Below, piece by piece: positions 1 to 64,000 of a stretch of DNA of 64,000 nt. Positions within the stretch are counted from its first letter, which is position 1. The number at the start of each line of letters is the position of its first letter. Origin of the DNA: Amoebophrya sp. A120. Taxonomy: Eukaryota; Protista; Dinoflagellata. A program made the translations under genes and the position numbers. The stretch covers positions 7,249,612-7,313,611 of the forward strand of contig CAJINV010000003.1 in NCBI GenBank assembly GCA_905178155.1, read 5' to 3'. The notes beneath the pieces were generated by a model. That model was given only the letters and a program-made list of their open reading frames with translations, was not told the DNA's origin and ran no database searches.

Positions 1-149
1 TCTCGTGCGGCTGACGACGTGCTGCAGACGGGCCCCTTGTTGTCTGTCGCCCGCTAGGCCGAATCCCGAGGGCCCAATAGAGGCAGCCTGAATTTCTGGC
101 GGCCGGAAGTCGAACCCACTTGCAGCAGAGGCAAAACTCTTGCTTCCAC
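1..149 (-). CDS. Possible exon running off the window edge
   Basis: ctctgcAG|GT acceptor at 150-151 after an AT-rich stretch, followed by GC-rich sequence open in two frames. Confidence 0.3.
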
Positions 150-1425
150 CTGCAGAGAATATAGAAAAACTGGAAATATAGAAATCTTTCAACAAATCAA
201 AATTAAGTATGTATCGCGACGTAATCAACTACTACGACACATGACCCAGCATCTACAACAGCTCCAGAGTGGTGCAGCCGTACTAGAAGTAGAAGATGAA
301 GAGAGGGTTATAACAAGTGCATAGAGAGTCAATCGCTCAATGAGACCACCCCTTGCAGCTGGACAACGGGCAGACATTTAATTATATTTCGCAATTCTCA
401 TAATCCAGGAAGTTTTGCAGGGGCGAGCTGCTTCATCTACGTGCACTTTGCCCTCATCTTGCTTCAGTTCTAATGGAGCCATGATGTCAACAACACAAGC
501 GTGGCGCGGCCCAAGGCGACACGTCTTCTGACAAGCGACGTTGTTCTTGTTCGGCGTAAACGGCTGGGAACATACAAGCACGATATAGAAGTTTTGATCA
601 ATTTCCATAGAGTTGTAGTAGCGCGCTTTTGTTCCCTGTATGAGTATGTACAGAAGTTGCCAGAAAGCTCAAGCTGGTACAGTGCAGCTTCTGACATAAA
701 CAAAAACGTATTCTAAGCGCGAATAATATTAAATGGCTTACAGTTGGTGAATCATGGGCACAGCAGGTAGCAGCGCGTGCTTGAGCAGGAGGCGCAGCGG
801 CGGGCAGACGCTTGCAAGCATGCGGTGGGAGTACGGCGGCACGTTTGCGCGCTAGTACTAGCAATCGAAGTACAAGTACAGGAAGACCACGACCACGAGG
901 CATGACTGATAGCGTAGTAAACATTTAGCTGTAGTACCGCTCTGTTCTCTCAGAACAGACCCACTGGGACCGGCCGCGCGATAAGGACGCCGTCCAGACA
1001 GGTGGTCATCCAACATGACATCAGGCAGCTGCGATCGGCAGTATGCAATGCAAATTATTTTTGCACTATGTAATCCCCGGCGGAGTCAATGTCAACAACA
1101 ACAACATGCAAACGAAGTATAAAATCGTTACTGTCCGCGATTCCGTTTCCAATTTTGCACAGTGAGCGAAACTCTCGTAGCAATGCGCAGTCATGACAGA
1201 CCGCCGCAATAACGACGCACTATACAGCTGACAATTATGAATCTGTATCCAAGCAACTTTGTGCACGCTTTGGAACGTCGTTCGGGACAGAGTCCTGTCC
1301 TTGAAGCGAGCTTCTATTGATTTCGGAATTCTATTTGGAAATCGTGTCGCTCTGAGAAAGCTCTACTGATGCAGAAGATTCATCGGATTTTTCAAATTCC
1401 TTCGCCAAAATAAGAAAGTACATCA

Positions 1426-1884
1426 TTAATTTGCACATGATATCGATGTCGCGGCAACGACACACAGCATCCCTTGGATTTCCTCAAGTACGAGAAGAAA
1501 AGCGGCGCAAACAACTAGAGCCCAGATAATAGGATGACGCAAGCGGATTATCATCGTCGGGACAGCCGCACCAACGAGGGAGGGCGAGCCGGGTTTCTTC
1601 TTCTTGCTGTTCCTCCACACCTCGTTCGGCTGCACTGACGTCTTTCCAGTCTTTCTGCTGCCGGTCTTGCAGTCTTTGCCAAAAAGGCCTACATCCACAT
1701 CAGGGGTTGCTAGCGGCTGGGGTTGGCCAAAATTCGCGGTCACGACATGCCGAGCGTCCCTCGAGCCGAGGGTCGTGACGTTCTTTGCGAAGTCGATGTG
1801 GTGTTTCATGGCGCAGAAAACTTCAGTCAGCTCCCCCAGGGGAAGCGGCTTCCGTTTCACCCGCGCACTTGCGTTGGTAAACAT
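1426..1884 (-). CDS. Hypothetical protein exon
   Basis: 152-aa GC-rich open frame on the same strand as all other genes; no recognisable motif. Confidence 0.35.
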   Translation of the reverse strand: MFTNASARVKRKPLPLGELTEVFCAMKHHIDFAKNVTTLGSRDARHVVTANFGQPQPLATPDVDVGLFGKDCKTGSRKTGKTSVQPNEVWRNSKKKKPGSPSLVGAAVPTMIIRLRHPIIWALVVCAAFLLVLEEIQGMLCVVAATSISCAN

Positions 1885-3378
1885 TTCCGAAGTAAAAAAA
1901 GTAAAAGCGCTTTATTCACAGGTGCGAACTTAATATTAACGCTCGAAATAAGTATAAGTAGCGGAATCGGAATACCAGATGCAGAGTGGTCAGCTGTTGC
2001 TGGACTTCTCTGTTCCCAAATGTTCCGAATTTCCCAAAAAGAAAGCTGCACTTCAAAGCCAGAAACGTTGAAATTCAAATTTCATGATTCCTTTGGTGGA
2101 CTATAATGTACATTGGTTCTGGTTCTGGTTGTACAAATTATCGGAAAACTTAAATTAAATCAATAAATATTATTTACAGGAATTCGAAGTGCAAATGAGT
2201 CGGAGGCGGGCGGGGCCTTCAAGGGTAAATTCTCGCAGAAGTTCGTATTCTATAAGAATCTCTATAGACAGAGTCAGAGACGCTCAGCTTCGAGATTCTC
2301 CGTACTCTACTGGTGGCGTGCCTGTGGTGCCGATCGCGAAGTAGCTGTAAGTACTACTTGTATAAGTAACAGTATTCGAAATTGTAAACAAGAAGTGCCT
2401 CCTTAGGTCGAGAGGCAGAATGCTAACAATGACGCAAGACAAAGCAAAGGCGATCAATTTCTGTGTCTGAAGTTCATTTATTACTACTGGCACAGCCGGT
2501 AGCCTTGCGCTTTAATTTATTCCCTAGATATTATTCGTTTGATTTGATGCTTATCCTGTTTGTACAAAGACAAACTATAACTATGCAGAGTCATGGCGTA
2601 GATGGAACTAGTTTTTCTCATTCTTATTTTTTACTGTGAGACTGATAGAGCCTCGTGCATTTGATCGATGATCTTCTGCAGTAGTAGTCGTGAGTGGGGT
2701 TCCGCACGACTCAACGCCTTATTTCTCCGTGTCGAGTAGCAATCCAAGTCTCATTCGTTCATAAGACACTCATCCAGAACCTGTTCGACGTCTCAGATGT
2801 TGCCGGACTATACGCCCGAACCCGATCTGCGACGGCAGTGGTGCTCGAAGATGTTGGATGGCAGATTTCGTTTTCGAACCCAACGACTCGAAGAGCGGCG
2901 GGAGAGATGAGGTTGATATATGATAACGAAGCCCATCAAACTTCAAATAGAACGCTGAGAATGTCCTCGTTCCCAGCTTGCTTGAACTTAGAACTTGTAA
3001 TCGTTTCAGTTTGCTATCTCGCCAATTACAATTTCGTCTGTATAAAATTGTCGCTCGCGTTATAAAATTGTCTTCATGAAATATTTCATCGCAATAATAT
3101 CTGTCATCGTTTGCGTCGGGGTGATAATTGGCAAAGATTTGATTGTGTGTGTCAAGGCAGGCACAAAAAAGATCAAGAGAAACCATGTGAAGATCCTAAC
3201 GAAGAGGGTCTTCTCTTGGGTGAAGGTTTCATCCATATATGCATGACACTGACGAGCTCTTCTTCGCGAAACTGACGAAGCCGAAGGACAACATGATATA
3301 GTCGCGGACTAGCTTCTACTTCTTTGTTCGATCACAACAAACTTCTATACTCAAACATCATATTGATAGAGGAGATCT

Positions 3379-3398
3379 TGCTGCTGCTGCTGCTGCTG
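3379..3398. repeat. (CTG)6 microsatellite
   Basis: tgctgctgctgctgctgctg read directly from the sequence. Confidence 0.85.
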
Positions 3399-5375
3399 TT
3401 CGGTTCTTCGCCTTCGTAACTAAGACTAGGATCAAAATCACAATATCCGGTCGTTTATCGAACTGACGCCTCTTGGCTCTTCCATCTTCGCGAGGAAATA
3501 ATCAAAAAGAGCACAGATCATCCTTCTTCGATCCTCGCCATCGCCGCGGACACGAAACATGTGAAAGCTAGATCTTTATCTTTGACGCATGCTGCTGATC
3601 TTTTTCGAAGTAAAAGTATTGAAGAAAAGTTCCTGGAGCCTCAGTTTCCATGTTTCCCGTGGGTGTTCTAAACGCTTCAGCAACTGCAAAGATAAGAATA
3701 AGATGAGTCCCTGAAGAAAAAACCGTCCGCTTACTGCTCAAACAGCAAAATTATATACGGATCTTCTTGTTCTTCCGTGTACTGACTTATCTTCACCTTC
3801 ACTCGACCGGAACGGAAGCGAAAGAAATTGTATTTCAATGCAGGCTTATTTCGGATCATCTCCATCGCTCATATTCCTATTGTTGCAACAAAGAAAACCT
3901 ATACTTGGTTTCACATCCATGTGTTTGGAGCTTGACACCGCCGTCAAGCAACACCTCTACTGTAGCTGCAAGTGCGGCTTTCTAGTTGTTCTAGATTCAA
4001 AATCGTGCATGAACACATCAAATCGGAAGGGTCTGAAGGTCCTCGCTGCTGTCGAGTCAGTGAGCAGGAGTAGGTATGACGCTTATTTATTTCGAACGAT
4101 TTCACATTTAAGTTCTCATAAAGTTTTGCTTGAGTTTTGAGTTTGACGGTACATCTGATTTCAATGTAGTTCACGTTCTGCTATCTTGCCGTTCATTTTC
4201 TTGCAAATGTAGACGAACACTTATCAAGCCGGATGGGCCACATTAGTGACGTAATTGTAATTGTATTAAACAGATATCGACACTTTCCTGTCATTGTGGA
4301 TCTCAACTTATCCTTTTCCCTCCATGGTACTTAATTGGTTAGTGTACATGAAATTTATTTTGTGAAAGTGAATTAAAGCGTAGTAAGAAATAGTGTGCTC
4401 AAAAAAAGTTCTGGACGCCAGACGAAGAAAACCTTGCGGGCATGATATGAGGAACAGAAAACAAAGCAGAAAGGGTAAAGCTCTTTGTTGTTTACATTGT
4501 GCGTACGAGGACAACGGAGATTAATGCGCAGCATGACAAGTTCAGAAATGGGGGAGAGCTTGAAAATTCAACAACTCATCCAGCCGGCGCTTGATAGAAA
4601 ACACAAGAAAAGAACTAAGTACGCTTCGTCGACGTTTGCATTTAGTACTATTCAAGGCACCAGCACTCCACAAAAAGTGTGAAGCTGTCGCTGGGAGGTG
4701 ACACTACTGCTTTATAATTTTTCGCTCAATAAAATACAAATGCGTTCAGCGATAGAGTTAGAGATTTTTTAGTATATAATTCTGACACTCGAGATTACTA
4801 TGTGCCTTCTCTGCTGCATCGCGTCAGAGATTCCAGACCGACTACGCTTTCGACGAGCAGAAAACTGCTTAGGCTATTACAACTCGTGGCGCAGGTAGTC
4901 GTTTTTTCTATCCGAATCTCGCTGCAACACAGTTTATGCATGCTATCCATCAAATATCAAAGTTGAAACTGTAGGAGTTCCATTAGCCACCCAATCGCCA
5001 TGAACATGGTGGTCAAGGTGGTCATCGCATTTTTTGATTGTAATATATCATAAAATCATAATCAGATCCGAGACGTCATAAAAGTAAAACCAAAAAGTAC
5101 TACTGCTACAGGAGTCGAAATTAAAGCTATAAAAAGAAGACGACAATTATGCTATTAAGCATAGGCATAGACACTGTGACTGTTACTGCATTTTTCCTGC
5201 GTACTCTCGTCCGAGTCCACCGAGACGTAGTGGTTAATAATAATTCATTCGCATGGCTGTTGCATTCGCAGACTTTTTCCGTTTTTGCATCTTAGTCGGA
5301 TTCAGTCTTTTTTCAAGAAACAGTATAACAAAAAGCATTTTCTCTATGTACAACAATGTTCCCCGCCGGCAGGCA

Positions 5376-5982
5376 TCAGAAATGTTCCTGGCTCGAGGAT
5401 CTGCTACGACGGGCTTTTTTCTTTTTGTCCTTGTGTGACGAGTCGTGCTGACCAGCGACACCGTCTACCCCCTCCGGTCCATTCCCCATCATTTGGTCGT
5501 AGTCATCCAAGGAATCACTTCGCTTCATCTTTTTCGGGGAGGCCTTGTGCGGGTGGATCAGGTAGGTGTCGAGGTTGGGGGGCAGCACCGTGATGGTCAA
5601 GTCGTTGAAAATACCCCGGGCGGCACGAGTGAGCATTTCCAGGAGCTTCTTGCTGTCCGTAGCCTTCTCGCCGTTGACTGCAAGAATGGTGGAATGCAGT
5701 CGAAGCTCGTGGCTGCCAATGACTAACACCTCCAGCTGCCCGGTGGAAGAACTTGCCGCGGCCCCTGCTCGTGCGTCGGCGGACGCGTAGGGAATCAGTT
5801 TGGTGATGGTCAGCGCATTGTAACCGCTCGATGCCGCCCACACCTTCGGGTTCCCAACCCGGATTCCAAGTTCCGGAATGGACACCTCGAGCTTCTCGTC
5901 CAATGCATCGGGATCGGAACTTCGCACGGGGTGGGCATACCGAATCTCCAACGTCTTCGATGTTCGATGGGGATTCTTGGTC
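5376..5982 (-). CDS. Probable exon 6 of giant gene, degenerate PDZ-like domain and basic C-terminus
   Basis: Phase-2 donor AAAAG|GTACAT at 6360 matches phase-2 acceptor tacAG|G at 5983. The ORF has no ATG start of its own near its 5' end. LRLHSTILAVNGEKATDSKKLLEML resembles the PDZ betaD-alphaB region. Confidence 0.6.
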
Positions 5983-8900
5983 CTGTAGTTGGGACAATTG
6001 GAATTGACAAAAGTAGATACACGAAGGAAATAGCGACTAACTTCGTTCCGATCAGGACACGCATCGGCCGGAAAAGATTAAAAAAGGATCCTTACTCAAG
6101 CTCGCAAATAAGTATCGCGAAGATGATGATGAGCAACAGTCTTATTCGAACTATCTGCTCTCCGTCTTCAATGGATGAACGATACAAGTAAAATCAGACG
6201 CGGCATGTAATACGGCTGCATGCGTAGACAGATGGTTTGTCGACGCATGCAAATGCATCTTTGTCTTTCACAAGTCCGAACTCATAGATACAGTATTCAA
6301 GAAATTATCTCTATCTGCACTTGAAGATGAAAATCTTCCTCATTTCATTTTTTCATGTACCTTTTCACAAACTCCTGCGTGTTGCCGTCTTTCCAAATCC
6401 ACATGCCACTCCCACTGATGCTGGTGCCGTGCTCCCCTAGGCCGCTCATGACCCCGTCGACCCACTGGCCATCGTAGAAAGCGCCCTCCGTCCACTCGCA
6501 CCGGCCTCGACCGTGGCGATCGTCGTCGCGGAAGTCGCCGGCGAAGACCCAGTTGTTGGGCCAGTACATGAGCCCCTTCCCGTGCATGTGTCCGTCCCGC
6601 CACTGCCCCACATACTTCTTCCCGTTGCCCTTCTCGAACCCGGCCTCGTTCCACTCGATTTTTCCGAACCCGTTCACGATACCCTCACTAAACTGCCCCT
6701 CAAAGTAGCTGCCGTCGCTGAGCAGGTAGCTGCCGGCCCCGTGCTTCCGCCCGTTGAGCATCCACCCCTCGTAGCGGCTGCCGTCTGGGTAGATGACCGG
6801 CTCCGTGGTCTTGTACGGCTGCGTCCGGTCCTCGACCACCTCGATGGGGGGCTTGTGCAGTTTCGGCTCCCCAACCGGGATCTCAATGTCGATCGGCTCG
6901 CCGTCCTTGCCTCGCATCTCCATCACGTGCACCTTCTTGTGGCGGCCGCGGATCGCGTACCAGAAGAGGAAGAGCACCAGCACCCCGATCGCCGCCCCGC
7001 CGCCAATCATGACAGGCGGCTCCAGCAGCGGCGTGGCCTCGGTCGCGGACTCCGAGTCGGCCTGCGAACCGGTTGGAATCTGCCGCGTCACCGTGGTCGG
7101 CGCCGCGACGGTGAGGCCCGTGACGGCGAGCCCGGACAAGGAGCTGTCGTAGGTCTGCACCGCGTTTTGGAACGTGGACAGAAAACTCGACTGCTGATTG
7201 GTGATGGCGGAGTCGAAGTTGCTGGCCGTGAGCCCAATGGAGGCTGCACTTGTCCCCACCGGTGCAACCACGGTGAAGGCCACGGCCGCCGCTTGAGTGG
7301 TTTGCAGCTGCCGCTGTTGTAATCTTCTCTCGCGCAGGACGAGGAGGCTCGTGGTAGAAGCTGCCGCGGCGCCGAAGGTCACCGACGTCACTTCAACGTG
7401 ATCCACGGTCAGCTCCGCGATGTTCAGCTTCGTAATCACTGACGTTTTCGTAGCACTGGTAATGGCGTTTCGCCACTGTGTTTCCTCCGCCGAGCCGGCG
7501 GTAAAGCTGGGCACGTTGAAGGAGAGCCGGGAGGCCAGACCCTCTTGCGTCTGCACCTCTGCGCCCTCCACGACGCACATTGGTGCCGTGCCAGGAAGCA
7601 ACACCCCGTCTTTGCATTCGTAGAAACCGTGCAGCGTGTGCCCGTCCGCGCAAACCGGTTCGCATCTCGTGGCTGGTAGAGCGATCCCATCGAGGCAGGT
7701 ACCGAAGGTTTGCTGGTTCACAACGGCAGGTGGCTGCGTGGTGCAGGAGCAGCTCGCAGGTGTGTTTTCTTTGTGCGTACAGGCTTCCTGTGTGCGGTCC
7801 GCTGATGCTGGAATCGTAGCGTTATTGGCCGTACAGTACTGGAGATCGACCTGGATTTGTGATGTCGATGATGTGTAATTGCTTGCGTCAAAAACTTCAC
7901 TGTATCCGGCTATAATTTTTGCGCATCATGATTTGCCTACTTTTGTTTAGCTGAATCGTATGGTGGTCACGATCAGCTTGCTCAGTTTCAGTGCGACTAG
8001 AACCCAGACAAAGATTTGTCGCGGCACGGACGCAACAGCAGAGCCGGTCCAGGTCCAGAAGCAACTTCCTTACAAAAAAATCGTCAAAGTTAAAGTGCAG
8101 CTACAGCTTGTCTCTAGAATATTATAAAATCGCTTCATCTACGTTCTCGCGGTGTGTATGACTACTGGCAGAAGGCAGAAGAGAAAGTCCGGCATAATTT
8201 GGTCGCATCTCATGGCGTGCGAGCTACTGTCTAAAGTATGCAGCAAATGAAATCATCAGGCTGCAGCTGCGACATGCGGCTGCCGAATGTAACAGCTCCT
8301 TTTAATTATCTTTTATACCATCGTCTTGACGTGGTTGGTTTTGTTGGTGTATTGGCACTCCAGCGGCCGATAACGGACTCCAGGCCCGCAGTTTGCATTG
8401 GGGTACTCGCACTCAGTCCATCCGGCGCTTGCCTCGACATAGCCGAACCCGCCTTCGATGGGTGGCAAGTGACAGCGATCCCCGACGTATCCATTGACGC
8501 AAGCGCAACGGGACTGCGGCCCACCGGTGCAGGAGCCTCCGTTCACACATGGCGGGCACGTGCAGAATTCTCCGGAGTATCCGTTCTGGCACTGGCAAGC
8601 ACCGGTCACTTCGTTGCACGTGCCTTGTCCGTTGCAGGTCGAAGCCGCGACGCAGTGCGTGGTGCAGTTCCCCTCCGGGTAGTAATTCGGTTCACATGTG
8701 GCGCATCGTGGCGCGGCGAAGCCGGGCTTGCACTTGCAGATGCCCGTCCCCACCACGCCCGGCTCCTGCCCGTCGTAGCAGCCGATGCTTCCTCCTGCGG
8801 CGCAGTCACACGCTAGATTGCAGTAGTGGTTGTCGGTGGGGTGTTTTCCGTAGAAGCCCGGATTGCACCGACACTGCACGGTTGGGGTCAAGTTGTCAAA

Positions 8901-11900
8901 CCATTTTTGCACATTGAACGTGTACAGCAGTCGGTTTTGTGCGCTGGAATCAGTTGGCAAGAACATTTTTCGTCCCTCCCAGCTCCCAAAGAACTCGGAC
9001 ATCGACCGCAAGTTTTGCTCCTGATTAAAGATTTCCACGGATACGAAGCTCATACTGTTGTCTGCCGAGGCTTGGAGCGACGTGTCCACGAGAATGTGGG
9101 TATTTAAGTCTTCAAACGCTTCTTGGAGAACGTCGGACAGCCCTCTCTCGCGCTTGAACCCAAATTCGTCTCCGGTGTCGTCGTCGTCGGCACTCGTCTC
9201 AAGGCCCTGTCGCCGCGCACGAATGGCTTCCGCCCGCTGTCGCTCGGGCTCTTGCCGCATCTGCAGCTCCGGTACCACGCGCGGATTGTGCAACGGGTTG
9301 GAACTCACCTCGGTGACGATACTTTCTCCATTACTCCTCAACGCCCTCGTGTTGTGCGCATTGTGCAGCTCCGAGTCCGTACCGGGCCACCGCTTGCGGG
9401 GCCGGTGCTTCCCTAACGTCTGCAAGCGACCCAACCAACTATCGTATGCTCGCGATGATCTTGCTTCGCCATCTTCCTCTATCTGATGTTCCTCGGCGCT
9501 GGCAAAAGAGGGCGCCGTCAGCACGTCGGCGAGATTTCGCTGGAGCCGCAAGGCGGGAACCAGCGGGCCATATACATCGGAAGACTGGAAAGCCGAGTGA
9601 CAGGTTCCTGCGCCACAAGCGAGCTGCGAGGCGAGAGTGACTTGTTGGTCCGACGCTTTGCTCGCGAAAGTGCTGTCCAAACCGCCGGACTTGCAGGAGT
9701 GGTCGCAGTTTGATCCGTAAAAGCCGTCGGCGCAGTGGTGACAGTGCGCTCCCTGCCAGTTGAATTTGCACACACATGTGCCGTTGCCGGCACGACTGAA
9801 ACTTCGCGGCGTCGTGCCGTTGCGGAGACACTGATTCTGGTCACTGCACGTGGGGCCGTAGGTCTGGCCAGTGCCATCACACATACAGGAGCTAGGGGGA
9901 AACAAATTGTTCTCGTCCAGCAGATTCAAATTGCATGGCGTGGTCGTGGAGCTGGTCGTCGTGAATTGGTTCGGATCGGCCGGGGCGACCGCGGATATCG
10001 CCAGCACTTCGGCATTGAGGCCCTGCGACTTCATCGCGTCGGCAACGGCCGTAGCGTTGGTCAGTGCCGCATTCGGTTCCGTCACGAGCGACCGCAGCTG
10101 GTTCCAGGAGGAATACGCCTCTTCGTGCGCTGCTGCGCTCGCATTCGCGCTCGCCTGCTGCCCGCTCGTCAGGAAGGTCACATTGTTTGCCACTGCCGCT
10201 GCCTGCACCGCGGCGACCTATTGATTTTTTAAAATCGAAGTCTTCTACTAAGTCGTGTGAACATATTGAGTTTTGGTCATAATTGATCTCTCGCGCTTTT
10301 CTTTTTCCAACGAACCTACCATACATTAAAAAATGTACTGCACAGTATTCCAGGTATGGCTGCAATACAACATCACACACGAATCCTAGCTTCTCCAGTG
10401 AAAATGTCTACACGAAGCGATGAGAGCAGTAGATGCAGCAGAACTACCACGATACATACACACAAAGACTTAATTGATAGATAATGTGAATTTAGTGAAG
10501 ATGTAAATAGCAGTGCTTTTCCACCAACTACATGTCGTCTACAGTACCTGTTGTGCCTGCTCCACTTGCTTCGCTGCTACTTGCTGTGCAGCCGCCGTAT
10601 CGTTCAATCCGGAAGCCAAAGCGTCTGCGAGCATGATGCTCGCAGGCACATTGGCCAACGGTGCCTGCGAAGAGACACTATCCGCTGGCGTTTCCTTAGC
10701 CTCAACCGATTCCGCGGTCAAAACAGGCTTGTCTTCTTCGACCTGATAGGTTTTTTCAAGGAGAATGAACCGACGTTGTACAAGAACTTTGGAAACATAC
10801 ACGCTTCTTTGTTGTATCTAATGTATTTGGATAAAAAAATTTCAAACCAACTGCGCACTTTTGGCGGCCGGCAATGCTTATTCTTATGTATGTTTCGTGT
10901 TGATATAAACTCAGGTCGTGGTAGTCCCCGTCGTAGACTTAGTTTTTTATTTTTTAGTTAATGCATGAAAATGGCGCGACTACAAACCTCAGTCTCCCTG
11001 GCACGACAAAATCTTCGCTCTGTTCCGTGATCTTGAACATGGAAATACACGAATGGATTTAGAAACAGCGTCTCATACCTCGTAATTGACGTTGACACTT
11101 CCCGCCTGCACGGACACGACTTTGATGCGACCCAAAGGGATGCCGAGGAGGGTGGCAATCGAGTTCCGAAAAGATAGCTCGTTAGCGGCGGCATTTGATT
11201 CCCACGTACTGATGTCCATGGAGATCTTCATGTCGACCTGAACCACCGCGACCGTCTGCAGGAAAAAGCCTTTGTGCACAATTTGGTGGGAGTTGGTCGT
11301 GGTCCTCTGGTTGTACGTGTGCGCCACGGTGCCACCAAGTCCGCGCAGAACCATGGTAAAGAACTTCTGCTGCGGGTTCTGCACGTGCGCCCCGTGCGGG
11401 AACGCAGTCTCGGCGGAGGCCGCCACGCTGCCGGCGCACGGCGCGGCGCGGGTGCAGGAGGACTGGGCGCCGAAGGCGTGGATCGGTACTTGCTTGTTCA
11501 ACTTGTCACCCCCGACGGTGAGGTCGTCGATGGCCTCCCCGTCAATGTAGGGCCGGATCTTCAGTGGGGAGGAGAAGTAGATTTTGACCACCACCCATTC
11601 GGTGTTGATGAACGAGAAGAAGTGCAGCCACTGGGTCTGCGGCATACTGGCGGGGATCACCAGCTGGTACTCGTTGTGCACCTCCACCGCCATGGGGTAG
11701 AAACTGTGCCCGAACTCGCAGCCCCGGGGGCAATCGAGATGATCGTACATGTGCTGTCCCGCCGTCACGCGCCCGTCTGTTTTGCGGGTGATCGCAAAGT
11801 GCCCCAGCTCCCGCCGATCCCAGCCGCAGCAATCGTGATCTGCGGAATCCCAGTTCAACAAGGCCATGGGCATGTTCTGGCAAACGTAGCTGCCGCGGGC

Positions 11901-14900
11901 CGGGTCCGTGCACTTTGAGGCGTCGGTGAGCGCGGACACATCGGGCAACACTGTGGCGCGGCCGGCCGGGCCGGTCACTGACTTGCCTGTCAATGTGCCG
12001 TCAAGATCGGACAACCAGAACTGGAACATGCCCGGACTATGCAGGGAAAGCGACTGACTCAGAGGTACTGACTGCTGCGAGCCCTCAGAAAAAGCACACC
12101 GCAATAATATACCAGAGAGCAATCAACTCCCTGCGCTCTGGCACTGGGGTAATGACATACAGTTACAGATACAGATTTTTAGCGCATGAGCAGAAAAAAA
12201 ATCATCTGCCGGTGCGGGTACGGCTACGGCCTGCAAAACAAATAAAAAGTATCTCGATAGGATTGGTAGTTTTCATCTAGGGCAGCAGTCACTCTGTACG
12301 ACCACTCGCTTTCTTTCCATATGGACACCCTGGGTAGTCACACGAGGTGTCGGAGGACCCCTTACCGCGAAAGTAGCTCAAGTAGAACCGACCGTCAGAG
12401 GAGGGGTTCATTTCGGGAGCGTTCGAGAGGCGCCGGCGGGGGCTTTGCACCAGCGATTCGCCGTCGGACGCTTGCAATTGGACAACTTCCCCTGCTTGTT
12501 CTGTACTGGATGAGGTAGAGGTAGAAGACACCAGCGCTCCTGATTCGAGCGCACTTCTCGGCGCGGTAGCCAAGGACCAGGCTCCCAAACGAGACGGCTC
12601 TTCACTCGGGCCCAGCAAGGAGGAAAATTTTGCGATCTTCTTCGAAGATCGCCTTTTCTCCAGCAACTGCCGCCAGGGGCTGGACAACCTGCGTTGATCA
12701 GCGTCCATCATCAAGCGCTTCTGCAGTGCACACGAACCGCCACTAGAAGTAGATGAAGAACCGCAAGAAGTCGACAACACTTGCTCTTGGTCGCTCGTAG
12801 CGAGTAACAAGCCACGGCCCCCTTCAGCGCCGTGGTCATTGACATCATCGTACGCTACCAGCGTCTTGGGGAAGAAGTGCTCGTCGAGTTTGTGCCAAAT
12901 GTTCTTCGGATTGCTGTAATCGAGCAGCTTCACGTGTTCCGCTTCGTGCTCCTGGTTCCATCGGCCGTCCGCAGCAATACCAGATAAGCGGCGCATGCTG
13001 GCGCGATTGTGGCCCACCCAGGTGACGCCGCGAAAGTCGATGTTTGGGTTGAAGTCGCGGGCGGTTGGGTTGTACGTAATCGCGACTGAGTTGCGACCGC
13101 ACCGCCCGACGGGTGCGCCGAGGTACATTTCGTCCTTGTGGTGGAAGTACCCGATGCGAATCGTGTCCACGAGGAACTTGCCGTAGCGGCTTCCGCGGAT
13201 CCCGTACCGGTTTTCCCACGGCATCGCGCAGGTACGGTCCGGGATCAGGGCCTTGGGCGCAAAACACTGAGAATCGGGGATGTTCGGGCCGTCCTCGCAG
13301 GTGAAGCCGCGGTTCGTCACCGTGGGCGCCATGAACCCGATGTGCCGGAACGCCTTTCCGACGACGGACGGAGCCGTAGTTTGGTACAAGTCCGACGCGC
13401 GCGCAGAGCGCCCGTCCAGGGAGTCGGTGCAGGTGGAGATGTCCGTGGTGCCGAGGATGTCCGAGTATTCCAGAGTGAATTCAAGCGAGGTCTCGCGCTC
13501 CTGCCGGTGGAAGTGACCGTGGATGCCGATGTGGTTGTCGGACACAGTTACCTTCCGGAGCTTCAGCGAGCTCGGCTGGTCCGCCCACGTGATCCCCAAA
13601 TGGGCGTTCTTCCAGGCCGTCAGGTATTCAGCAGTAACGCACTCGTAGCCCGTGCCCGCGCAAGCCGCCGGACCGCCGCCGGCTTTGCTGCAGCCACGGC
13701 GGATGTGAAACCCGACCAAATTCCCGTAGGCGTGGTTGCGGGACGACTGCCGGTCCGGTAGATGCGCACCGTACACGTTGCGCTGCGCTTGGTTGTCGCA
13801 CGCCGGCGGCCGGAAGATGAAGCCGTGGTCCCAGGAACCCGCGGCGATGTTGCGCTGCAGACTAGAGACGCTGCCGTCGTAGTGCGAGTCGTAGGTTTGG
13901 AACATGGCCCGCGGCCAGTACACGCTGTCGATGGTGCGCAGTCGCTCGTCGATGTGGCGCCACATGGTGGAGCCAAGATTGTCCTCGATCTGGATGTCCC
14001 GGCCACGGAACACGTGCACCGCCGGGCCGTGCAACCGCGAAAAAAAGTTGTTGCGCACGGCCACGTTTGCCGGCCCCGCGATACGCAAGGCCTCGAAACC
14101 AGACACGAAGAAGGAGCACTGGTCCACGGAGGAGGCGCGGAAGTCGCGACCGGTCCCGGAGAAGAAGTACAGGGAGGGAATCTGGTAATACATTTTCCCC
14201 GTCTGCCGGAGGTACACGCTCGACAAGGCTGCTGTCCCCACGATCGAGCCGTCCTCGCTATCGACCACCGTAATGCCCGCCCCGTGGTTGAAGTTGTGAT
14301 CGAAGCCGTGGGGGAACTGCTGCGGGCTGAGACTGGCAGTCTCGGCCGAGCCGAACCGCACATTGCGGTCGAGCAGCGCGACGTGCGCCTTGAACCAAAT
14401 GTCGGCGTTCCCAGCTAGAATTTTGCCGGAAAAGTGCCGGCTCTGCGCCTGACCCTGAATACCAATCTTCACTGCTTTCCCGAACTCGAACTCGCTCCCG
14501 GTGACCAGTTCCGGCGCACTGGTGATGCGGAAAACTTCGGCTTGCGTCTTGATCTCGGCTGCTGAGTAGGGGTACTCGGTTGGAGTCACCTCGATTTCCA
14601 TGCCGACTTTCCACTCTGTCAAAGCAGCCTCGCAATCCACGAACACGAAGCGGTCGGTGGGGTGCGCAGTCTTTGCCAATCCGGTGAACGGACACACCAG
14701 CGGCTTGCCGTGCATCTGGAGCTCGCCCAAGACCCCGATCAACTTGTTGTTCATGTCGATGCCGTTCCGCATTGTGATCCCGGGCCACCCTTCCCCGTGT
14801 TCGCCGTAAATCTGCCGGCACTCGGCATTGGAGTTGGGACAGCTCTCTGGTCCGTGCAGCAGCACCTCCGCGTTCCCGAGGTACGGATAGCCTTTGCTGC

Positions 14901-17900
14901 CGACGAACATTTGGCCGTGCAGCTGCACCGCGTGCGCGCGCAGCGTTTGCGTGCTGGTGTGGTTCGCGCAGTCCGTCCACCCCGTGGCGCACATGTCTTT
15001 CACCCCGGTGATGAACTGGTTCTGTTTTTCCGTGGTGTTGTAGAACACCTCGTACTCTCGGCACGTCAGCATGCTGGGCTGGTCGTTCTTCCGACACGGC
15101 TTCTCCAACGGGCAGTGCGACGTGCCCGTGCCCGGGTCCGTGCAGAACTCGTTCTGCAGCAGTGGCGGCATAAAGGTGAGCTTCCCCAGAACCGTCAGCC
15201 GCCGGATCGCGGCAGTCTCCGTCGTCAGAATCACCGATTTGAACTCGTCGATCGTGACCACCTCATTCGGCTCGGGCACCTTGCCACTGGGCCAGGTGTC
15301 CGGGTTCTCCCAGAGCTGCGCCGTCGCGGACGTCTGCGCCGGCGCCACGGGGCAGCCCTCGACGGGGCACTGGAATGCGATGGGGTTCACCGTGCTCCAC
15401 CCCGTCTTGAGGCTGTGTACCACCGCGAGGCTCCCGCTCGCACCCATGTCGGCCAACTCCTGCTGGTAGCGGAAATCGGTCGTCGTGTAGCTGAAGGTCA
15501 GATTGGTCGGCACCGTGATGGTGCCGGCGTCCAGGTCGTCGCGGCCGAGCGCCTGCACGGTCTGGAACACACCGCTGCCCGAAGACGTCTCTTGCGTGAA
15601 GGTGAGGAAGTTACTCAGGTACCGCTGGATCAGCCGGTCGGGGTTGTCGCGGTCGCGCCAGTCGCGCGTCAGCATTCCAAACCGGTCCATGGACTGCTGC
15701 ACCTCGTACAGGTCCAGCGGATGCGTCACCAGGTGTGTGTCCGATTTTGTGACCCGCAGTTCCGGCACGTCCGTTTCGTTGGTCCAGCCAGTCGTTGCAG
15801 TGCCGTCCGTGCGAAACTGCCCGCCCGGGTGCTGCACGACCACCTTTTTGTACGTTTGGTAGCTGTGGTGCGCGGTGCTGAGCTGACACACGCCCTCCGC
15901 GAACCGCGCACAGCACCCGTTTCCGGTCGCGCGGAACGTCATGAACATACAGTTCGTCTCGAGCAGACACAGTGCCTTGCACTGCGCCAGAGAGGTGCGC
16001 TGCCCCGCGGTGTTCTGGTCGTCGCAGTCCGCGTAGTACCCCGTGCGCGACTTACGAAACCCGGCCGTGTCGCAATACCCGGTTCCGTGCAGCAGCATGT
16101 CCTTCTGACCCGTGCTGTTGCTGAAGCTACCCAGCTGCACAAACATCGCGTGCGCGCCGTGGCCGTGGTACGGCGTGGGAAACTCGTTGAGCTTTTGGCT
16201 CGGCTCGAACTCCGTGTGTACCCGGTACAGGGCGTGGGCCCCGTCCCAAGTCGAGGCCAACTTGCCGACCTGGAAGGTCTTGCGGAAGTTCGGTCGGAAG
16301 TAGGGATACATGGTGCCGCACCACTCCTCGTCCTGCCGCTGCCACCCGTGCCCGATCCACGTGGACCATTTCATGAAGTCCATCGGCGTGGGGTGCGGGT
16401 CGAACGAGTACCAGAAGGGCAGCTCCGCATAGCGGGCGTATGGCGTGTGCCCTATCGTCGACGGGTACATCGGCATCTGGCCGGTAGTCACGCTGTCGTC
16501 CATCACCATCGCCGGCGGGGCTACGTGTTGTTTGTTCCATTTGGCCAGCACCATAGGCCAGCACCACCCGTTGTGGCCGTTCGGCGAGCACGCCATCGAC
16601 CGGTAGGGGATATCGTCGTGCCCCGCCGCGGAGCTGACGCGCAGCTCGTGGTTGTCGAAGTTGGGGAGCGCGTACCCGGTGAAGTCCATGATCCCAGCGT
16701 ACCGTACGTGCACGTGCTCACGGTTGCAGTGCATCTCCTTCGAGTTTGGCGCGTTATCGATGAAGCGGCACAGGGGCCCGGTCGCTGCGCGGTCGTAGGC
16801 ATCTGCGTTGGGGGGCGGCACGACGCCTTGCGGGGTGTGGAGCGCGAGCGAATTCCGGGTCCACTGGTTGAAGCCGAACTGGCCCGTCATGTAGCCACCG
16901 TGGGTCGTGAACCCGGTGACGGAGCCGTCCAAATCGTGCCAGATTGCGTACCGGCTGTAGGATTCCGTCCACAGCAGCCCCCCGGTCGCGTTCACCAGGG
17001 TGACGGCACTCATGCGGTGCGTGGGCACCAGGTAACCAAAGGCGGGGCAGTTGAAGCCGCCGGCGAACGGCGGCTGGTCGCCGTAATTGACGATGGTGAT
17101 GTTGTGCATCCAGTACCCGTCCTGCCCGTTGAAGTAGAACCCCAGACCCGGGTTGCGCCGGTTGGGCTCCTCCATGTCCCCGACCATGAGCCAGTTTTGG
17201 AACATCGGCCGCGCCGGGTTGTCGTCCGGGTCCGTAAACTTCGTGACGTAGCCAACGCCCGAAGGCTCGATCACGTTGAAGTCCCAGTAGTGGCAGGGGT
17301 TGCAGAGCTTCACAAACAGCGTCGCCCCGCAGTGCACCGCGGTGAACTTGTTGACGTACAAGTCCAGGTTCGGAGCCCACGCCGGGAAGAACTGGATGGC
17401 CATGCCGCAGCCCACAGCGGAGTTGTTGACCATGTGGTTGTACTGGATGCTCTCCCCCGCGAACTCGCCTTTCGGGTTGAAGCGGTACCCGAACGCCGAG
17501 GCGTAGCCGACGTTGCTGTCCCAGATAACGCTCCCATGCACTGCCCAGTAGGCCGCCGGGGTGGTATCGTCCGCGAGGCCGAGCACCATCGGCAGCGCCT
17601 TGATGAACACGTTGTTGCGCCACACGGTCTCCTTTTCGTCCCCGTTCTCGATCTGCATGTTGTGAGCCTTGATCAGGTACCCCACGTTGCCCTCCGCGAC
17701 GGTAAACTTCGTGGAGTGCGCCACCACGCCGCGCATGAAGGAGTGGTGGATCGCGCAGTTGTGAACGTACGACTTGTACACGTCGACCTGCCGGCCCGGG
17801 GACATCTTGTGAAAGTGCGTGCAGTAGCGACCCATCTGGCCTCCCTGGCCGCAGTTCCGGACCTCCACGTCCTTCAGCCGGTATTCGCCACCGTAGAACG

Positions 17901-20900
17901 CACCGGTGTGCACGCCCCAGTCGGCGAGGTGCGAGTCCTGCGAGCCCTGGATCACGATGTTGCGCGACAACGTGCAGATGTGGGGCCGCAGATCCGGGAT
18001 TGTGTTGCGGTCGTCCGCAAAATACCGGTACTGGATGGCCTCGTGGTAGTTTGCCAGCGGCTTTGCGAGGAACAGCACCGCCACCTCCTCATACTCCGGA
18101 GGCTTCATTTCTGTGACCACCGCAGCTCCGGTGCTGGCACGCATTCCCTCGCCGAAGGGCCCCACGGATTGGTCTCCGCTCACGACCGTCGGCACGCCGT
18201 CAATCACCAGCATCCCGTTGGCGCGGTCGTACAGGGTGAGGTTTGCGGAAACGAGCGTGGCCTCCTCGACAGGGTGGGCGAGGACGAGGTCGTAGCCCGG
18301 CTCCCAGTTCGGCAGGGCGTCCACGATCACAAAGTCCTCGCCCGGGTTGGCAGACTCCGCGAGGCGCACACAGTTCCTGGTCCGCCGCCCGTGGATGTCC
18401 AGTTTCCCGACCTTGCGTGCGATCGAGCTGTCGCCACCCAAATTGCCCTGGTTCGTCACGACCACCATCTTCTGCCCGATGTACGGCAGCTCCACGGTTT
18501 TGTATTTGTCGCCGTGGAGGGTGAGGACAACGCGGTTCTCGTAGGGAATCAGGTCGGTCCCGATTTCCAGCGTGCCACCGTGGACCCAGAACCACGTGGA
18601 ATCGTAGGTGAGCCGCGGTTTCGTGTTATCGAACACCATCACGCCCGCCACGTAGGTGAGTCCCAGCTGGGGCACGGACTGGTCCACCATGATGGCCTGC
18701 CCCTCGGGGACCCACGCGGAGTCGCCCCTCCGCGGCAGCTCCTCGTTCAGCCAATTGGCCGGGTCGCTCCACTTGTCCAGATAGCGGTAGAAGATGCGCA
18801 GCCGGTCCGTGCGAATCGCGAATCCCTTGCCCGGGATGCGAACCGAAAAGCTCGAAGGCTTGATTCCGTCGGACCGGGGGGCAGTGCGACACTGCATCGA
18901 GTCGTCAGTTCGGTTGGCCCAGTTGGTCACTTCCATGCAATCGTAACCGTTGAACGCGACCTCTGCAAATCGGGGCCGGAACAGGTACGACTCGGTAACG
19001 CTGGTGTTGCTGGTCAGGTTCTGCACGCGATCGGAGATATTCTGCGCGTCGCGTTCCTGCATGACGATTTCCATGAAGTCGTCCAAGTCTTCTGCTCGCA
19101 CCGCAGGTGCAACCAGCGGTCCGAATGCGGCCGAGTTCACACCTGCGCTTCCGGTCGCAAAAACATCACCGAGATTTTGCCCGGAAAGAGTCACAAGGGT
19201 GTTTCCACGGGCAGTGCCGTTTCGCGGATCGACGTCGGATATGAATGGCGTCAGGTGGTGCATTGCCTTGTAGTACAGCAGGTCCTGACTGTTGTGTCTG
19301 CGGAGCGTCTCGCTGGTGCGGAGGAAACGCACTGCAGAGGCGAGAATTGGACCTGGCCCTTTGGAACCCACCGCCGTATCATTGGAGGTGCTGTTGTCGT
19401 CCGCAGGAGCGGTGGACGAGGCAGCGCTAGCCCCCGCAGGAGAAGTTGCGTTCACGTCAATTTCAATGTGGTGCACGACTGCCGATGTCGAGACGTCGGA
19501 GTTGGACGTGTGCACGTACGAAGTCAGGTCGAGATAGTACACTCCGCGAGTGGCCATCGACAGTCCGGACGCGAGCAGCGTTGACTGAACGGAACCCGCA
19601 GTGCCAACAAGTTCGACACTGTGCAGCTCTTGGCGATGCAACGTGCTGTTTGACCCTGCCGCTGTTCCGTTTCCGAAATGGCTGAAAGCCGGCGTGATGT
19701 AGCCGTGCACGTGACTGTTGCCTGTACTCTTTGTTGCGTGCACGCGAATGTCAAATTGGGCTCGCTCATCGTCCACAAGGAAAAGGAACCGTCCGTAATC
19801 CCGCGGATAAACCGGCGCCATGTGATTGGGCATCATGACGAACCCGCTCGTGGTCTGCGAGAGCCGAACGGTGTGCAGCTTGCCGGGCACCGGAGAGGTG
19901 GATTCGTAGGAATCCGTTGCGACTTGTACCGCGCGGAAGGAGTCTCCCGGAATCACCGAGGTCGTCGAAGAACCCGCGCTACTAGCGTCCCCAGGAGCTC
20001 GGTTCGCGAGATTCTCGTAGTGCGCGTCTGGGTGTTTCACCTTCTCGACCACCACTGGGCAGTGGGCGCCGCTGGCGTACGCGGCGGCGGGAATCACATA
20101 TCCCGTGAACTTCACTTCGCGCAGCCGACAGCCGGCCGTACTCTGTCCGAGGTACCGGAAGACCCGCCCGATGAAGGGCGCATCTAGGTCGACGGTGTTC
20201 CAGCCGCCCTTCACGTAGCCCGAACTCGGGATGGAGTACATCGTGGTGTACCCCCCGGTTCCCGTGTCATTGGCGACCTGGAACCGCGTGTTGCGTAGCG
20301 TTGCACGGTCGTCCTGGGAGTAGGGCGGATAGAACTTCACTTGTTTCACCAAGGCCAGGTACCCCTCGGGCAGGGTGAAGCCGACGCTGCAGTCGGACCC
20401 CGGCAGGTCGGGGTAGTCGACCAGGTCGTTGTCAAAGAGTTGCATGAAGCGCCAAAAGGACGTGTCGGTCATGGCACCAGAGTGACTTCCAAAAATTCTA
20501 GCGGGCTCACTCAAGAACGGCGACACGCGAATGTCCTCGTAGAAGTACTTCCGGTCGTTTTCCGTCATCTCGGAGTTGTTGAAATACAGTTCGTTCAACA
20601 AGTGCAGATTCTGGTGCCGCGGGGTGCGCACTGTGAGTTGATCATACCGCGCGGCTCTCACCTCCGCGGGTCGTCCACAGATCGTCACGGAATTCTGGTC
20701 CGGCGACGTGCCGAAACCCCGGCCGTGGATGTGGAGGTCGACCCCTCCTCCAAGCCCGCCCTGCAGCGGATCGCACGAGGTGGCGGCGTTGGGCTGCTGG
20801 CAGGGGAGGTCCAAGGCCTGCGCCGAGGTGTTAGCGCTTCCCGCGGGGACAATGCCGGTTAACGAACTTACCCCCGATATCTCAAACAGACTCTGGAAGA

Positions 20901-23900
20901 CCGCGGGTTTTCCCTGCACCGAGGACCGTGCCAAGGTGTACCCGATGTTCGGTTGGTACACTTTCACTTCGTACAGTCCCGCCGGAACCGTGTTTGCCGC
21001 AACGGTGCATTTGATGTGCAGTGCCTCCACCGTCGCCGAGCTGTCGTCCATTGCACCCAGGCGCGCCGGATGATCCACCGGTGAGACGTCTGCTAAGTAC
21101 CGCCATTCCGAAACCTCGCAAGCAAGTGCACTGTCCCAGTCCATTCCTTTGCCGATGACCACCATGGGACTAGACGGCGGCTCCGCAACGTCACTGCGCG
21201 GCAATTGCTCCCCGGTGCCGTTTCCGCGCAGATGCGGAGGCGGGTTCTCGACAAACACGTCGATTTCGGCCCCGCCGAACCCGTGCGGGTTGGACACGTG
21301 GCTAATGTAACTAGTGCTGTCGTACGTGAAGTTCACCCGCGCGACGTCCGACAGGTAAGACGGAATTTCGTGCTCCACGTCGCCGTAGCCGATCGAATCC
21401 GGGTCGTCCAAGCGATAGGGCACGAATCCCATGTACTGCAGCGTGGCAGCCTCGGATTTGTGATTGAAGCGGCCGATCGACGTGCACAAATCGTAACTCA
21501 GAATGCACTGTCCCAGCTTGAGGTCGACCCCCAAACTGAAGGACCGACAGCCCTGCCAGAACCGGTCCACGCACTCCTGCTCGCAGTCCTCTCGTGTGAA
21601 GATCTCCATCGGCAGCAGCTCGTTGGCTTTCGCGCCCGGCGCTGCGGAGGACTGCAAACAAACCCCCTCAGACTGAACGGCAGTCGACGTAAGGTTCGTT
21701 GGCCGAATGCCGAACTGGATGTTGGGCACGTTCAACCACGAGGCGAAATCCGAATGGGAATGAATCGGCGTGTCCGCGTTCGGGGTGATACAGCGAAACT
21801 CGGTGTGGGTTGTCTTTTTCATGGGGCACTCGCCGATCGTGAGCATTTGGGGATGCTTGCACGTCGTCGAGGACGGATCGGGCGGGTCGAAAATCGTGTT
21901 GTAAACAAGAAAAACCGAGTGATAGCCGGTCTCAAAGCCGAAGCCTCGACCGGTGATCTTCACCTGCGTCCCGCCAGCGATCGATCCGCTTCGCACGTCG
22001 ATGCTGGCCATGTCAAAGGCTTGCGAAAAGCGAAGGTTCGGCGTGTGTCGTGTCCCTGTCATGTTCAAGGCGTATGTCAAGTGGTGTTTCAACGTGGAAT
22101 TAAAATTAGCCGGGAGTTGGTGGGGCTGGATGTTGCTTGCCTGCAAATTTGACGCCGTGTAGTCCGCCTCGATTTTCAAATAAGAATTTTGCATCCCAGC
22201 CGGAAACTGGCAAACGTCGGCGTTCAAAATCGAAATGTCCATCGAGCCGCAACTCGAGCCGAACCAGCCCTCGTAGCAGTTGCAACTCCCATCCATGGGG
22301 TCGCAGAACCCGTGGCTCGCGGCAGTGCAGTTCGTGTTGGCCTCGCAGTACGTGCCACAGGTCGGGCCGTAGTAATTGCGACCGCACTGCGAGCAGTCGT
22401 AGTTGCCATCCCAGTTTTTCTCACAGGAACAACTTCCGTCGGACGCACAAGCGCCGTGCCCGTTGCATGTGGTCGCGGCGTCACAGTAGGTGAAGCACTG
22501 GCCCGCCGGATAGTAGTTTGGCGCGCACTGGTCGCACTTCGCACCGCCCCAACCGGGCAGGCAGGTGCACGCTCCGGTCTGCTGATCGCACGAGCGAGAA
22601 CCTCGCTGGTGGCACTCGCACTTCTGGTCGCAGAGGTCCCCGAAGTAACCGGGCTTGCAGACGCAGTTCGTGGAACTGCACGCGATCGTGCCCCGGGCGT
22701 TGCACAGTTTCGGCAAACAGGACAGTGCGCAGATGCCGTGCGGAACAAAGCCCGCCGCGCACTCATCGCACCTCGCCCCCGTCCAGCCCGGTTTGCAACT
22801 GCAGGCCCCGGTGTAGGGATCGCATTGACCGCCCGCCAGCGTTCCAGCCGCGTGGCAGCTGCACTGCCCAGAGCAGTCGGTGCGGAAAAATCCGGGCTTG
22901 CATGTGCATTCTCCCGTTCCCTCTGACGTGCCCACACCATGCGCTGATTGCGTGTTCTGCGGGTGACAGGTAGAGTGATACTGGCACGCTGCGCCGTAGT
23001 AGCCGTTCACGCTGTTGGGATCTTTTGGTGGACAGCGGCACGCGCCTGTATTCGGATCGCAGTCGCCGTTGACGCAATTACAGTAGAACGAGCACTTCGG
23101 CAGAACGGAAGTAAGATCGCGTGCCGGAACGAGATACCGGTCTGTCCGAAAGCTGACGTCAACACCCGGACCGTCGTGCCCAGGCTTTTGCAGACCCATG
23201 AAAGTGTTCGCTTTGACCGTAATAGTGAACAGTTCCTGTCGAACATCGCCGGGGAAACTAAGAACAACGGCCTTGGCCTCGTTTGCCGTACTGTAGTTGG
23301 AATGGAACGCAACGTCCGTCACATTTCGCTGGTCAATCGGCTCGCAGGAAAGCGCAGAACCGCAACTCTGCACCTCGACAACGGCGTCCAAGCTTCCGCT
23401 TTTGCCTTCGACTTCCTCTGAAAACAGCAGAAAAACTCTGCTTCGATTCTGCACGTGATCAAACAACACTTCGTAGTCCACCACGCCCGGGCGCAAACCA
23501 CTCGCCGCGGTCTCGTTTACTTCCACGTGATAGAACCCCTGCGTGCTTAGCGCAATGTTTTGCGGACCGTTTCCGGAGGGCTGCGCAGCACGCAGCACAT
23601 TCGGCGGGATCTCAATGTGAAACGTAGCACCATCGACAAACTTATACTGCGTAATGCAATCAGGCGAAATGCCTTGCTCTTCCGGTGGAGTACTACTCGG
23701 TGGCGGCGCGGGGCTGGAACAATTGGACATGCTTGGCGCAAACACGAGATACTTCCCGTGCACGACCAGTTTGTGCACCGGAATTTCAAGCATGCCCACA
23801 CCCGATGGGGCGCTCGTGCTGGGCGGCGCACTCGACGAGGGGCCGCCCGGCGACGAAGCATTTGTGTCGTTACTGGTCTCGTTCATGGTGGAGTCCACTC

Positions 23901-26900
23901 CGCTGCCTGGTTGCCCGGTCGGTGAAGAAGATCCTGCCGCGGGTCCCAGAAAATCAGAAGCATTTGAAGAATCTGACGCGTTGCTCATGTTGCTGCCATT
24001 TGACGTATTTGACATATTCGACCCGAAGTGGTGCGTCAAAAGACGCAGGGCTGCGTCGGCATCATAGTCCTCGTCAAAGCGAATAGCAGAAGCAGCGCTA
24101 GGCTGAGCAAAATCTTCTTCCGCTAAAGCGTACGACCCGTCTTCATCTCCTTTTTGCAAATCCTCATAATTTGCAGCCGAAGCATCTTCTGATAAACGCC
24201 TCCCGTGAGCTGCAACCCCTCCTGGAGCACTGAGCAATTTAACCATGCCTTTCGCGCCCGGTACGACTTCAATCGGTCGATCAAACGCCACAAAGACCAA
24301 GCCCTCGGGCGAAATGAAGTTCGCCTCGGGCTTTGCCACGGGCGCGGCTGGGGCGGGGTGGCTGTCGCACGGACTGAGTCGCGGGGAGGCGCCAGGGCCA
24401 TGGAAATGCTGCGCCAGAAAAGCGCTGTTCAACTCCGCAATGATGCCCGTCGCTGCGGCACTGCGCGTTCCGTAGGCATCCGCAGCTACTTCTGGAACGA
24501 CGGACAGCGAAAACCTCCTCCCGTCTTGCATGTCAAGAGATGCATCCCCGAAGGGCGGCGGTGCGGTGAAGCCGGTCGCGATCAGTCGAATTCGCCCGTG
24601 CTGCGCGAGGGTGACATTGGTGACAGTCATCGCCCGATTGTCGCACGATTCGGGACGGCAGTCGAGATCAAAGCCACAGTCGGTCAAAGTGAACGACGAA
24701 GCAACCGCGTTCCCCGTCACCAAAAGCTGACTAACGTCGCGCGACAAACGCAATTCAAAGGCGAGCGTCGTGTTGTCACTGAGCATCATTTCCTCGACGG
24801 CGCGATCCCCGAACGCGAGTTCCGAAATGGAATCGTTAGCGAAGCGAAGACTGTAAAAGGCCTTGGTCTCGAACAGTGTGGGTTTGGGCGCCGCTTTTGC
24901 GAGGACACGGAAATAAATCTGTCGTCCAGCGTTGAAAACGCCCGCGCCCTTCTCCGGCAATCGCATGCGGATCATCTTTGCGTGGTGGTGGTCCGACACC
25001 TCAAACATTCCCCCCGCGTCCGCCATCGTTGCGAGTTCGGCATCCGTCCCGAAATCGAGTATTCGAACGTCTTGTGCCTCAAACAGCTGCGCCACACCGG
25101 CGGAAACCGTCCACTGCACCTGCTCCCGATGCGCGTGCGCAGAGCTGATAGTTGCGTTGCTACCTGGCGTCCATTCGCAGGGTGCGAGCTCATGCGGGTT
25201 ATGAGCGGTCTGGTTGATGGCACCCGAGAGCGCAAAGTCGTAGGTCGCGTTCACAAGGTTCATTTCGTTGTTCCCGGACGAATCAGTGACCAGCCCAGGC
25301 AAAATGGTGAGCTGCAACTTCCGCCGCAGAGGGTGTGGACCAGTAGCGGGGATCCGGATCTGAACAGCAAGGAGCCCGGGAATCGTGTCCGTAAACCGTG
25401 CGTCAGTGCCGTAACTCCCCAGAACACTGGCCATCGAGGCTCCTGGAACTTGGAGGGCGTTCGCCGTGTATCCCTTGTTGTACATGACACCCGTCACATG
25501 CGCGCTCACGTCCAGCATTTCGTTGTCGCACGCCGAATGGCAGTCCATATCCCAGCCGCAATCCGACAACTCGAAGAACTGCATCTCATTCACACCGTTC
25601 TTCTTCGAGATTTGATGGCTAAAGTAGACTGAAAACACAACGTGGTAGTTGCTGCCGGAAGGATCCAGAAGCTCCAGGGGACTGTCGATGTGAAATATCG
25701 GGTAGACTGGCATGCTGCGGGGCTGCGTTCCGCTCGGTGCAGTGTTGAATGTGTACTCGAGCGGCGGAGTCAGAGTGCTCAACAAACCCATCTTGTTGCC
25801 GTCCCGATCCTGTAAAAGGCCATAGCGCTCCGTGTGCAAGTGGTACGCTTTGCCAGGCTGCAGCTCAGTGAATTGGCTTTGCTGTGATGCAGCCCCGGTA
25901 GACGAGGAAGGGCCGGCAGTTTGGTTGGCTCCTGATGTCGTGTTGGCGCCGTAGAGAGTGAGCACGCTGGGGGTGAGGTACAGGTATTTGTCGGACAGAA
26001 AACGATGGAAGGGCTGGTCCTTCAGAATGGCTAGGTCCAAGGCGAAATCCGGTGGCATCGAATAGTTGGCACCACTGTGATGCGCCCTGATCTCGATCAC
26101 GCCCAGGTTGGCGAAGTCGATGGGTTCCGAGAACTTAAGGATCAGGTTCTCAGTTGCTGCAGAGACCCCCACAGCTCCGTGCGCCGGATGCGAACTTGCG
26201 GTGTCCAGAATGGGACCCTGAAGTGTCATCGGAGCCTTCGGAAACCATCCTACGGCACACTGGTCGCAAGTTGGTCCTGTGAATCCAGTTTCGCAGACGC
26301 AGTCTCCGTTCAGGTTGCAGGAGCCCTTGCCGTTGCAGGTGGTTTCTGCTTTGCAGTACTTGCTGCAGCTACCGGGCGGCGCAGGATAATAGTCGGGCTT
26401 GCACGTCTCGCACAGCGCGCCACTGCGCCAGGGCCAGCACTGACACTGGTTGCCAGAGCAGCTCTGCGTACCTCCGGCATCGCAGTTTACATCGCAAGTC
26501 ATGCTGCAGTTGCCGCTCGGAACACGGAAGTCTGCGCAGAATTCGCAGTTGGTGCCATTGAATCCGTCGAAGCAAGTACAGCTGCCGTCGCCCTGGTTCC
26601 CGTCGTTGCAGGTTCCGGACAGAACCGGGGTGGGCGCGAACGCTACGCCGTCGTGCATGTTCACCCGGTCGGCGTAACAACGACACTCGTTCTCGCACTT
26701 CGTACCCCACCAGTTCGGTTTGCAGTGGCAGGCTCCTGTCCACGGGTCCACCTGATGGGTGCCTGCCGGGCTGCACGCCGCGTCGTTTTCGCAGTATGCT
26801 CCCCAGAAATAATCTTCGCACTTGCAGCGAGGGTGGGTGACGTTGACCAATCGTTCCTCCGTTTCCTCATTGACCAGGGCGACCTGACCACTACTAGTGC

Positions 26901-29900
26901 CATTAGATTTAGAGCCATTAGTTCCATTTGTGCCATTAGCCGGCACACTCGTCGATTCCGTCACGTTCCGCATCTCTTCTCGCACAAAGGGGTGGTTGCA
27001 AACCCCCCGCTTGTTGCAGATAGCGATCGAATCGCACTGGCTGCAGTCCGCCCCCGTCCAGCCGTGATCGCACGTACAAGCCAAAATGTCTTGCGTCTGC
27101 CCGTTCACCTGTCGCTCGACGGCCCCGCACTGCCCGTGGCCCGAGCAGTGCTGTGTGGCGTTACAGAAAACGGAGCACGAATTTCCGTAGTAGTTCGCCG
27201 CGCATGTGTCACACAGCGCTCCGTTGAAGCCCTCCTTGCACTGGCAAGTGTTTTGTCCAGGCGCGGTGGTGGCATCGGAAGAGCAGGACAGCGTGTTGCG
27301 CGGGTCGCACGGAGTCTTTCCAACACAAACCGTATCGCAGTGCGGAAAATTGATGTACCCTGGCGCGCACTGATCGCACCTCGGTCCGGCAAATCCCGTC
27401 TTGCAGACGCAGGTCCCATCGGCGCGATCCCGTTGCGGGTGAAAGAGCCCGTCGTTGCAAAATGCCGTGCCGGCCTGGTGGCAATTGCAGTCGCGGTCGC
27501 AGTTGGCGCCGAACCGGTTTCGTGGGCACTGCACCTTGCAAATACCCGCGTAACTACCGTCGTTGGTACTATCACTGGCGCTGCAGCAGGCACCATCCTT
27601 CTCCGGATGGCATCGCCTGGAACACATGATGGTGGTCACCATGGACTCGTCGTTCGCCTTGGAGGCGTCATTGCCGCCGCCCGGATGCACCACAATGGGT
27701 AGCACCAACCGATGGGCCCCCGCGATGAAGCCATTCTGTGCAATGTGCACCTCTACGTGCCGCATTTCCTGCGTCAGATCAATGTTGGCCTGCAGGATCG
27801 CGATACCCGTACCCATGGTGGAATTGGCGAAGCTCTTCACCATGTCGGACGCGTGTTGCGCCACACTCACCACGTCGTTGTGATTCGCCAGATAGAACCC
27901 GCACTCGTTTCGAGGCTCGGTCAAATTTGTGAACACGGTCTCGAGGCTGGAACAGTGCCCCGCGGAAGTAGAGTCGTTGAAGCGCTTCATTTCCGGCCGC
28001 TCGCTAAATTGGCACTCGACCGCGCCGCAATCCTTGATGTGCACGTCCGCATCGGCGCCCACCGTTGTTTGCAGGGCTCTGTCAAAGTGCAGGAAGAAGA
28101 GCACAGTGGCCATGGTCGCGTTGCCAGAAGCTCCACTCGGACCGCTGTTGTGCTCGAAAACTCTGTAGTCAAAGAAAAGCATATGCGGCGCCCCGTTTCC
28201 GTCTGTAGGAGCTGGGTGGTGCTGGTTATTTGTGCTGAAGGTGTACATGGTTTCATTCGTGAACTCGTAGCCTGGCGTGGGTTGGTTCCAACCGACATAC
28301 TGCTTATTTCCGACAGCGTTCGCGTCGCGGATGACCGCCTGGGAAAAATCGAGAAAGTACGTGGAGTTTTCTTCCAACGCTTGCTGGAGTTCCTGCGACG
28401 CCAGGGAGAGACGTCGACCCGCGGCATTCCGGTATCCGCCTCCTGCGACGGAGTCGTAGGGCAGCGGCAACGCGATGCGAAAAACTTCGTTCGCAGGTTC
28501 CACTTCGACATCGGTGTAGTTCACAACCGGCTGCGGATTCACAAAATCCACATAACGCTTGTCAAAAACGGCAGTGTCGTTCGGCTGCTTCATCACTTTG
28601 ATAAAACCTGACACGGCAACAACTTCATGCGAAAACGTCAGAACGAGCGGGTCGTGAGGAGCGTGGTCCGATGTACCGTTTTTCGGCACGGAGTCATAAA
28701 CCAATAGCTCGAGCGGGTAGCTCGGCCGCGCGGATTCGTTCGCGGCACGTGTCTGCGTAAGATTTGTCTTCGGGTGGTAGGCAGACCGACACGCCGCACA
28801 GTTTCCTGGCCCGGAACAGGGCTGATCGGTACGCTTGAAGCCGTCCGCGCACTCGAGCACCATACTGGCGGCCGTCGCAACAGCTGACGAACCGCTGCTC
28901 GGGGCTGCAGAAAGCGCTCGCGGGGAAGATACTCCCGGTGTACTATCAGGTGACGAAAAACCCATGGCTACGGCAGGTGTTGTCAAATCGGCGTGAAGCT
29001 CGGAGCTCGAATCAACTAAGTGATCACTATCCCATGCGATCCGGGCGTCATCGTCCGCCAGGTGTGCCGGTGCGGCTTTCATGCCGAACGCCGCAAGGCG
29101 CTGCAGCAGTGCACTTGAAGAAGGTTTGCGCGCCGCGGGGAGCGGCGCGGCAGAAGATGCATCATCGGCGCTAAGACCGTCCGCGCGGAGGGCACGGCGG
29201 CCAGAACCTTTTGGCGTGGCGAGCACGTAATTTGGCGGCAAAGCTAGGTTACACTCCGCACCTGTGTATCCCTGTTTGCACACGCACGATCCCCCGGAGG
29301 TGCCCCGGATGCAATGTTCCGTTCCAACCGGGTCACACTTGCACTGGTTCTCACATCGGGTTCCGTAGAAGTTTGGCTCGCAGACGCACTCCAGTTGTCC
29401 GTTGCGCACTTGGCACTCGCCTTGGCCAGCTACGCAGTGCGGACACGTGGCGGCCGGCCGCGTGATGCCTCGGTTCGTGCTGGTCAGCAGGCAGCGGGTA
29501 TTGTCATAATTTCCGTGGAACAATTCGGCGCGAACCAGGGGCGTGTATGACAAGTTGTCGATGAGCTTTGTGCTCTCGTTTGCGAGCGGAAACACCGCGG
29601 GCGCGTACTCCGTGGCGAAGCTCTGGCCCTGGAGAAGATCGCCCGCAACCACAACCCCGAAAGACTCCCCCGACAAAGCCGATTTTGGGAAGACTTCGAG
29701 CGCCGCAGGGGTGCTGCCCCAGTGGGATTTGTGCATGCAAGGCTGTGGTCGAAGAGCAGGGGCCGCAGTCGTGCTAGTACCTCCGCCCGCCCCGCCCGCG
29801 GTGCAATAACTCTCGGCCTTCACCATGTTGATGACCACTTTGGCCTCGGTGGTTACGGTCGCCACACCGCTGTACCGCCCGACGCGCATGGCTTCGAACC

Positions 29901-32900
29901 GCTCCAAGTATGGAACAGCCGTTGTATTGCAGCGGATCCGGGTGTCCAACACCTCAGTCACCACGCAGGCGGACTTGGAGTTGGATGTCTCGTACGTACC
30001 GCGGTAGAAATACGTGAAGTTCGTTTCCAAGAAAACCGCGAAATTCGCAAGATCCAGCACCATGGTAGAGTCGGGGTTGATGGCCCGCCGCTGTTGCAGC
30101 GACATACCGGGGACCAGCGCTGGACCGGTGTGAACCACCGTCGCAGCAGCGGTAGACGAAGCAGGGGCGGTAGAAGAGTTCGTCGCATTCGACGTATTGG
30201 ACGTCCCGTTGCTTTGATTGCCACCGGCGCTGGGAGGACCCGCAGCAGACAGCTCGCGGCGCGACGCGCCATACATGAGTGCTCCAACGGCGTCAAAACT
30301 ATCGTCCTCGCTGGTCGTGACTTCTTCATCGTCTGATGTTAGCTGCCGATGCAATTGGCTTGACGAGGGCAATCCACCCAGAAAACCGTACCCCTCGATG
30401 GTGGTTTGCACACCGCCCGCCAGACCATGGAAATCGTCCGGGGTGACGCGTGTCACGTACATCGCGGTGTCAAGCTGCTCCCCGGTCAGCATGGCATAGC
30501 CGAATGGCTTCACCGAAATTTTCGGTGTGAGTAGGAAATCGCTCACGCCCCTGTACATTTCCGGATCCAGCACGTAGTGGTTGAACTGCGTGCGCAGGTT
30601 CGGGTCCTCCACATACGTGGGCGAGTCAAAGTCGCGGGAGAGCCGGCAGGTCAGTCGCGTCGATCTCACCTCCTTTATCAAGCAGTTGCGACTCACACGC
30701 GGCTGGCCGCTCATGGTTTCTACCAAATCCACCGTGATGTGCTCCGAGTAGTCGAACGCGGTGTCGTTTTGCGGATTCAACGAGCCCGGCAAGTCCAAAT
30801 ACCCCAGCCAGGCTGGCGAGAAGTCGAAGGTCAGAACGCCCGGAAACCCGACCGCGAGTTTCACGGGCGCGAGGCTTTCGACCCGGCTGGTCAGCGTCGG
30901 GTCAAATGTAAAAGTGAAGTCGTGGATGGTCTCGTGTAGAATCTTCAGACCCCGCTGCTCGCAGCTGTAGTGCGGGGCGGCATTGCACGCCACGGCGATG
31001 TAGGGCACACGGCAGTACAAATTATTCGGCAAGATGTGGTCCTTTTTGCTGAAGCTCGTGCCGTCGTAAAAGAGCGCGGCGCGCGTCACGTTGGTTGTGT
31101 TGTCGGCGGCAGGTCGGTCCGACTCTTCGAGCGTGATGTTCCACATGTCTTCCCGGTGCGTGGCGTTTGCGTTCCAGCCCAAGTGAATGTGGGCGCAGGT
31201 GATTCGCTGCAGGCCAAATCCAGTGAACTCGATTTCAGTGCCGCCTGCAAGGGACCCCGACGTCGGGTAAACGTTGTGCAGTTCCAACGCCACGTCCATC
31301 GTCAGGTTCTGGCTCATCGCGAACCCCTGACCACCGATGCTGATCTCCGGCTGCAGACCCCGTCCAACCGTTCCGTCCTGCAGCGTGCAGGTCACCTCAA
31401 AGCGGGTGGCGAATTGGAAATCCTTGAGCGGATGCACGATCGAAACGTTGGCGGACTGTTCTGCTCCGGCCGCTGATGCGCCGCCCCCGGCGCCGAGAAG
31501 CGCACGGAAGTTGTCGTCATTCTGGTCCGGACAGTTCTCAACGCAACGGTGCTGGGTCACGAGGCAGTCCGAGTTCCCGACCGTGATGTTGAAGTCGGAG
31601 GTGCGCAGCCCGTACACTGAAGCGTTCACGTTCGCAAAAAGCGGCTCACCCAGCAGACTAGTCCGCACGCTCCTACCACCGCTTCGCGTGATCACCACTG
31701 TGCCGTTCTCACCCATTCGCGTTGCCGCCGACCCCTCCCCGCGCGGCGCCATCAAATGTCCGTCCTGCGTAAAGACCACATCCTCCGCGACGACGGCCGG
31801 AACACGGTTCGTTTTCCGCATGGCCATGCTCGCCTCCGGAAGCAGCACGTTGGACAGCACAAACGTCAGCTCCGCACCGGCAGTGACTGTGACCGCCGAC
31901 GGACCGGAGAGCGCTGCTGATTTCGCGCCGGGCTGATTGTTTGCGTTATTAAGGACCATCACCGCCTCAACCTGTGGCGTGAAAGATTGCGAAAATTGAA
32001 AATCCGCACTCTGGATGTACTTCGATGCGGCCAGGATGTTGTTGCTCCGCATCTGTGCCTGTGGCACCGCGTGCGGCACTCGCAGCCAATCCGCAGGGAT
32101 GTACTCGTAGAAAAGCGAATTTCGGTTACCGCCCTCTTGGACCATGTAGAAGTTGATCTCGGCACCGGTCCCGCCCAACTCTGCGAAGTCACTCCCGGAA
32201 TACTCCGCATACAGGCGGCGGGGATCCACCGGGTCGTGGAAGGTATAGGGGTCGATGAAACGAATCCCGTACGAGAAGCCTTCCTCCGGGCGTTTTTCGT
32301 AGTCCGCGTTCCAGTCGGTACCAAGGTTGAAGACCTCGATCCGCGGAAAGATCTTCAGCAGCGCCTCCTGCACCTCGTAGCGCTTCACGTTGTAGGGCAG
32401 CGAAGTTGTGCAGCTCCGTGCCACCGTGGCGTTGGTTTTCGAAGAACCTCGGCAGAGCTTGAAGTTGCCGGACAGGGGTGCCGACTCTTCCTGCGACAGG
32501 GTAACGATACCCCGCGTGTAGGGCGTCTCGGCCGCCGTGGCGTTACGGGGCGGCACCATCTCAAAGGTTGCGTGTGTTGTCTGGCCGTACAGCCCGTGTG
32601 TGCCGCTTCCCAGAATGCAGTTGAAGGTGATTTCGAACCCGACCGCGAGTCCGGCACTGGTGGCCTGCGCCGCCGCAGCCGTGACGGTAGGCAAGCAGTC
32701 CTTGGTGTACTGGATCGTCGATCCGGCCGCTGATTTCGCTCCCCGCAGCGCCGTTTCCAACGTCGCGGTGTCCGCCTGGTCCACGCGGACTTTGTCGGTG
32801 AAGTACTCGGTGTGGCTCAGGTCGTGCGACACCTTCACCTTCACCGAGTAGAACTGCCCGGCATCCGACACGAGAAGCGCGTGCTTTTCCCGGTCGCGCC

Positions 32901-35900
32901 GGGCGGTCAGCGTCATCTTTTGCATCTCGTACAGGCCGCTGGTCTTGTAGAACGCCTCCTTCTCTGCTTCGGTGAAAATCTGGTGCCCCTCCGCCGTGTG
33001 TGTGTCGTTCGCGTAGGTTCCGTTCAGCCAGGGATCGTGCACCGCCACGCCGATCTGCAACCAATTGGCGCTCCAGTGGAACTCGTCGTTGTGGTAGATG
33101 CGCATGGGGTAGCCCGCAATGCTGGAGTTGTGTGCGTTTTGAAACTTCATGCGCGGGCTGCGCTGACGCACCGAGTGCGTGGTCAAGTCCGGGTGGCTGC
33201 ACGTGCTGCCCTCGACGCTCTCTCTCGCGGCCCCGTTGGCAGGCACAAAGGGATTGTTGCTCTCGCTGCAGTACACGTAGAAGGCGAAGGGGTCGTCGGG
33301 CCGCCATCGATCCACCCAGTGGACAATTTTCCCGACCTCCGTCCACAGATTTACGTTCGGCTCGCTCCCGGTGAAGTCAATCAGGACCTTCGCGGACAGT
33401 TCGGCCGCAGTGAAAAACTGGTACTCCGCGTCGGGGGAAAAGTAGGACGGCGGGACGAAAAAAGTTTCCAGGACCTGCTCGAACTCGTAGTAGCCAGACC
33501 AGTCCGCGGTTCGGTCGCGCCACTGGTCCTGCCAGGCCTGGTCCCATGTGTGCAGCTGGCGGCGGATCGGACCCCGCAACCAGGTACCCTTTTCCTGCCC
33601 GAAGGGCTCGGCAGAAACTGACTCGGCCGGGTTCTGGCTCACGAACTGGATCCGGTCCGCGTTCTCGTTCAAATTTACCGGGTTCATAAACACCTTGGAA
33701 ACACCAAGCAGCACGTCTTTGCGCAGGCCTTCCGCGTATGCGACGTTGGGGAACATATTGTCGCTGTTCACCCAGCTCGCGCGTTTCCCGAAGGTCTCTG
33801 TGTGGCCAGGATGAAGTCCGGAGTACAGTCGCCATTTCGTGCCGCGGCCGCCAAAGAATCCGTGCAACGGCAGTTGCGTGCGCAATCCACCCTGTTTGCT
33901 GGTGCTCGAAGCGCCGACGTCGAGGCAATCCTGTCTACAGGTCAGAGTGGTCTCAACGTCCGTCCAGGCGCCGCTGCTCTTTGTGACTGTAATCTGTTGA
34001 TGTTTCTTCAGCGAACTTGTCCACACGTGCCGATTGTCGTGGTACCCGGGCTCCTGCGCAAAGGTGGACCCGTCGGGGTTCACGTAGTGGCCCCCGTCGC
34101 AGTCCCGCTTGCCCTTGCAAATCCCCCCCGCGATTTCGTGCGCTTGACACAACCTCCTCCCATCCATTGCACACATACGCGCAGCGTCGTGAAAGGACAC
34201 TTTGTGGTTGCCGGGCGTGTAGCAATCCTTCGGCGTTAGTTTTTGCCAAGTGTTTTCAAAAGGCTCCGCGTTTTTGTTCACCGAATGGCAGAACTGCCCG
34301 TCTGTGTCGCAACACAAGACCGTGTAAAGCCGACCACTTTGCGCCGGATCCGCAGCTTCGTGCGGCGGCACCATGACTTGGTGGTCGGTGCCAAAATTGG
34401 GGTTGCCGTCGGTCAGTCGAGCCTTGGAGACGACAAGCGACACATTTACCGGTGATACGTGTGCCTGCATGTCGGAGGAAAGGCCTTGGCAGGAATTCTG
34501 CAACGGCACACCGCCGGACAGTGCGTGCTCCGTCACGTCCCACAGGATGGTCTTCGAAGAGGTCGTGGAAGAGCCCACCGAGACGCGTACCTCCGCGCAT
34601 CCCGTGATGTCGTCGGCGTGCGGAGGCAGCAACAGCGCCTCCTGCTGGCGCTGCGTGTCCAGCACCTGAGACAGTGACTGCTGGTAGTCCGCATACGCCG
34701 CCTGGCTGTTTGAACCCGAGAAGATCTTCGGGATGCGACACTCGAAATGCGTGGAATTGAATGCCTTGTCCGCAATGACGTGACACGGAATGTCGTTTCG
34801 CGGCCCCAAAAAAATCCGTGTGGTGTCCACGTTGAAACCGGTGCCCCGAATTTGCAGCACTGCGCCGCCAGTCGGACTCGCAAAGCGCGGACTGATCTCG
34901 TAAATCTCCGGGTACATAGCCATGTCGTAACTCACTGGCGGCAAGTTGCTCGGTCTGTCATCTTCAAAACGTCGTAGGTGCTGATCGAGTGAACTTTCCT
35001 CCACCCCAATGGTGAACAGCCCAAAAGGCCGCGGTTGGTCCGACTTCGTGTTGAGAAACTGAGCATGCCCGTACCCGTCGGGGCAGTCGGCCGCTGTTTG
35101 GCAAGTGCACTGCAGGTCCGAGCACTTCGCCACGTCGTTCAGCCCATTGGGGCGGACGAAGAGGGAGAACCGGCCCCAGCCCGGCTGCAACCACCCCTGG
35201 AGGCGACACGTGAGGCCGATCTTCTCGATCACCCTGTTGTTGTTCTGCAGGTTGTAGTCGTTCGTGTTTGCGAACCGGTTCGCTAGCAGCAGCTCGTCGG
35301 CGAGGCAGGTCGAACCCCCGACCCTTGTTTCCGTCTGCGACCAGGTCTTCGCGAGGATCTGCTGTCGTCGGTAGGTGGAAGAGCGGGCTCCGTACGACAA
35401 AAAGTCGCCGACGGCCAACCCGAAATGCGACACAAATTTCACCACCGGCGTTTGCTCGTATTCGTAGCGGAACACCACCGAGGGGTCCCGGACGCGTGCG
35501 TAGGTGCCACCGCCCGCGGCGTCCGAGATGATCAGCACTTCGAGCGTGACATTCATCGGCTCGGGCACCCGCGGGGTGATGCAGATCAGCTCGGACTGCG
35601 TGCTCATGGGAAGCATCACTGGGCAGGCGTATTGTCCCAAATAGACCGTTTGCTGCGAGTAGAGGTTGATTCGGTTTGGATCTAGAAACCCGTCCCCGGT
35701 GATGCGCAGCTGCAGGCCCCCCTCGAGACTACCCCGTTTCGGGAAGAAGTCGTTGACCTTCGCAGCATGCGTGAACAGACTTGCACCAGTGCACACCGCG
35801 AAAAACAGCTGAAGAGCACGCGACAGCAAGGTTCGAACTGAACTTTTTTCGCTAGAAGTAGCGCTCCTTGTTCCGTGCGTTGGGGAGACTGAAAGAAAAG

Positions 35901-36750
35901 GTCGCAGTCTGCGAAGAGGACAATTCATTGCCGTCTGTTGTCGTCTTATTCTTGGCATCGTCTTACTAGAGGACGAAAACATCCCCTGTCGCTGCTCAGA
36001 AAAACAGCCCCCGGCGTTTTCTTCACCAGCATCGTTCGGCAGAGCTTGTCTTCTTGTTTGCCCTATTGCTGCGGAGCTCGTGGTGATATTTCTCGTTTCT
36101 CTACTTGCACTTTTTCTTTTTGTTCGGGCACGAGATGAGAAATAATCGTCTGGTATCACTCTGTCGTGTGTACTGCCACTGGAAGATTCGATTCTCGACA
36201 AGACAGAGGCCTGTAATTTCATCGGTGTAGTCCCACCTTTCGCGGAGGAAGGAAACCGTGCATTCGCGCAACTCCTGGCTGGCTCATCATGGCGGCCAGC
36301 AGCAGGAAACATAGGTAAAACGCGCGCTCTCGGGGCGGCCGTTGGTCGCTCCATACCCGGAGGGAAGAGGAGCGGGTTCTTCACGAAACCAAACCGCTCG
36401 TCAGAGCAATCAGAATCAAAAGTCGAGATGTTGGCCTTCTGTCTTATTTTTTCTTTTCGGTCGCTGGATTTCGCGCTCGAAGTAAAGGACGACGAACTAC
36501 TGGAAGGCGTGCCTCGTCGGACAAGAAAGAGGCCGCTCTTCCATTTGTTCGACGTTGCCACCGTTCTTCCCGGGCGAAAATCCTTGATATATTGACCGCC
36601 AACAGAAGCACCAGGTTGTGGTTGCGTGGGATCTGGTGCGTCTTCTGTTTCCTCTTCCTCTCTTGAGGCTTCTGAAGTCGTACTACCGCTAGGTCGACCA
36701 GTACCCCGGAGCGACCTGCTTGCTGTTACATCCTCGTCGAGCACAAGCAT
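5376..36750 (-). CDS. Giant (~9,857 aa) fibrocystin-L/PKHD1L1-like single-pass membrane protein with MORN and PDZ-like cytosolic tail; exons 36750-12327, 12037-11079, 10742-10548, 10217-8319, 7850-6361, 5982-5376
   Basis: Six exons join in frame (29,574 nt = 9,858 codons including stop). Four introns are GT-AG (10743-11078, 10218-10547, 7851-8318, 5983-6360) and one is non-canonical (12038-12326). Junctions restore domains, e.g. CDYPGCP|GMFQFWLSDLDGTLTG and TSP1 ...HVKTM|VDLQYC. The start codon is uncertain (first ATG 36750; alternative ATG 35928 lies just before the hydrophobic segment). The last exon is the least certain; without it the protein ends at 6345. Confidence 0.8.
6361..7850 (-). 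CDS. Exon 5 of giant gene (end of TSP1, sushi/CCP, SEA-like, transmembrane helix, about five MORN repeats)
   Basis: TM helix VMIGGGAAIGVLVLFLFWYAI (6951-7013) followed by RGRHKK. MORN consensus repeated: YEGWMLNGRKHGAG, YVGQWRDGHMHGKG, FAGDFRDDDRHGRG, YDGQWVDGVMSGLG. Confidence 0.9.
8319..10217 (-). CDS. Exon 4 of giant gene (EGF/laminin-EGF repeats, start of TSP1 domain)
   Basis: Covers the 631-aa ORF. EGF motifs (CVNGGSC...CACVNGYVGDRC) and TSP1-type WTEC...CGPGVRYRPLEC. aatAG|GTC acceptor, ATG|GTATAA donor. Confidence 0.88.
10548..10742 (-). CDS. Exon 3 of giant gene (Ala/Gln-rich linker)
   Basis: tatcAG|GTC acceptor and CAG|GTACTG donor, both phase 0; 195 nt. Confidence 0.75.
11079..12037 (-). 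CDS. Exon 2 of giant gene (fibrocystin-L C-terminal-type region plus SEA-like domain)
   Basis: Open frame with LSDLDGTLTG and FRNSIATLLGIPLGRIKVVSVQAGSVNVNYE. Ends at GAG|GTATGAG donor. Confidence 0.85.
12034..12326 (-). mobile_element. Introner-like non-canonical intron (GTCC direct repeats, ~40-nt degenerate terminal inverted repeats)
   Basis: Minus strand GTCC-ATATGGAAAGAAAGCGAGTG...TGACTGCTGC ... GCAGCAGTCA...CAGTCGCTTTCCCTGCATA-GTCC. Removing 289 nt fuses the two ORFs in frame. The best registers are GT..TA or TC..AG, never GT..AG. Confidence 0.8.
12327..36750 (-). CDS. Exon 1 of giant gene: IPT/TIG repeats, PA14-like, laminin-type EGF clusters, Big_5-like Ig, PAN/apple, discoidin-like, two G8 domains each followed by a PbH1 beta-helix
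   Basis: 8174-codon open frame. TIG motifs (PKRGSLEGGLQLRITGDGF, PTSGSLAGGTEIEFTGFG, PRNGTARGNTLVTLSG). G8 starts (KWSDPANW..LPRRGD at ~18777; LWENPDTWPSGKVPEPNE at ~15315). Beta-helix text (GQGGQMGRYCTHFH, CAIHHSFMRGVVAHST). Many CxCxxGF/YxGxxC EGF repeats. Confidence 0.93.
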
Positions 36751-38959
36751 TGTAGTCACGTTACGGAAAAGCTGCGAGCTTGGTTTTTCACGTTGTCGCG
36801 CTTCTCCCACCACGAAACATAGCCACGTGACGAGTCAGGACGACTTCTATGCGGAAGTGCAACTCTCGTCGTGCTCGTATTATCGCCCGTGGCCTTATAG
36901 TGTGGTAATTTCACACAAGCTTGGCTAATACGTCGTCAGCGTCAAGCGGGGATGTAAATGATGTTGATGAACACTTCTTAAGCCTTTTTCACGATGAACT
37001 AGAGTCGGCGTTTTTCAAAGATGAGCCGGCACAATATAACAGGTCCACCCTTGAATGCTGGTCGTTTTGGCCGAAAACAACTGCCGCGGCTTCTTGCACT
37101 CGTGGTCCAATGGTTTCCCGGCAAGAAGATGTCCTCGGGGCTTTTCGGCAAACTTAATAGAAACCAGTTGCGCGTCCACTGGAGCAGCCAATAGATGCCT
37201 GTGCCCGCAAAAAATAGCTTACGATCACGTCAGAGGAGCTTCATTTGAAAAAAGACTCCACCGGCAACTGATTCTGTCATAGGAAGAAAAATACTCAGTC
37301 ATGCAGCAGGAGGGGCATCATTCTTTAGAGCATGTTTTGCGAGTAGAGATGCGTTTTCAAAAAAAACCAGCACAGGCACCATCAGCTCCTACATCTTCGC
37401 TTGGAAATGTAATGGAGGAAAAGTAGAAGTTGAAGTTTGGGTGCCTACCTCTCATTCACATGCTCAAGAACAAAAAAGGGGTGTGAGTGCTTTTGTGGGG
37501 GCAGCAGGGGTAATTAATGTGTTTTGAAAGTGGCTGGAAAATTAAATGGCAAGCTGATGATCAAACTATCCACGGTAGGAGTGGACAACAGACAATCAAG
37601 AAAAGATGATCGGCACAAAGAGTAGAACCGATCGACTTTAGCGTTGCTCTTTTGATTGGAGGGATAGTTGCAGCTTATATGTCCTAGACCACTCTCGCAC
37701 TCGCTCAGAAAACCTTGTTTTGAAAAATGCCGTTCACTCTTTGCCACACCCTCTCCAAATCACACACATCTCACAAAAAATACTTGTGAAAAAACAGAAA
37801 ATGACGTGAAAATCAAACAGATTTTTGCATGTTCGTTTTTTCTCATTGGTTTGCCTGGTGTGGGAAGATAGAAATAATCCGACTTTAGGACTCTCGCCAA
37901 TTTCACGACCGAGACATGATGCTGGAACCAGAGACAGAACACGATCATTACATGCATGCTGTACCTTCAGACAACCATTCCACCAACCCGCTAAAAATCT
38001 GTTTCTGTTGGTCAAAAGAGCTCAGAATGACCGATTGATTCTGGTGTTTTTGTCAGAGTCTAAGAAAGAATGAGCAAAAAACTATAAATATCGTATCTTC
38101 TAGAAATATTTGAGAAACCATAAATTCGGTCTCATCGAATTGGGAATATTGGTCAGTAGCTGCTTGCTCATGCACAGACACCCCAGATGGCTCAGGCAAC
38201 AATCAGACGATCCAACGAACGAAACTACCTAATAAAGCAAAGAGACAGAAACCAAAAAATTAACACAAACTTATTGATTCAGACGATTTAATGATCAGAA
38301 ATCTTGTATATACGCTATCTTTTAGCAGGAACCTGTACAACAGAAACAAAGTAGCACATTGGCCATGTGCATTGAAATTGATTTTTCAGCACCAATAATT
38401 GATACAAAAAAGGAAAGATTGAAAAGGCGTCCTCGGTCGTCGTCGTGAGTAACAAAATTGAACTTTTTCTTTTTGTGTCCGCCACAGAGTATGTAATCGA
38501 AAGAGACTACAGAGGACCACCTTTCAATGTAAGTTTATCTTTTTAAGTTTCGACAGACCCAAATAGCAATAAAACTGCATCAACTACCAATCAAATTATC
38601 TCCATGTATATCTAGTCGCAAAAATCAATACGCAGATAGATGAAAACTGATACGAAGAGAAAACAAAGGAAAAGGATCTCGAAAAAAAAGCGCCCTGCTG
38701 TATCCACCATGAAGAGTAGCAGAGGCGAGGGCGAGTCGCTGTCATATTTGTAAAATTGTATTATGAATAAATGTCATCAATACGAGCCAATCAATACTTT
38801 CAGTTCTACAACAAAAAACGCAAAATCCATCAACTTGTTCGAAAAAGTTCCGTATCCCACAAGACAATCGATATCGAATGAACGCGGTTGCTTACGTTGA
38901 ACAAACAGCGTTCCGACATTTCCGAATGAAGAGTGACTCTCGGTAAGCAAAAATGAAAA

Positions 38960-41900
38960 AGAGGAATCGACGCCATGAAGTAAGGCTCGCAAGCAAAGCC
39001 TTCTGATGTGCCGGACAGAAAGGCTAAAAAGTTTCTGGTCAACGTCGTCCTCGACGGCGACATAGTATACGGAATCGGCCATGGCCAAGGAACGCGAGCA
39101 GTCCGTTGCGAGGCTGTATTTCTCTTACTTAGCTTGCGGTAGGAGCGATAGTACGTAAATCGAGAAGTTGTTAGAAGCAAAACTCACAACAAGGCTGGTT
39201 CGGATTCAGATTCTTGAGGTTGTCGCGGCTTTCTGTAGTTTTCCCCATTTTGCATGGGGAACAAAACCAAACAAACCATGAAGCGGTCAACATACCACGT
39301 ATCGCTTTGTCATGAGAATGATACATACTACAGCCTCGTCCAGCAGGAGAGAAAGACCACCAGCGAAGCAAGAGTATCAACATCTGGATCTCGTGCGCCA
39401 CTTTCTAGCAAACCAAAGACTGGTAAACTAACCTTCCGATTCAAGATTTCCAAGAACCACGTGGCAGATTGAGATGGTACCATGAAAATAATTCCTCTAG
39501 ACTCTCCAATCACTCGAGGATCCTGGAGGTGGAGGCCCGCCGCCTCCGTTGAAATGCGAGTAATCCATGCTGGGAGAGGAGGAGCACGAGGATGTGGACC
39601 TGAAGAGCAGAAAATAAAAATGCGTGGTACCAGCATTCGTACTGAAGCAAATGCGTGTGACAATAAAGTGCAGCAACGTTCCTATTTGACTCTGCAGCTT
39701 CACGACACACACCCTCTCACGGATGAACTAGTAGTAAACCATACAATAGATTCTAGATCCTCTAGTTGTTTTTCATCTCTGTATATTGTGTTGATGTGGA
39801 CTTATTCATATAAGAGGCACAACTACCTCGAAAGTGGCATTGAGCTGCTCATCGGGGGTGCGAAGAGTGTTGGCGGAGCAGGGGGCGGCATTAGAATAGT
39901 CCCTGCTCCCGACGTCGTGGGCGGCGCATTTAATATTCCGCTGGACAAGGACGAGGGGTTCGAGGAGGTGGCGGCTCCAAGCAAGGTGGACAAGAGTCCA
40001 TTCGCGGTGGACGACGACGAGCAAGACGATGCTACGTTCGTGGTCGGCGGGGCGGGGATGAGTTCCAAACTCTTCCACAACTCATCCAGATCCGCTGAGG
40101 TTGACGCGGACGTGTCCCCGTGGTGATGCTGCGCTTGGTGATGCTCCATCGGAGGTGCCGCACGACAGGGCGAGGAACTCGCGACGGCGCCATGCGTTGA
40201 CATGCCGTCCCCAATGGCCCACTCATTCAACCAGTTTTTCCATTCCGACTCCGAGTACTGTAGTGCAATCATTTTTTAAATCGTTTTTGGACCTGGTGCT
40301 CTCTCCGGCCTTAGAGCTTACCAATCAATACTCAAAAGCGTCCAGCACTTGCTCTTATGCTCCCTCCTGTCACTACCGGCCATTCTTGGAAAAAAAAAAC
40401 GATGGATGCGCAAAGATTACCTCATCGTCCTTCCCACCGCCAGGCGCCATGCAGAGATCTTTATCCGCGCTCGAATGATTGGCATTCAGGTAGTCATTAC
40501 GCTTATGCAAACATCAAAAATCTGCGCTCGACGGATTCCAATCTTATGGCAACAGGCAACTTTCATTTCGCATGCCGTGATCATAGTGCTTCAGTGATGA
40601 CTTCCACAGGAGTTGCGTGCATGTATGAGGATCTTCGTCTTCAAAACTTTATACTTAAGGTTTAACTCTTTAGAAATACGTCGAGCTGAAAGCACGCGAT
40701 TCGACGCATACACATAGTCAGACATCCACGATGAGACACCATGACCACTATTCCCAGCACCAGAAACAGCTCCTGATAATAGTTCATCATTGCTGTACAG
40801 TCATGCCCGTGTAAGGCGAAGGCTGCATTAACGTATGTGCATTTTGAAGAGAAGTCCACGACGAGCCCATATAGACATTAATGCTGGCCTGGTGTCTCTC
40901 GTTTCTGGTTCTGCCCACAAAAACTACATAGACAGAGACAGAGTCACAGTGTGCAGCAAAAGCAATCGCGGTTTAGCCATATAAATGTAAATGGTACTAC
41001 AGCGTACCAGCAAGCGCGCTCCCGATGATCGCACTGGAGTTTCCACCCATCTGTCCGAACAGGTGGTGAGACTTGCCCTTCATCAACGAGGTCAGAATAT
41101 CCATGTTTTGCTGGTGTAAGCTCGAGGAAGATCCAGGTCCACCATGATTCGAGAACCCCGCACCAGGGAGTCCCACCGCTCCGGGTGCCACGCGATCGGC
41201 TGTTCCGGTGGCGCCAGGAGCTCGGGGGTTTCCAGTGCCGAAGTCCCCCTTTCCGCGATAGTTCTCACTGGTCGCGCCGTGCTCCATCATCTGATGTAAC
41301 GACGGGAAGGTGCTTTTCCCACTGGCCGGGTGTGAGAATGGCCCGGGGCGATTGCCGCTCCCGAGAAATTTTCCGTACTTTCCACCTCCTCCGCGGAGCG
41401 CGGCCTGATGAGCGGCCGCCGCCGCAGCGCCGCCGGCCCCGTAGCCAGAAGTACCGTTCGCGACGTTTTTCATCTGCCATGGGGGCTGCGCTTCAATTTG
41501 TTCCCGGTTTCCCTTGCTGTTGTAATGCAGGTATCCGATTTTCCCTTCGGCCGCAAGCTGGGACCACCGCTCTTCAGGATTGTACCGCGACCTTGGTGGC
41601 GGGCCCGTTTGGTAGTAGTGCATTCCGGGACCACTCAAGTTGTGTGCCCGAGTCGCTCCCGAGGGGCCGTTACTACCGCCGCCGTTGTAATGACCGTACC
41701 CCCCGTGACCGTGGTAGGTTCCGTAGCCGTAGCCGGCGCTGTGGTTGCCGCATATGCATTGCAAAGAAAGCATCGCACTCGTTTTGCATTACTACACTTA
41801 CTCAGGTGGTCTGTGCAGATTCAGGTCTGTCATGCAGCTGCACGTTAGATCATACGCAATTACTACGGCTACGATACTTCTGCACAGGATACCGTACGAC

Positions 41901-43697
41901 CCGTGTCGATTTTGGTACCAGGTCGCCCGCGCATCTTTGGTATGCGCGCCAGATCCGCTGTTCGCGGAACCACCAGTCGCATGAGCGGAGCCGTTCTGCT
42001 GATCAACTCCAGCGGGGCCGGGGGGCTTGCACACGCCGTTAGACGAAACGGCGGCTGTCGTGCCACTGCCGCGTCCAGCAGCCCCGGCGGATTTTTTGTT
42101 GGCGCCGCTTGCCGGTCCAGCTTCGGTGCTACTTCGTTTGTTCGTTCCACCAGCTGCTGCTGCGCCAACAACTCCATCAACCTTTGCTCCTCCAGTACTA
42201 TCCACCTCTCCTGCACTAGTACTAGTGCCAGGCTTCGTTGCCGTCGCTCCTGTTCCTGCACTCTCTGAGGTCGCTGTCGTGGTGCCATTATTGTTATCAT
42301 CACTTGTCAACACGCTCTCCGTATTGGGGGAGGACTCCGCCGTAGTGGTTGGAGATGTTCGGCTAGCGGCGCCTGGAAGCGGCTGCAGCAGTGGCGAAGA
42401 CGACGCGTTCGAAACGACGGAGGTTCCCGTTGTGTTTTTCGACCGCCGCGGGGGTGGTGGCAGGACCCCTGTGGACTGGATCAGCCTCGCGCGCTTACTC
42501 TGCGGCGATCGGGACTCCGGTGAAGCGGTTGGCCCGGCTGCAGGTGGACGCTGCACCGGGTATAGAAAGACACAAAACGTCCTATCACCTTTAATTATAT
42601 ATTCATGTCACTCTTCGTCTCTATATCTTTCTATGATTTTCACCCATGCCCATCATTTTCGAAAATTATAAAGATAAAGAAGAAGAACCGATTATAGAGC
42701 TGATACATGCAGGCGTTTCTTTGCTCTCAACATGCACTTGCACATGCTACATGCTCAGATCAAGAACAAAAGAATATTTGTTTTTCCTGAATCTGATAGT
42801 GATGGACTGTTTGCAGCTATTGTTTCACTTTCATACAACGGGCGGGGACTTCATCAGGTCCTCCACGGAGATATTCCCTGAAAATTAACCATCCCCATCC
42901 AATTTGTCATGCAAAACATGTAGTAAAAAGTGTGTTTGCCATGCAAAAAGTGGATGGGGATGGTTAATTTTCAGGCGATAGGAAATGAGGCCTCCTGCCC
43001 CCAGCGGAGGCGCGGTCTCACTGCTTGGCGCGAGGGCGGCGAGGGGAGCTGCGATTACAGCAGGTGCTGTAGGTTGCACAGCATTTATTTCGCCACTGCT
43101 GCTGACAGGAACAGTAGATGTCGCGGCACTTATAACCTTAGAAGGGGATGTTGTCGCGACGACTTCCTCCTCATGAACATTCTGCGCGACCAGATCATCT
43201 TCACTGCAAACACCTCCTTTTCTCGCCAGTGCACTATCAAACTCCGGCTGTCGTTCCCCATCTTCAACATCTGCTTCTCCTACACCGGGAACAGCTGCAC
43301 CAACATCGTGCGTTGACAAGGAGGGTTCATTTTCCAACGGTCGGTCCTGGTCCTCAGTAGCCGCGGAGCCGGCGACGTTGCTGTCTTCAGCCCAGTGAAG
43401 TTGCTCGTCTTCACACTTGTCGTTGTGGTCTACGACTTCCACAGGTTCATCATCACAGTCACGCAAATCTTGGGCCGACCCGTTCATCATGATGCTGGTG
43501 CTGTTTTCGTCACCGATATGGCTGTGGTCTAGGCACGTCGTACTCCCCGGCCCCACAGGTCCCGCCCCGACTGTGTTGGCAATCGCTGGTGAACCAATCT
43601 GCGCTCCTCGCTCTTTGTTTTGGAAAGGAAACATCACGAATCGCTTTTGCTCTTTCTTAAACTCGCGACGCGACGAGTGGTCACGTGCTCGCTCCAA
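38960..43697 (-). CDS. Multi-exon, largely low-complexity (Gly/Ser/Thr/Ala, Gly-Tyr-His) protein of unknown function; ends approximate
   Basis: ORFs 42885-43697, 41798-42556, 40997-41773 and 39823-40272 are colinear. The first three can be joined in frame through a mini-exon ISVEDLMKSPP. A GAG|GTAATC..cAG|TAC junction leads into YSESEWKNWLNEW. Linkage below 41000 is uncertain. Confidence 0.55.
41748..41894 (-). mobile_element. Candidate introner-like intron (CGG direct repeats, degenerate inverted repeats)
   Basis: Minus strand CGG-TATCCTGTGCAGAAGTATCGTAG ... GTGCGATGCTTTCTTTGCAATGCATATG-CGG. A 144-nt removal joins the same-frame ORFs to give GSYGNHSAGYGYG. A canonical TC|GTACGG..CACAG|C alternative also exists. 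Confidence 0.55.
42867..42985 (-). mobile_element. MITE/introner-like hairpin intron with a perfect 25-bp inverted repeat
   Basis: cctgaaaattaaccatccccatcca (42877-42901) is the exact reverse complement of 42951-42975. Flanked by ggaga/ggaaa near-direct repeats. Contains the in-frame stop of ORF 42885-43697. Confidence 0.85.
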
Positions 43698-43721
43698 AGG
43701 ACCGCAAATGCAAAAATAAAA

Positions 43722-45305
43722 TTACAACGCATAGTCTTCCTTATCCATGAAATCAGTCGGGAAAACGATGGTTGAAGTAAGTTGCTCTCGCTTGTTCTCG
43801 AGAAGCACCGCTGGCCGCTCTGACAACCACGCGCACTTTGGGCCTATGTGTTATTGACGATACATCATCGATCAGTGAGCTAAGAAAGCGAACTAAGCTT
43901 ATTCATCGCGGCTTTATTCATTACCATATGGGCATCCGCCACCTGTCATAATGAGTGGATGATTCAGTCATTCATCATCGTGAAGATTTTGTCCTTAGTT
44001 AAAGATTTATCCGCATGCTGATTATATCGATCTTCCTATTTCCATCATCTCCACAGCGATACACACGTCATTCATCAAGTACCCCACAGTTGTCGTCAAG
44101 TAGGTCTACTGCACTTTCTCTTTGGACGAAAAAAAAAAACAAAGAACAACCTTTTTTCAATTCATAGCCTCTGTGAAGTTGCAACTTCAGTTCCGATTAA
44201 GTACCTTCGGTACTCGGCGTTCCATGGATTTCCGCCCGCCCCTCAAACAGGTCATTCTTATGCTTGCAATGAAGTATCCTGTCAAAATCCGACCGAGCCC
44301 CATCGACACTTGCTACTCTCGTCTTGCTGTGTGTTCACTTTTTTCTTCAGAGCCGTTGTCTCTTTCGCGCATGCATGTGCATCTACATTCGTTTCTCATC
44401 CATAAGACTGAAAATTTAGTTTTTGTCGGTCATGCTTATGAGCAAGAAGTTCGTTGGACTCACATGCAGAACTCGCTCTGGATACCGAAGAGGTCGCTGT
44501 TGGTAGAATCCAGTTCCGGAGACGTGCCACTGGTGATGCTACTGTAAAAGTAATCGTTTCAGAAAAAATAAAAACTGTTTCAAATACCATCACGAAGATC
44601 GTCGTGACCGTGAGTTCATCAATAATGCTAGCATGTGCATGGCCGGGTGGCCGGGTTGCCGCGAAACAAAGCGGTTGCTCTAGGTGCTCTTCTGTGTCTT
44701 TATACAAGCACTTTGCGAACAGAATAAGAAAAATTGCAACGAGTATAATCAAATGCACTCTGTCTTCGCCGTTTCGCAGCTACTGGGGTCTTCGTTCACT
44801 GCAAATACCAACCCATCCACGGCCGAAGGGAAAGGGTTGCGCTTCTTACCTGGAATGCGACGAAGTATTTCGTAGAAGAAGTATATTTTCGCGCTCGAAA
44901 GTTCGCACCTAGGTATCGGCTTCTTGTTGTCCCGTTCATATCATGACAAAAATGTTCATCATGTAGTAATTGTTCCCTTTTCTTTTTCAATTTCTGCAAA
45001 GTACCGATATTACTTTCGCATGAACGAAGCATTTACTACAGCTACTGCTACACTACGTGTTATTGAATAAGTAAATCACTAAGAGTACTGGATGAGAGCT
45101 CTTCCAACATCAAGGAGTGGAGATTCTTCGAATTTGATAGCGACTCGAATGAAAAGGTTCGCTTGGCGCAAGTGCGTCCACCTCCCCGTTTTGGCTGTTG
45201 CTGAGTACCTCCACACGATGAAGACCCGTTCATCGACAAGGCTTGTCGCGATGAAGACCAAGACGCCGTAATGGAGATGTCTGCAAACAGACAACTGCCC
45301 GCACT
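43722..45305 (-). CDS. Possible small-exon gene of unknown function
   Basis: Short GC-richer segments with AG/GT borders translate openly (CGQLSVCRHLHYGVLVF, SITSGTSPELDSTNSDLFG, VDGARSDFDRILHCKH, PKCAWLSERPAVLLEN..DYAL*). Full splicing was not resolved. Confidence 0.3.
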
Positions 45306-47058
45306 ACATCGACCAAGCGAGGCATTTGTATGCATTGCAAATATGTCTGGGTCTGGAAAGATGCAAACTTAGGATGCGGGCTCTGGAACAAGGAAAGATG
45401 ATGAAAATCTGTGTTCCTGCATTAGAGTCAATAGAAAAAGAAGTGCGATTTTTGTCCTCTCCAGATGCAGACTGACTAAACGCGGCAAAGCCTCCGCAGA
45501 ACATAATCTCATGCTCTGTGAGGGAAGCCAGACATTCTTCCAGATGCAGAAACGGCAGGAAAAGTGTCTACTTCCTTCCACACGCAGACATCCTTGCGGT
45601 TAATAACTTGTCGAGTCTGCCAATCTTGGCCTTTCTCGTAAGAAGTATGTCCACGTCGATCACAATTTCAGCCAGGCTCCCGTCGTTGCTTCCGAAGATC
45701 GGTCAACGAGGTCTGGGCGCCTTGGTCGCGATGTCTCTCAAAACATGGATGCTCGAGGCTTGTCGGTGCCTATGCTGCCGTTCGCCAGGCAAGCACGAAG
45801 AAGACAATAGAGAAAGACCACGGATAACGACAGGAAATGGAAAGATGACCAACCAGGATTTCCTGCGTATCTTTTCCGTTATTTCAATTGAGGAAAGCGG
45901 TGTTGGATATACTTTTACTTTGTTTCACTCGTCGTCGTCCTTAAGTTGCTCTCACTCCATAATGTACTCAAACTGGAAGAAAAGAGCGCGATAGTATTGG
46001 TTTTTGCCTAGAAGCAGCACACACAGGACTAGTCTGCAATGACACACAGACAGGCCGAGCGGGATGGAAATCAATGTTAACCGAAGTTGATGAAGGTTGC
46101 CTACGAAACATACATCAAAATATACAAAGAAAGACCGCGCTCCTGTCGGAGGTGGGAACACTCGGGTTCGGATTCGGGACGAAGCTAGCGTGCGAATTAC
46201 TACGCACTGCAACTTTGACGCACACCAACGCGTATACAGGATTAGCGTGTTTGCGATCTCTGATCTTCTTGCTCTTTGTGTGAGCCAAGCCGCAAAGCCA
46301 AAGTCAGTAGTACTGTAAAAAATTAGAGTCCGAAAAGATAAACAAGTGAATGTGAAGTTTTGTTCTTCAACACTAAATTACAACGAGAGTATCTTACTAG
46401 CAGTCTTTCATGGCAAGTGAAAGGAGTCGGGCTTGCTTCTGGTTCATGCCCTTCTCAATCCACTTGTTGCACAAAATACTGACGACATTCATCTTTCTTG
46501 CGCTCCACCTTGATGTTTGTAGCTTGTTTCTGCAGTGGCTGCACTTCTTTTTCGCCTAGAAGTAGATCACTGGTCGCGGATCTTCCTGCTAGAAGAGAGA
46601 AGAAGTTCATTTTTCGGCGCGGAAGCTCGACACATCACATTCAGCCTGTCGGTGTAAAATATCTTCTGGCTCTGGCGACAATATCTAGTGACTCTTATAT
46701 ATTCTTTTCGAATGGTGCGGTACATAGATAGGTCTGCTTTTGATCTGGCCGTAGCTGCTGTTCTTTCCAAGCGAGTTAAAACCGGATCTCAATACACCCC
46801 GCTCGGGCTTGATCTTGTTCTTCCTCGCCTGGAAACTATCAAAAATCACGCTGCTCTCTCTGTCTCTTTAGTGACTAGGTTATATTTTCTTTATATTTTC
46901 TGAGGTTTCATCCTTTCTTATTTGTTTTTGTATTTGTTTGAAGTAGTCAAAAGGAATTTTATTAGAAGGTGTTAATGTCCTTACAACGAAACTAACGATT
47001 GATGCTTCAACATTTACTTTGCGAGTGGTATTATACGCAACACTCACAATAAGTCGAG

Positions 47059-49755
47059 TTAGTTTTCCAGCACTTTCTTGGTTTCCGCTTTTCGGTTGTA
47101 CAGGACGTTAAAAAAGTATTCAACCTCCAACAAGCCGTCTTCTGGTAGATCGGTGCAGTGCACCGCATTCTCGATGCGGTTGCTACCAAACTTCGCCCGC
47201 AGCGTGTTCGGTCGCAAATGCGCCGCTACCTCTGGATCAATGGGACCGACTAATTTACCTGTATGTGCGAAAGCCGGGCATGAACGAAAAATGGTAAGGA
47301 CCGCTTACAACTACAGGGTCTAAAAAGATAAATGTGCTTTTCCACGATTCGCCCCCCATTGAGCAGCAGACCTAGCACGAGCCAGCATGAGTTCGTTCAT
47401 CCTGGTCGGGATGGTGCGAAGGAATCTAAATGGAGTCTCCATTCAGATAGATTCGGACCACCGACCACCTCCTCCACCACACGACACAGACAAAGTGCTA
47501 ATGCACTTTCAGCAATGTCATGTGGAGGTGGAAGAGTAACGCTAGACACGCACCTCACAAATATTACGTCTATACAAATAATCAAGTATTCAGAAAGAAG
47601 TGAGCAGTACGGAAGCTCTCGACGGCATTTTCCTGGCGAATTTCCATGACAAGTGCGGGCCCGGACGCGAGCTCTTCGACGAGGTCGTGATACTCTGGGA
47701 GGATTCCTCGGTACACTTCCATGAACTCTTCGGCCAAATTCTTTTCAAGCGTCCACAGTTTCATCGCACTAATCTCGAAACCCTCTTCGAGTATTCGGTC
47801 GACGATGGGACCGGCGTGACCCTGAAGTTATAGTCTTCTTTTTGATAGATTACTTATACTTAGATACAGAAATTTATATAAAATGAATGCAGTTCATCTG
47901 GACAAAAAAATTCTTGTCCGCATCGCAAAGGGAAAGGCTTCTTCACACAACTCACGTAAATCACACTTCAATCATCGGAACGAAACTAGAACAGCATCGC
48001 TTGAAACTCGATCCAAGCCCTTCTCGAAGATAAGTACCGACGTGACCGCATGCGGCTTGACGATTCCTACCGTGCAGTTGTTAAAGATGGCTGTCGTGGG
48101 CAGTTTGTTCTCCTCCCCAAAAAACAAGTTCAACTCGCGCGCCGCACTGCCACTGCTATCGCTCCCGTGCGCAGCATTTCGTGTTCCGTCAGTGCCGAAC
48201 CGCGCGCGGATGGATCCGGGTGCCTCTTCCCTGATGTAATTGCATCGTTTTCTGCGTACGTGCCGATCTAAGTGGTGCGATCGACAGTTCAATGATCATA
48301 AAACTACTTCATCTGTGAAGGATTTTTCTCCTTCGAGAGTACTGAATTTGAAGTTCATAAACAGGAGAGAACTGCTACTGTTCCTTAGCTGACGGATTCA
48401 ACCTCAAAAACGAGAGAGATTCCATGAACTTTCTTACTGTGCTTTTTGTGTGTTTGTTGGCCCCATCAGAGACCTCCACGTGGACACTGCGTTCTTTCCG
48501 ATTAACTCCATGGCTACGCAAACGTCAGACGTCATGAAGTTCACCAGGTTCTCGTAGAATGGCTTGCCTGTGCGACAAAGATTTCTATGATTTTGTTGAC
48601 CACATGCAGTACCAGCATCATCGTCAGCTTTAGAAGATGAAATCACTCTGTCTTCTATACTTAATTCCAGCACATAGTAACAAGTAGGCCATACCTTTGT
48701 GTTCCGCGTACTGCTCTTCGGCAAAGCCCTTCGTCATCTTCAGCATCTGCAACTTTGATATGACTAGCCCATGCTCGTGGATGAGCTCGATTATCTTACC
48801 TGAAGGGAAAAAAGTCGAAGGTCGTGCTCCACGAACTCCTTGATACATGTTGCTGAATTTACAAACAGGATCACAAAGACTAAGACAATTCTACAGCATT
48901 GCGTGTTCTTTCACGAATCGTGTGTTACGAATGCAGCTGAAGAAGAAGCTCACCGATGTGCTGGTATGCATCTGGCTTGATGAGCGCTAGCGTTCTGGAC
49001 TTCTCCGATATAGGAAGATAAACAGAGCAGACCGCACGCGTATGTCAACCATACTGCTTGTCTACTCTTTCAACGATCGTGAGTGAGACTGCACCAACGT
49101 ACGTGTTGTCTCAGTGACAGTGTAAGCAAATTCGCAGTGCATGATCATAAAAAAAGCAAACGACGCGAAGAAAGGTGCGTGGCTCCGTGACTCTGGTGTA
49201 CGGATTTGAGCAAGAGTACTGTACGGCACTCGTGACAATATACGAAACTCCTGGGACTGTCCTGTTTCTCTTTTCGTACGCTCTTCAAATATGTTCCGTG
49301 TAAACACGTCGCAGTAGTCCACGATTCTCATATGCCTGCTGTGGATACCTGTGCGATTTGTTTCCGTTGGGTTTTATTTTTAGAAAAATTGCTTGGGGCG
49401 TGCGCGTCGCTGATGTAAATTTTATTTCACTCATATTTTGGAACATCTTACTAGCTATAGTTTTTGGTACCCAAACGACAAGAAAAAATCAGAAAATTTA
49501 TGCGAAACAGGCACTGAAAAGTCGGGCAAAGATGCTACGAAAGGCAATGACTCCAATACAGAGCGTGCTTCCGAGATAAAGTTTATCTGCTGTGACGGAG
49601 GGGCAGTGGGATCGTTTCAGGAAAAGGCGCTTGGCCTTGGTGTCGTACAGTTCGATTGTATTGTCCTTTGGGTAGAAGGTGAATTGGTAGTATCGGATCA
49701 GCGACGCCCCGCCGTCGAACCATTCCGTCTGAAAGACGTACCGCTCGTCTACCAT
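47059..49755 (-). CDS. NME7: Nucleoside diphosphate kinase 7 (DM10 + two NDK domains); exons 49755-49560, 49348-49281, ~49002-48954, 48799-48695, 48567-48438, 48230-48038, 47821-47611, 47258-47059
   Basis: The spliced translation is colinear with NME7: MVDERYVFQTEWFD (DM10), RTLALIKPDA, GSIRARFGTDGTRNAAHGSDS, NCTVGIVKPHAV, LRPNTLRAKFG..IENAVHCTDLPEDGLLEVEYFF. Six introns are GT-AG and one is non-canonical. Confidence 0.95.
49003..49283 (-). mobile_element. Introner-like non-canonical intron 2 of NME7 (GAG direct repeats, degenerate inverted repeats)
   Basis: The conserved protein fixes the junction at NIFEE..KSRTLALIKPD. Minus strand GAG-CGTACGAAAAGAGAAACAGGACAG ... CTGCTCTGTTTATCTTCCTATATCG-GAG. 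No in-frame GT-AG pair at that junction. Confidence 0.7.
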
Positions 49756-51037
49756 GATGATGATTCAGATTGTTGTCAGTTACAGCTTCTCTATGTATAA
49801 TAGGAATACAGCTCACTGCATAATATCCGACAACTCTGCTCGTCCATAAAAGTTGCAGATGATTTGCAGAGGTTTCTGGAGGCCGTGGTCGGCAGCAAAT
49901 GCACAGCCACTTAATTATATGCCGAGAATTTTTGTATGTTAGTTTGCACCATTGTACTGTATTTCTAAAAGGTACATACAAAATCGCTCAAGGCCAGGTG
50001 TGACGACGTCGATGCGATAAAACAACTCCACAATGCTCTACGATTTTTTTCGAAAAAGAGCCAGTTGCATCTGATTTCACTCAGTATTGAAAGAAATCGC
50101 AGCCGAAGCAGTATCACGTTGCTGCAGAAATCGCTCCTACGAGGCAAGAGACACAAAACCGAACGAGAAATCAGGGGCCGAAAGGCGTTTTTGCCAGCGG
50201 CCTCGTGATCCTGATTCGCTGTTACCTATTTCAGTTATGTATGACGCCGTAAATGTGAATGTGAAAGCATTGCATTCTTGAACATGCCAACTTTCACTGC
50301 TTTTTGCACCCAACTGCAGCAGCCAGGTCTACCGTGGCTTTGATTCAGAACACTGCAGCAAAGCACGAACAAAATCAACTCCTTTCGACCCCCATCAACC
50401 CTTAAAAGCGATTGATGCGCTTAGTCCACCTCAAGGTCCTCTGGCACTTTTTCATAGCTTCCTCAAGCGGCACTTTCGATGTTGCAAAGGTACTTATCCA
50501 TAGAAAAGAGCGCGGCGCCTCTTGCTGGCCAACATGTGTTCTCTGTCTGTGATATTCATATTAATTTGTGAAGGCAAATAAAGCAGCTTGGCGATTTATA
50601 GAAAAATTGCGGTGTAACACATATGAATGAAGAAAAAAAGCAACAGGCTTGGTGTAGAACAAAAGAGATCAGTGTAGTTGCTGCAAAGGGCACCAGATGC
50701 CGATGATGCTGAAGGAGATTCACTACAAGCAGAGGCAGCATGCACCATCTACGCCTACCAAAAACTCGATATTTATACGCTGGATGGGAGTAGATGTGGA
50801 GACCCTCCCTTCGATTCATCTACTGAGTATCGCATTCACAGGCGCGCGCAGGTTCACCCAACGAGGTGACCACAACGAACGGAGCCCGCCGGCCTGATGA
50901 AACTAGCGAGATTCGAAAGGATACGCGAGACCACGCCACGCAGGCACCTGTAGGTACGACGGGCAGGATCCTTTCTGCGTTGCCGGTGCTCGCCCTTTCC
51001 TTGCCTTTCCTCTCTTCGAGACAGAATGTCTCCGCAA

Positions 51038-54000
51038 TTACAGCTCGTCATCCGATGAAGAAAGCGCACGGCTAACGGGGTCGTCACCTACTCCTGGTGG
51101 CAGCAAAGTGGTGAGCTTACTTCGCAGCCCTAGGCTCAGGTCCAGGCAAGTTTTGCTCTTGCAATGCCGCAACAAGTCCGTGATCGGCTCAACGTATACT
51201 CTTGTGAGCAAAAGCTCCCTGCTAACGTCGAGAATTCTGCGCACCCACGACCGCCACAGATCCCGCTCAGACACCTATGTTGAAGTTAGTTGATGAAGAT
51301 GATGAAGATGTCTCAACAATTTTTTATATTGCGATAATTTTGCGAGAGATCATGAAAATCTAAACGTGGTATCCTCTCATACAAAATCACAAACACGAAC
51401 AACGTAGAGAAGAAGAACACTACTACGTTCGGCTTCGGTGACCTCAGCCTCACTACATATAACGGGGGAACTCGCAGCTGCTACACGCAAAAAAAAGTCA
51501 GTGGCCGATTCTGGTACCTGGACCTTTCTTCTGTCTCTGCTCCAAAGTAGGTACTGTCGGGAAGCAGGAGAGGTTTCGCCGCCGATAAACTGGAGTTCGA
51601 TCTCGAGGACCTTCGCCGGCATATGTGCCAGAAGCGTTGCTTGTTGACCAGCCTCGTCCCCTTGTGTCAGCGCGGTCATGACCGCTTTCCAGGCGTCGCG
51701 ATCTTCGTCCGCTGTCGTCACAGATGAGGTCATCGAAGTATCCCCATGGGCATCGCTCTCCTGATCCGTTGTGCTGGTGCGGATCCGAAGCGCCAGCCAG
51801 CCGCCTGCGTCTGCGCGCGTGACCACTTCCATGCCAAACTGTTCCTGAAACCGACGGCTTTGCCCTTCTTCTGAACTGACCGCGGTTGTAGCACGTTCGT
51901 CGCTGTCGTGGAGCAGAAAGTCATGCACCGCAGGGTCTACTCCCGGCCAAAACTGGGCAGAGAATATCTCTAGCAAGGTTCCGCGCTTAGTAGAGCCGCG
52001 AGCACGCGAGACCGTGCCAGTAGGTGTTCGACCCGCAGCTCCTGCGGGCGCGGCACCAGAAGCTGGTTGACTAAGGGGATCGCCTGATTGGACCGGTTCG
52101 TGGAACCAAGCCTCCCCTGCTTTGACAGAGCCGAATAGCAAGACGTCGGCGGTGAAGCTCGCAGGTGCTCGATGCAGACCATATGTTGCAACTACAGTGT
52201 CGCTGTCCTCTCTCGACTCCAGAGGATTCCTTGCCGCGCGCTGGCCCGAAGGCGAAGGTCTTCCATCGCTTGTTCGTGTTCTCTCAAAGGGTAGCAGCCA
52301 CAGCAATTTTTCCCGTTCATGGTGCGGCAACAGATCTGAATCTTCTATGTCTGTGCGGCCGCCGTGGTCCCCTCTTTGGACGCTTGATGTACTACCGGAG
52401 TATAGTCGAACGCCAGGCGCCAGACTGGTCCAATTTTGTGCAGTCAGCTTCAGGTCGAAGCTTGTGGGTGGCGAGGAAAGAACATCTTCACCTGTATGAC
52501 ATTGATTTACAAACCTGTGGTGAAGGAAGCTTCGACCAGACACATATTTCTCATTGCGAAGGCTCAGATGAAAAAAAAAAGTTGATGTGTATGATCACCA
52601 GGTGCAGTATAATAATCAGAGACACTTCTAATTCAATTGATATTTATAGTATTGATATCAATCGTAGCTTGCATTGCCTCGCTGTCGCTTATTTTCCTAG
52701 AGAATTACAATTTCGAGTTCCTGTGAAAGCAATGAAAAAGATGAATATATCAAATGCTTGTCATGCTCCTGCTTGCAAAGACATATAAAGAGTACCAGTG
52801 GCGGTAGAAAACGGGCTGAACGGTACTAGAACACGGCCTTGTATTAGTGCTAGCTGTGGCATGGAGCTCGTCTGGGTCAGCACCGTATCCCGCAAGCACA
52901 TGGCTTCGCGGTCGAACCCTTGCCCCAGAACGGCCTCGTAGTTCTTCGATAGAGCAAAAGAAGCGCTTCTACTAGCTGTAGCGGCAGTAGCGACTATGTG
53001 GCTTGTTGAGCGAAGTGCCAGTGACGCCTCTGTGGCGCTTCGCAGCGATGGTCTGAAAGAACCTGAATTGGTTTCGTCTTCTCCATTTGCAGCTTCTCCC
53101 AAGTTTTTACCGCCACCAGTGCTAGTCGGAGCTTCTTCGTCGCGCCGCGACGCTGCATCCTCATCTGGAGACTGTGCTGCTCCTCTGCCAAGCGCTGAAG
53201 CTGGAGCAGACGGGACCGGGACGGGGGACGAAGCGGAGGTTGCAAAACTTTGCATCGTTTTCGGCCCGCCGCCGGCCCCAGCACTAGCATGCTGGCCATT
53301 CGGATTCGCCGAAGAGGATACGGGGACACTCCCTCCAACAACGGTGTTTTGCTGCAGCGCAGCCATAATGCGGGGACTGCCCAGGATGGGATTTATGCTA
53401 GCAGGGTCAATAGGCGGCTGATTTGAGGACGCGGATGCACCAGCTGCGCCACTACCGCCAGAAGACGAGCCACCAGCTGTGACAGAGCTGCTCCCGAGAG
53501 GGCTAGCAGCCGGTGCCCGACCCGTAGGTGGAGGCTCCACAATCAGCGTAGACTTTTGCTGCACGAAGAGATCCCCATTGTGCACATTGTTTGTTGATGT
53601 ACCTGCCCCTGTTGGGTTGGAAGAGGGTGCAACTACGCCTCCGACGGTTGTAGACCCTGGTGCCGTGGGGCCGCCTTGAGGTTGCTGTTGACCGTGTTGT
53701 TCCAAACCTCCATTAAAACTGATGGTCGTGCCTGCTCCAACAACTGCGCCGGCACTGCCAGCGGCCTGATGCTGTGCTGGGTTTACATTATGGCTGTACA
53801 ATGTGGTCCCTGGGGAGAGGTTCTTCGGAGTGATGTAGATACCGCCTCGGCTATCAACATGAATTCCGTTGGAGTGGTACGAACGCTCACGTTCGCGGTG
53901 TAAATCGTAGTAGAACTCCTCTTGTTCCCACGACGTGCCGCCGCTCCGCGAGGACGTGCCTCCCCTCGTCGTACTGACCGAACGGTAGCTCGTACTAGCA

Positions 54001-54464
54001 GTGTGCGAAGCAGTCCCACCGTTGCCGTTTCCCCCCGTGCTCCCTGTGCTCCCGCCGCCACCTAGGTTGCTGCTTTTCAAACCAGCAGTAGAAGAAGTTC
54101 CACTGTAGAAGGAGCCACCAGTGTGCTGGTCCGTGTAGGCGTCCGCTGAAAAGCTACTGCCCAAACCGGTCGCTGCAACCACGGGCTGGGGGCAAGCTGC
54201 ACCCCCTACACTTACCGCATACAGAGATACAACCAACGAGGCCAAGGACAAGCCGAGGTTGACAAGAATCAGGAATGACAGGCAGATCAGCGCGTTCGTG
54301 AAGTCTCGCTGCTGTCGCGCAGCAGACTTTGAAGTCTGCAGCGCCGCCGCTGCAGCGGCGCCATTGCTTGGATCGACACCGGGGCCCGCAGCCCATTGCT
54401 GCTGATACTTGTTCTGGTGTTGCAAACTCGAGAAGCTACGTGCCGGAGAATACATGCGGGTCAT
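51038..54464 (-). CDS. N-terminally membrane-anchored Ser/Gly-rich protein of unknown function (exons about 54464-52796, 52491-51433, 51274-51038)
   Basis: The 567-aa ORF has a long hydrophobic stretch ALICLSFLILVNLGLSLASLVVSLYAVSV. The intron G|GTACTC..catacAG|GT (52492-52795) joins it in frame to the 388-aa ORF. The second junction is tentative. Confidence 0.6.
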
Positions 54465-57335
54465 AGTCCTGTTCCGCCCAGATGATAGAGGAATGTGGAC
54501 GTCCCGAAACCGATGACCTTAGCAGCCGCAAACCAAGTAGGCTAGCGGTCGTACGTCGAGAGCAAAACTATAACAAGAGAGTGTCTTATTTCCGTCGGCG
54601 CGGAACCTGGGTTCCTACCGACGGGTTGGGTTCACCTTCTGCTGCACGCCTCGACGTCTAACAATTGAACATAGTTGGCGGCAACGAACAAGGAGGATTC
54701 ATCAATCTACATTTTCATTTCGGACTTGATCATGATACTGATTACACCTGTGGTGCAAAGAATATCAATCTTCTTCTTTCCAAATGAACTGTCAAGAATA
54801 TCAATCTACTGTGCCGGGTTCGAGAAAAAGAGGCTTACCCAAGGGGGGGAACGAGCGGGTGCTTTTCACTGGAACTGGGCGTCTCGTCAGCAACAAGAGT
54901 TTATACTTTCAACAGCAGTGTTATTGAAGACTCGACGATACTAGTACAATTAAAGGTGGCAAGCGATGTTTCTGGCAGCACCAGCAGCTACTATCAACAC
55001 AAAAAAAAAAGGAAAAGGTGCTTAGCTCGCCTTGAAATAAATGAATGGCTCGTCTGTCGCTCTCCCGTAGGCTTTTGATATGGGCGCTTGGAGCTGCCTT
55101 GAGCTTGCTGACCGATTTTTTTTTACACCGTCCTCAAGTCTTTTTCTCTCTGGATGTGCTTCGTCCTCGCTGGCCTGATCTTTCCAGCGATAGGAGCACA
55201 CTAGGCGAGCATAAAAGAAAGTAACACTCCCTCTGGTGCACGTGCAGTTGAAGTTGTAGCATTGGTGGCATTTCTACTTTTTGCCTTACGTTCTGACTTA
55301 CAGTCTTTCACTTTACAGGCGCACGTTGTTGTCTTCAAAGTTCCGTCTCATTGATCTTTTTGCCTCACCGATTACAACGTACATTATTGCTGTTCTTGCC
55401 TTGCGTTTCTTACACCAACCCGTCTGCGTTAATGCCGTGCGAAACACTTGCACTCACCTAATTGCAGGCACTGAAGATGCTTTTGCTACAGAAAGCACAG
55501 GGCGGTCCCCCGCCAGACAAAGACAGCACATTTGATTTTCCACGGCCGCGGCTCATCCGTGTCCGCATCATTTGGTTCTGCTTTTCGTTTTCGGTGTGCA
55601 TTGAAGATACTTACTACGAGGTCAGCATCATGTTCTTCTCGTCATCCGTTAGAGCTGCAGCTACAATACAACAAGCGGGTACATCTTTTTTTGAACATGT
55701 TAAATAATGTAAATCAGATTTACAACACCTCCTCCAAGATACGTGCATAAAGTACATCGTAGCTTTGCATTTTGGGAATGCTTATGATGGACCACGACCA
55801 GCCCGAGGTGTACGACCTGACCAACAAGGGGTGGCCAATAAAATGGTCCCCTGGTGAATGTTTGCTCGTGCACGACGAGCGAAAAGACAAAACTATCACC
55901 AATTCTGATTGAGGTCGTCTTTGATAGTTGCTGCTCCTCGCAGCGCCTTGAAGATGTCACCGTATACGACAGATGATCTTCACCTCACTTATCAAAGGCG
56001 GCGTAGAGCTCGAGGGAAGTTGAAAATATCATTGACGAAAGAGTGTTTCACGAAGATAAAAGTGCAGCATGCACAGTAGCGCAATACAGAGCAGACCATG
56101 ATTATGTCATGCAACCATAACACGTGTTGCGCCTTACTAGCTTCGCCGTCTTCCTTCCTAACCTTGATATACCTACGCATCTGGTTAGGAAAATGAAAAA
56201 GATAGAATCCACATCCAGAAACGCTCACTAGGACGAGCGATCTGGATCTGGCATATAGCGTTACAAGAATCTTCAGTTTGTTCACTTCACGTAGTACAAC
56301 GCACATTATGGAAACGATGTGAAGCGATGTAGTACTACCAGCCAACTTTTTGTAAATTTTCTTTCTTCAAAAACTCTATTGTCTTTTTCTTGCGCAACTT
56401 GCAGCTGCTGTTAGTAGACTTGTCTTTTAGATTTAGTGGAATTGGGACTTTGGCTGTGTGTGACAACAGCTAAGACGACAGAGCCATTTTGGGAATTCAC
56501 TACACTGATACAATTTCTTCGTCCAAAGCGGCCCGCGCGTTGCTGCTCTAGAAAGACCACGGAGGAGCCGGTCCTTACGTGGCAGAAAAGGTGAAGCCCC
56601 CAGGTGCGCCGATAGTCGGCATGTTTGCCGGCGTCTGCAGTTGCACGCCAGAAAAGCTCGTGCTTCCGCTGCCGCCACTGGAAACCGAGGACCGATGACC
56701 GCTGCCGCCAGTCGGCGCCGCGCTAGAGGGTGGCGGCGGTATGCCCAATCCAGCTCCCAAGCTTGGAACGTTCAATTGCACTCCTGCACGAAGCTGCACG
56801 TATTTATTTTTGCATAGGGATGATACGCAGACAAAAGGAGAAACTGTGGCACCATCAACAGAGCAATCATAGTAAGGCAGTGACAGATTTCTCCGCAAGA
56901 TCTAGCAGTTTTCCAGATCGTCCAAGTTGCCGAACAAATGTAATTCAGAAGTTAATTCACTGAAAGTCTAAAAAATCTCTGGTCGTGTAACTGGAATCGC
57001 AAAAAATAAAAGTCTTCTACCACTCCATTATTCTTGGGTAGTGCCCGCAGCAGGCCTCCCTTCTGGTTAAGATACACCTTGTATGATAGTGGACAACTCC
57101 CCCGCCCGAGGGTTTGAACTTGAAGGGCATGAGCAGCGCCGGAACAAGCACACGGACGCCCTCTGAAGATGACACTAAAGTTTGTTGTATTCACAAAGAT
57201 TTGTGAGTACTTATAGTGCTAGTCGGGCTTCCGAAACTGGTGGTCATGCACATGGACATGAAGAAGCAGGACACGAGTTGGCATTTTGCATCGGAAATGA
57301 CAAAGAGGGAATGTTGAAGTTGTCCACCATCATAC

Positions 57336-60300
57336 TTCCAGCTCCTGGACCATATCGGCGTTGTATCCCCGGTGAGGCATGATGGGGAAGCCCGACTCTA
57401 TGTCCACCGTGTCATGGTCCGGCGGGTGTGCAAAATAATGCTCGAACGCCTGCTTGAGTAAATTGACGGGGGACTCCTGGTGACTCGCCTGCAAGCTCCG
57501 AAGAAACTCACCCTTGTCGCAAGGCCGAATTACCGCGTTAAAGGTAGACCCAATATCGACGATGTAAAGGTTGCCTAATTGATATTTTCATAACATATTT
57601 GTTCAATTTGTTCATTGAGGAAATAAAACCACAACCAAAAAAATCACAAACGCCAGCGATGGGGGACAAATGACGCTGCACCGGAGCAGGGTACCATAGC
57701 ACAAAAATGAATGAAAGAATATCGCGCGACCTTCACCTTGTCTATTGATTAGGATGTTATCGGCTTTTCCGTCACCCATTTTCCGCCTGTGCCGCAGGTA
57801 GAAGCGGTGGAATAGACGCGGTATTTGAAACCCGATTAGGTTCTTCATGTGCCCCATCACCTCCTGCTGTACTTCCCCAGGAGCTTTATCGAAGGCTGAT
57901 ACCAGGTCCCGTATGTTGATGCAGTTTTCCACAAAATTTAAGACGACGATATCATAGTACTTCGGCGCTGTATTTTGATTTTTTCGTGATGCATACTATT
58001 TTCATCTTCGCTCGCAATCTCATTTCGCGAAGCACATGAATTGGAAGTTGGCGTGTTGCCTTGCTGATGAAGATACTGATACATCACGTTGGCGCTCATC
58101 CACAGTCGTGACAACATTGACGGCCGGACGTGTTGCGCACCAGAAAAGCAAAATTCAAAGCAATGAGTTGACATGGCGACCTATTTATACCCAATGGATC
58201 CACAACCTTCTGCTCTCCCCGACTATTTCTTCCTGCTCTCTTCGAGTTAATACCAGAAAAATTGCAAGCCAAGAAAGCAAAAACGCAAGCAAGCGTCGCA
58301 AGCGTCTCAGAAAAAGGATAAGCTGCATCTAAATCTATCTGCTATGAGAGAGAAATATAATACGAAGAGCACACTCATGCAAGCTTCTGGGACACGTCTG
58401 TCAAGACTGGTGACTAGTTCCCTCTGTAATAATGACAAAACGCGCTCGCTGGTGGACGCAGAATAGACGCATTTCCATTCGTAGTGCGCGCGATGGCCGA
58501 GCCGGAACCTTACGTTAGCATTAGCTTGTGACGATGCGACGTGCCGTTTTTGGCCTGGGCAACCGTGTTGATTTTGCGAGGATAGAGCTACTGCTTGTGC
58601 TCGAATTCGTCTGCTCGATAACTCCGCGATAGGAGGCGATTGGGAAGCAGACATTTGCGTCGCTCGGCAGCTCAGGGCAGCACAGGCGAAGATATTCTGT
58701 CTCTACCGCTTCGCCTTGTGAGGCGCCGGGCATCTCCTGTCGCACGGCGATTACTTTCACCAAGAGTTTCCCCTGGGCTCCCATTCCGGTCATAATAAAC
58801 TCGTGGTTCAGCCCGCCACCCGCAAACTTCTTGATATCCTGCGTACTGATGGACGACGAGGAGGAGCCTCCTCCACCACCTGCATATTGTGATAAAATTA
58901 TCTTTCTCCTGATCTCACGGGATTCCGATTGCGCCCTCACACGGGACCGCTCGTCCCTCTTTTCAAAAGATGAGATGAACATGAACAGATGAAGTACTAC
59001 ACAAGAACTCCCGGAAGAGCGTGGATGAGCATTTTTCTCCTGGTGGGACCTGTTATACCTGTACCTCAATACATCATGTTTCTTCGTAGCTTTAGATTTA
59101 GTCGACAAACGGACGCCAAGGCAATCAAAATCATCGTAAAACCATTTTTGGTACTGCTTCTGCCGGTGCGCTGGAAGATTTTGTCGAGTGTTTCCTGAGG
59201 AAAGACCTCTCTGAGCTCCTGCGCAAAGTCGGTGAAGTCGCGCCGCAGGGGGCGGTTGATTGCAACTCTCTTGACGCGATCGATGATCGCCTGGTCCACA
59301 GTCTCGATGCGTCCCAAGTTTTGGTTGTTGATCCACCCGTCTAGCGTGTTCAGGTTGGGCCCTCGTGCCGAGTTAATGATCATTGGGATGCTACTATCGG
59401 AGGAGCCCGCGCTTGAGGCTCCCGAGCCATGCACCCGCTCTCCGGGCCCGCCGGACGTGCCACCGCCAACGAGATCCAGTGCACCGGTGAGGGACGCCCC
59501 ATTTAGACTGAGGCCGTTAGGCATGCTCAAGCCGGGGAGGTTGAAAATGGACTTCTCTGGCATTGCACTGGCCACGCTGGCAGGAGCCTGTGGAGGGACC
59601 GTCACACCACTGGCGCCGGCTGCTGCGCCCGCGGAAGACGAGGACGCAGGCGTTGCTTGATCATACGAAGCGTAGCTTGAGGAGCTCGCAGGGAGCTGAT
59701 CTCCTGGCAACGGTAGACTTGACGATGAGTAGAAGTTCTGCTGCGCGAAAGACGCTCCCGCGCCGGATGACGCTCTGCTTGCGTTTCCCCCGAAATGTTG
59801 TGGAACCTTTTTGATGTCACCAATCTTTAAAAAAAAAACTGATGGGATGAAACCTCAAACACAGTTAGGAACAACTACGAACAGACGCACTACATACTCG
59901 CGGAAGTTCTAGCTTTGTCTGCTATGGCCAATCTCAAGTTCAATAGGCTTATAGCTCAGGAAGAGACAAATACAAAGCTCTACTGCCACCTCTAGGTGAG
60001 CGTGAGGCCTTGTATCTAATCCTATGCTTTTTGCGCGAGGAGGTGGGCATGCCTACTGCAACATACACCGCGGCCATTAACAGCATCTTCGCAACCAAGC
60101 TACTTTGGTTTGGATGTTGATTTAGATTTCGATCCATACGCAAAAAAAGGTAGAAAGATCTATACTCACAGTTACAGATGCTTCTTACTGAGCCAGAAGG
60201 GGCGACGACCACGCCAGCACCGGATGGTAGGATTGTCTGCTCGAATTCGGCTGGTGTCGAACCTGCTGCTCCTCCGCCGTCTCCGCTGGTCGCAGCGCGC

Positions 60301-63208
60301 AGCTCTCGCCTGCGTTCTCGTTCACGCGCCGCGGCGGCCGAAGCGCTCGGGGAGCCCCCTTCCATCCCAATAGTTACATCCATGCCGGGAAACATGTTTG
60401 TCGTAGGGTGTCCAGGAAGCCTGAGAGATCAAAGAAGAGGTATCTTCCAAACAGGAGTGTAGATAATTCATTAGAAATGAGTCTCACTGTGAGCAAAAAT
60501 AATCCGCGAGGAAGATGTCAGTGTACATATAAGCATAGCTCTAAACCATAACCAACTGCCGTGCTGAAGTTGATCGAGCATTACGCATCGTGCTGGCTCG
60601 TCCAGCTGTACGCAACATTGCCATCAAATATCAGATCTTTGCCTGTTTCAAAACTACCTGCGTCTCACAGGGAGGTGGGTCCAAGTGCGGTGACTACTGC
60701 AGCACGAAAAAAAAACACATGGAGGGCGAAGGATACATCACTATCACGACTCGGACTCGACTGAGAGGAACAGGAACAACATCAAGAACTCAATTCGAAT
60801 ACAACTTCTGAGTGATAGATTTCCTTCATGATTACTCTTGCAGACCTTGTCTTTTGATTCTGATTCGAGTAGACATACGTGTCACCACAGCAACGATCCA
60901 GGTAAGATATTATGGTGAACTATCTCAAGGTGCACGAAAAAAGACCACGGACGCGACGGATAGAATCCTTCGCCAGTGCGAAAAAATGGGATGAAGATGA
61001 ACCCTACTATTAAATCATGCTATTTGTAGTAGCTCAACGGCGACGAGTTGTACAGCAAACGCAAAATGAAAGCAGAACATATAGATAGGTACCTTGTATG
61101 CTCAACGCCTCCCAGCATGTTGGTTTCGAATCCAACAGCCTCATGCTCCTGGTCCGGTTTTGTCTGGAACGTGTTCACGGGCTCGGGAAGCCGGTCCATA
61201 TAATCGCCGTACGTATCCGGATCGGCCCCCAGATCGACCATCAACCGATGAGGGGCTCGGACTCCGGATCGGGAACTCGGAGGAGCGCTGTTGTTGACCA
61301 CCAGACAGGACAATACATTCATAAAGCAGAACTGAGTTGTTGTACACGCAGCGCGAGCGATGCCAGCGAGTGGCGTCTTTTTCATCTACACGTATCTATC
61401 AGAACCACTGCTGGAACCAAGAAGAGGACCACGTGGTCATATTTCAACATTGACAAAAAAATTATTTATGTATGACGTTCACTGTCCCTCTGACACACAC
61501 AAAGAACAACACAGATCAGTAGAAGGACGAGCACATCAAATGCCAAGTATTCAGCACTAGAAAATCCGTACGCCTCGCCCTCTGGCCTCTTCGTGATCTC
61601 GCGGGGCGGTCCCAGCGTGTAGTCCGGTGTCTTTTTGTTGCTGCTACCCCGTTTAGCCCCGTGGTTGGTGCCGGTACCAGTTCGGTACGTGGCGAGCGTG
61701 TCCGGCGATCCGCCGAACCTTACCGCTGCATTGGGCGAGCCCCGCTGCAAATGCGGACTGTATTGACTTGCGCTGCTGGTTGCAGACGAACCCTGATTGA
61801 AGATGATTTCAAATACAAATTCTTCTAAACAAGCTATAGCGACGTATCAGCACACGTAATCCTCGTCTATCAGTAAAATACGGACGTCGAGTAATTAATT
61901 GTGTGATAAAAACTGTTCAAGCTGAAACCTTCCATGCCTAATTCAGAATTATGCGTTTGCGCGTGCCACTCGCACACATCCAAATTCACGCAAGTAAAAC
62001 ACTTTGCGTCCTTTTCGGTGGTGAATAACATTCTACAGCAGCGTATCCTGGACGACATGTATACTTTCTTCATTTCAACTGGTGTACATCGAAAATGATT
62101 CCACCACGATGATGCATTTCTGTTGAACTCAGTACTTAAAAAACTACTTCATCAGGTATTGGTGTAGCAAGTTGTAGCTCTACGTACTTGCTTCATCGCA
62201 GGTAAAACATCCTTTATGACTGCTAAACACCGCAACCGCAAACACGATTATGTCCATCATGTAGTCATACCATAGCTGAAGGCTGCAATGCTTGTGGCGC
62301 TGGGTTAAATGACGTTTTGTTATTCGTTGATGAAACCGACCCTCCTCCCGCGCTGAAGCCCATCAGCGGCGGAGCACCGCTTCCCGAAGCATTCACCATT
62401 GTCTTCGACGCGACCGCTGGGCTGTTGCTGCTCTTTATCGCGGATGAGGTAGTAAACAAGCCGGATCCGGCGCCTTGGTCGCCGGGAGAGGACGACGTGA
62501 AGGAACTCCGACCACCACCACCAGGCTGGCGCTGCGCTTGCAATATTGGCGACGTCAGCGAAGATGTGTGCGATGAGGCAGCGATGTTGCTCGTAGAAGT
62601 TGCACTTCCTTGGTGCTGGAGATACGAGATCGGAGATCCAGTCGACGACGCCGAGGGCGCTAGGATGTTGCCTCCTGGCTGAAGCTGCTGATGCGCGCCT
62701 CGCTGACTGCCTGCAGTCGAGGAGATGCTGGAAGTAGTTGTCGCTGCAGCAGGAGGCGGTGGCGACCCGAAGCCCGTGTAAACGCGGAGGTTATTGCTGT
62801 CGGGTCCGTGAAACCACGGCTGTAGCCGGAACTGGCCACTGGGCCCAGCGGGAGGTTGCTGCGGTTGTCGGTTCGTATTAGTACCACTGCTACTGTAGTA
62901 GGAACTGTTCATATGTTTTCCACGGCTCTCCTGCGGAGATGAAACGGGCGACGTCTGAAGGTGAAGGTATCTGCTCTTTTTTGTCACCTGTTCAACGCCG
63001 CTACCCGACGGCCCCGCGAGGCGCATCTGGAGTTGGAGTTGGTACTGGTGCCCAGCACAGGGGCACTTGTACGTATGTTGACTTCCAAAGCCGAAGAACG
63101 CAATGGCGGGGAGCAGAAAATGCTTACGTCTAGCAAGAACGGCACCAACCTTCTCCGTCGTTCGCGTCGTCGGTGCCGAAAGTTGTAGTGGGCGGTTCTG
63201 TCCGTTAC
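57336..63208 (-). CDS. Atypical protein-kinase-like protein with a long disordered N-terminal region; both ends uncertain (may continue to ~56575 and upstream of 63208)
   Basis: GT-AG splicing assembles KKFAGGGLNHEF (G-loop), GKLLVKVI (beta3 Lys), GEAVETEYL (alphaC), YDIVVLNFVENCINIRDLV (hinge) and KMGDGKADNILINRQG|NLYIVDIGS (catalytic loop and DFG-like motif). Upstream low-complexity ORFs 59066-59806, 60189-60420, 61093-61288, ~61572-61792 and 62271-63208 join through phase-compatible GT-AG introns. Confidence 0.65.
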
Positions 63209-64000
63209 TAAAAGTGCGATCCTAATCGCAGCCGCCACTGTTGACGCATTTCCGGCTTAGCAACAAAGCGAGAACAAAAGCCTCGATCTCCTCGTGTTTT
63301 GTCACCATTTACACCGACCCAGGAGCGCTACACGCCTCATATTTTTCACTTGTCATTCATCTTATGGGAGAATCTGAGAACCATTTGTTCACAGCTACGG
63401 CAACCTCAAGGACCTAATCACTACATACTTCCGACATGCTTATCCATGTCCAAACTACAAAATTTCTTTGTGACGATACTTGGTCCGCGACCAGAAAGTC
63501 CAACTTGCAGCACCCAGCTCAACATCTACTTCAACTTCATAGCCGCGAAACATACTATCTCGACGACGACGACGACAACGACAATGTCCAAAAATTTCGT
63601 CCTCTGTTTGCTCGAGTTTACTGCTGTGAAGGCAAAGAAATGATCATAAATAAACAAATTCGCTCATTCGATCATCTTGTTGCTTCGCCTCGGTCACAAC
63701 GTCCGTTAGGAAGGATATCAATAACCACAAGATGCGGATGTAGTACATGCACATTTCAACTCTAGCAGGAAAGATCTGCACCCGCTGCTGCTCTACAACC
63801 TTCGCATCAACGACCAATACTCACGAACATTGGATTTCCGCCCGCTTCCGCGATCAATGTCACCAGCATTATTGAATTATAACAGAGGTATCGTTTTCTG
63901 TTGGATGTCGCTCCTTGGCGATCGTCGTTTGATGGTTCGTCTGCTACTAGGTAGGAAAAGCCGTCCTCTGCTGGTGGTGGCGAGGGCGGCCACGCAGGGG

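Follow-up and report, generated by a model that had tools for sequence, protein, structure and literature searches.

The window analysed here, 64,000 nucleotides from the genome of the parasitic dinoflagellate Amoebophrya sp. A120, holds on its minus strand, on which all features below are located, a single spliced and expressed gene of six exons, confirmed as such by contigs and relatives. An open frame of 8,174 aa without a stop covers 12289..36813, with its first ATG at 36750 and an in-frame stop at 12289-12291, and the coding part of exon 1 occupies 12323..36750 (8,142 full codons plus 2 nt). Downstream follow exon 2 (11079..12033), exon 3 (10548..10742; 65 codons, a linker with no Cys), exon 4 (8319..10217; 633 codons), exon 5 (6361..7850), which encodes a juxtamembrane stalk, a transmembrane helix and MORN repeats, and the coding part of exon 6 (5376..5982), read from the sequence as codons 5982-5379 and a stop at 5376-5378. 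The introns between them are placed at 12034..12322 (intron 1, 289 nt), 10743..11078 (intron 2, 336 nt), 10218..10547 (intron 3, 330 nt), 7851..8318 (intron 4, 468 nt) and 5983..6360 (intron 5, 378 nt). Spliced from the first ATG, the model comprises 9,857 codons and ~1.07 MDa (about 1,071 kDa), and re-splicing reproduced what the sequence-only reading gave for the number of exons, their coordinates, the total length and the junction peptide YPGCPGMFQFW.

Splicing was assessed with contigs placed on 6450-12449. Run X1 provides one 31,606-nt contig at a depth of 219 that skips the introns, as do the contigs of run X4, and in both the segments 12034-12322, 10743-11078, 10218-10547 and 7851-8318 are absent with the reading frame kept across all four, so that exon 1 is linked to the later exons through four of the five proposed junctions. 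These runs are labelled only 'RNA?', and the share of sampled words present in X1-X4 (0.72-0.77, versus 1.00 in the DNA runs X6/X7) fits intron-free RNA; they are assemblies, which minor isoforms could escape. The mRNA length is about 31.6 kb. Junction 5 (6361|5982) lies outside the placed span; intron 5 is predicted from the sequence, which has GT-AG ends there, and both P0001 and P0040 read QEFVKRTKNPHRTSK across this joint. P0001, an environmental protein of 7,540 aa that is 68% identical, is colinear with the model and exact across all five junctions, being contiguous over them including DYPGCPGM(F/H)FW, and reads DYPGCPGMFHFW straight over the exon 1/exon 2 junction. The proposal of one gene thus holds, with four joints spliced in RNA-like contigs of two samples and the fifth taken from the contiguity of P0001 and P0040. 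Reads of X9, a 2026 RNA-seq run, cover the 3' end only and stop at 7070, where the cDNA has a discrete end.

As 25,091 nt of the X1 contig lie beyond 12449, a presumed 5' UTR would extend over 36751..37540 (ending at ~37540 if colinear), a segment with 11 upstream ATGs and a GC of 0.475, and the 1,938 nt by which the contig passes 6450 would place a presumed 3' UTR at 4134..5375. The first ~307 codons (35830..36750) are of low complexity, not coding-like and possibly untranslated. GC3 is 0.34-0.56 over the first ~300 codons against 0.74 for exon 1, and the true start may therefore be located near the in-frame Met257, Met265 or Met275, just ahead of a hydrophobic stretch, rather than at Met1. 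This stretch (aa 308-327; 35770..35829), seen in the translation and resembling a signal peptide or signal anchor, directly precedes the first TIG domain, where the Hematodinium protein P0005 has a classical signal peptide; were Met1 used, it would represent an internal anchor and not a cleaved signal. Depending on the start, the protein is 9,583-9,857 residues long.

The ectodomain is built on the fibrocystin-L-type scaffold that had been proposed, TIG domains, two G8/beta-helix units and a post-helix domain, as seen by Pfam and by colinear BLAST/HMMER matches. TIG 1 (aa 327-409; 35524..35772; Pfam TIG E 2.3e-8) and TIG 2 (aa 614-680; 34711..34911; E 3.5e-7) are also found by a family-specific TIG profile, and three further TIGs with linkers, detected by Pfam and the same profile, fall within 18838..22020 (aa 4911-4998, 5324-5381 and 5833-5971). 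Of the suggested TIG array, only six members are recognisable by the family-specific profile, compared to 14 in Klebsormidium. G8 domain 1 (aa 6000-6126; 18373..18753; Pfam G8 E 5.4e-18) was recovered at the same place in a genome search, and is followed by CEMIP-type beta-helix 1 (aa 6279-6391; 17578..17916; Pfam PF24606 E 7.5e-20), with a phmmer match to TMEM2 chain 8c6i. G8 domain 2 (aa 7152-7356; 14683..15297), split by an insertion, was identified by Pfam G8 and the genome search, and the adjoining beta-helix 2 region (aa ~7357-7937; 12940..14682) by BLAST to the Klebsormidium fibrocystin-L G8-2/beta-helix-2 (P0002 3168-3633), with a weak Pfam Beta_helix match. Named family matches include Klebsormidium 'Fibrocystin-L', Branchiostoma 'Fibrocystin-L-like' and platypus fibrocystin.

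Exon 2 encodes the conserved post-helix beta-sandwich of fibrocystin/TMEM2 type, together with an end that may be SEA-like. Homologues of this exon follow beta-helix 2 in 14 fibrocystin-L-like proteins, and intron 1 thus lies inside the family scaffold. Its AF2 model matches TMEM2 942-1160 (Z 11.7), with weaker fold matches to accessory beta-sandwiches of glycoside hydrolases. The end of the exon holds a conserved RIKVV.V..GS(V/T) motif, just after which other homologues have RRRR/RRAR sites, and a short, weak SEA-like match (Z 4.3) pairs residues 263-311 of the model with alpha-dystroglycan 605-653, a segment that ends at the known G|S autoproteolysis site.

On comparison of the sequences, an insert of about 3,900 residues (aa ~707-4570; 23041..34632) that evolves faster enlarges the family plan here; it is mostly without an assignable domain and has almost no match in 37 family members except P0001. 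Where it is shared with P0001 (aa 2288-4537), identity is 45-68% versus 72-93% for most of the core, with 87-93% for the G8/beta-helix core, beta-helix 1 included, and 86% for exon 2. The insert holds EGF clusters A (aa 2413-2502; 29245..29514; Pfam EGF_laminin and EGF_TEN) and B (aa ~3050-3504; 26239..27603; EGF_laminin E 2.4e-10 and 8.2e-11), both with internal repeats, cluster C occupies aa ~4553-4850 (22201..23094; EGF_laminin E 7.5e-23, four stretches), and exon 4 consists of a linker, one laminin-EGF, an acidic/basic spacer and cluster D (Pfam EGF_laminin and EGF_2). The four clusters bear out the laminin-EGF modules of the sequence-only reading, several of whose other modules fared less well. 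PAN (E 0.035) and Big_5 (22.2 bits versus a 23.6 cut-off) match below threshold, and PA14, a regular feature of fibrocystin, as well as discoidin, TSP1 and sushi, gave no match in Pfam (tiles of 460 aa, E<=1), in searches of PDB sequences or in Atlas, nor do these four appear in the precomputed Pfam list of P0001; the end of exon 4 carries a TSP1-like Cys motif without a TSP1 profile match. In all, ~3,900 residues, about 40% of the protein, are without an assignable domain or fold.

As anticipated, the protein has one C-terminal transmembrane helix (exon 5 aa 280-300; 6951..7013), identified by a hydropathy scan and followed by RGRHKK, with which the cytosolic tail, some 560 residues long, begins; Hematodinium P0005 has the same layout. 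The tail comprises five MORN repeats (exon 5 aa 360-481; 6408..6773), seen in the repeat pattern and by Pfam (63 bits versus a 22.5 cut-off), and, in exon 6 (aa 6-143; 5553..5966), a PDZ fold into which a loop is inserted. No Pfam match was found for exon 6, and the PDZ-like nature claimed for it is upheld by Atlas, where all ten family-bearing matches are PDZ, and by the AF2 model (Foldseek, VIA), which fits the Dvl2 PDZ with Z 9.7 and an rmsd of 2.0 A over 87 of 91 residues at a mean pLDDT of 51, i.e. low confidence. The phi-G-phi loop is kept, as ELGI here and WGF in Hematodinium.

The protein is thus related to animal fibrocystin-L but enlarged, and its MORN-plus-PDZ tail is unusual. Fibrocystin-L and fibrocystin (PKHD1L1/PKHD1, including Klebsormidium nitens KFL_005590010) likewise have a signal-like start followed by TIGs, two G8 plus beta-helix units in the same order, a conserved post-helix domain and one C-terminal transmembrane helix, with colinear matches covering the TIG, G8/beta-helix and post-helix parts. 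The present protein differs in being about 2.3 times longer, in having no detectable PA14, in the EGF-containing insert and EGF-bearing stalk, and in its long tail, which is short in fibrocystin-L. TMEM2/CEMIP (PDB 8c6i) shares the G8, the CEMIP-type beta-helix and the following beta-sandwich, whereas TMEM2, a type II protein of 1,383 aa, has a single G8/beta-helix unit and is without TIG array, EGF clusters, MORN or PDZ. Closer relatives are the protein of Hematodinium sp. transcript GEMP01000012.1 (P0005, 4,961 aa) and the environmental P0004 (4,014 aa), which share the order of signal, TIG, G8/beta-helix twice, exon-2-type domain, transmembrane helix and MORN, the last domain of P0005 resembling exon 6 as judged by eye. 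They are half the size, without most of the insert and without the stalk of exons 3/4. In the region of best conservation their identity is only 39-41%, and sequence search does not detect the exon 6 domain between them and the present protein. These two, P0001 and the present protein fall on one side of a branch with support 99/93 and are the only carriers of the tail, which is lacking in about 35 ordinary fibrocystin-L-like proteins of protists and animals. The claimed novelty is weakened, the scaffold and MORN/PDZ-like tail already occurring together in Hematodinium and P0004, and fibrocystin-L-like proteins of the ordinary kind being widespread in protists.

We consider it reasonably probable that this one six-exon syndinian gene encodes a membrane protein of the fibrocystin plan with a surface coat or adhesion fibre as ectodomain and a MORN-PDZ cytosolic tail. 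The plan leads from N-terminal TIGs via more TIGs to two G8 plus right-handed beta-helix units and the TMEM2-like beta-sandwich, stretched by the insert with its laminin-EGF clusters and by the extra EGF-bearing stalk of exons 3-5. The ectodomain may form a very long fibre, with the conserved G8/beta-helix head perhaps binding a glycan or matrix ligand, while the tail could tie the protein to the membrane skeleton, the alveolar cortex or the C-terminus of a partner. For the coat or adhesin role, which we infer, an analogy is PKHD1L1, the stereocilia coat protein (PMC6707252); another is the bacterivorous flagellate Cafeteria, whose differential-expression domain table includes Fibrocystin-L, G8 and IPT entries (PMC7852580).

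A SEA-type or convertase-type processing site, like in animal fibrocystin, may be marked by the conserved G-S motif with which exon 2 ends. This motif, the RRRR/RRAR sites of other homologues, the alpha-dystroglycan alignment and the discrete cDNA 5' end in X9 just upstream of the transmembrane-coding region would also suit a flagellar or surface sensory receptor that signals by regulated cleavage through its MORN-PDZ tail, cleavage signalling having been proposed for animal fibrocystin; we regard this as unlikely, since the SEA-like match is short and weak and the tail is without a recognisable enzymatic or nuclear-targeting module. More doubtful again is a main job in binding or cutting polysaccharide in a TMEM2/CEMIP-like manner, to breach or remodel the host cell covering, instead of passive adhesion. 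The best-conserved parts are the G8/beta-helix and TMEM2-like domains, the best solved match is TMEM2, named 'cell surface hyaluronidase' in its PDB entry, and the weaker matches of exon 2 to accessory beta-sandwiches of glycoside hydrolases point the same way, yet EGF, TIG and a long stalk are the architecture of a structural or adhesive protein, and we know of no catalytic activity for any fibrocystin-type protein.

It is highly improbable that the locus comprises two or more genes, a giant secreted protein ending at 12289 and a separate downstream EGF/TM/MORN gene, as the in-frame stop, the lack of GT-AG ends in intron 1, a good GTAAGG donor at 12365 whose use with the CAG acceptor at 12231 would yield a short exon that terminates, and the end of X9 reads at 7070 might suggest, because 12323 is joined to 12033 at full depth in contigs of two samples, P0001 is continuous over this junction, exon 2 belongs to the family scaffold, and P0004 and P0005 hold scaffold and tail in one protein. 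In the single-gene model, intron 1 appears, judged by its ends, to be an ordinary Amoebophrya introner element. X1 and X4 both contain its joint, where 4 nt can be placed on either side, and it corresponds to a TAT...ATA element of 284 nt, whose terminal inverted repeat matches at 15 of the first 20 nt, together with a GTCC direct repeat. Non-canonical introns of A120 have direct repeats of 3-5 nt and inverted repeats of 8-20 nt (Farhat et al. 2021, PMC7789003). Exon and intron GC also agree with the description of A120 in that paper, and the parasitic alveolate of the sequence-only reading is supported. Like intron 1, Amoebophrya introners have no GT-AG ends, a direct repeat over the boundaries (4 nt here) and an imperfect terminal inverted repeat (~19-20 nt here). 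The other four introns of the gene are of the GT-AG type.

In the window, a single ORF of 8,174 aa extends on the minus strand from 36813 to 12289, within a stretch that stands out by a GC content of 0.57-0.64 versus 0.43-0.49 in the flanks. With five further exons it makes up one expressed gene of six exons (36750-12323, 12033-11079, 10742-10548, 10217-8319, 7850-6361 and 5982-5379), all on the minus strand. Splicing was assessed over positions 6450-12449 with RNA-seq reads (two runs) and Logan contigs (two sets). A contig of 31,606 nt at depth 219 from run X1 skips 12034-12322 (289 nt), 10743-11078, 10218-10547 and 7851-8318, and the identical four skips recur in shorter contigs of X4, a run from a different sample. 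The tool labels X1-X4 merely 'RNA?'; however, the fraction of sampled words of 5300-12400 present in them is 0.72-0.77, as compared with 0.99-1.00 for the DNA runs X6 and X7. As this is the value predicted if about 1.8 kb of introns are removed, X1-X4 are transcript assemblies.

The reading frame is preserved across all splice joints. The fifth junction, 6361/5982, is GT-AG in the sequence and lies outside the mapped stretch; it is joined in P0001, an environmental orthologue of 7,540 aa (68% identical), and also spanned by another relative, P0040. From residue 2288 of exon 1 to the end of exon 6, P0001 is colinear with our protein, and it crosses each of the five junctions exactly (DYPGCPGMFHFW, NYEVEEDKP, QAQQVAAV, ITMVDIAY and EFVKRTKNPH). 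RNA contigs thus join four of the five junctions and protein contiguity the last. The sequence-only reading was correct in its coordinates, in the number of exons, in the junction peptide and in the length, which is 9,857 codons when counted from the ATG at 36750 (approximately 1,071 kDa). Its single spliced gene is confirmed, whereas its interpretation stands in part: the scaffold, the MORN repeats and the PDZ-like tail hold, and several of the proposed modules do not.

Intron 1 (12034-12326) is removed precisely without GT-AG ends, while the remaining four introns are GT-AG. In the contigs 289 nt are skipped, and four nucleotides, GTCC, fit on either side of the joint as a direct repeat. The intron consists of a 284-nt TAT...ATA unit with an imperfect terminal inverted repeat of about 19-20 nt; of the first 20 positions of the two ends, 15 can pair. 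In the A120 genome, exons and introns have a GC content of 56% and 46.5%, respectively, two thirds of the introns lack GT-AG, and introners carry direct repeats of 3-5 nt and inverted repeats of 8-20 nt (Farhat et al. 2021, PMC7789003). Judged by its non-GT-AG ends, the direct repeat over the boundaries and the terminal inverted repeat, intron 1 is an Amoebophrya introner element. The 1-MDa reading frame clearly requires this transposon-like, non-GT-AG intron to be spliced out. We also considered a 292-nt intron with canonical GT-AG ends (12037-12328), in frame and with its pair 3-5 nt away, but the contigs skip 289 nt instead, and in P0001 DYPGCPGM still has its Cys, again at odds with this option. 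A GTAAGG...CAG alternative (12365/12231), which would terminate the protein, found no support in the contigs. A rare alternative isoform at intron 1, beyond what the contigs show, is possible.

The position of the start codon affects the length of the product. The first approximately 300 codons (35830-36750) are of low complexity and resemble non-coding DNA, with GC3 of 0.34-0.56 against 0.74 for exon 1 overall, and the presumed 5' UTR contains 11 upstream ATGs. In-frame methionines are found at codons 257, 265 and 275 (35982, 35958 and 35928), just ahead of a hydrophobic, signal-like stretch at aa 308-327 that abuts the first TIG domain; at the equivalent place the Hematodinium relative P0005 has a classical signal peptide. 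Considering the low GC3, these methionines and the position of the Hematodinium signal peptide, translation may begin near Met257-275, yielding a protein of about 9,583-9,601 aa that has a signal peptide with a long n-region. If Met1 were used, the same hydrophobic residues would serve as an internal anchor.

In fibrocystin-family proteins, an N-terminal secretion signal precedes IPT/TIG domains; a TIG array, with PA14 among the TIGs, leads up to the first of two G8 domains with right-handed beta-helices, and a post-helix domain, one transmembrane helix and a short tail follow. We searched for domains exon by exon, running Pfam both on the intact pieces and on 460-aa tiles that overlapped, together with a family-specific TIG profile. 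The hydrophobic stretch is followed by TIG1, and six TIGs were recovered in total, compared with 14 in Klebsormidium fibrocystin-L (residues, numbered from Met1, 327-409, 614-680, weakly about 1820-1890, 4911-4998, 5324-5381 and 5833-5971), the array preceding the first G8. The two G8 domains (6000-6126, and 7152-7356, the latter split by an insertion) are each followed by a right-handed beta-helix, the first of CEMIP type at 6279-6391 (E 7.5e-20) and the second recognized by homology to residues 3168-3633 of the Klebsormidium protein (P0002). Laminin EGF repeats are eight-Cys modules in tandem; PF00053 matches, with E values down to 7.5e-23, fall in four clusters, at about 2413-2502, 3050-3504 and 4553-4850 and in exon 4. 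A single transmembrane helix is located in exon 5. Pfam, homology and sequence thereby back these parts of the architecture as it was originally proposed.

The additional modules of that proposal fared less well. PA14 had been placed among the TIGs, but no PF07691 or GLEYA match appeared at E<=1 in the Pfam tiles, the putative stretch at aa 405-615 had no usable Atlas match, and the Pfam lists for P0001, P0004 (an environmental relative) and P0005 do not include PA14 either. Discoidin (F5/8 C), TSP1 and sushi/CCP likewise gave nothing at E<=1 in the exon-by-exon Pfam searches, and against PDB sequences the Cys-rich end of exon 4 and start of exon 5 returned EGF or nothing, without TSP1 or sushi. 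Intron 4 interrupts a TSP1-like motif, W..C..CGPGVRYR..C, so that the per-exon profile searches covered its two halves separately; P0001 is contiguous across this site, and neither TSP1 nor sushi is in its precomputed Pfam list. PAN/apple and Big_5 both fall below the profile cut-offs, PAN_1 with E 0.035 and 14.4 bits against 21.4 (aa 6910-6962, nt ~15865-16023, between the two G8/beta-helix units) and Big_5 with 22.2 against 23.6 bits. As Pfam gives none of these six above threshold and none is in the P0001 list, they are still pattern-level guesses. True PAN domains do occur in some protist family members (P0010, P0013 and P0018).

A search with the first G8/beta-helix unit yielded 36 proteins of 2,263-6,307 aa. 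MORN repeats are present in two, P0004 (4,014 aa, 41% identical) and P0005 (4,961 aa, complete, transcript GEMP01000012.1, a prefix belonging to Hematodinium; PMC6642578). The Hematodinium protein, half the size, shows the whole plan: it runs from a signal peptide and TIG through two G8/beta-helix units and an exon-2-type domain to a transmembrane helix, MORN repeats and a final domain in which the likeness to exon 6 is visible. MORN is missing from the other 34, some of which have PA14, PAN, kringle or discoidin, and those named by source are proteins of Cafeteria and Vitrella, a Branchiostoma 'Fibrocystin-L-like' protein and platypus fibrocystin; the Klebsormidium 'Fibrocystin-L' came from a separate search. 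In a G8/beta-helix tree the Amoebophrya protein groups inside the set of fibrocystin family members, with the four MORN-tailed proteins on one side of a branch (support 99/93) and the Amoebophrya pair, our protein and P0001, on a very long stem. Domain order and tree together place the protein in the fibrocystin-L family and its MORN-tailed subfamily. It is a new, enlarged fibrocystin-L variant, the MORN-PDZ tail of which is common to Hematodinium and the environmental relative, rather than a new kind of system. We found no publication describing a fibrocystin-L-like family in alveolates, and the supplements of the Amoebophrya and chromerid genome papers mention neither fibrocystin, G8, TIG nor MORN.

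When relatives other than P0001 were mapped onto the protein, aa 707-4570 were left almost unmatched, and this region is for that reason regarded as the insert that doubles its size. The part held in common with P0001 (aa 2288-4537) is 45-68% identical, whereas the core is mostly 72-93% identical (87-93% in G8/beta-helix, 56% in one 250-aa window); self-comparison of the insert disclosed no repeat family besides EGF. In the genome (115.5 Mb, 401 contigs) exons 2 and 6 are single-copy. Two other G8 loci are present, G000:C2:12497050-12497319 (in a frame of 1,057 aa) and G000:C34:35853-36044 (100 aa); both lack the domains encoded by exons 2 and 6.

Next to the membrane, the transmembrane helix is followed by RGRHKK and a tail of approximately 560 aa that contains the MORN repeats and the PDZ-like domain, whereas animal fibrocystins have a short tail. 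MORN domains are tandem 23-residue YxGxW..G...G.G repeats, and five match this pattern at exon 5 aa 360-481, scoring 63 bits in Pfam against a cut-off of 22.5, in line with the tail first proposed. Exon 6 has no Pfam match, and among 1.84 billion representatives HMMER retrieved P0040 only. PDZ domains adopt a six-strand, two-helix fold with a phi-G-phi carboxylate-binding loop. All Atlas neighbours of exon 6 that bear a family are PDZ, as are the top Foldseek matches of its low-confidence AF2 model (pLDDT 51); with VIA this model superimposes on the Dvl2 PDZ domain over 87 of 91 residues (Z 9.7, rmsd 2.0 A) and reaches Z>=8 with 236 chains. ELGI supplies a phi-G-phi loop. Exon 6 is therefore probably PDZ-like, as the sequence-only reading had it, with putative ligand binding.

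Exon 2 belongs to no Pfam family, but is the best-conserved exon (86% identical to P0001), with a counterpart ahead of the membrane in 14 fibrocystin-L-like proteins, between the second beta-helix and the membrane. A search of metagenome contigs with exon 2 detected no relative. The AF2 model (15-sequence alignment, pLDDT 68) matches residues 942-1160 of the TMEM2 ectodomain in Foldseek (E 6.6e-9) and in VIA (Z 11.7, rmsd 3.3 A, 200 residues aligned; next match Z 4.8), and the predicted fold is a beta-sandwich as in this segment. The G8, beta-helix, beta-sandwich unit consequently spans intron 1, which again favors a single gene. At the end of the exon (11079-11140), RIKVV.V..GS(V/T).(V/I) is conserved across the family, including Hematodinium and Klebsormidium, and other homologues have RRRR or RRAR just downstream. 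Moreover, model residues 263-311 align, weakly (Z 4.3), to the SEA-like segment 605-653 of alpha-dystroglycan, which ends at the known G-S self-cleavage site. The region of the GS motif may accordingly be a processing module, and the kept motif, the basic sites and the dystroglycan match each favor a cleavage-based sensory receptor, a less likely rival to the function discussed next.

Rather than such a receptor, we infer a surface fibre or coat. The ectodomain would form a very long fibre or coat, the constrained G8/beta-helix/beta-sandwich head would bind a glycan or matrix ligand, and the tail, anchored by one helix, could bind the cortex or a partner via MORN and PDZ. A glycan-cutting role for host entry is a further, less likely rival. 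In animals the fibrocystin-L scaffold is known from cilia and stereocilia coats; in a group to which the parasitic dinoflagellates Amoebophrya and Hematodinium belong, it has gained a cytosolic tail with MORN and PDZ-like parts. PKHD1L1, a stereocilia coat protein (PMC6707252), offers an analogy for the coat role, and fibrocystin-L, G8 and IPT entries figure in a domain table of differential expression for Cafeteria during bacterivorous growth (PMC7852580).

Few marine parasites are as abundant as the Syndiniales (MALV), and we know of no molecule established on the surface of their infective spores. The gene provides a concrete, single-copy and evidently well-expressed candidate for such a molecule, with a defined exon model and junction peptides (DYPGCPGMFQFW, NYEVEEDK, QAQQVAAV, VKTMVDLQ and EFVKRTKNPH) of use for proteomics. 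The conserved G8/beta-helix and exon 2 parts and the fast-evolving insert can be compared across strains differing in host range. It is conceivable, if rather unlikely, that the faster-evolving, Amoebophrya-specific insert of about 3,900 residues makes the conserved syndinian fibrocystin-like receptor a host-recognition fibre of the dinospore, one determinant of the dinoflagellates to which a strain can attach, with the SEA-like G-S cleavage module and the MORN-PDZ tail coupling attachment force to the alveolar cortex. If so, marine alveolate parasites would have a new class of adhesin that differs from the TSP1/vWA type of microneme proteins.

The RNA-seq run X10, from the same study as X9, has no reads over the mapped stretch. 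In X9 (2026) coverage is confined to 6450-7070, with 139 reads carrying the template-switch oligo at 7070 and zero depth upstream; 7070 is hence a sharply defined 5' end of cDNA, immediately ahead of the part coding for the transmembrane helix. It could reflect a reverse-transcription stop, few amplified molecules, or an internal start generating a short TM-MORN-PDZ transcript. Of the words sampled from 5300-12400, about 6% occur in X5, an estuary metatranscriptome (2025); transcription in this sample comes either from the A120 strain itself or from a close relative.

What the first reader, a model, noticed from the sequence alone, without database searches (positions are those of the whole stretch)
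7317..30360. Recurrent RRL(S/Q) motifs bracket disordered inserts: possible TEXEL/PEXEL-type polyprotein processing
Seen: RRLS occurs five times (12424-12435, 12682-12693, 12982-12993, 24190-24201, 28405-28416) and RRLQ once (7317-7328). Variants RRELS, RQLT, RRALR, RALS, RALR and RERGLS also occur. They sit mostly at the edges of low-complexity segments, often in pairs (SMRRLS...~185 aa...PRRRLS; LHRQLT...SRRELS; GRRALR...SPRALS). Known: Toxoplasma ASP5 cleaves after RRL and Plasmodium plasmepsin V cleaves RxL. Inference: the precursor is cut in the secretory pathway into many subunits with excised spacer peptides, an ASP5-like maturation code outside Apicomplexa.
Basis: partly seen in the sequence, partly recalled or inferred. 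Interest (0 to 1): 0.8.

Follow-up and report, generated by a model that had tools for sequence, protein, structure and literature searches.

The report
Cut-site code in giant plankton-parasite protein
A roughly 9,800-residue surface protein of what is likely a parasitic dinoflagellate carries a repeated Arg-x-Leu motif, kept by its relatives at the edges of variable inserts, that likely marks where a secretory protease trims it, as is known in diatoms, water moulds and malaria-type parasites, though no cut has been shown here.

Summary
The six RRL(S/Q) sites are at the stated places, on the minus strand, in one spliced 9,857-residue fibrocystin-L (PKHD1L1)-like membrane protein. A 31.6-kb spliced contig keeps every insert, so they are not introns. 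RRL is the protein's most over-represented tripeptide (10 against 1.7 expected). Orthologs keep Arg-x-Leu, not RRL: the middle Arg survives in column at 2 of 6 sites, so this is not a strict TEXEL. One spacer is 186, 134, 44 and 0 residues in four relatives, with Arg-x-Leu at both borders wherever it exists. The RRLQ lies in a predicted SEA-domain loop where homologs carry a furin site or a self-cleaving GS motif. Against: one RRLS is a strand of an Ig-like domain, only 5 of 10 divergent segments carry a motif, and no cleavage or protease was shown. Best reading: a secretory Arg-x-Leu convertase likely clips loops and leaves an associated multi-chain receptor; a site-1 protease is the main rival enzyme. 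The code is already known outside Apicomplexa (diatom RXL, oomycete RXLR); I found no report for dinoflagellates. The scan noted a similar protein before in another protist genome (e1-7157337).

The parts
12323..36750 (-). Exon 1 coding part, from the first in-frame ATG (an ATG at 35928 is an alternative start); no intron in 24.4 kb; TIG, EGF-laminin, Big_5-like, G8 and beta-helix domains
11077..12033 (-). Exon 2; conserved pre-SEA domain and first half of SEA-like domain 1
10546..10740 (-). Exon 3
8317..10215 (-). Exon 4; EGF repeats with a long insert
6360..7848 (-). Exon 5; predicted SEA-like domain 2, membrane helix, MORN repeats
5376..5981 (-). Exon 6 coding part and stop codon; cytosolic tail
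35761..35829 (-). Hydrophobic signal-like stretch just before TIG1 (read by eye; no predictor run)
30247..30348 (-). RQLT...RRELS pair around a 30-residue acidic spacer, within an insert of about 105 residues that splits one TIG domain; not covered by any ortholog found
28909..29199 (-). RRALR...RALS pair around a 92-residue spacer; RALS kept in P0001, first site shifted to RML
28405..28416 (-). RRLS at the start of a Big_5 strand; likely structural, not a spacer border (RSLS in P0001)
24034..24201 (-). RRLS...RLLT pair around a 52-residue acidic spacer (RLLL and RALS in P0001)
12424..12993 (-). RRLS...RRLS pair around a 186-residue spacer, with an inner RRLS at 12682-12693; spacer is 134 residues in P0001, 44 in P0030, absent in P0002
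11088..11102 (-). GSVNV loop of SEA-like domain 1, the self-cleavage type (label recalled)
9135..9539 (-). RNLA...RALR...RGLS in a divergent insert among EGF repeats; poorly kept in P0001 (RELE nearby, lost, RKVS)
7302..7328 (-). RRLQ and RQLQ in the loop of predicted SEA-like domain 2; two RRQL in P0001, RRRRRLT in P0002
6945..7010 (-). Predicted membrane helix (read by eye)
12034..12322 (-). Non-canonical intron with a 4-base direct repeat and a 13-of-16 terminal inverted repeat

Best explanation
The gene encodes a spliced, roughly 9,800-residue fibrocystin-L-like membrane protein with conserved Arg-x-Leu motifs at the borders of variable inserts, and these motifs are likely cut after the Leu by a secretory-pathway protease, which would remove spacer peptides and leave a multi-chain receptor whose pieces likely stay associated. 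Shown: gene structure, inserts in the mRNA, motif excess, conservation of Arg and Leu but not the middle residue, variable spacer length, one insert inside a TIG domain. Inferred: cleavage itself; the cut position (by analogy with diatom RXL, PEXEL/TEXEL and oomycete RXLR); the enzyme, most likely a pepsin-family relative of plasmepsin V/ASP5 with relaxed P2; that the halves stay bound, as in SEA-cleaved receptors; and that the organism is an Amoebophrya-type syndinian. If all 16 candidate sites were cut, the large pieces would be about 1,813, 354, 1,573, 3,684, 647, 450 and 516 residues.
For: Motif excess under three nulls. In flanks under 60% identity, Arg and Leu of RxL are both kept at 13 of 20 sites, against 25 of 97 for R-x-(not L) and 61 of 169 for (not R)-x-L (Fisher p 0.001 and 0.016). 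The 7948-8134 spacer is 186, 134 and 44 residues in three orthologs, each with RxL at both borders, and is absent in P0002. The SEA loop of 135 homologs holds a GS motif (78), a basic or furin-type site (45), an RxL site (7) or none (5), with 2 overlaps. That loop is the described convertase site of fibrocystins (PMC13566292, passage). RxL-loop homologs have more RRL elsewhere (5 against 1.9), GS and basic ones do not (12 against 12.3; 10 against 11.0). RXL removal from repeated precursors is described in diatoms (PMC4557024).
Against: No cleavage data and no protease gene: no genome is held. 28405 RRLS is a domain strand. 40 of 135 homologs have an RRL within the first 45 residues of the folded pre-SEA domain, so a conserved RRL need not be a cut site. 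Only 5 of 10 divergent segments carry a motif, 4 of 10 in both orthologs; 12 of 19 motif sites lie outside such segments. K-x-L pairs are kept about as well (4 of 7). Over all 135 SEA loops the broad RxL pattern is not above shuffles (6 against 4.1) and RRL is borderline (4 against 0.66, maximum 4); the classes were relaxed. The RALR and RGLS sites are not kept in P0001. P0002 shows no RRL excess (1 against 0.84). The SEA2 fold was not confirmed (pLDDT 36.6; Atlas SEA hit 0.79, a lead only).
Confidence: 0.45

Rival explanations
1. The motifs are not cut. They are structural strands, or sorting or binding words that edge flexible loops, and the protein stays one chain apart from self-cleavage at SEA1.
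For: 28405 RRLS starts a Big_5 match; RRL is common at the start of the folded pre-SEA domain in homologs (40 of 135); half of the divergent segments have no motif.
Against: Borders keep RxL while the spacer varies fourfold in length; the motif sits in the loop where homologs carry cleavage sites.
Confidence: 0.25
2. The same sites are cut by a site-1 protease (SKI-1/S1P, SBT6.1)-type subtilase, after R-x-L-x or R-x-x-L.
For: The RxxL/RxLx consensus (PMC13082318, passages) covers every variant listed. Known sites include RRLL, RSLK and RKVF (PMC8310232, passages). P0001 has RKVS where this protein has RGLS. Several RxL-type SEA loops read RRLL or RLL.
Against: RRLE and RELE occur at equivalent places in relatives, and I recall that S1P disfavours Glu at P1. 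One search found no listing on S1P in alveolates (listing only).
Confidence: 0.2
3. One reading: a strict ASP5-type RRL code cuts the precursor into many free subunits.
For: RRL is the top tripeptide. RRLSE at 24190 equals the MYR1 TEXEL, and ASP5 cuts internal sites (PMC4764566). Alveolate kinship is likely.
Against: The middle Arg is kept in column at 2 of 6 sites; 8 of 12 border sites are not RRL; ASP5 did not cut REL; an insert lies inside a TIG domain.
Confidence: 0.07
4. Chance, a DNA repeat, or inserts that are introns.
For: Arg and Leu each have six codons and RRL is frequent in non-coding frames (about 120 rows over six frames); the motif was chosen after the fact.
Against: The spliced contig runs unbroken through all inserts; codons differ; motifs are kept in orthologs.
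Confidence: 0.03

Closest known systems
Diatom RXL processing motif (silaffin Sil1p, silacidins, frustulins, cingulins, Silicanin-1; PMC4557024, PMC5525289, PMC9650480)
   Same: Arg-x-Leu at repeated internal sites of secretory precursors, often RRL or RRxL; protease unidentified.
   Different: Diatom substrates are small repeated peptides or short pro-domains; here the sites are paired around inserts in a protein of about 1 MDa.
Toxoplasma TEXEL / ASP5 (PMC4764566)
   Same: RRL at internal positions; one site equals the MYR1 RRLSE.
   Different: ASP5 needs Arg at P2; here P2 varies within the protein and between orthologs.
Plasmodium PEXEL / plasmepsin V and oomycete RXLR (PMC4764566, PMC11754927)
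   Same: Arg-x-Leu with a free middle residue, cut after Leu.
   Different: Those are sites tied to a position just after the signal peptide of exported effectors; these are many and thousands of residues downstream.
Fibrocystin / fibrocystin-L (PKHD1, PKHD1L1) SEA-loop processing (PMC13566292, citing Pei and Grishin 2017)
   Same: TIG, two G8, beta-helix and SEA domains; cleavage-type motif in the SEA loop.
   Different: Animal proteins are about 4,100-4,200 residues with an Rx[KR]R site; this one is 9,857 residues with EGF and Big_5 additions, two SEA-like domains (GS and RxL types) and a MORN tail.
Site-1 protease (SKI-1/S1P, SBT6.1) RxLx/RxxL sites (PMC13082318, PMC8310232)
   Same: The consensus matches all variants.
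   Different: Different cut position for RxLx; presence of the enzyme in this lineage not tested.

Membership tests
Fibrocystin-L/PKHD1L1-like proteins | TIG repeats, G8 domains and beta-helix repeats | tested here: met
   Pfam TIG, G8 (E 1.8e-31), CEMIP beta-helix (E 1.7e-20); BLAST to fish PKHD1L1 P0013 (E 8e-29)
Fibrocystin-L/PKHD1L1-like proteins | Membrane-proximal SEA domain | tested here: inconclusive
   SEA1 region aligns with homologs; no Pfam SEA hit; folds low in confidence
TEXEL (ASP5 substrates) | Strict Arg-Arg-Leu | tested here: not met
   Middle Arg kept in column at 2 of 6 sites; 4 of 12 border sites are RRL
TEXEL (ASP5 substrates) | Cleavage by an ASP5 ortholog | not testable with these tools
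   No genome held; needs biochemistry
PEXEL / RXLR | Site shortly after the signal peptide | tested here: not met
   First border site is about 1,800 residues after the signal-like stretch
PEXEL / RXLR | Export into a host cell | not testable with these tools
   A single-pass membrane protein is predicted; export is not expected
Diatom-type RXL processing | Arg-x-Leu at repeated internal sites of a secretory precursor | tested here: met
Diatom-type RXL processing | Demonstrated removal at the motif | not testable with these tools
   No proteomics available
Site-1 protease substrates | RxLx or RxxL consensus | tested here: met
   All listed variants fit
Site-1 protease substrates | S1P gene present and required | not testable with these tools
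   No genome held

The most novel reading that the evidence does not exclude
One ancient Arg-x-Leu convertase does for many protists what furin does for animals. TEXEL, PEXEL, RXLR and diatom RXL would be its offshoots. It is swapped with furin sites and GS self-cleavage in the same SEA loop, and this parasite has gained paired sites so that inserts placed inside folded domains are cut out like proinsulin C-peptide, activating a megadalton host-recognition receptor or releasing peptides.
Probability: 0.3. Interest if true: 0.7.

Novelty: new variant of a known kind. Interest (0 to 1): 0.42.

Why it matters
If cut, this extends Arg-x-Leu processing to dinoflagellate parasites and ties the apicomplexan export motifs to a general protist maturation code. 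It gives a tractable handle on an open question: the diatom RXL protease is unidentified (PMC5525289) and the oomycete RXLR protease is unsettled (PMC11754927). Sixteen candidate sites in one protein, an internal negative control (28405) and orthologs with shorter spacers make the cut position and enzyme class testable by N-terminomics. It remains a sequence-based inference, and the code itself is known.

Tried and rejected
Genome-wide secreted-versus-cytosolic count and a search for ASP5, plasmepsin V or S1P genes: not possible, no genome held. Within the protein the 397-residue cytosolic tail has 0 motifs, too short to be informative. Structure prediction: SEA2 alone pLDDT 36.6, pre-SEA1 region 45.7; not used, and no fold search run. 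Atlas hits all under 0.9. A test for a split EGF domain failed because the profile held one sequence. My alignment of the Ig-like repeats was too poor to use. Alignment A1 was picked for RRL and is circular. No ortholog found for residues 2050-2880 among shorter proteins, so the RQLT/RRELS pair is untested for conservation. Raw RNA reads covered only the last 1.9 kb in X11 and almost nothing in X12 and X13. Estuary RNA runs X4 and X5 gave short, nearly identical pieces and no variants at the motifs. The 1,672-codon plus-strand frame 14566-19584 was taken as a shadow of the GC-rich coding strand; not tested. Pei and Grishin 2017 is not held; I rely on the summary in PMC13566292. PMC4608785, PMC8540915, PMC6176090 and PMC13693241 (passages) did not settle whether syndinians have an ASP5-clade enzyme. 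No supplements were read; those of the Amoebophrya papers may list proteases.
Full report
Gene. The window is eukaryotic. A minus-strand frame of 8,181 codons (12289-36834) is followed by shorter frames. One 31,601-base contig of run X1 (RNA by guess, but it skips five introns) covers 37533 down to 5201, with joints at 12323/12033, 11077/10740, 10546/10215, 8317/7848 and 6360/5981. Raw reads of X11 confirm the last joint only. Run X8 covers 18501-38400 in one piece and may be this DNA's source. The joined frame gives 9,857 residues from the first ATG (9,583 from the ATG at 35928), about 1,071 kDa. Pfam finds TIG, laminin-type EGF, G8, CEMIP beta-helix, MORN and Big_5. It is a fibrocystin-L/PKHD1L1-like type I membrane protein. 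Four introns are GT-AG; one is non-canonical, with a 4-base direct repeat and a 13-of-16 inverted repeat, as described for Amoebophrya introner elements (PMC7789003, passages). P0002, a EukProt record (GEMP01000012.1; I recall the prefix as Hematodinium, not checked), shares the architecture down to the MORN tail. A syndinian dinoflagellate is therefore likely, not proven.

Observation. All six sites are exact and lie in exons, so the 'spliced out' refutation fails. RRL occurs 10 times against 1.7-2.7 expected, RRL[SQ] 6 against 0.24-0.41, and R-x-L[SQ] 16 against 4.3-5.4; RLR and LRR are not enriched. RRL is the top tripeptide, though only near p 0.1 after correcting for all tripeptides. Codons differ between sites. 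The 'edge of low complexity' claim is weaker: 2 of 6 RRL[SQ] sites by composition and 2 of 6 by strong divergence. Broader motif sites are enriched at divergent segments (7 of 19 against 14% expected, p 0.011), but 5 of 10 such segments have none.

Orthologs. P0001 (66% identical over residues 2316-9850) keeps both Arg and Leu at 13 of 20 RxL sites in low-identity flanks, against 25 of 97 and 61 of 169 for two controls; K-x-L gave 4 of 7. At the six headline sites the aligned columns read RSLS, RLLL, RRLK, RKLS, RRLA and, for RRLQ, no match in column but RRQLT five residues on. The conserved unit is thus Arg-x-Leu. The spacer between 12982 and 12424 is 186 residues here, 134 in P0001 (RRLK...RRLA), 44 in P0030 (RRLG...RFLA) and absent in P0002. 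The RALR (9336) and RGLS (9135) sites are not kept. Among the other long homologs, P0003 shows its own excess (RRL 5 against 0.34); P0002, P0004, P0005 and P0009-P0013 show none or little.

Placement. A TIG profile built from homologs matches residues 2137-2154 and 2288-2308 separately (5.6 and 11.0 bits) and as one domain (23.5 bits) when residues 2157-2262 are removed; removing only the 30-residue spacer does not restore it. So this insert lies inside a domain, and the motif pair brackets only part of it. Another TIG is split by an insert with no motif (5868-5998). The RRLS at 28405 begins the best Big_5 stretch and is probably a strand. The RRLQ/RQLQ lies in what reads as the loop between strands 2 and 3 of a second SEA-like domain, aligned with RRRRRLT in P0002; the fold was not confirmed. 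That loop carries the Rx[KR]R convertase site of human fibrocystin and fibrocystin-L, and fibrocystin-L with SEA domains is known from Alveolata (PMC13566292, passage). A profile search gave 1,282 hits, of which 150 were listed and 135 had a readable loop (15 dropped). Strict patterns gave 59 GS, 39 furin, 6 RxL (one shared with furin) and 32 none; RRL was 4 of 135 against 0.66 in shuffles, and broad RxL 6 against 4.1. Relaxed patterns, set after seeing those, gave 78, 45, 7 and 5, with 2 overlaps. RxL loops are a minority class, and the statistics for it are modest. In the same set, 40 of 135 have an RRL at the start of the folded pre-SEA domain, which warns that conservation alone is not cleavage.

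Mechanism. Inferred: a secretory protease recognises Arg at P3 and Leu at P1 in exposed loops and removes spacers of 30-186 residues; pieces of split domains stay bound; SEA1 may self-cleave at its GS motif (recalled from MUC1-type SEA domains). ASP5 itself fits poorly, since it needs Arg-Arg-Leu and did not cut RELLD (PMC4764566, passages). Plasmepsin V and the oomycete RXLR cut tolerate the middle residue but act near the signal peptide. Diatom RXL motifs fit best: repeated, internal, RRL or RRxL, enzyme unknown (PMC4557024, PMC5525289, PMC9650480, passages). Site-1 protease fits the letters equally well (PMC13082318, PMC8310232, passages). I put cleavage of some kind at about 0.7, split 0.45 for a cut after Leu by a relaxed aspartic or diatom-type enzyme, 0.2 site-1 protease and 0.07 strict TEXEL.

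Novelty. The code is known in diatoms, oomycetes and apicomplexans, and SEA-loop cleavage is known in fibrocystins. Nine library searches (listings, with passages of 14 papers) showed no paper on RRL/RxL processing in dinoflagellates or on an RxL class of SEA loop; Pei and Grishin 2017 could not be read and may mention it. The scan's note e1-7157337 reports a similar RRL-punctuated giant protein in another marine protist; I had reached the diatom comparison before seeing it and did not check it. Verdict: a real feature, a new variant of a known kind, with cleavage unproven; interest 0.42.

Noticed in passing
window 12034-12322 (-): Non-canonical intron with a 4-base direct repeat and a 13-of-16 terminal inverted repeat, like Amoebophrya introner elements.
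   Followed up: partly
window 7070 (-): In run X11, 139 reads end here in an adapter-like tail and nothing upstream of about 7300 is covered; either a truncated, amplified cDNA or a short transcript encoding only the membrane helix and MORN tail.
   Followed up: no
window 37533-36751 (-): The spliced contig starts right after a pyrimidine tract and AG, as a trans-splice acceptor would; the leader before the first in-frame ATG is about 780 bases.
   Followed up: no
window 36750-35830 (-): About 300 Ser/Arg-rich residues with low GC3 (0.46 against 0.75) precede the signal-like stretch; the true start codon is uncertain.
   Followed up: partly
window 6734-5376 (-): A cytosolic MORN-repeat tail on a fibrocystin-L-like protein, shared with P0001 and P0002 and not among the Pfam lists of the other homologs.
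   Followed up: partly
window 14566-19584 (+): A 1,672-codon open frame antisense to the G8/beta-helix region; probably a shadow of biased codon use.
   Followed up: no
window 11802-11816 (-) and homologs: A conserved RRL(S) at the start of the pre-SEA domain in 40 of 135 homologs, 32 of them in the 45 with basic SEA loops; RRELG here. Probably structural.
   Followed up: partly

What the first reader, a model, noticed from the sequence alone, without database searches (positions are those of the whole stretch)
12034..12326. TIR/TSD-bounded non-canonical intron that the giant gene must splice
Seen: 285 nt flanked by an exact GTCC duplication. The termini pair over about 40 nt (TATGGAAAGAAAGCGAGTG / TATGCAGGGAAAGCGACTG, plus an exact TGACTGCTGC). 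Removing the element and one GTCC restores C-P-G-M. No register gives GT-AG. Without splicing, the protein stops before its membrane anchor. Known: Amoebophrya genomes carry introners with inverted and short direct repeats and an unresolved splicing mechanism. Inference: a DNA-transposon-derived intron whose retention could also yield a secreted ~8,150-aa isoform.
Basis: partly seen in the sequence, partly recalled or inferred. Interest (0 to 1): 0.8.

Follow-up and report, generated by a model that had tools for sequence, protein, structure and literature searches.

The report
Known Amoebophrya hairpin intron, cleanly spliced
A small hairpin-ended insert, likely an old transposon, interrupts a giant predicted surface-protein gene of what is likely the marine parasite Amoebophrya and is missing to the base from transcript assemblies although it lacks normal splice signals; this intron class was published in 2021, and no sign of the proposed secreted short form was seen.

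Summary
Real, but a published class that this scan has already reported many times on other DNA of the same genome. Three likely-RNA runs (two samples, one study) skip exactly 289 nt at 12033/12323; two DNA-like runs of one sample hold the insert. The gene's other three introns are GT-AG. The better parse is a 284-nt TAT...ATA element with a 5-bp duplication carrying one mismatch (GTCCA/GTCCG), not 285 nt with GTCC. This fits the introner elements of Amoebophrya A120 (PMC7789003). No second copy was laid at 80% likeness, so it is a singleton-type element. In-frame GT-AG alternatives exist (292 and 298 nt) but are not the assembled form. The 289-nt cut keeps a cysteine found in 15 of 18 relatives. 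The junction allows five cut registers, including the '1+4' rule from earlier notes, and excludes one. The retained, secreted isoform is unsupported: no contig holds the intron, and retention would cut a conserved block. Side observation: this 29-kb coding sequence has 1 such intron where about 27 are expected.

The parts
12038..12321 (-). 284-nt TAT...ATA element (likely an old non-autonomous TIR transposon); GC 0.47 against 0.61-0.63 in the flanks; no long ORF; no Rfam match
12322..12326 (-). upstream copy of the 5-bp direct repeat (gene sense GTCCA)
12033..12037 (-). downstream copy of the 5-bp direct repeat (gene sense GTCCG); the mismatched fifth base is the wobble base of a Pro codon and is the one kept in the transcript contigs
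12276..12321 (-). 5' arm of the imperfect terminal inverted repeat
12038..12089 (-). 3' arm of the imperfect terminal inverted repeat
12034..12322 (-). 289-nt intron in the predicted '1+4' register (AT..CC); four other registers give the same mRNA
   Evidence: skip of 289 shown; register inferred
12037..12328 (-). in-frame 292-nt GT-AG alternative that would drop the conserved Cys; not the assembled form
12289..12291 (-). stop codon inside the element that ends the unspliced frame
12323..36750 (-). 24.4-kb open coding stretch upstream of the element (TIG, laminin-EGF, G8, CEMIP beta-helix domains); no TAT..ATA candidate above 10/20 arm identity inside it
   Evidence: RNA laid only on 12323-13700
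11079..12033 (-). exon after the element; conserved block of fibrocystin-like proteins
10743..11078 (-). canonical GT-AG intron, 336 nt (donor GTATGA)
10548..10742 (-). 195-nt exon
10218..10547 (-). canonical GT-AG intron, 330 nt (donor GTACTG)
8319..10217 (-). exon with EGF-like repeats
7851..8318 (-). canonical GT-AG intron, 468 nt (donor GTATAA)
6345..7850 (-). last coding exon with the predicted transmembrane helix (about 6951-7007) and MORN repeats
   Evidence: RNA laid only on 7700-7850

Best explanation
This is a 289-nt non-GT-AG intron that is absent from the transcript contigs, likely left by an old non-autonomous DNA transposon of the Amoebophrya A120 introner type and likely removed by a relaxed ordinary spliceosome guided by the predicted pairing of its two ends. 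Shown: the insert is in DNA-like contigs, the skip is exact in likely-RNA contigs, and the product is a 9,660-aa open frame. Inferred: a TAT..ATA element inserted into the exon with a 5-bp target duplication, and both the duplication and the arms have since drifted. Inferred: in the pre-mRNA the arms pair over about 45 nt and hold the exon ends together, and the cut falls one base before TAT and four after ATA. That makes the intron start read A-U-A-U-G, like this gene's canonical donors (GUAUG, GUAUA, GUACU) without the first G, and leaves one copy of the duplication so the protein is unchanged. My odds: real intron of the A120 class 0.9; transposon origin 0.8; spliceosome with the 1+4 cut about 0.55.
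For: Joint 12033/12323 'skips 289' in X3 and X6 and X4: 3 of 3 likely-RNA runs that cover the junction. X3 and X6 also skip three GT-AG introns, so they hold spliced RNA. X1 and X2 run through the element unbroken. Cys two places before the G-M-like start of the next exon in 15 of 18 relatives inspected (of 33 hits). TAT starts, an A-run near position 10-12, and a direct repeat 4 nt before one arm and within 2 nt of the other match the A120 description (PMC7789003 section 11). Among the five allowed registers only 1+4 gives both U at +2 and A at +3, as in 3 of 3 canonical donors of this gene. The transcript keeps the downstream G of the mismatched pair, which excludes the 0+5 register and allows 1+4 (no other letters listed). 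Nearly all spliceosome proteins and U2, U4, U6 (U5 in A120) are present while U1 snRNA was not found (PMC7789003 section 10).
Against: This one junction cannot fix the register: GT..TA and TC..AG give the same mRNA. The 1+4 rule comes from unreviewed earlier AI notes, not from my calls. No lariat or branch point was tested. No second copy at 80% likeness in X1 or X2, none in JGI metagenomes, no look-alike among earlier findings, so mobility is not shown. No empty genomic site was shown (one search gave two spurious loci). The paper found no general transposase for these elements in A120 (section 16). The three RNA runs come from one study and are contigs whose RNA status is a guess by the tool; raw-read runs X11 and X12 laid nothing. 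The A-run sits one base earlier than the paper's 'TAT + 7 + AAA'.
Confidence: 0.55

Rival explanations
1. The same intron is removed by a non-spliceosomal, hairpin-guided cut-and-ligate enzyme system, as proposed for euglenid nonconventional introns.
For: Long end-to-end pairing; in-frame GT-AG pairs nearby are not used; U1 snRNA not detected (PMC7789003); euglenid nonconventional introns share paired ends and TSD-like repeats (PMC11282704 passages).
Against: The 1+4 register reproduces the canonical U+2/A+3 donor bases. Fritillaria's TIR/TSD non-canonical introns appear to be excised by the spliceosome (PMC11282704 passage). No such enzyme was looked for here.
Confidence: 0.22
2. The spliceosome uses a half-canonical register at this site, either the GT donor at 12326 (GT..TA) or the AG acceptor at 12037 (TC..AG), rather than a fixed ruler.
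For: Both registers give the observed mRNA; the AG follows a pyrimidine run; half-canonical pairs such as GT-AC and CT-AG lead the A120 list (supplement Table S4).
Against: Those table entries are each only 2-3% and may reflect how aligners place ambiguous junctions (my inference). Earlier notes report one fixed register across informative copies (untested by me). The GT donor here has C at +3, unlike 3 of 3 canonical donors.
Confidence: 0.13
3. The intron is a regulated switch: retention yields a secreted ectodomain of about 8,150 aa.
For: The unspliced frame stops before the predicted membrane helix; a signal-peptide-like stretch lies at aa 308-330; contigs drop rare variants, so low-level retention is not excluded.
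Against: No contig lies inside the element in X3, X4 or X6, although X3 kept two low-depth contigs inside canonical introns. The stop falls at about aa 8,153, inside a block aligned without break in relatives (aa 8092-8508). Any frame-breaking intron upstream of a membrane anchor gives this possibility, so it is not specific to this element.
Confidence: 0.06
4. The junction is a reverse-transcriptase template-switch artefact caused by the direct repeats and the hairpin.
For: Direct repeats plus secondary structure are the known signature of such artefacts (PMC4176328 passages); all RNA evidence here is presumably cDNA-based.
Against: The skipped form is the only form assembled in 3 of 3 runs; the skip is needed to join a conserved block that is continuous in relatives; the element's GC is low (0.47), unlike the high-GC artefacts described.
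Confidence: 0.03
5. An ordinary GT-AG intron (292 nt, 12328-12037, or 298 nt, 12365-12068) is the real one.
For: Both are in frame.
Against: The contigs skip 289, not 292 or 298; both would delete the conserved Cys.
Confidence: 0.01

Closest known systems
Introner elements / non-canonical introns of Amoebophrya sp. A120 (Farhat et al. 2021, PMC7789003; read: abstract, sections 10, 11, 12, 16, 32, supplement passages and part 3 of 5; figures not seen)
   Same: Non-GT-AG borders, TAT-starting inverted repeats with an A-run, 3-5-nt direct repeat over the junctions, hairpin, length near the 240-nt A120 mean, RNA-supported removal, mixed with canonical introns in one gene.
   Different: Arms are longer (about 45 nt) and more decayed than the 8-20-nt perfect repeats used to define families; the duplication has one mismatch; no repeated copy was found, so it fits the paper's 'singleton' class; the host gene is almost free of such introns.
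Fritillaria borealis non-canonical MITE-derived introns (as summarised in PMC11282704; passages only)
   Same: TIR and TSD, non-canonical borders, recent gain, spliceosomal removal proposed.
   Different: Fritillaria has preferred borders (AG-AC, AG-AT); here the borders are set by the target duplication.
Euglenid nonconventional introns (PMC11282704; passages only)
   Same: End-to-end pairing, TSD-like repeats, no GT-AG.
   Different: The euglenid CAG(+4..6)/CTG(-8..-6) pair and pyrimidine|purine rule were not tested as a family; in the 1+4 register the intron has TGG at +4..6, not CAG.
Non-autonomous TIR DNA transposons (MITEs) as introners (PMC12130899; passages only)
   Same: Short, non-coding, terminal inverted repeats, target duplication.
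   Different: No copy family, no transposase and no empty site shown for this element.

Membership tests
Amoebophrya A120 introner element | Removed from RNA at non-GT-AG borders | tested here: met
   Skip of 289 in X3, X6 and X4; none of five registers is GT-AG
Amoebophrya A120 introner element | Inverted repeat between the two intron ends, able to form a hairpin | tested here: met
   15 of the first 20 nt pair, exact 10-nt core
Amoebophrya A120 introner element | 3-5-nt direct repeat over the junctions | tested here: met
   4-nt exact, 5-nt with one mismatch
Amoebophrya A120 introner element | Arm starts TAT, then about seven variable bases, then three As | tested here: met
   Both arms start TAT with AAA at positions 10-12, one base earlier than the paper's wording
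Amoebophrya A120 introner element (repeated family) | Repeated elsewhere in the genome | tested here: not met
   Only the home contig was laid on the element among 264,029 (X1) and 259,971 (X2) contigs at 80% likeness; diverged copies could be missed. Fits the paper's singleton class instead.
Amoebophrya A120 introner element | Host is Amoebophrya A120 | tested here: inconclusive
   Name comes from earlier notes on the same genome and the motif match; my protein searches gave no named Amoebophrya hit
MITE / non-autonomous TIR transposon | Empty orthologous site in a relative's DNA | tested here: inconclusive
   P0001 (69% identical) reads through the site, but its contig may be RNA; the metagenome scan gave two spurious loci
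MITE / non-autonomous TIR transposon | Cognate transposase with the same ends | not testable with these tools
   No genome held for this window
U2 spliceosomal intron | 2'-5' lariat and snRNP dependence | not testable with these tools
   Needs bench work or lariat reads
U2 spliceosomal intron | GT-AG (or GC-AG) borders | tested here: not met

The most novel reading that the evidence does not exclude
This site is a natural competition test: a decayed, single-copy hairpin element is cut at its own non-canonical register although an in-frame GT donor lies 6 nt and an AG acceptor 3 nt upstream of the predicted cuts, and a GTAAGG donor 43 nt upstream. So in this parasite end-pairing would outrank GT-AG in splice-site choice and keep working after the element has aged. 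The near absence of such introns in this 29-kb coding sequence would then point to strong regional insertion bias or purging.
Probability: 0.4. Interest if true: 0.5.

Novelty: already known. Interest (0 to 1): 0.22.

Why it matters
How Amoebophrya removes tens of thousands of non-GT-AG introns was left open in PMC7789003, and three searches returned no paper that resolves it; subscription papers are not searched. This element adds one RNA-confirmed case with two useful features for a splicing test: unused in-frame GT-AG sites beside it, and a mismatched duplication that removes one register. It does not by itself reveal the machinery, and the scan has many richer windows on the same class.

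Tried and rejected
No whole genome held, so no genome-wide BLAST or transposase search. Element against the window by blastn-short: only a 20-nt match at 37989-38008 (E 0.004) and short chance hits. A loose scan for 4-bp repeats with 15-nt arms did not discriminate: 17 hits at 12/15 or better against 4-15 in five shuffles. Rfam: 0 matches. Arm pattern in JGI metagenomes: 0 matches. Earlier findings by sequence: none. Related loci: the first alignment was too loose; the second gave 2 of 159 pattern hits, both unrelated-looking frames with stops. Raw-read runs X11 and X12 laid 0 reads, so they are no test. Estuary run X8 covered only 12493-12703, no test of the junction. Lack of RNA contigs inside the element is weak evidence against rare retention. 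In one search my two window rows of the small alignment were out of frame and blank; the in-frame comparison is. The homologue search in the 560-2000-aa range found only P0001, with no name. A paper search on retention and nonsense-mediated decay returned nothing on Amoebophrya among 12 listed. Supplementary figures of PMC7789003 (S19-S25) could not be seen and may already show the 5-bp repeat geometry in detail.

Full report
Observation. GGAC lies at 12034-12037 and 12323-12326 with 285 nt between. The host gene is on the minus strand: a 24.5-kb open frame from the ATG at 36750 runs into the element and stops at 12289-12291. Removing 289 nt joins it to the next exon as C-P-G-M; the five equivalent registers are GT..TA, TC..AG, CC..GT, CA..TC and AT..CC. 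The element is AT-richer than its flanks (GC 0.47 against 0.63 and 0.61), has no long ORF and no Rfam match. Its ends are predicted to pair over about 45 nt: fold z -2.98, 2 of 200 shuffles as stable; arm score 39 against at most 37 in 20,000 shuffles. Structure alone is modest evidence, since one unrelated window stretch scored 36-37 and 1 of 10 shuffled windows gave a better TAT..ATA candidate.

Correction of the parse. After reading earlier notes on this genome I rescanned for TAT..ATA elements with 5-bp repeats. The element is then 284 nt (12038-12321) between GTCCA and GTCCG in gene sense; 284 + 5 = 289. The mismatched base is the wobble base of a proline codon, so either copy could drift without changing the protein.

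RNA and DNA evidence. Thirteen runs were listed and eight laid. X3 and X6 skip 468, 330 and 336 nt at GT-AG borders and 289 nt at 12033/12323; X4 skips the same 289 nt. That is 3 of 3 likely-RNA runs covering the junction, from two samples of one study, all as contigs; in X3 one 31.6-kb contig carries all four junctions. X1 and X2 (one sample, possibly the window's source) run through the element with no joint. X11 and X12 laid nothing and X8 did not reach the junction. No other letters were listed, so the transcript keeps the downstream G; this excludes the register that keeps the whole upstream repeat (0+5) and leaves five.

Canonical alternatives. In-frame GT-AG pairs exist: 12328-12037 (292 nt), which would drop one Cys, and 12365-12068 (298 nt) with a GTAAGG donor. 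Neither is the assembled form. Of 33 relatives found with the downstream exon, I inspected 18 whose match reached the exon start; 15 of 18 have Cys at the place that only the 289-nt cut keeps. Contigs collapse minor forms, so this shows the main form only. The 292-nt donor (GTGTCC) is also a poor match to this gene's GTA donors, which weakens the point that it is ignored.

Host protein. The spliced model is 9,660 aa with TIG, laminin-EGF, G8 and CEMIP beta-helix domains and C-terminal MORN repeats, a predicted membrane helix at aa 9441-9459 and a signal-like stretch at aa 308-330 just before the region that aligns with the start of relative P0003, so the true start may be a later Met. Calling it fibrocystin-like is my recalled label for this domain set. 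The unspliced product would be 8,153 aa and end about 40 aa into a block that aligns without break in P0001, P0002, P0003 and P0010. No contig lies inside the element in X3, X4 or X6, while X3 kept two low-depth contigs inside canonical introns. I therefore give the secreted isoform about 6%.

Is it mobile? At 80% likeness only the home contigs lay on the element in X1 and X2, each about 105 million letters; the arm pattern had 0 matches in JGI metagenomes. No empty genomic site was shown: P0001 reads through the site but its contig type is unknown, and the metagenome scan gave nothing useful. Transposon origin is an inference from the ends and the duplication.

Mechanism. I commit to removal by a relaxed U2-type spliceosome, with the paired arms bringing the exon ends together and the cut one base before TAT and four after ATA. 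From the paper: nearly the whole spliceosome is present and U1 snRNA was not found. From unreviewed earlier notes: the same register across many informative copies. Not shown: lariat, branch point, snRNP dependence. Rivals are a hairpin-guided enzyme system (0.22), a half-canonical register (0.13), regulated retention (0.06), a reverse-transcriptase artefact (0.03; signature described in PMC4176328, passages) and a canonical intron (0.01).

Comparison with what is known. PMC7789003 (abstract, sections 10-12, 16, 32, supplement passages and part 3) reports that 65% of RNA-supported A120 introns are non-canonical, that many have 8-20-nt inverted and 3-5-nt direct repeats, that A120 arms start with TAT and end in three As, and that 24,976 such elements are singletons. 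This element meets the structural features and fails the 'repeated' feature as tested, so it files as a singleton element of that class. PMC12130899 (passages) assigns A120 introners to several transposon kinds, TIR elements among them. PMC11282704 (passages) gives the Fritillaria and euglenid parallels. Searches listed no paper that resolves the mechanism.

Side observation. At the paper's 1.42 introns per kb of coding sequence, the 28,983-nt model should hold about 41 introns, about 27 non-canonical; it shows 4 and 1 (Poisson 2e-13 and 7e-11). This assumes even spread and no hidden in-frame introns; RNA was laid only on 7700-13700, but no TAT..ATA candidate above 10/20 and no 250-nt stretch below GC 0.48 lies in the long exon. 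Earlier notes describe giant genes of the same genome with 134 and 149 such introns, so gene size is not the cause.

Verdict. Interest 0.22.

Noticed in passing
window 6345-36750: The 29-kb coding sequence has only 4 introns (1 non-canonical) against about 41 (27) expected from the published A120 density; the whole window shows only 2-3 TAT..ATA candidates, while earlier notes list 13-149 per window elsewhere in this genome.
   Followed up: partly
window 42872-42980: Second TAT..ATA element, 109 nt, 18 of 20 arm bases paired, 5-bp repeat with one mismatch (GGAGA/GGAAA) that would be synonymous (Ile) in the minus-strand frame; an informative test of the 1+4 rule. No RNA laid.
   Followed up: partly
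window 45329-45605: Weaker TAT..ATA candidate, 277 nt, 14 of 20, repeat ATTTG/ACTTG; removal opens plus-strand frames across the site; within the range of shuffles.
   Followed up: partly
window 4510-37533: The X3 contig is 31,601 nt; if it has no further introns it spans about 37533 to 4510, giving about 780 nt before the first ATG and about 1.8 kb after the stop, over the 233-aa frame at 5376-6077.
   Followed up: no
window 35700-36750: About 300 low-complexity, Ser/Arg-rich codons precede the signal-like stretch; the true start may be Met 257, 265 or 275.
   Followed up: partly
window 37989-38008: 20-nt match (19 of 20, inverted) to the inside of the element, upstream of the gene; may be chance.
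   Followed up: no
window 7851-11078: All three canonical introns have GTA donors and are followed by exon bases GTC.
   Followed up: no
window 12493-12703: An estuary metatranscriptome (X8) holds a 213-nt contig with no other letters over this stretch, so a near-identical organism may occur there; one short piece only.
   Followed up: no
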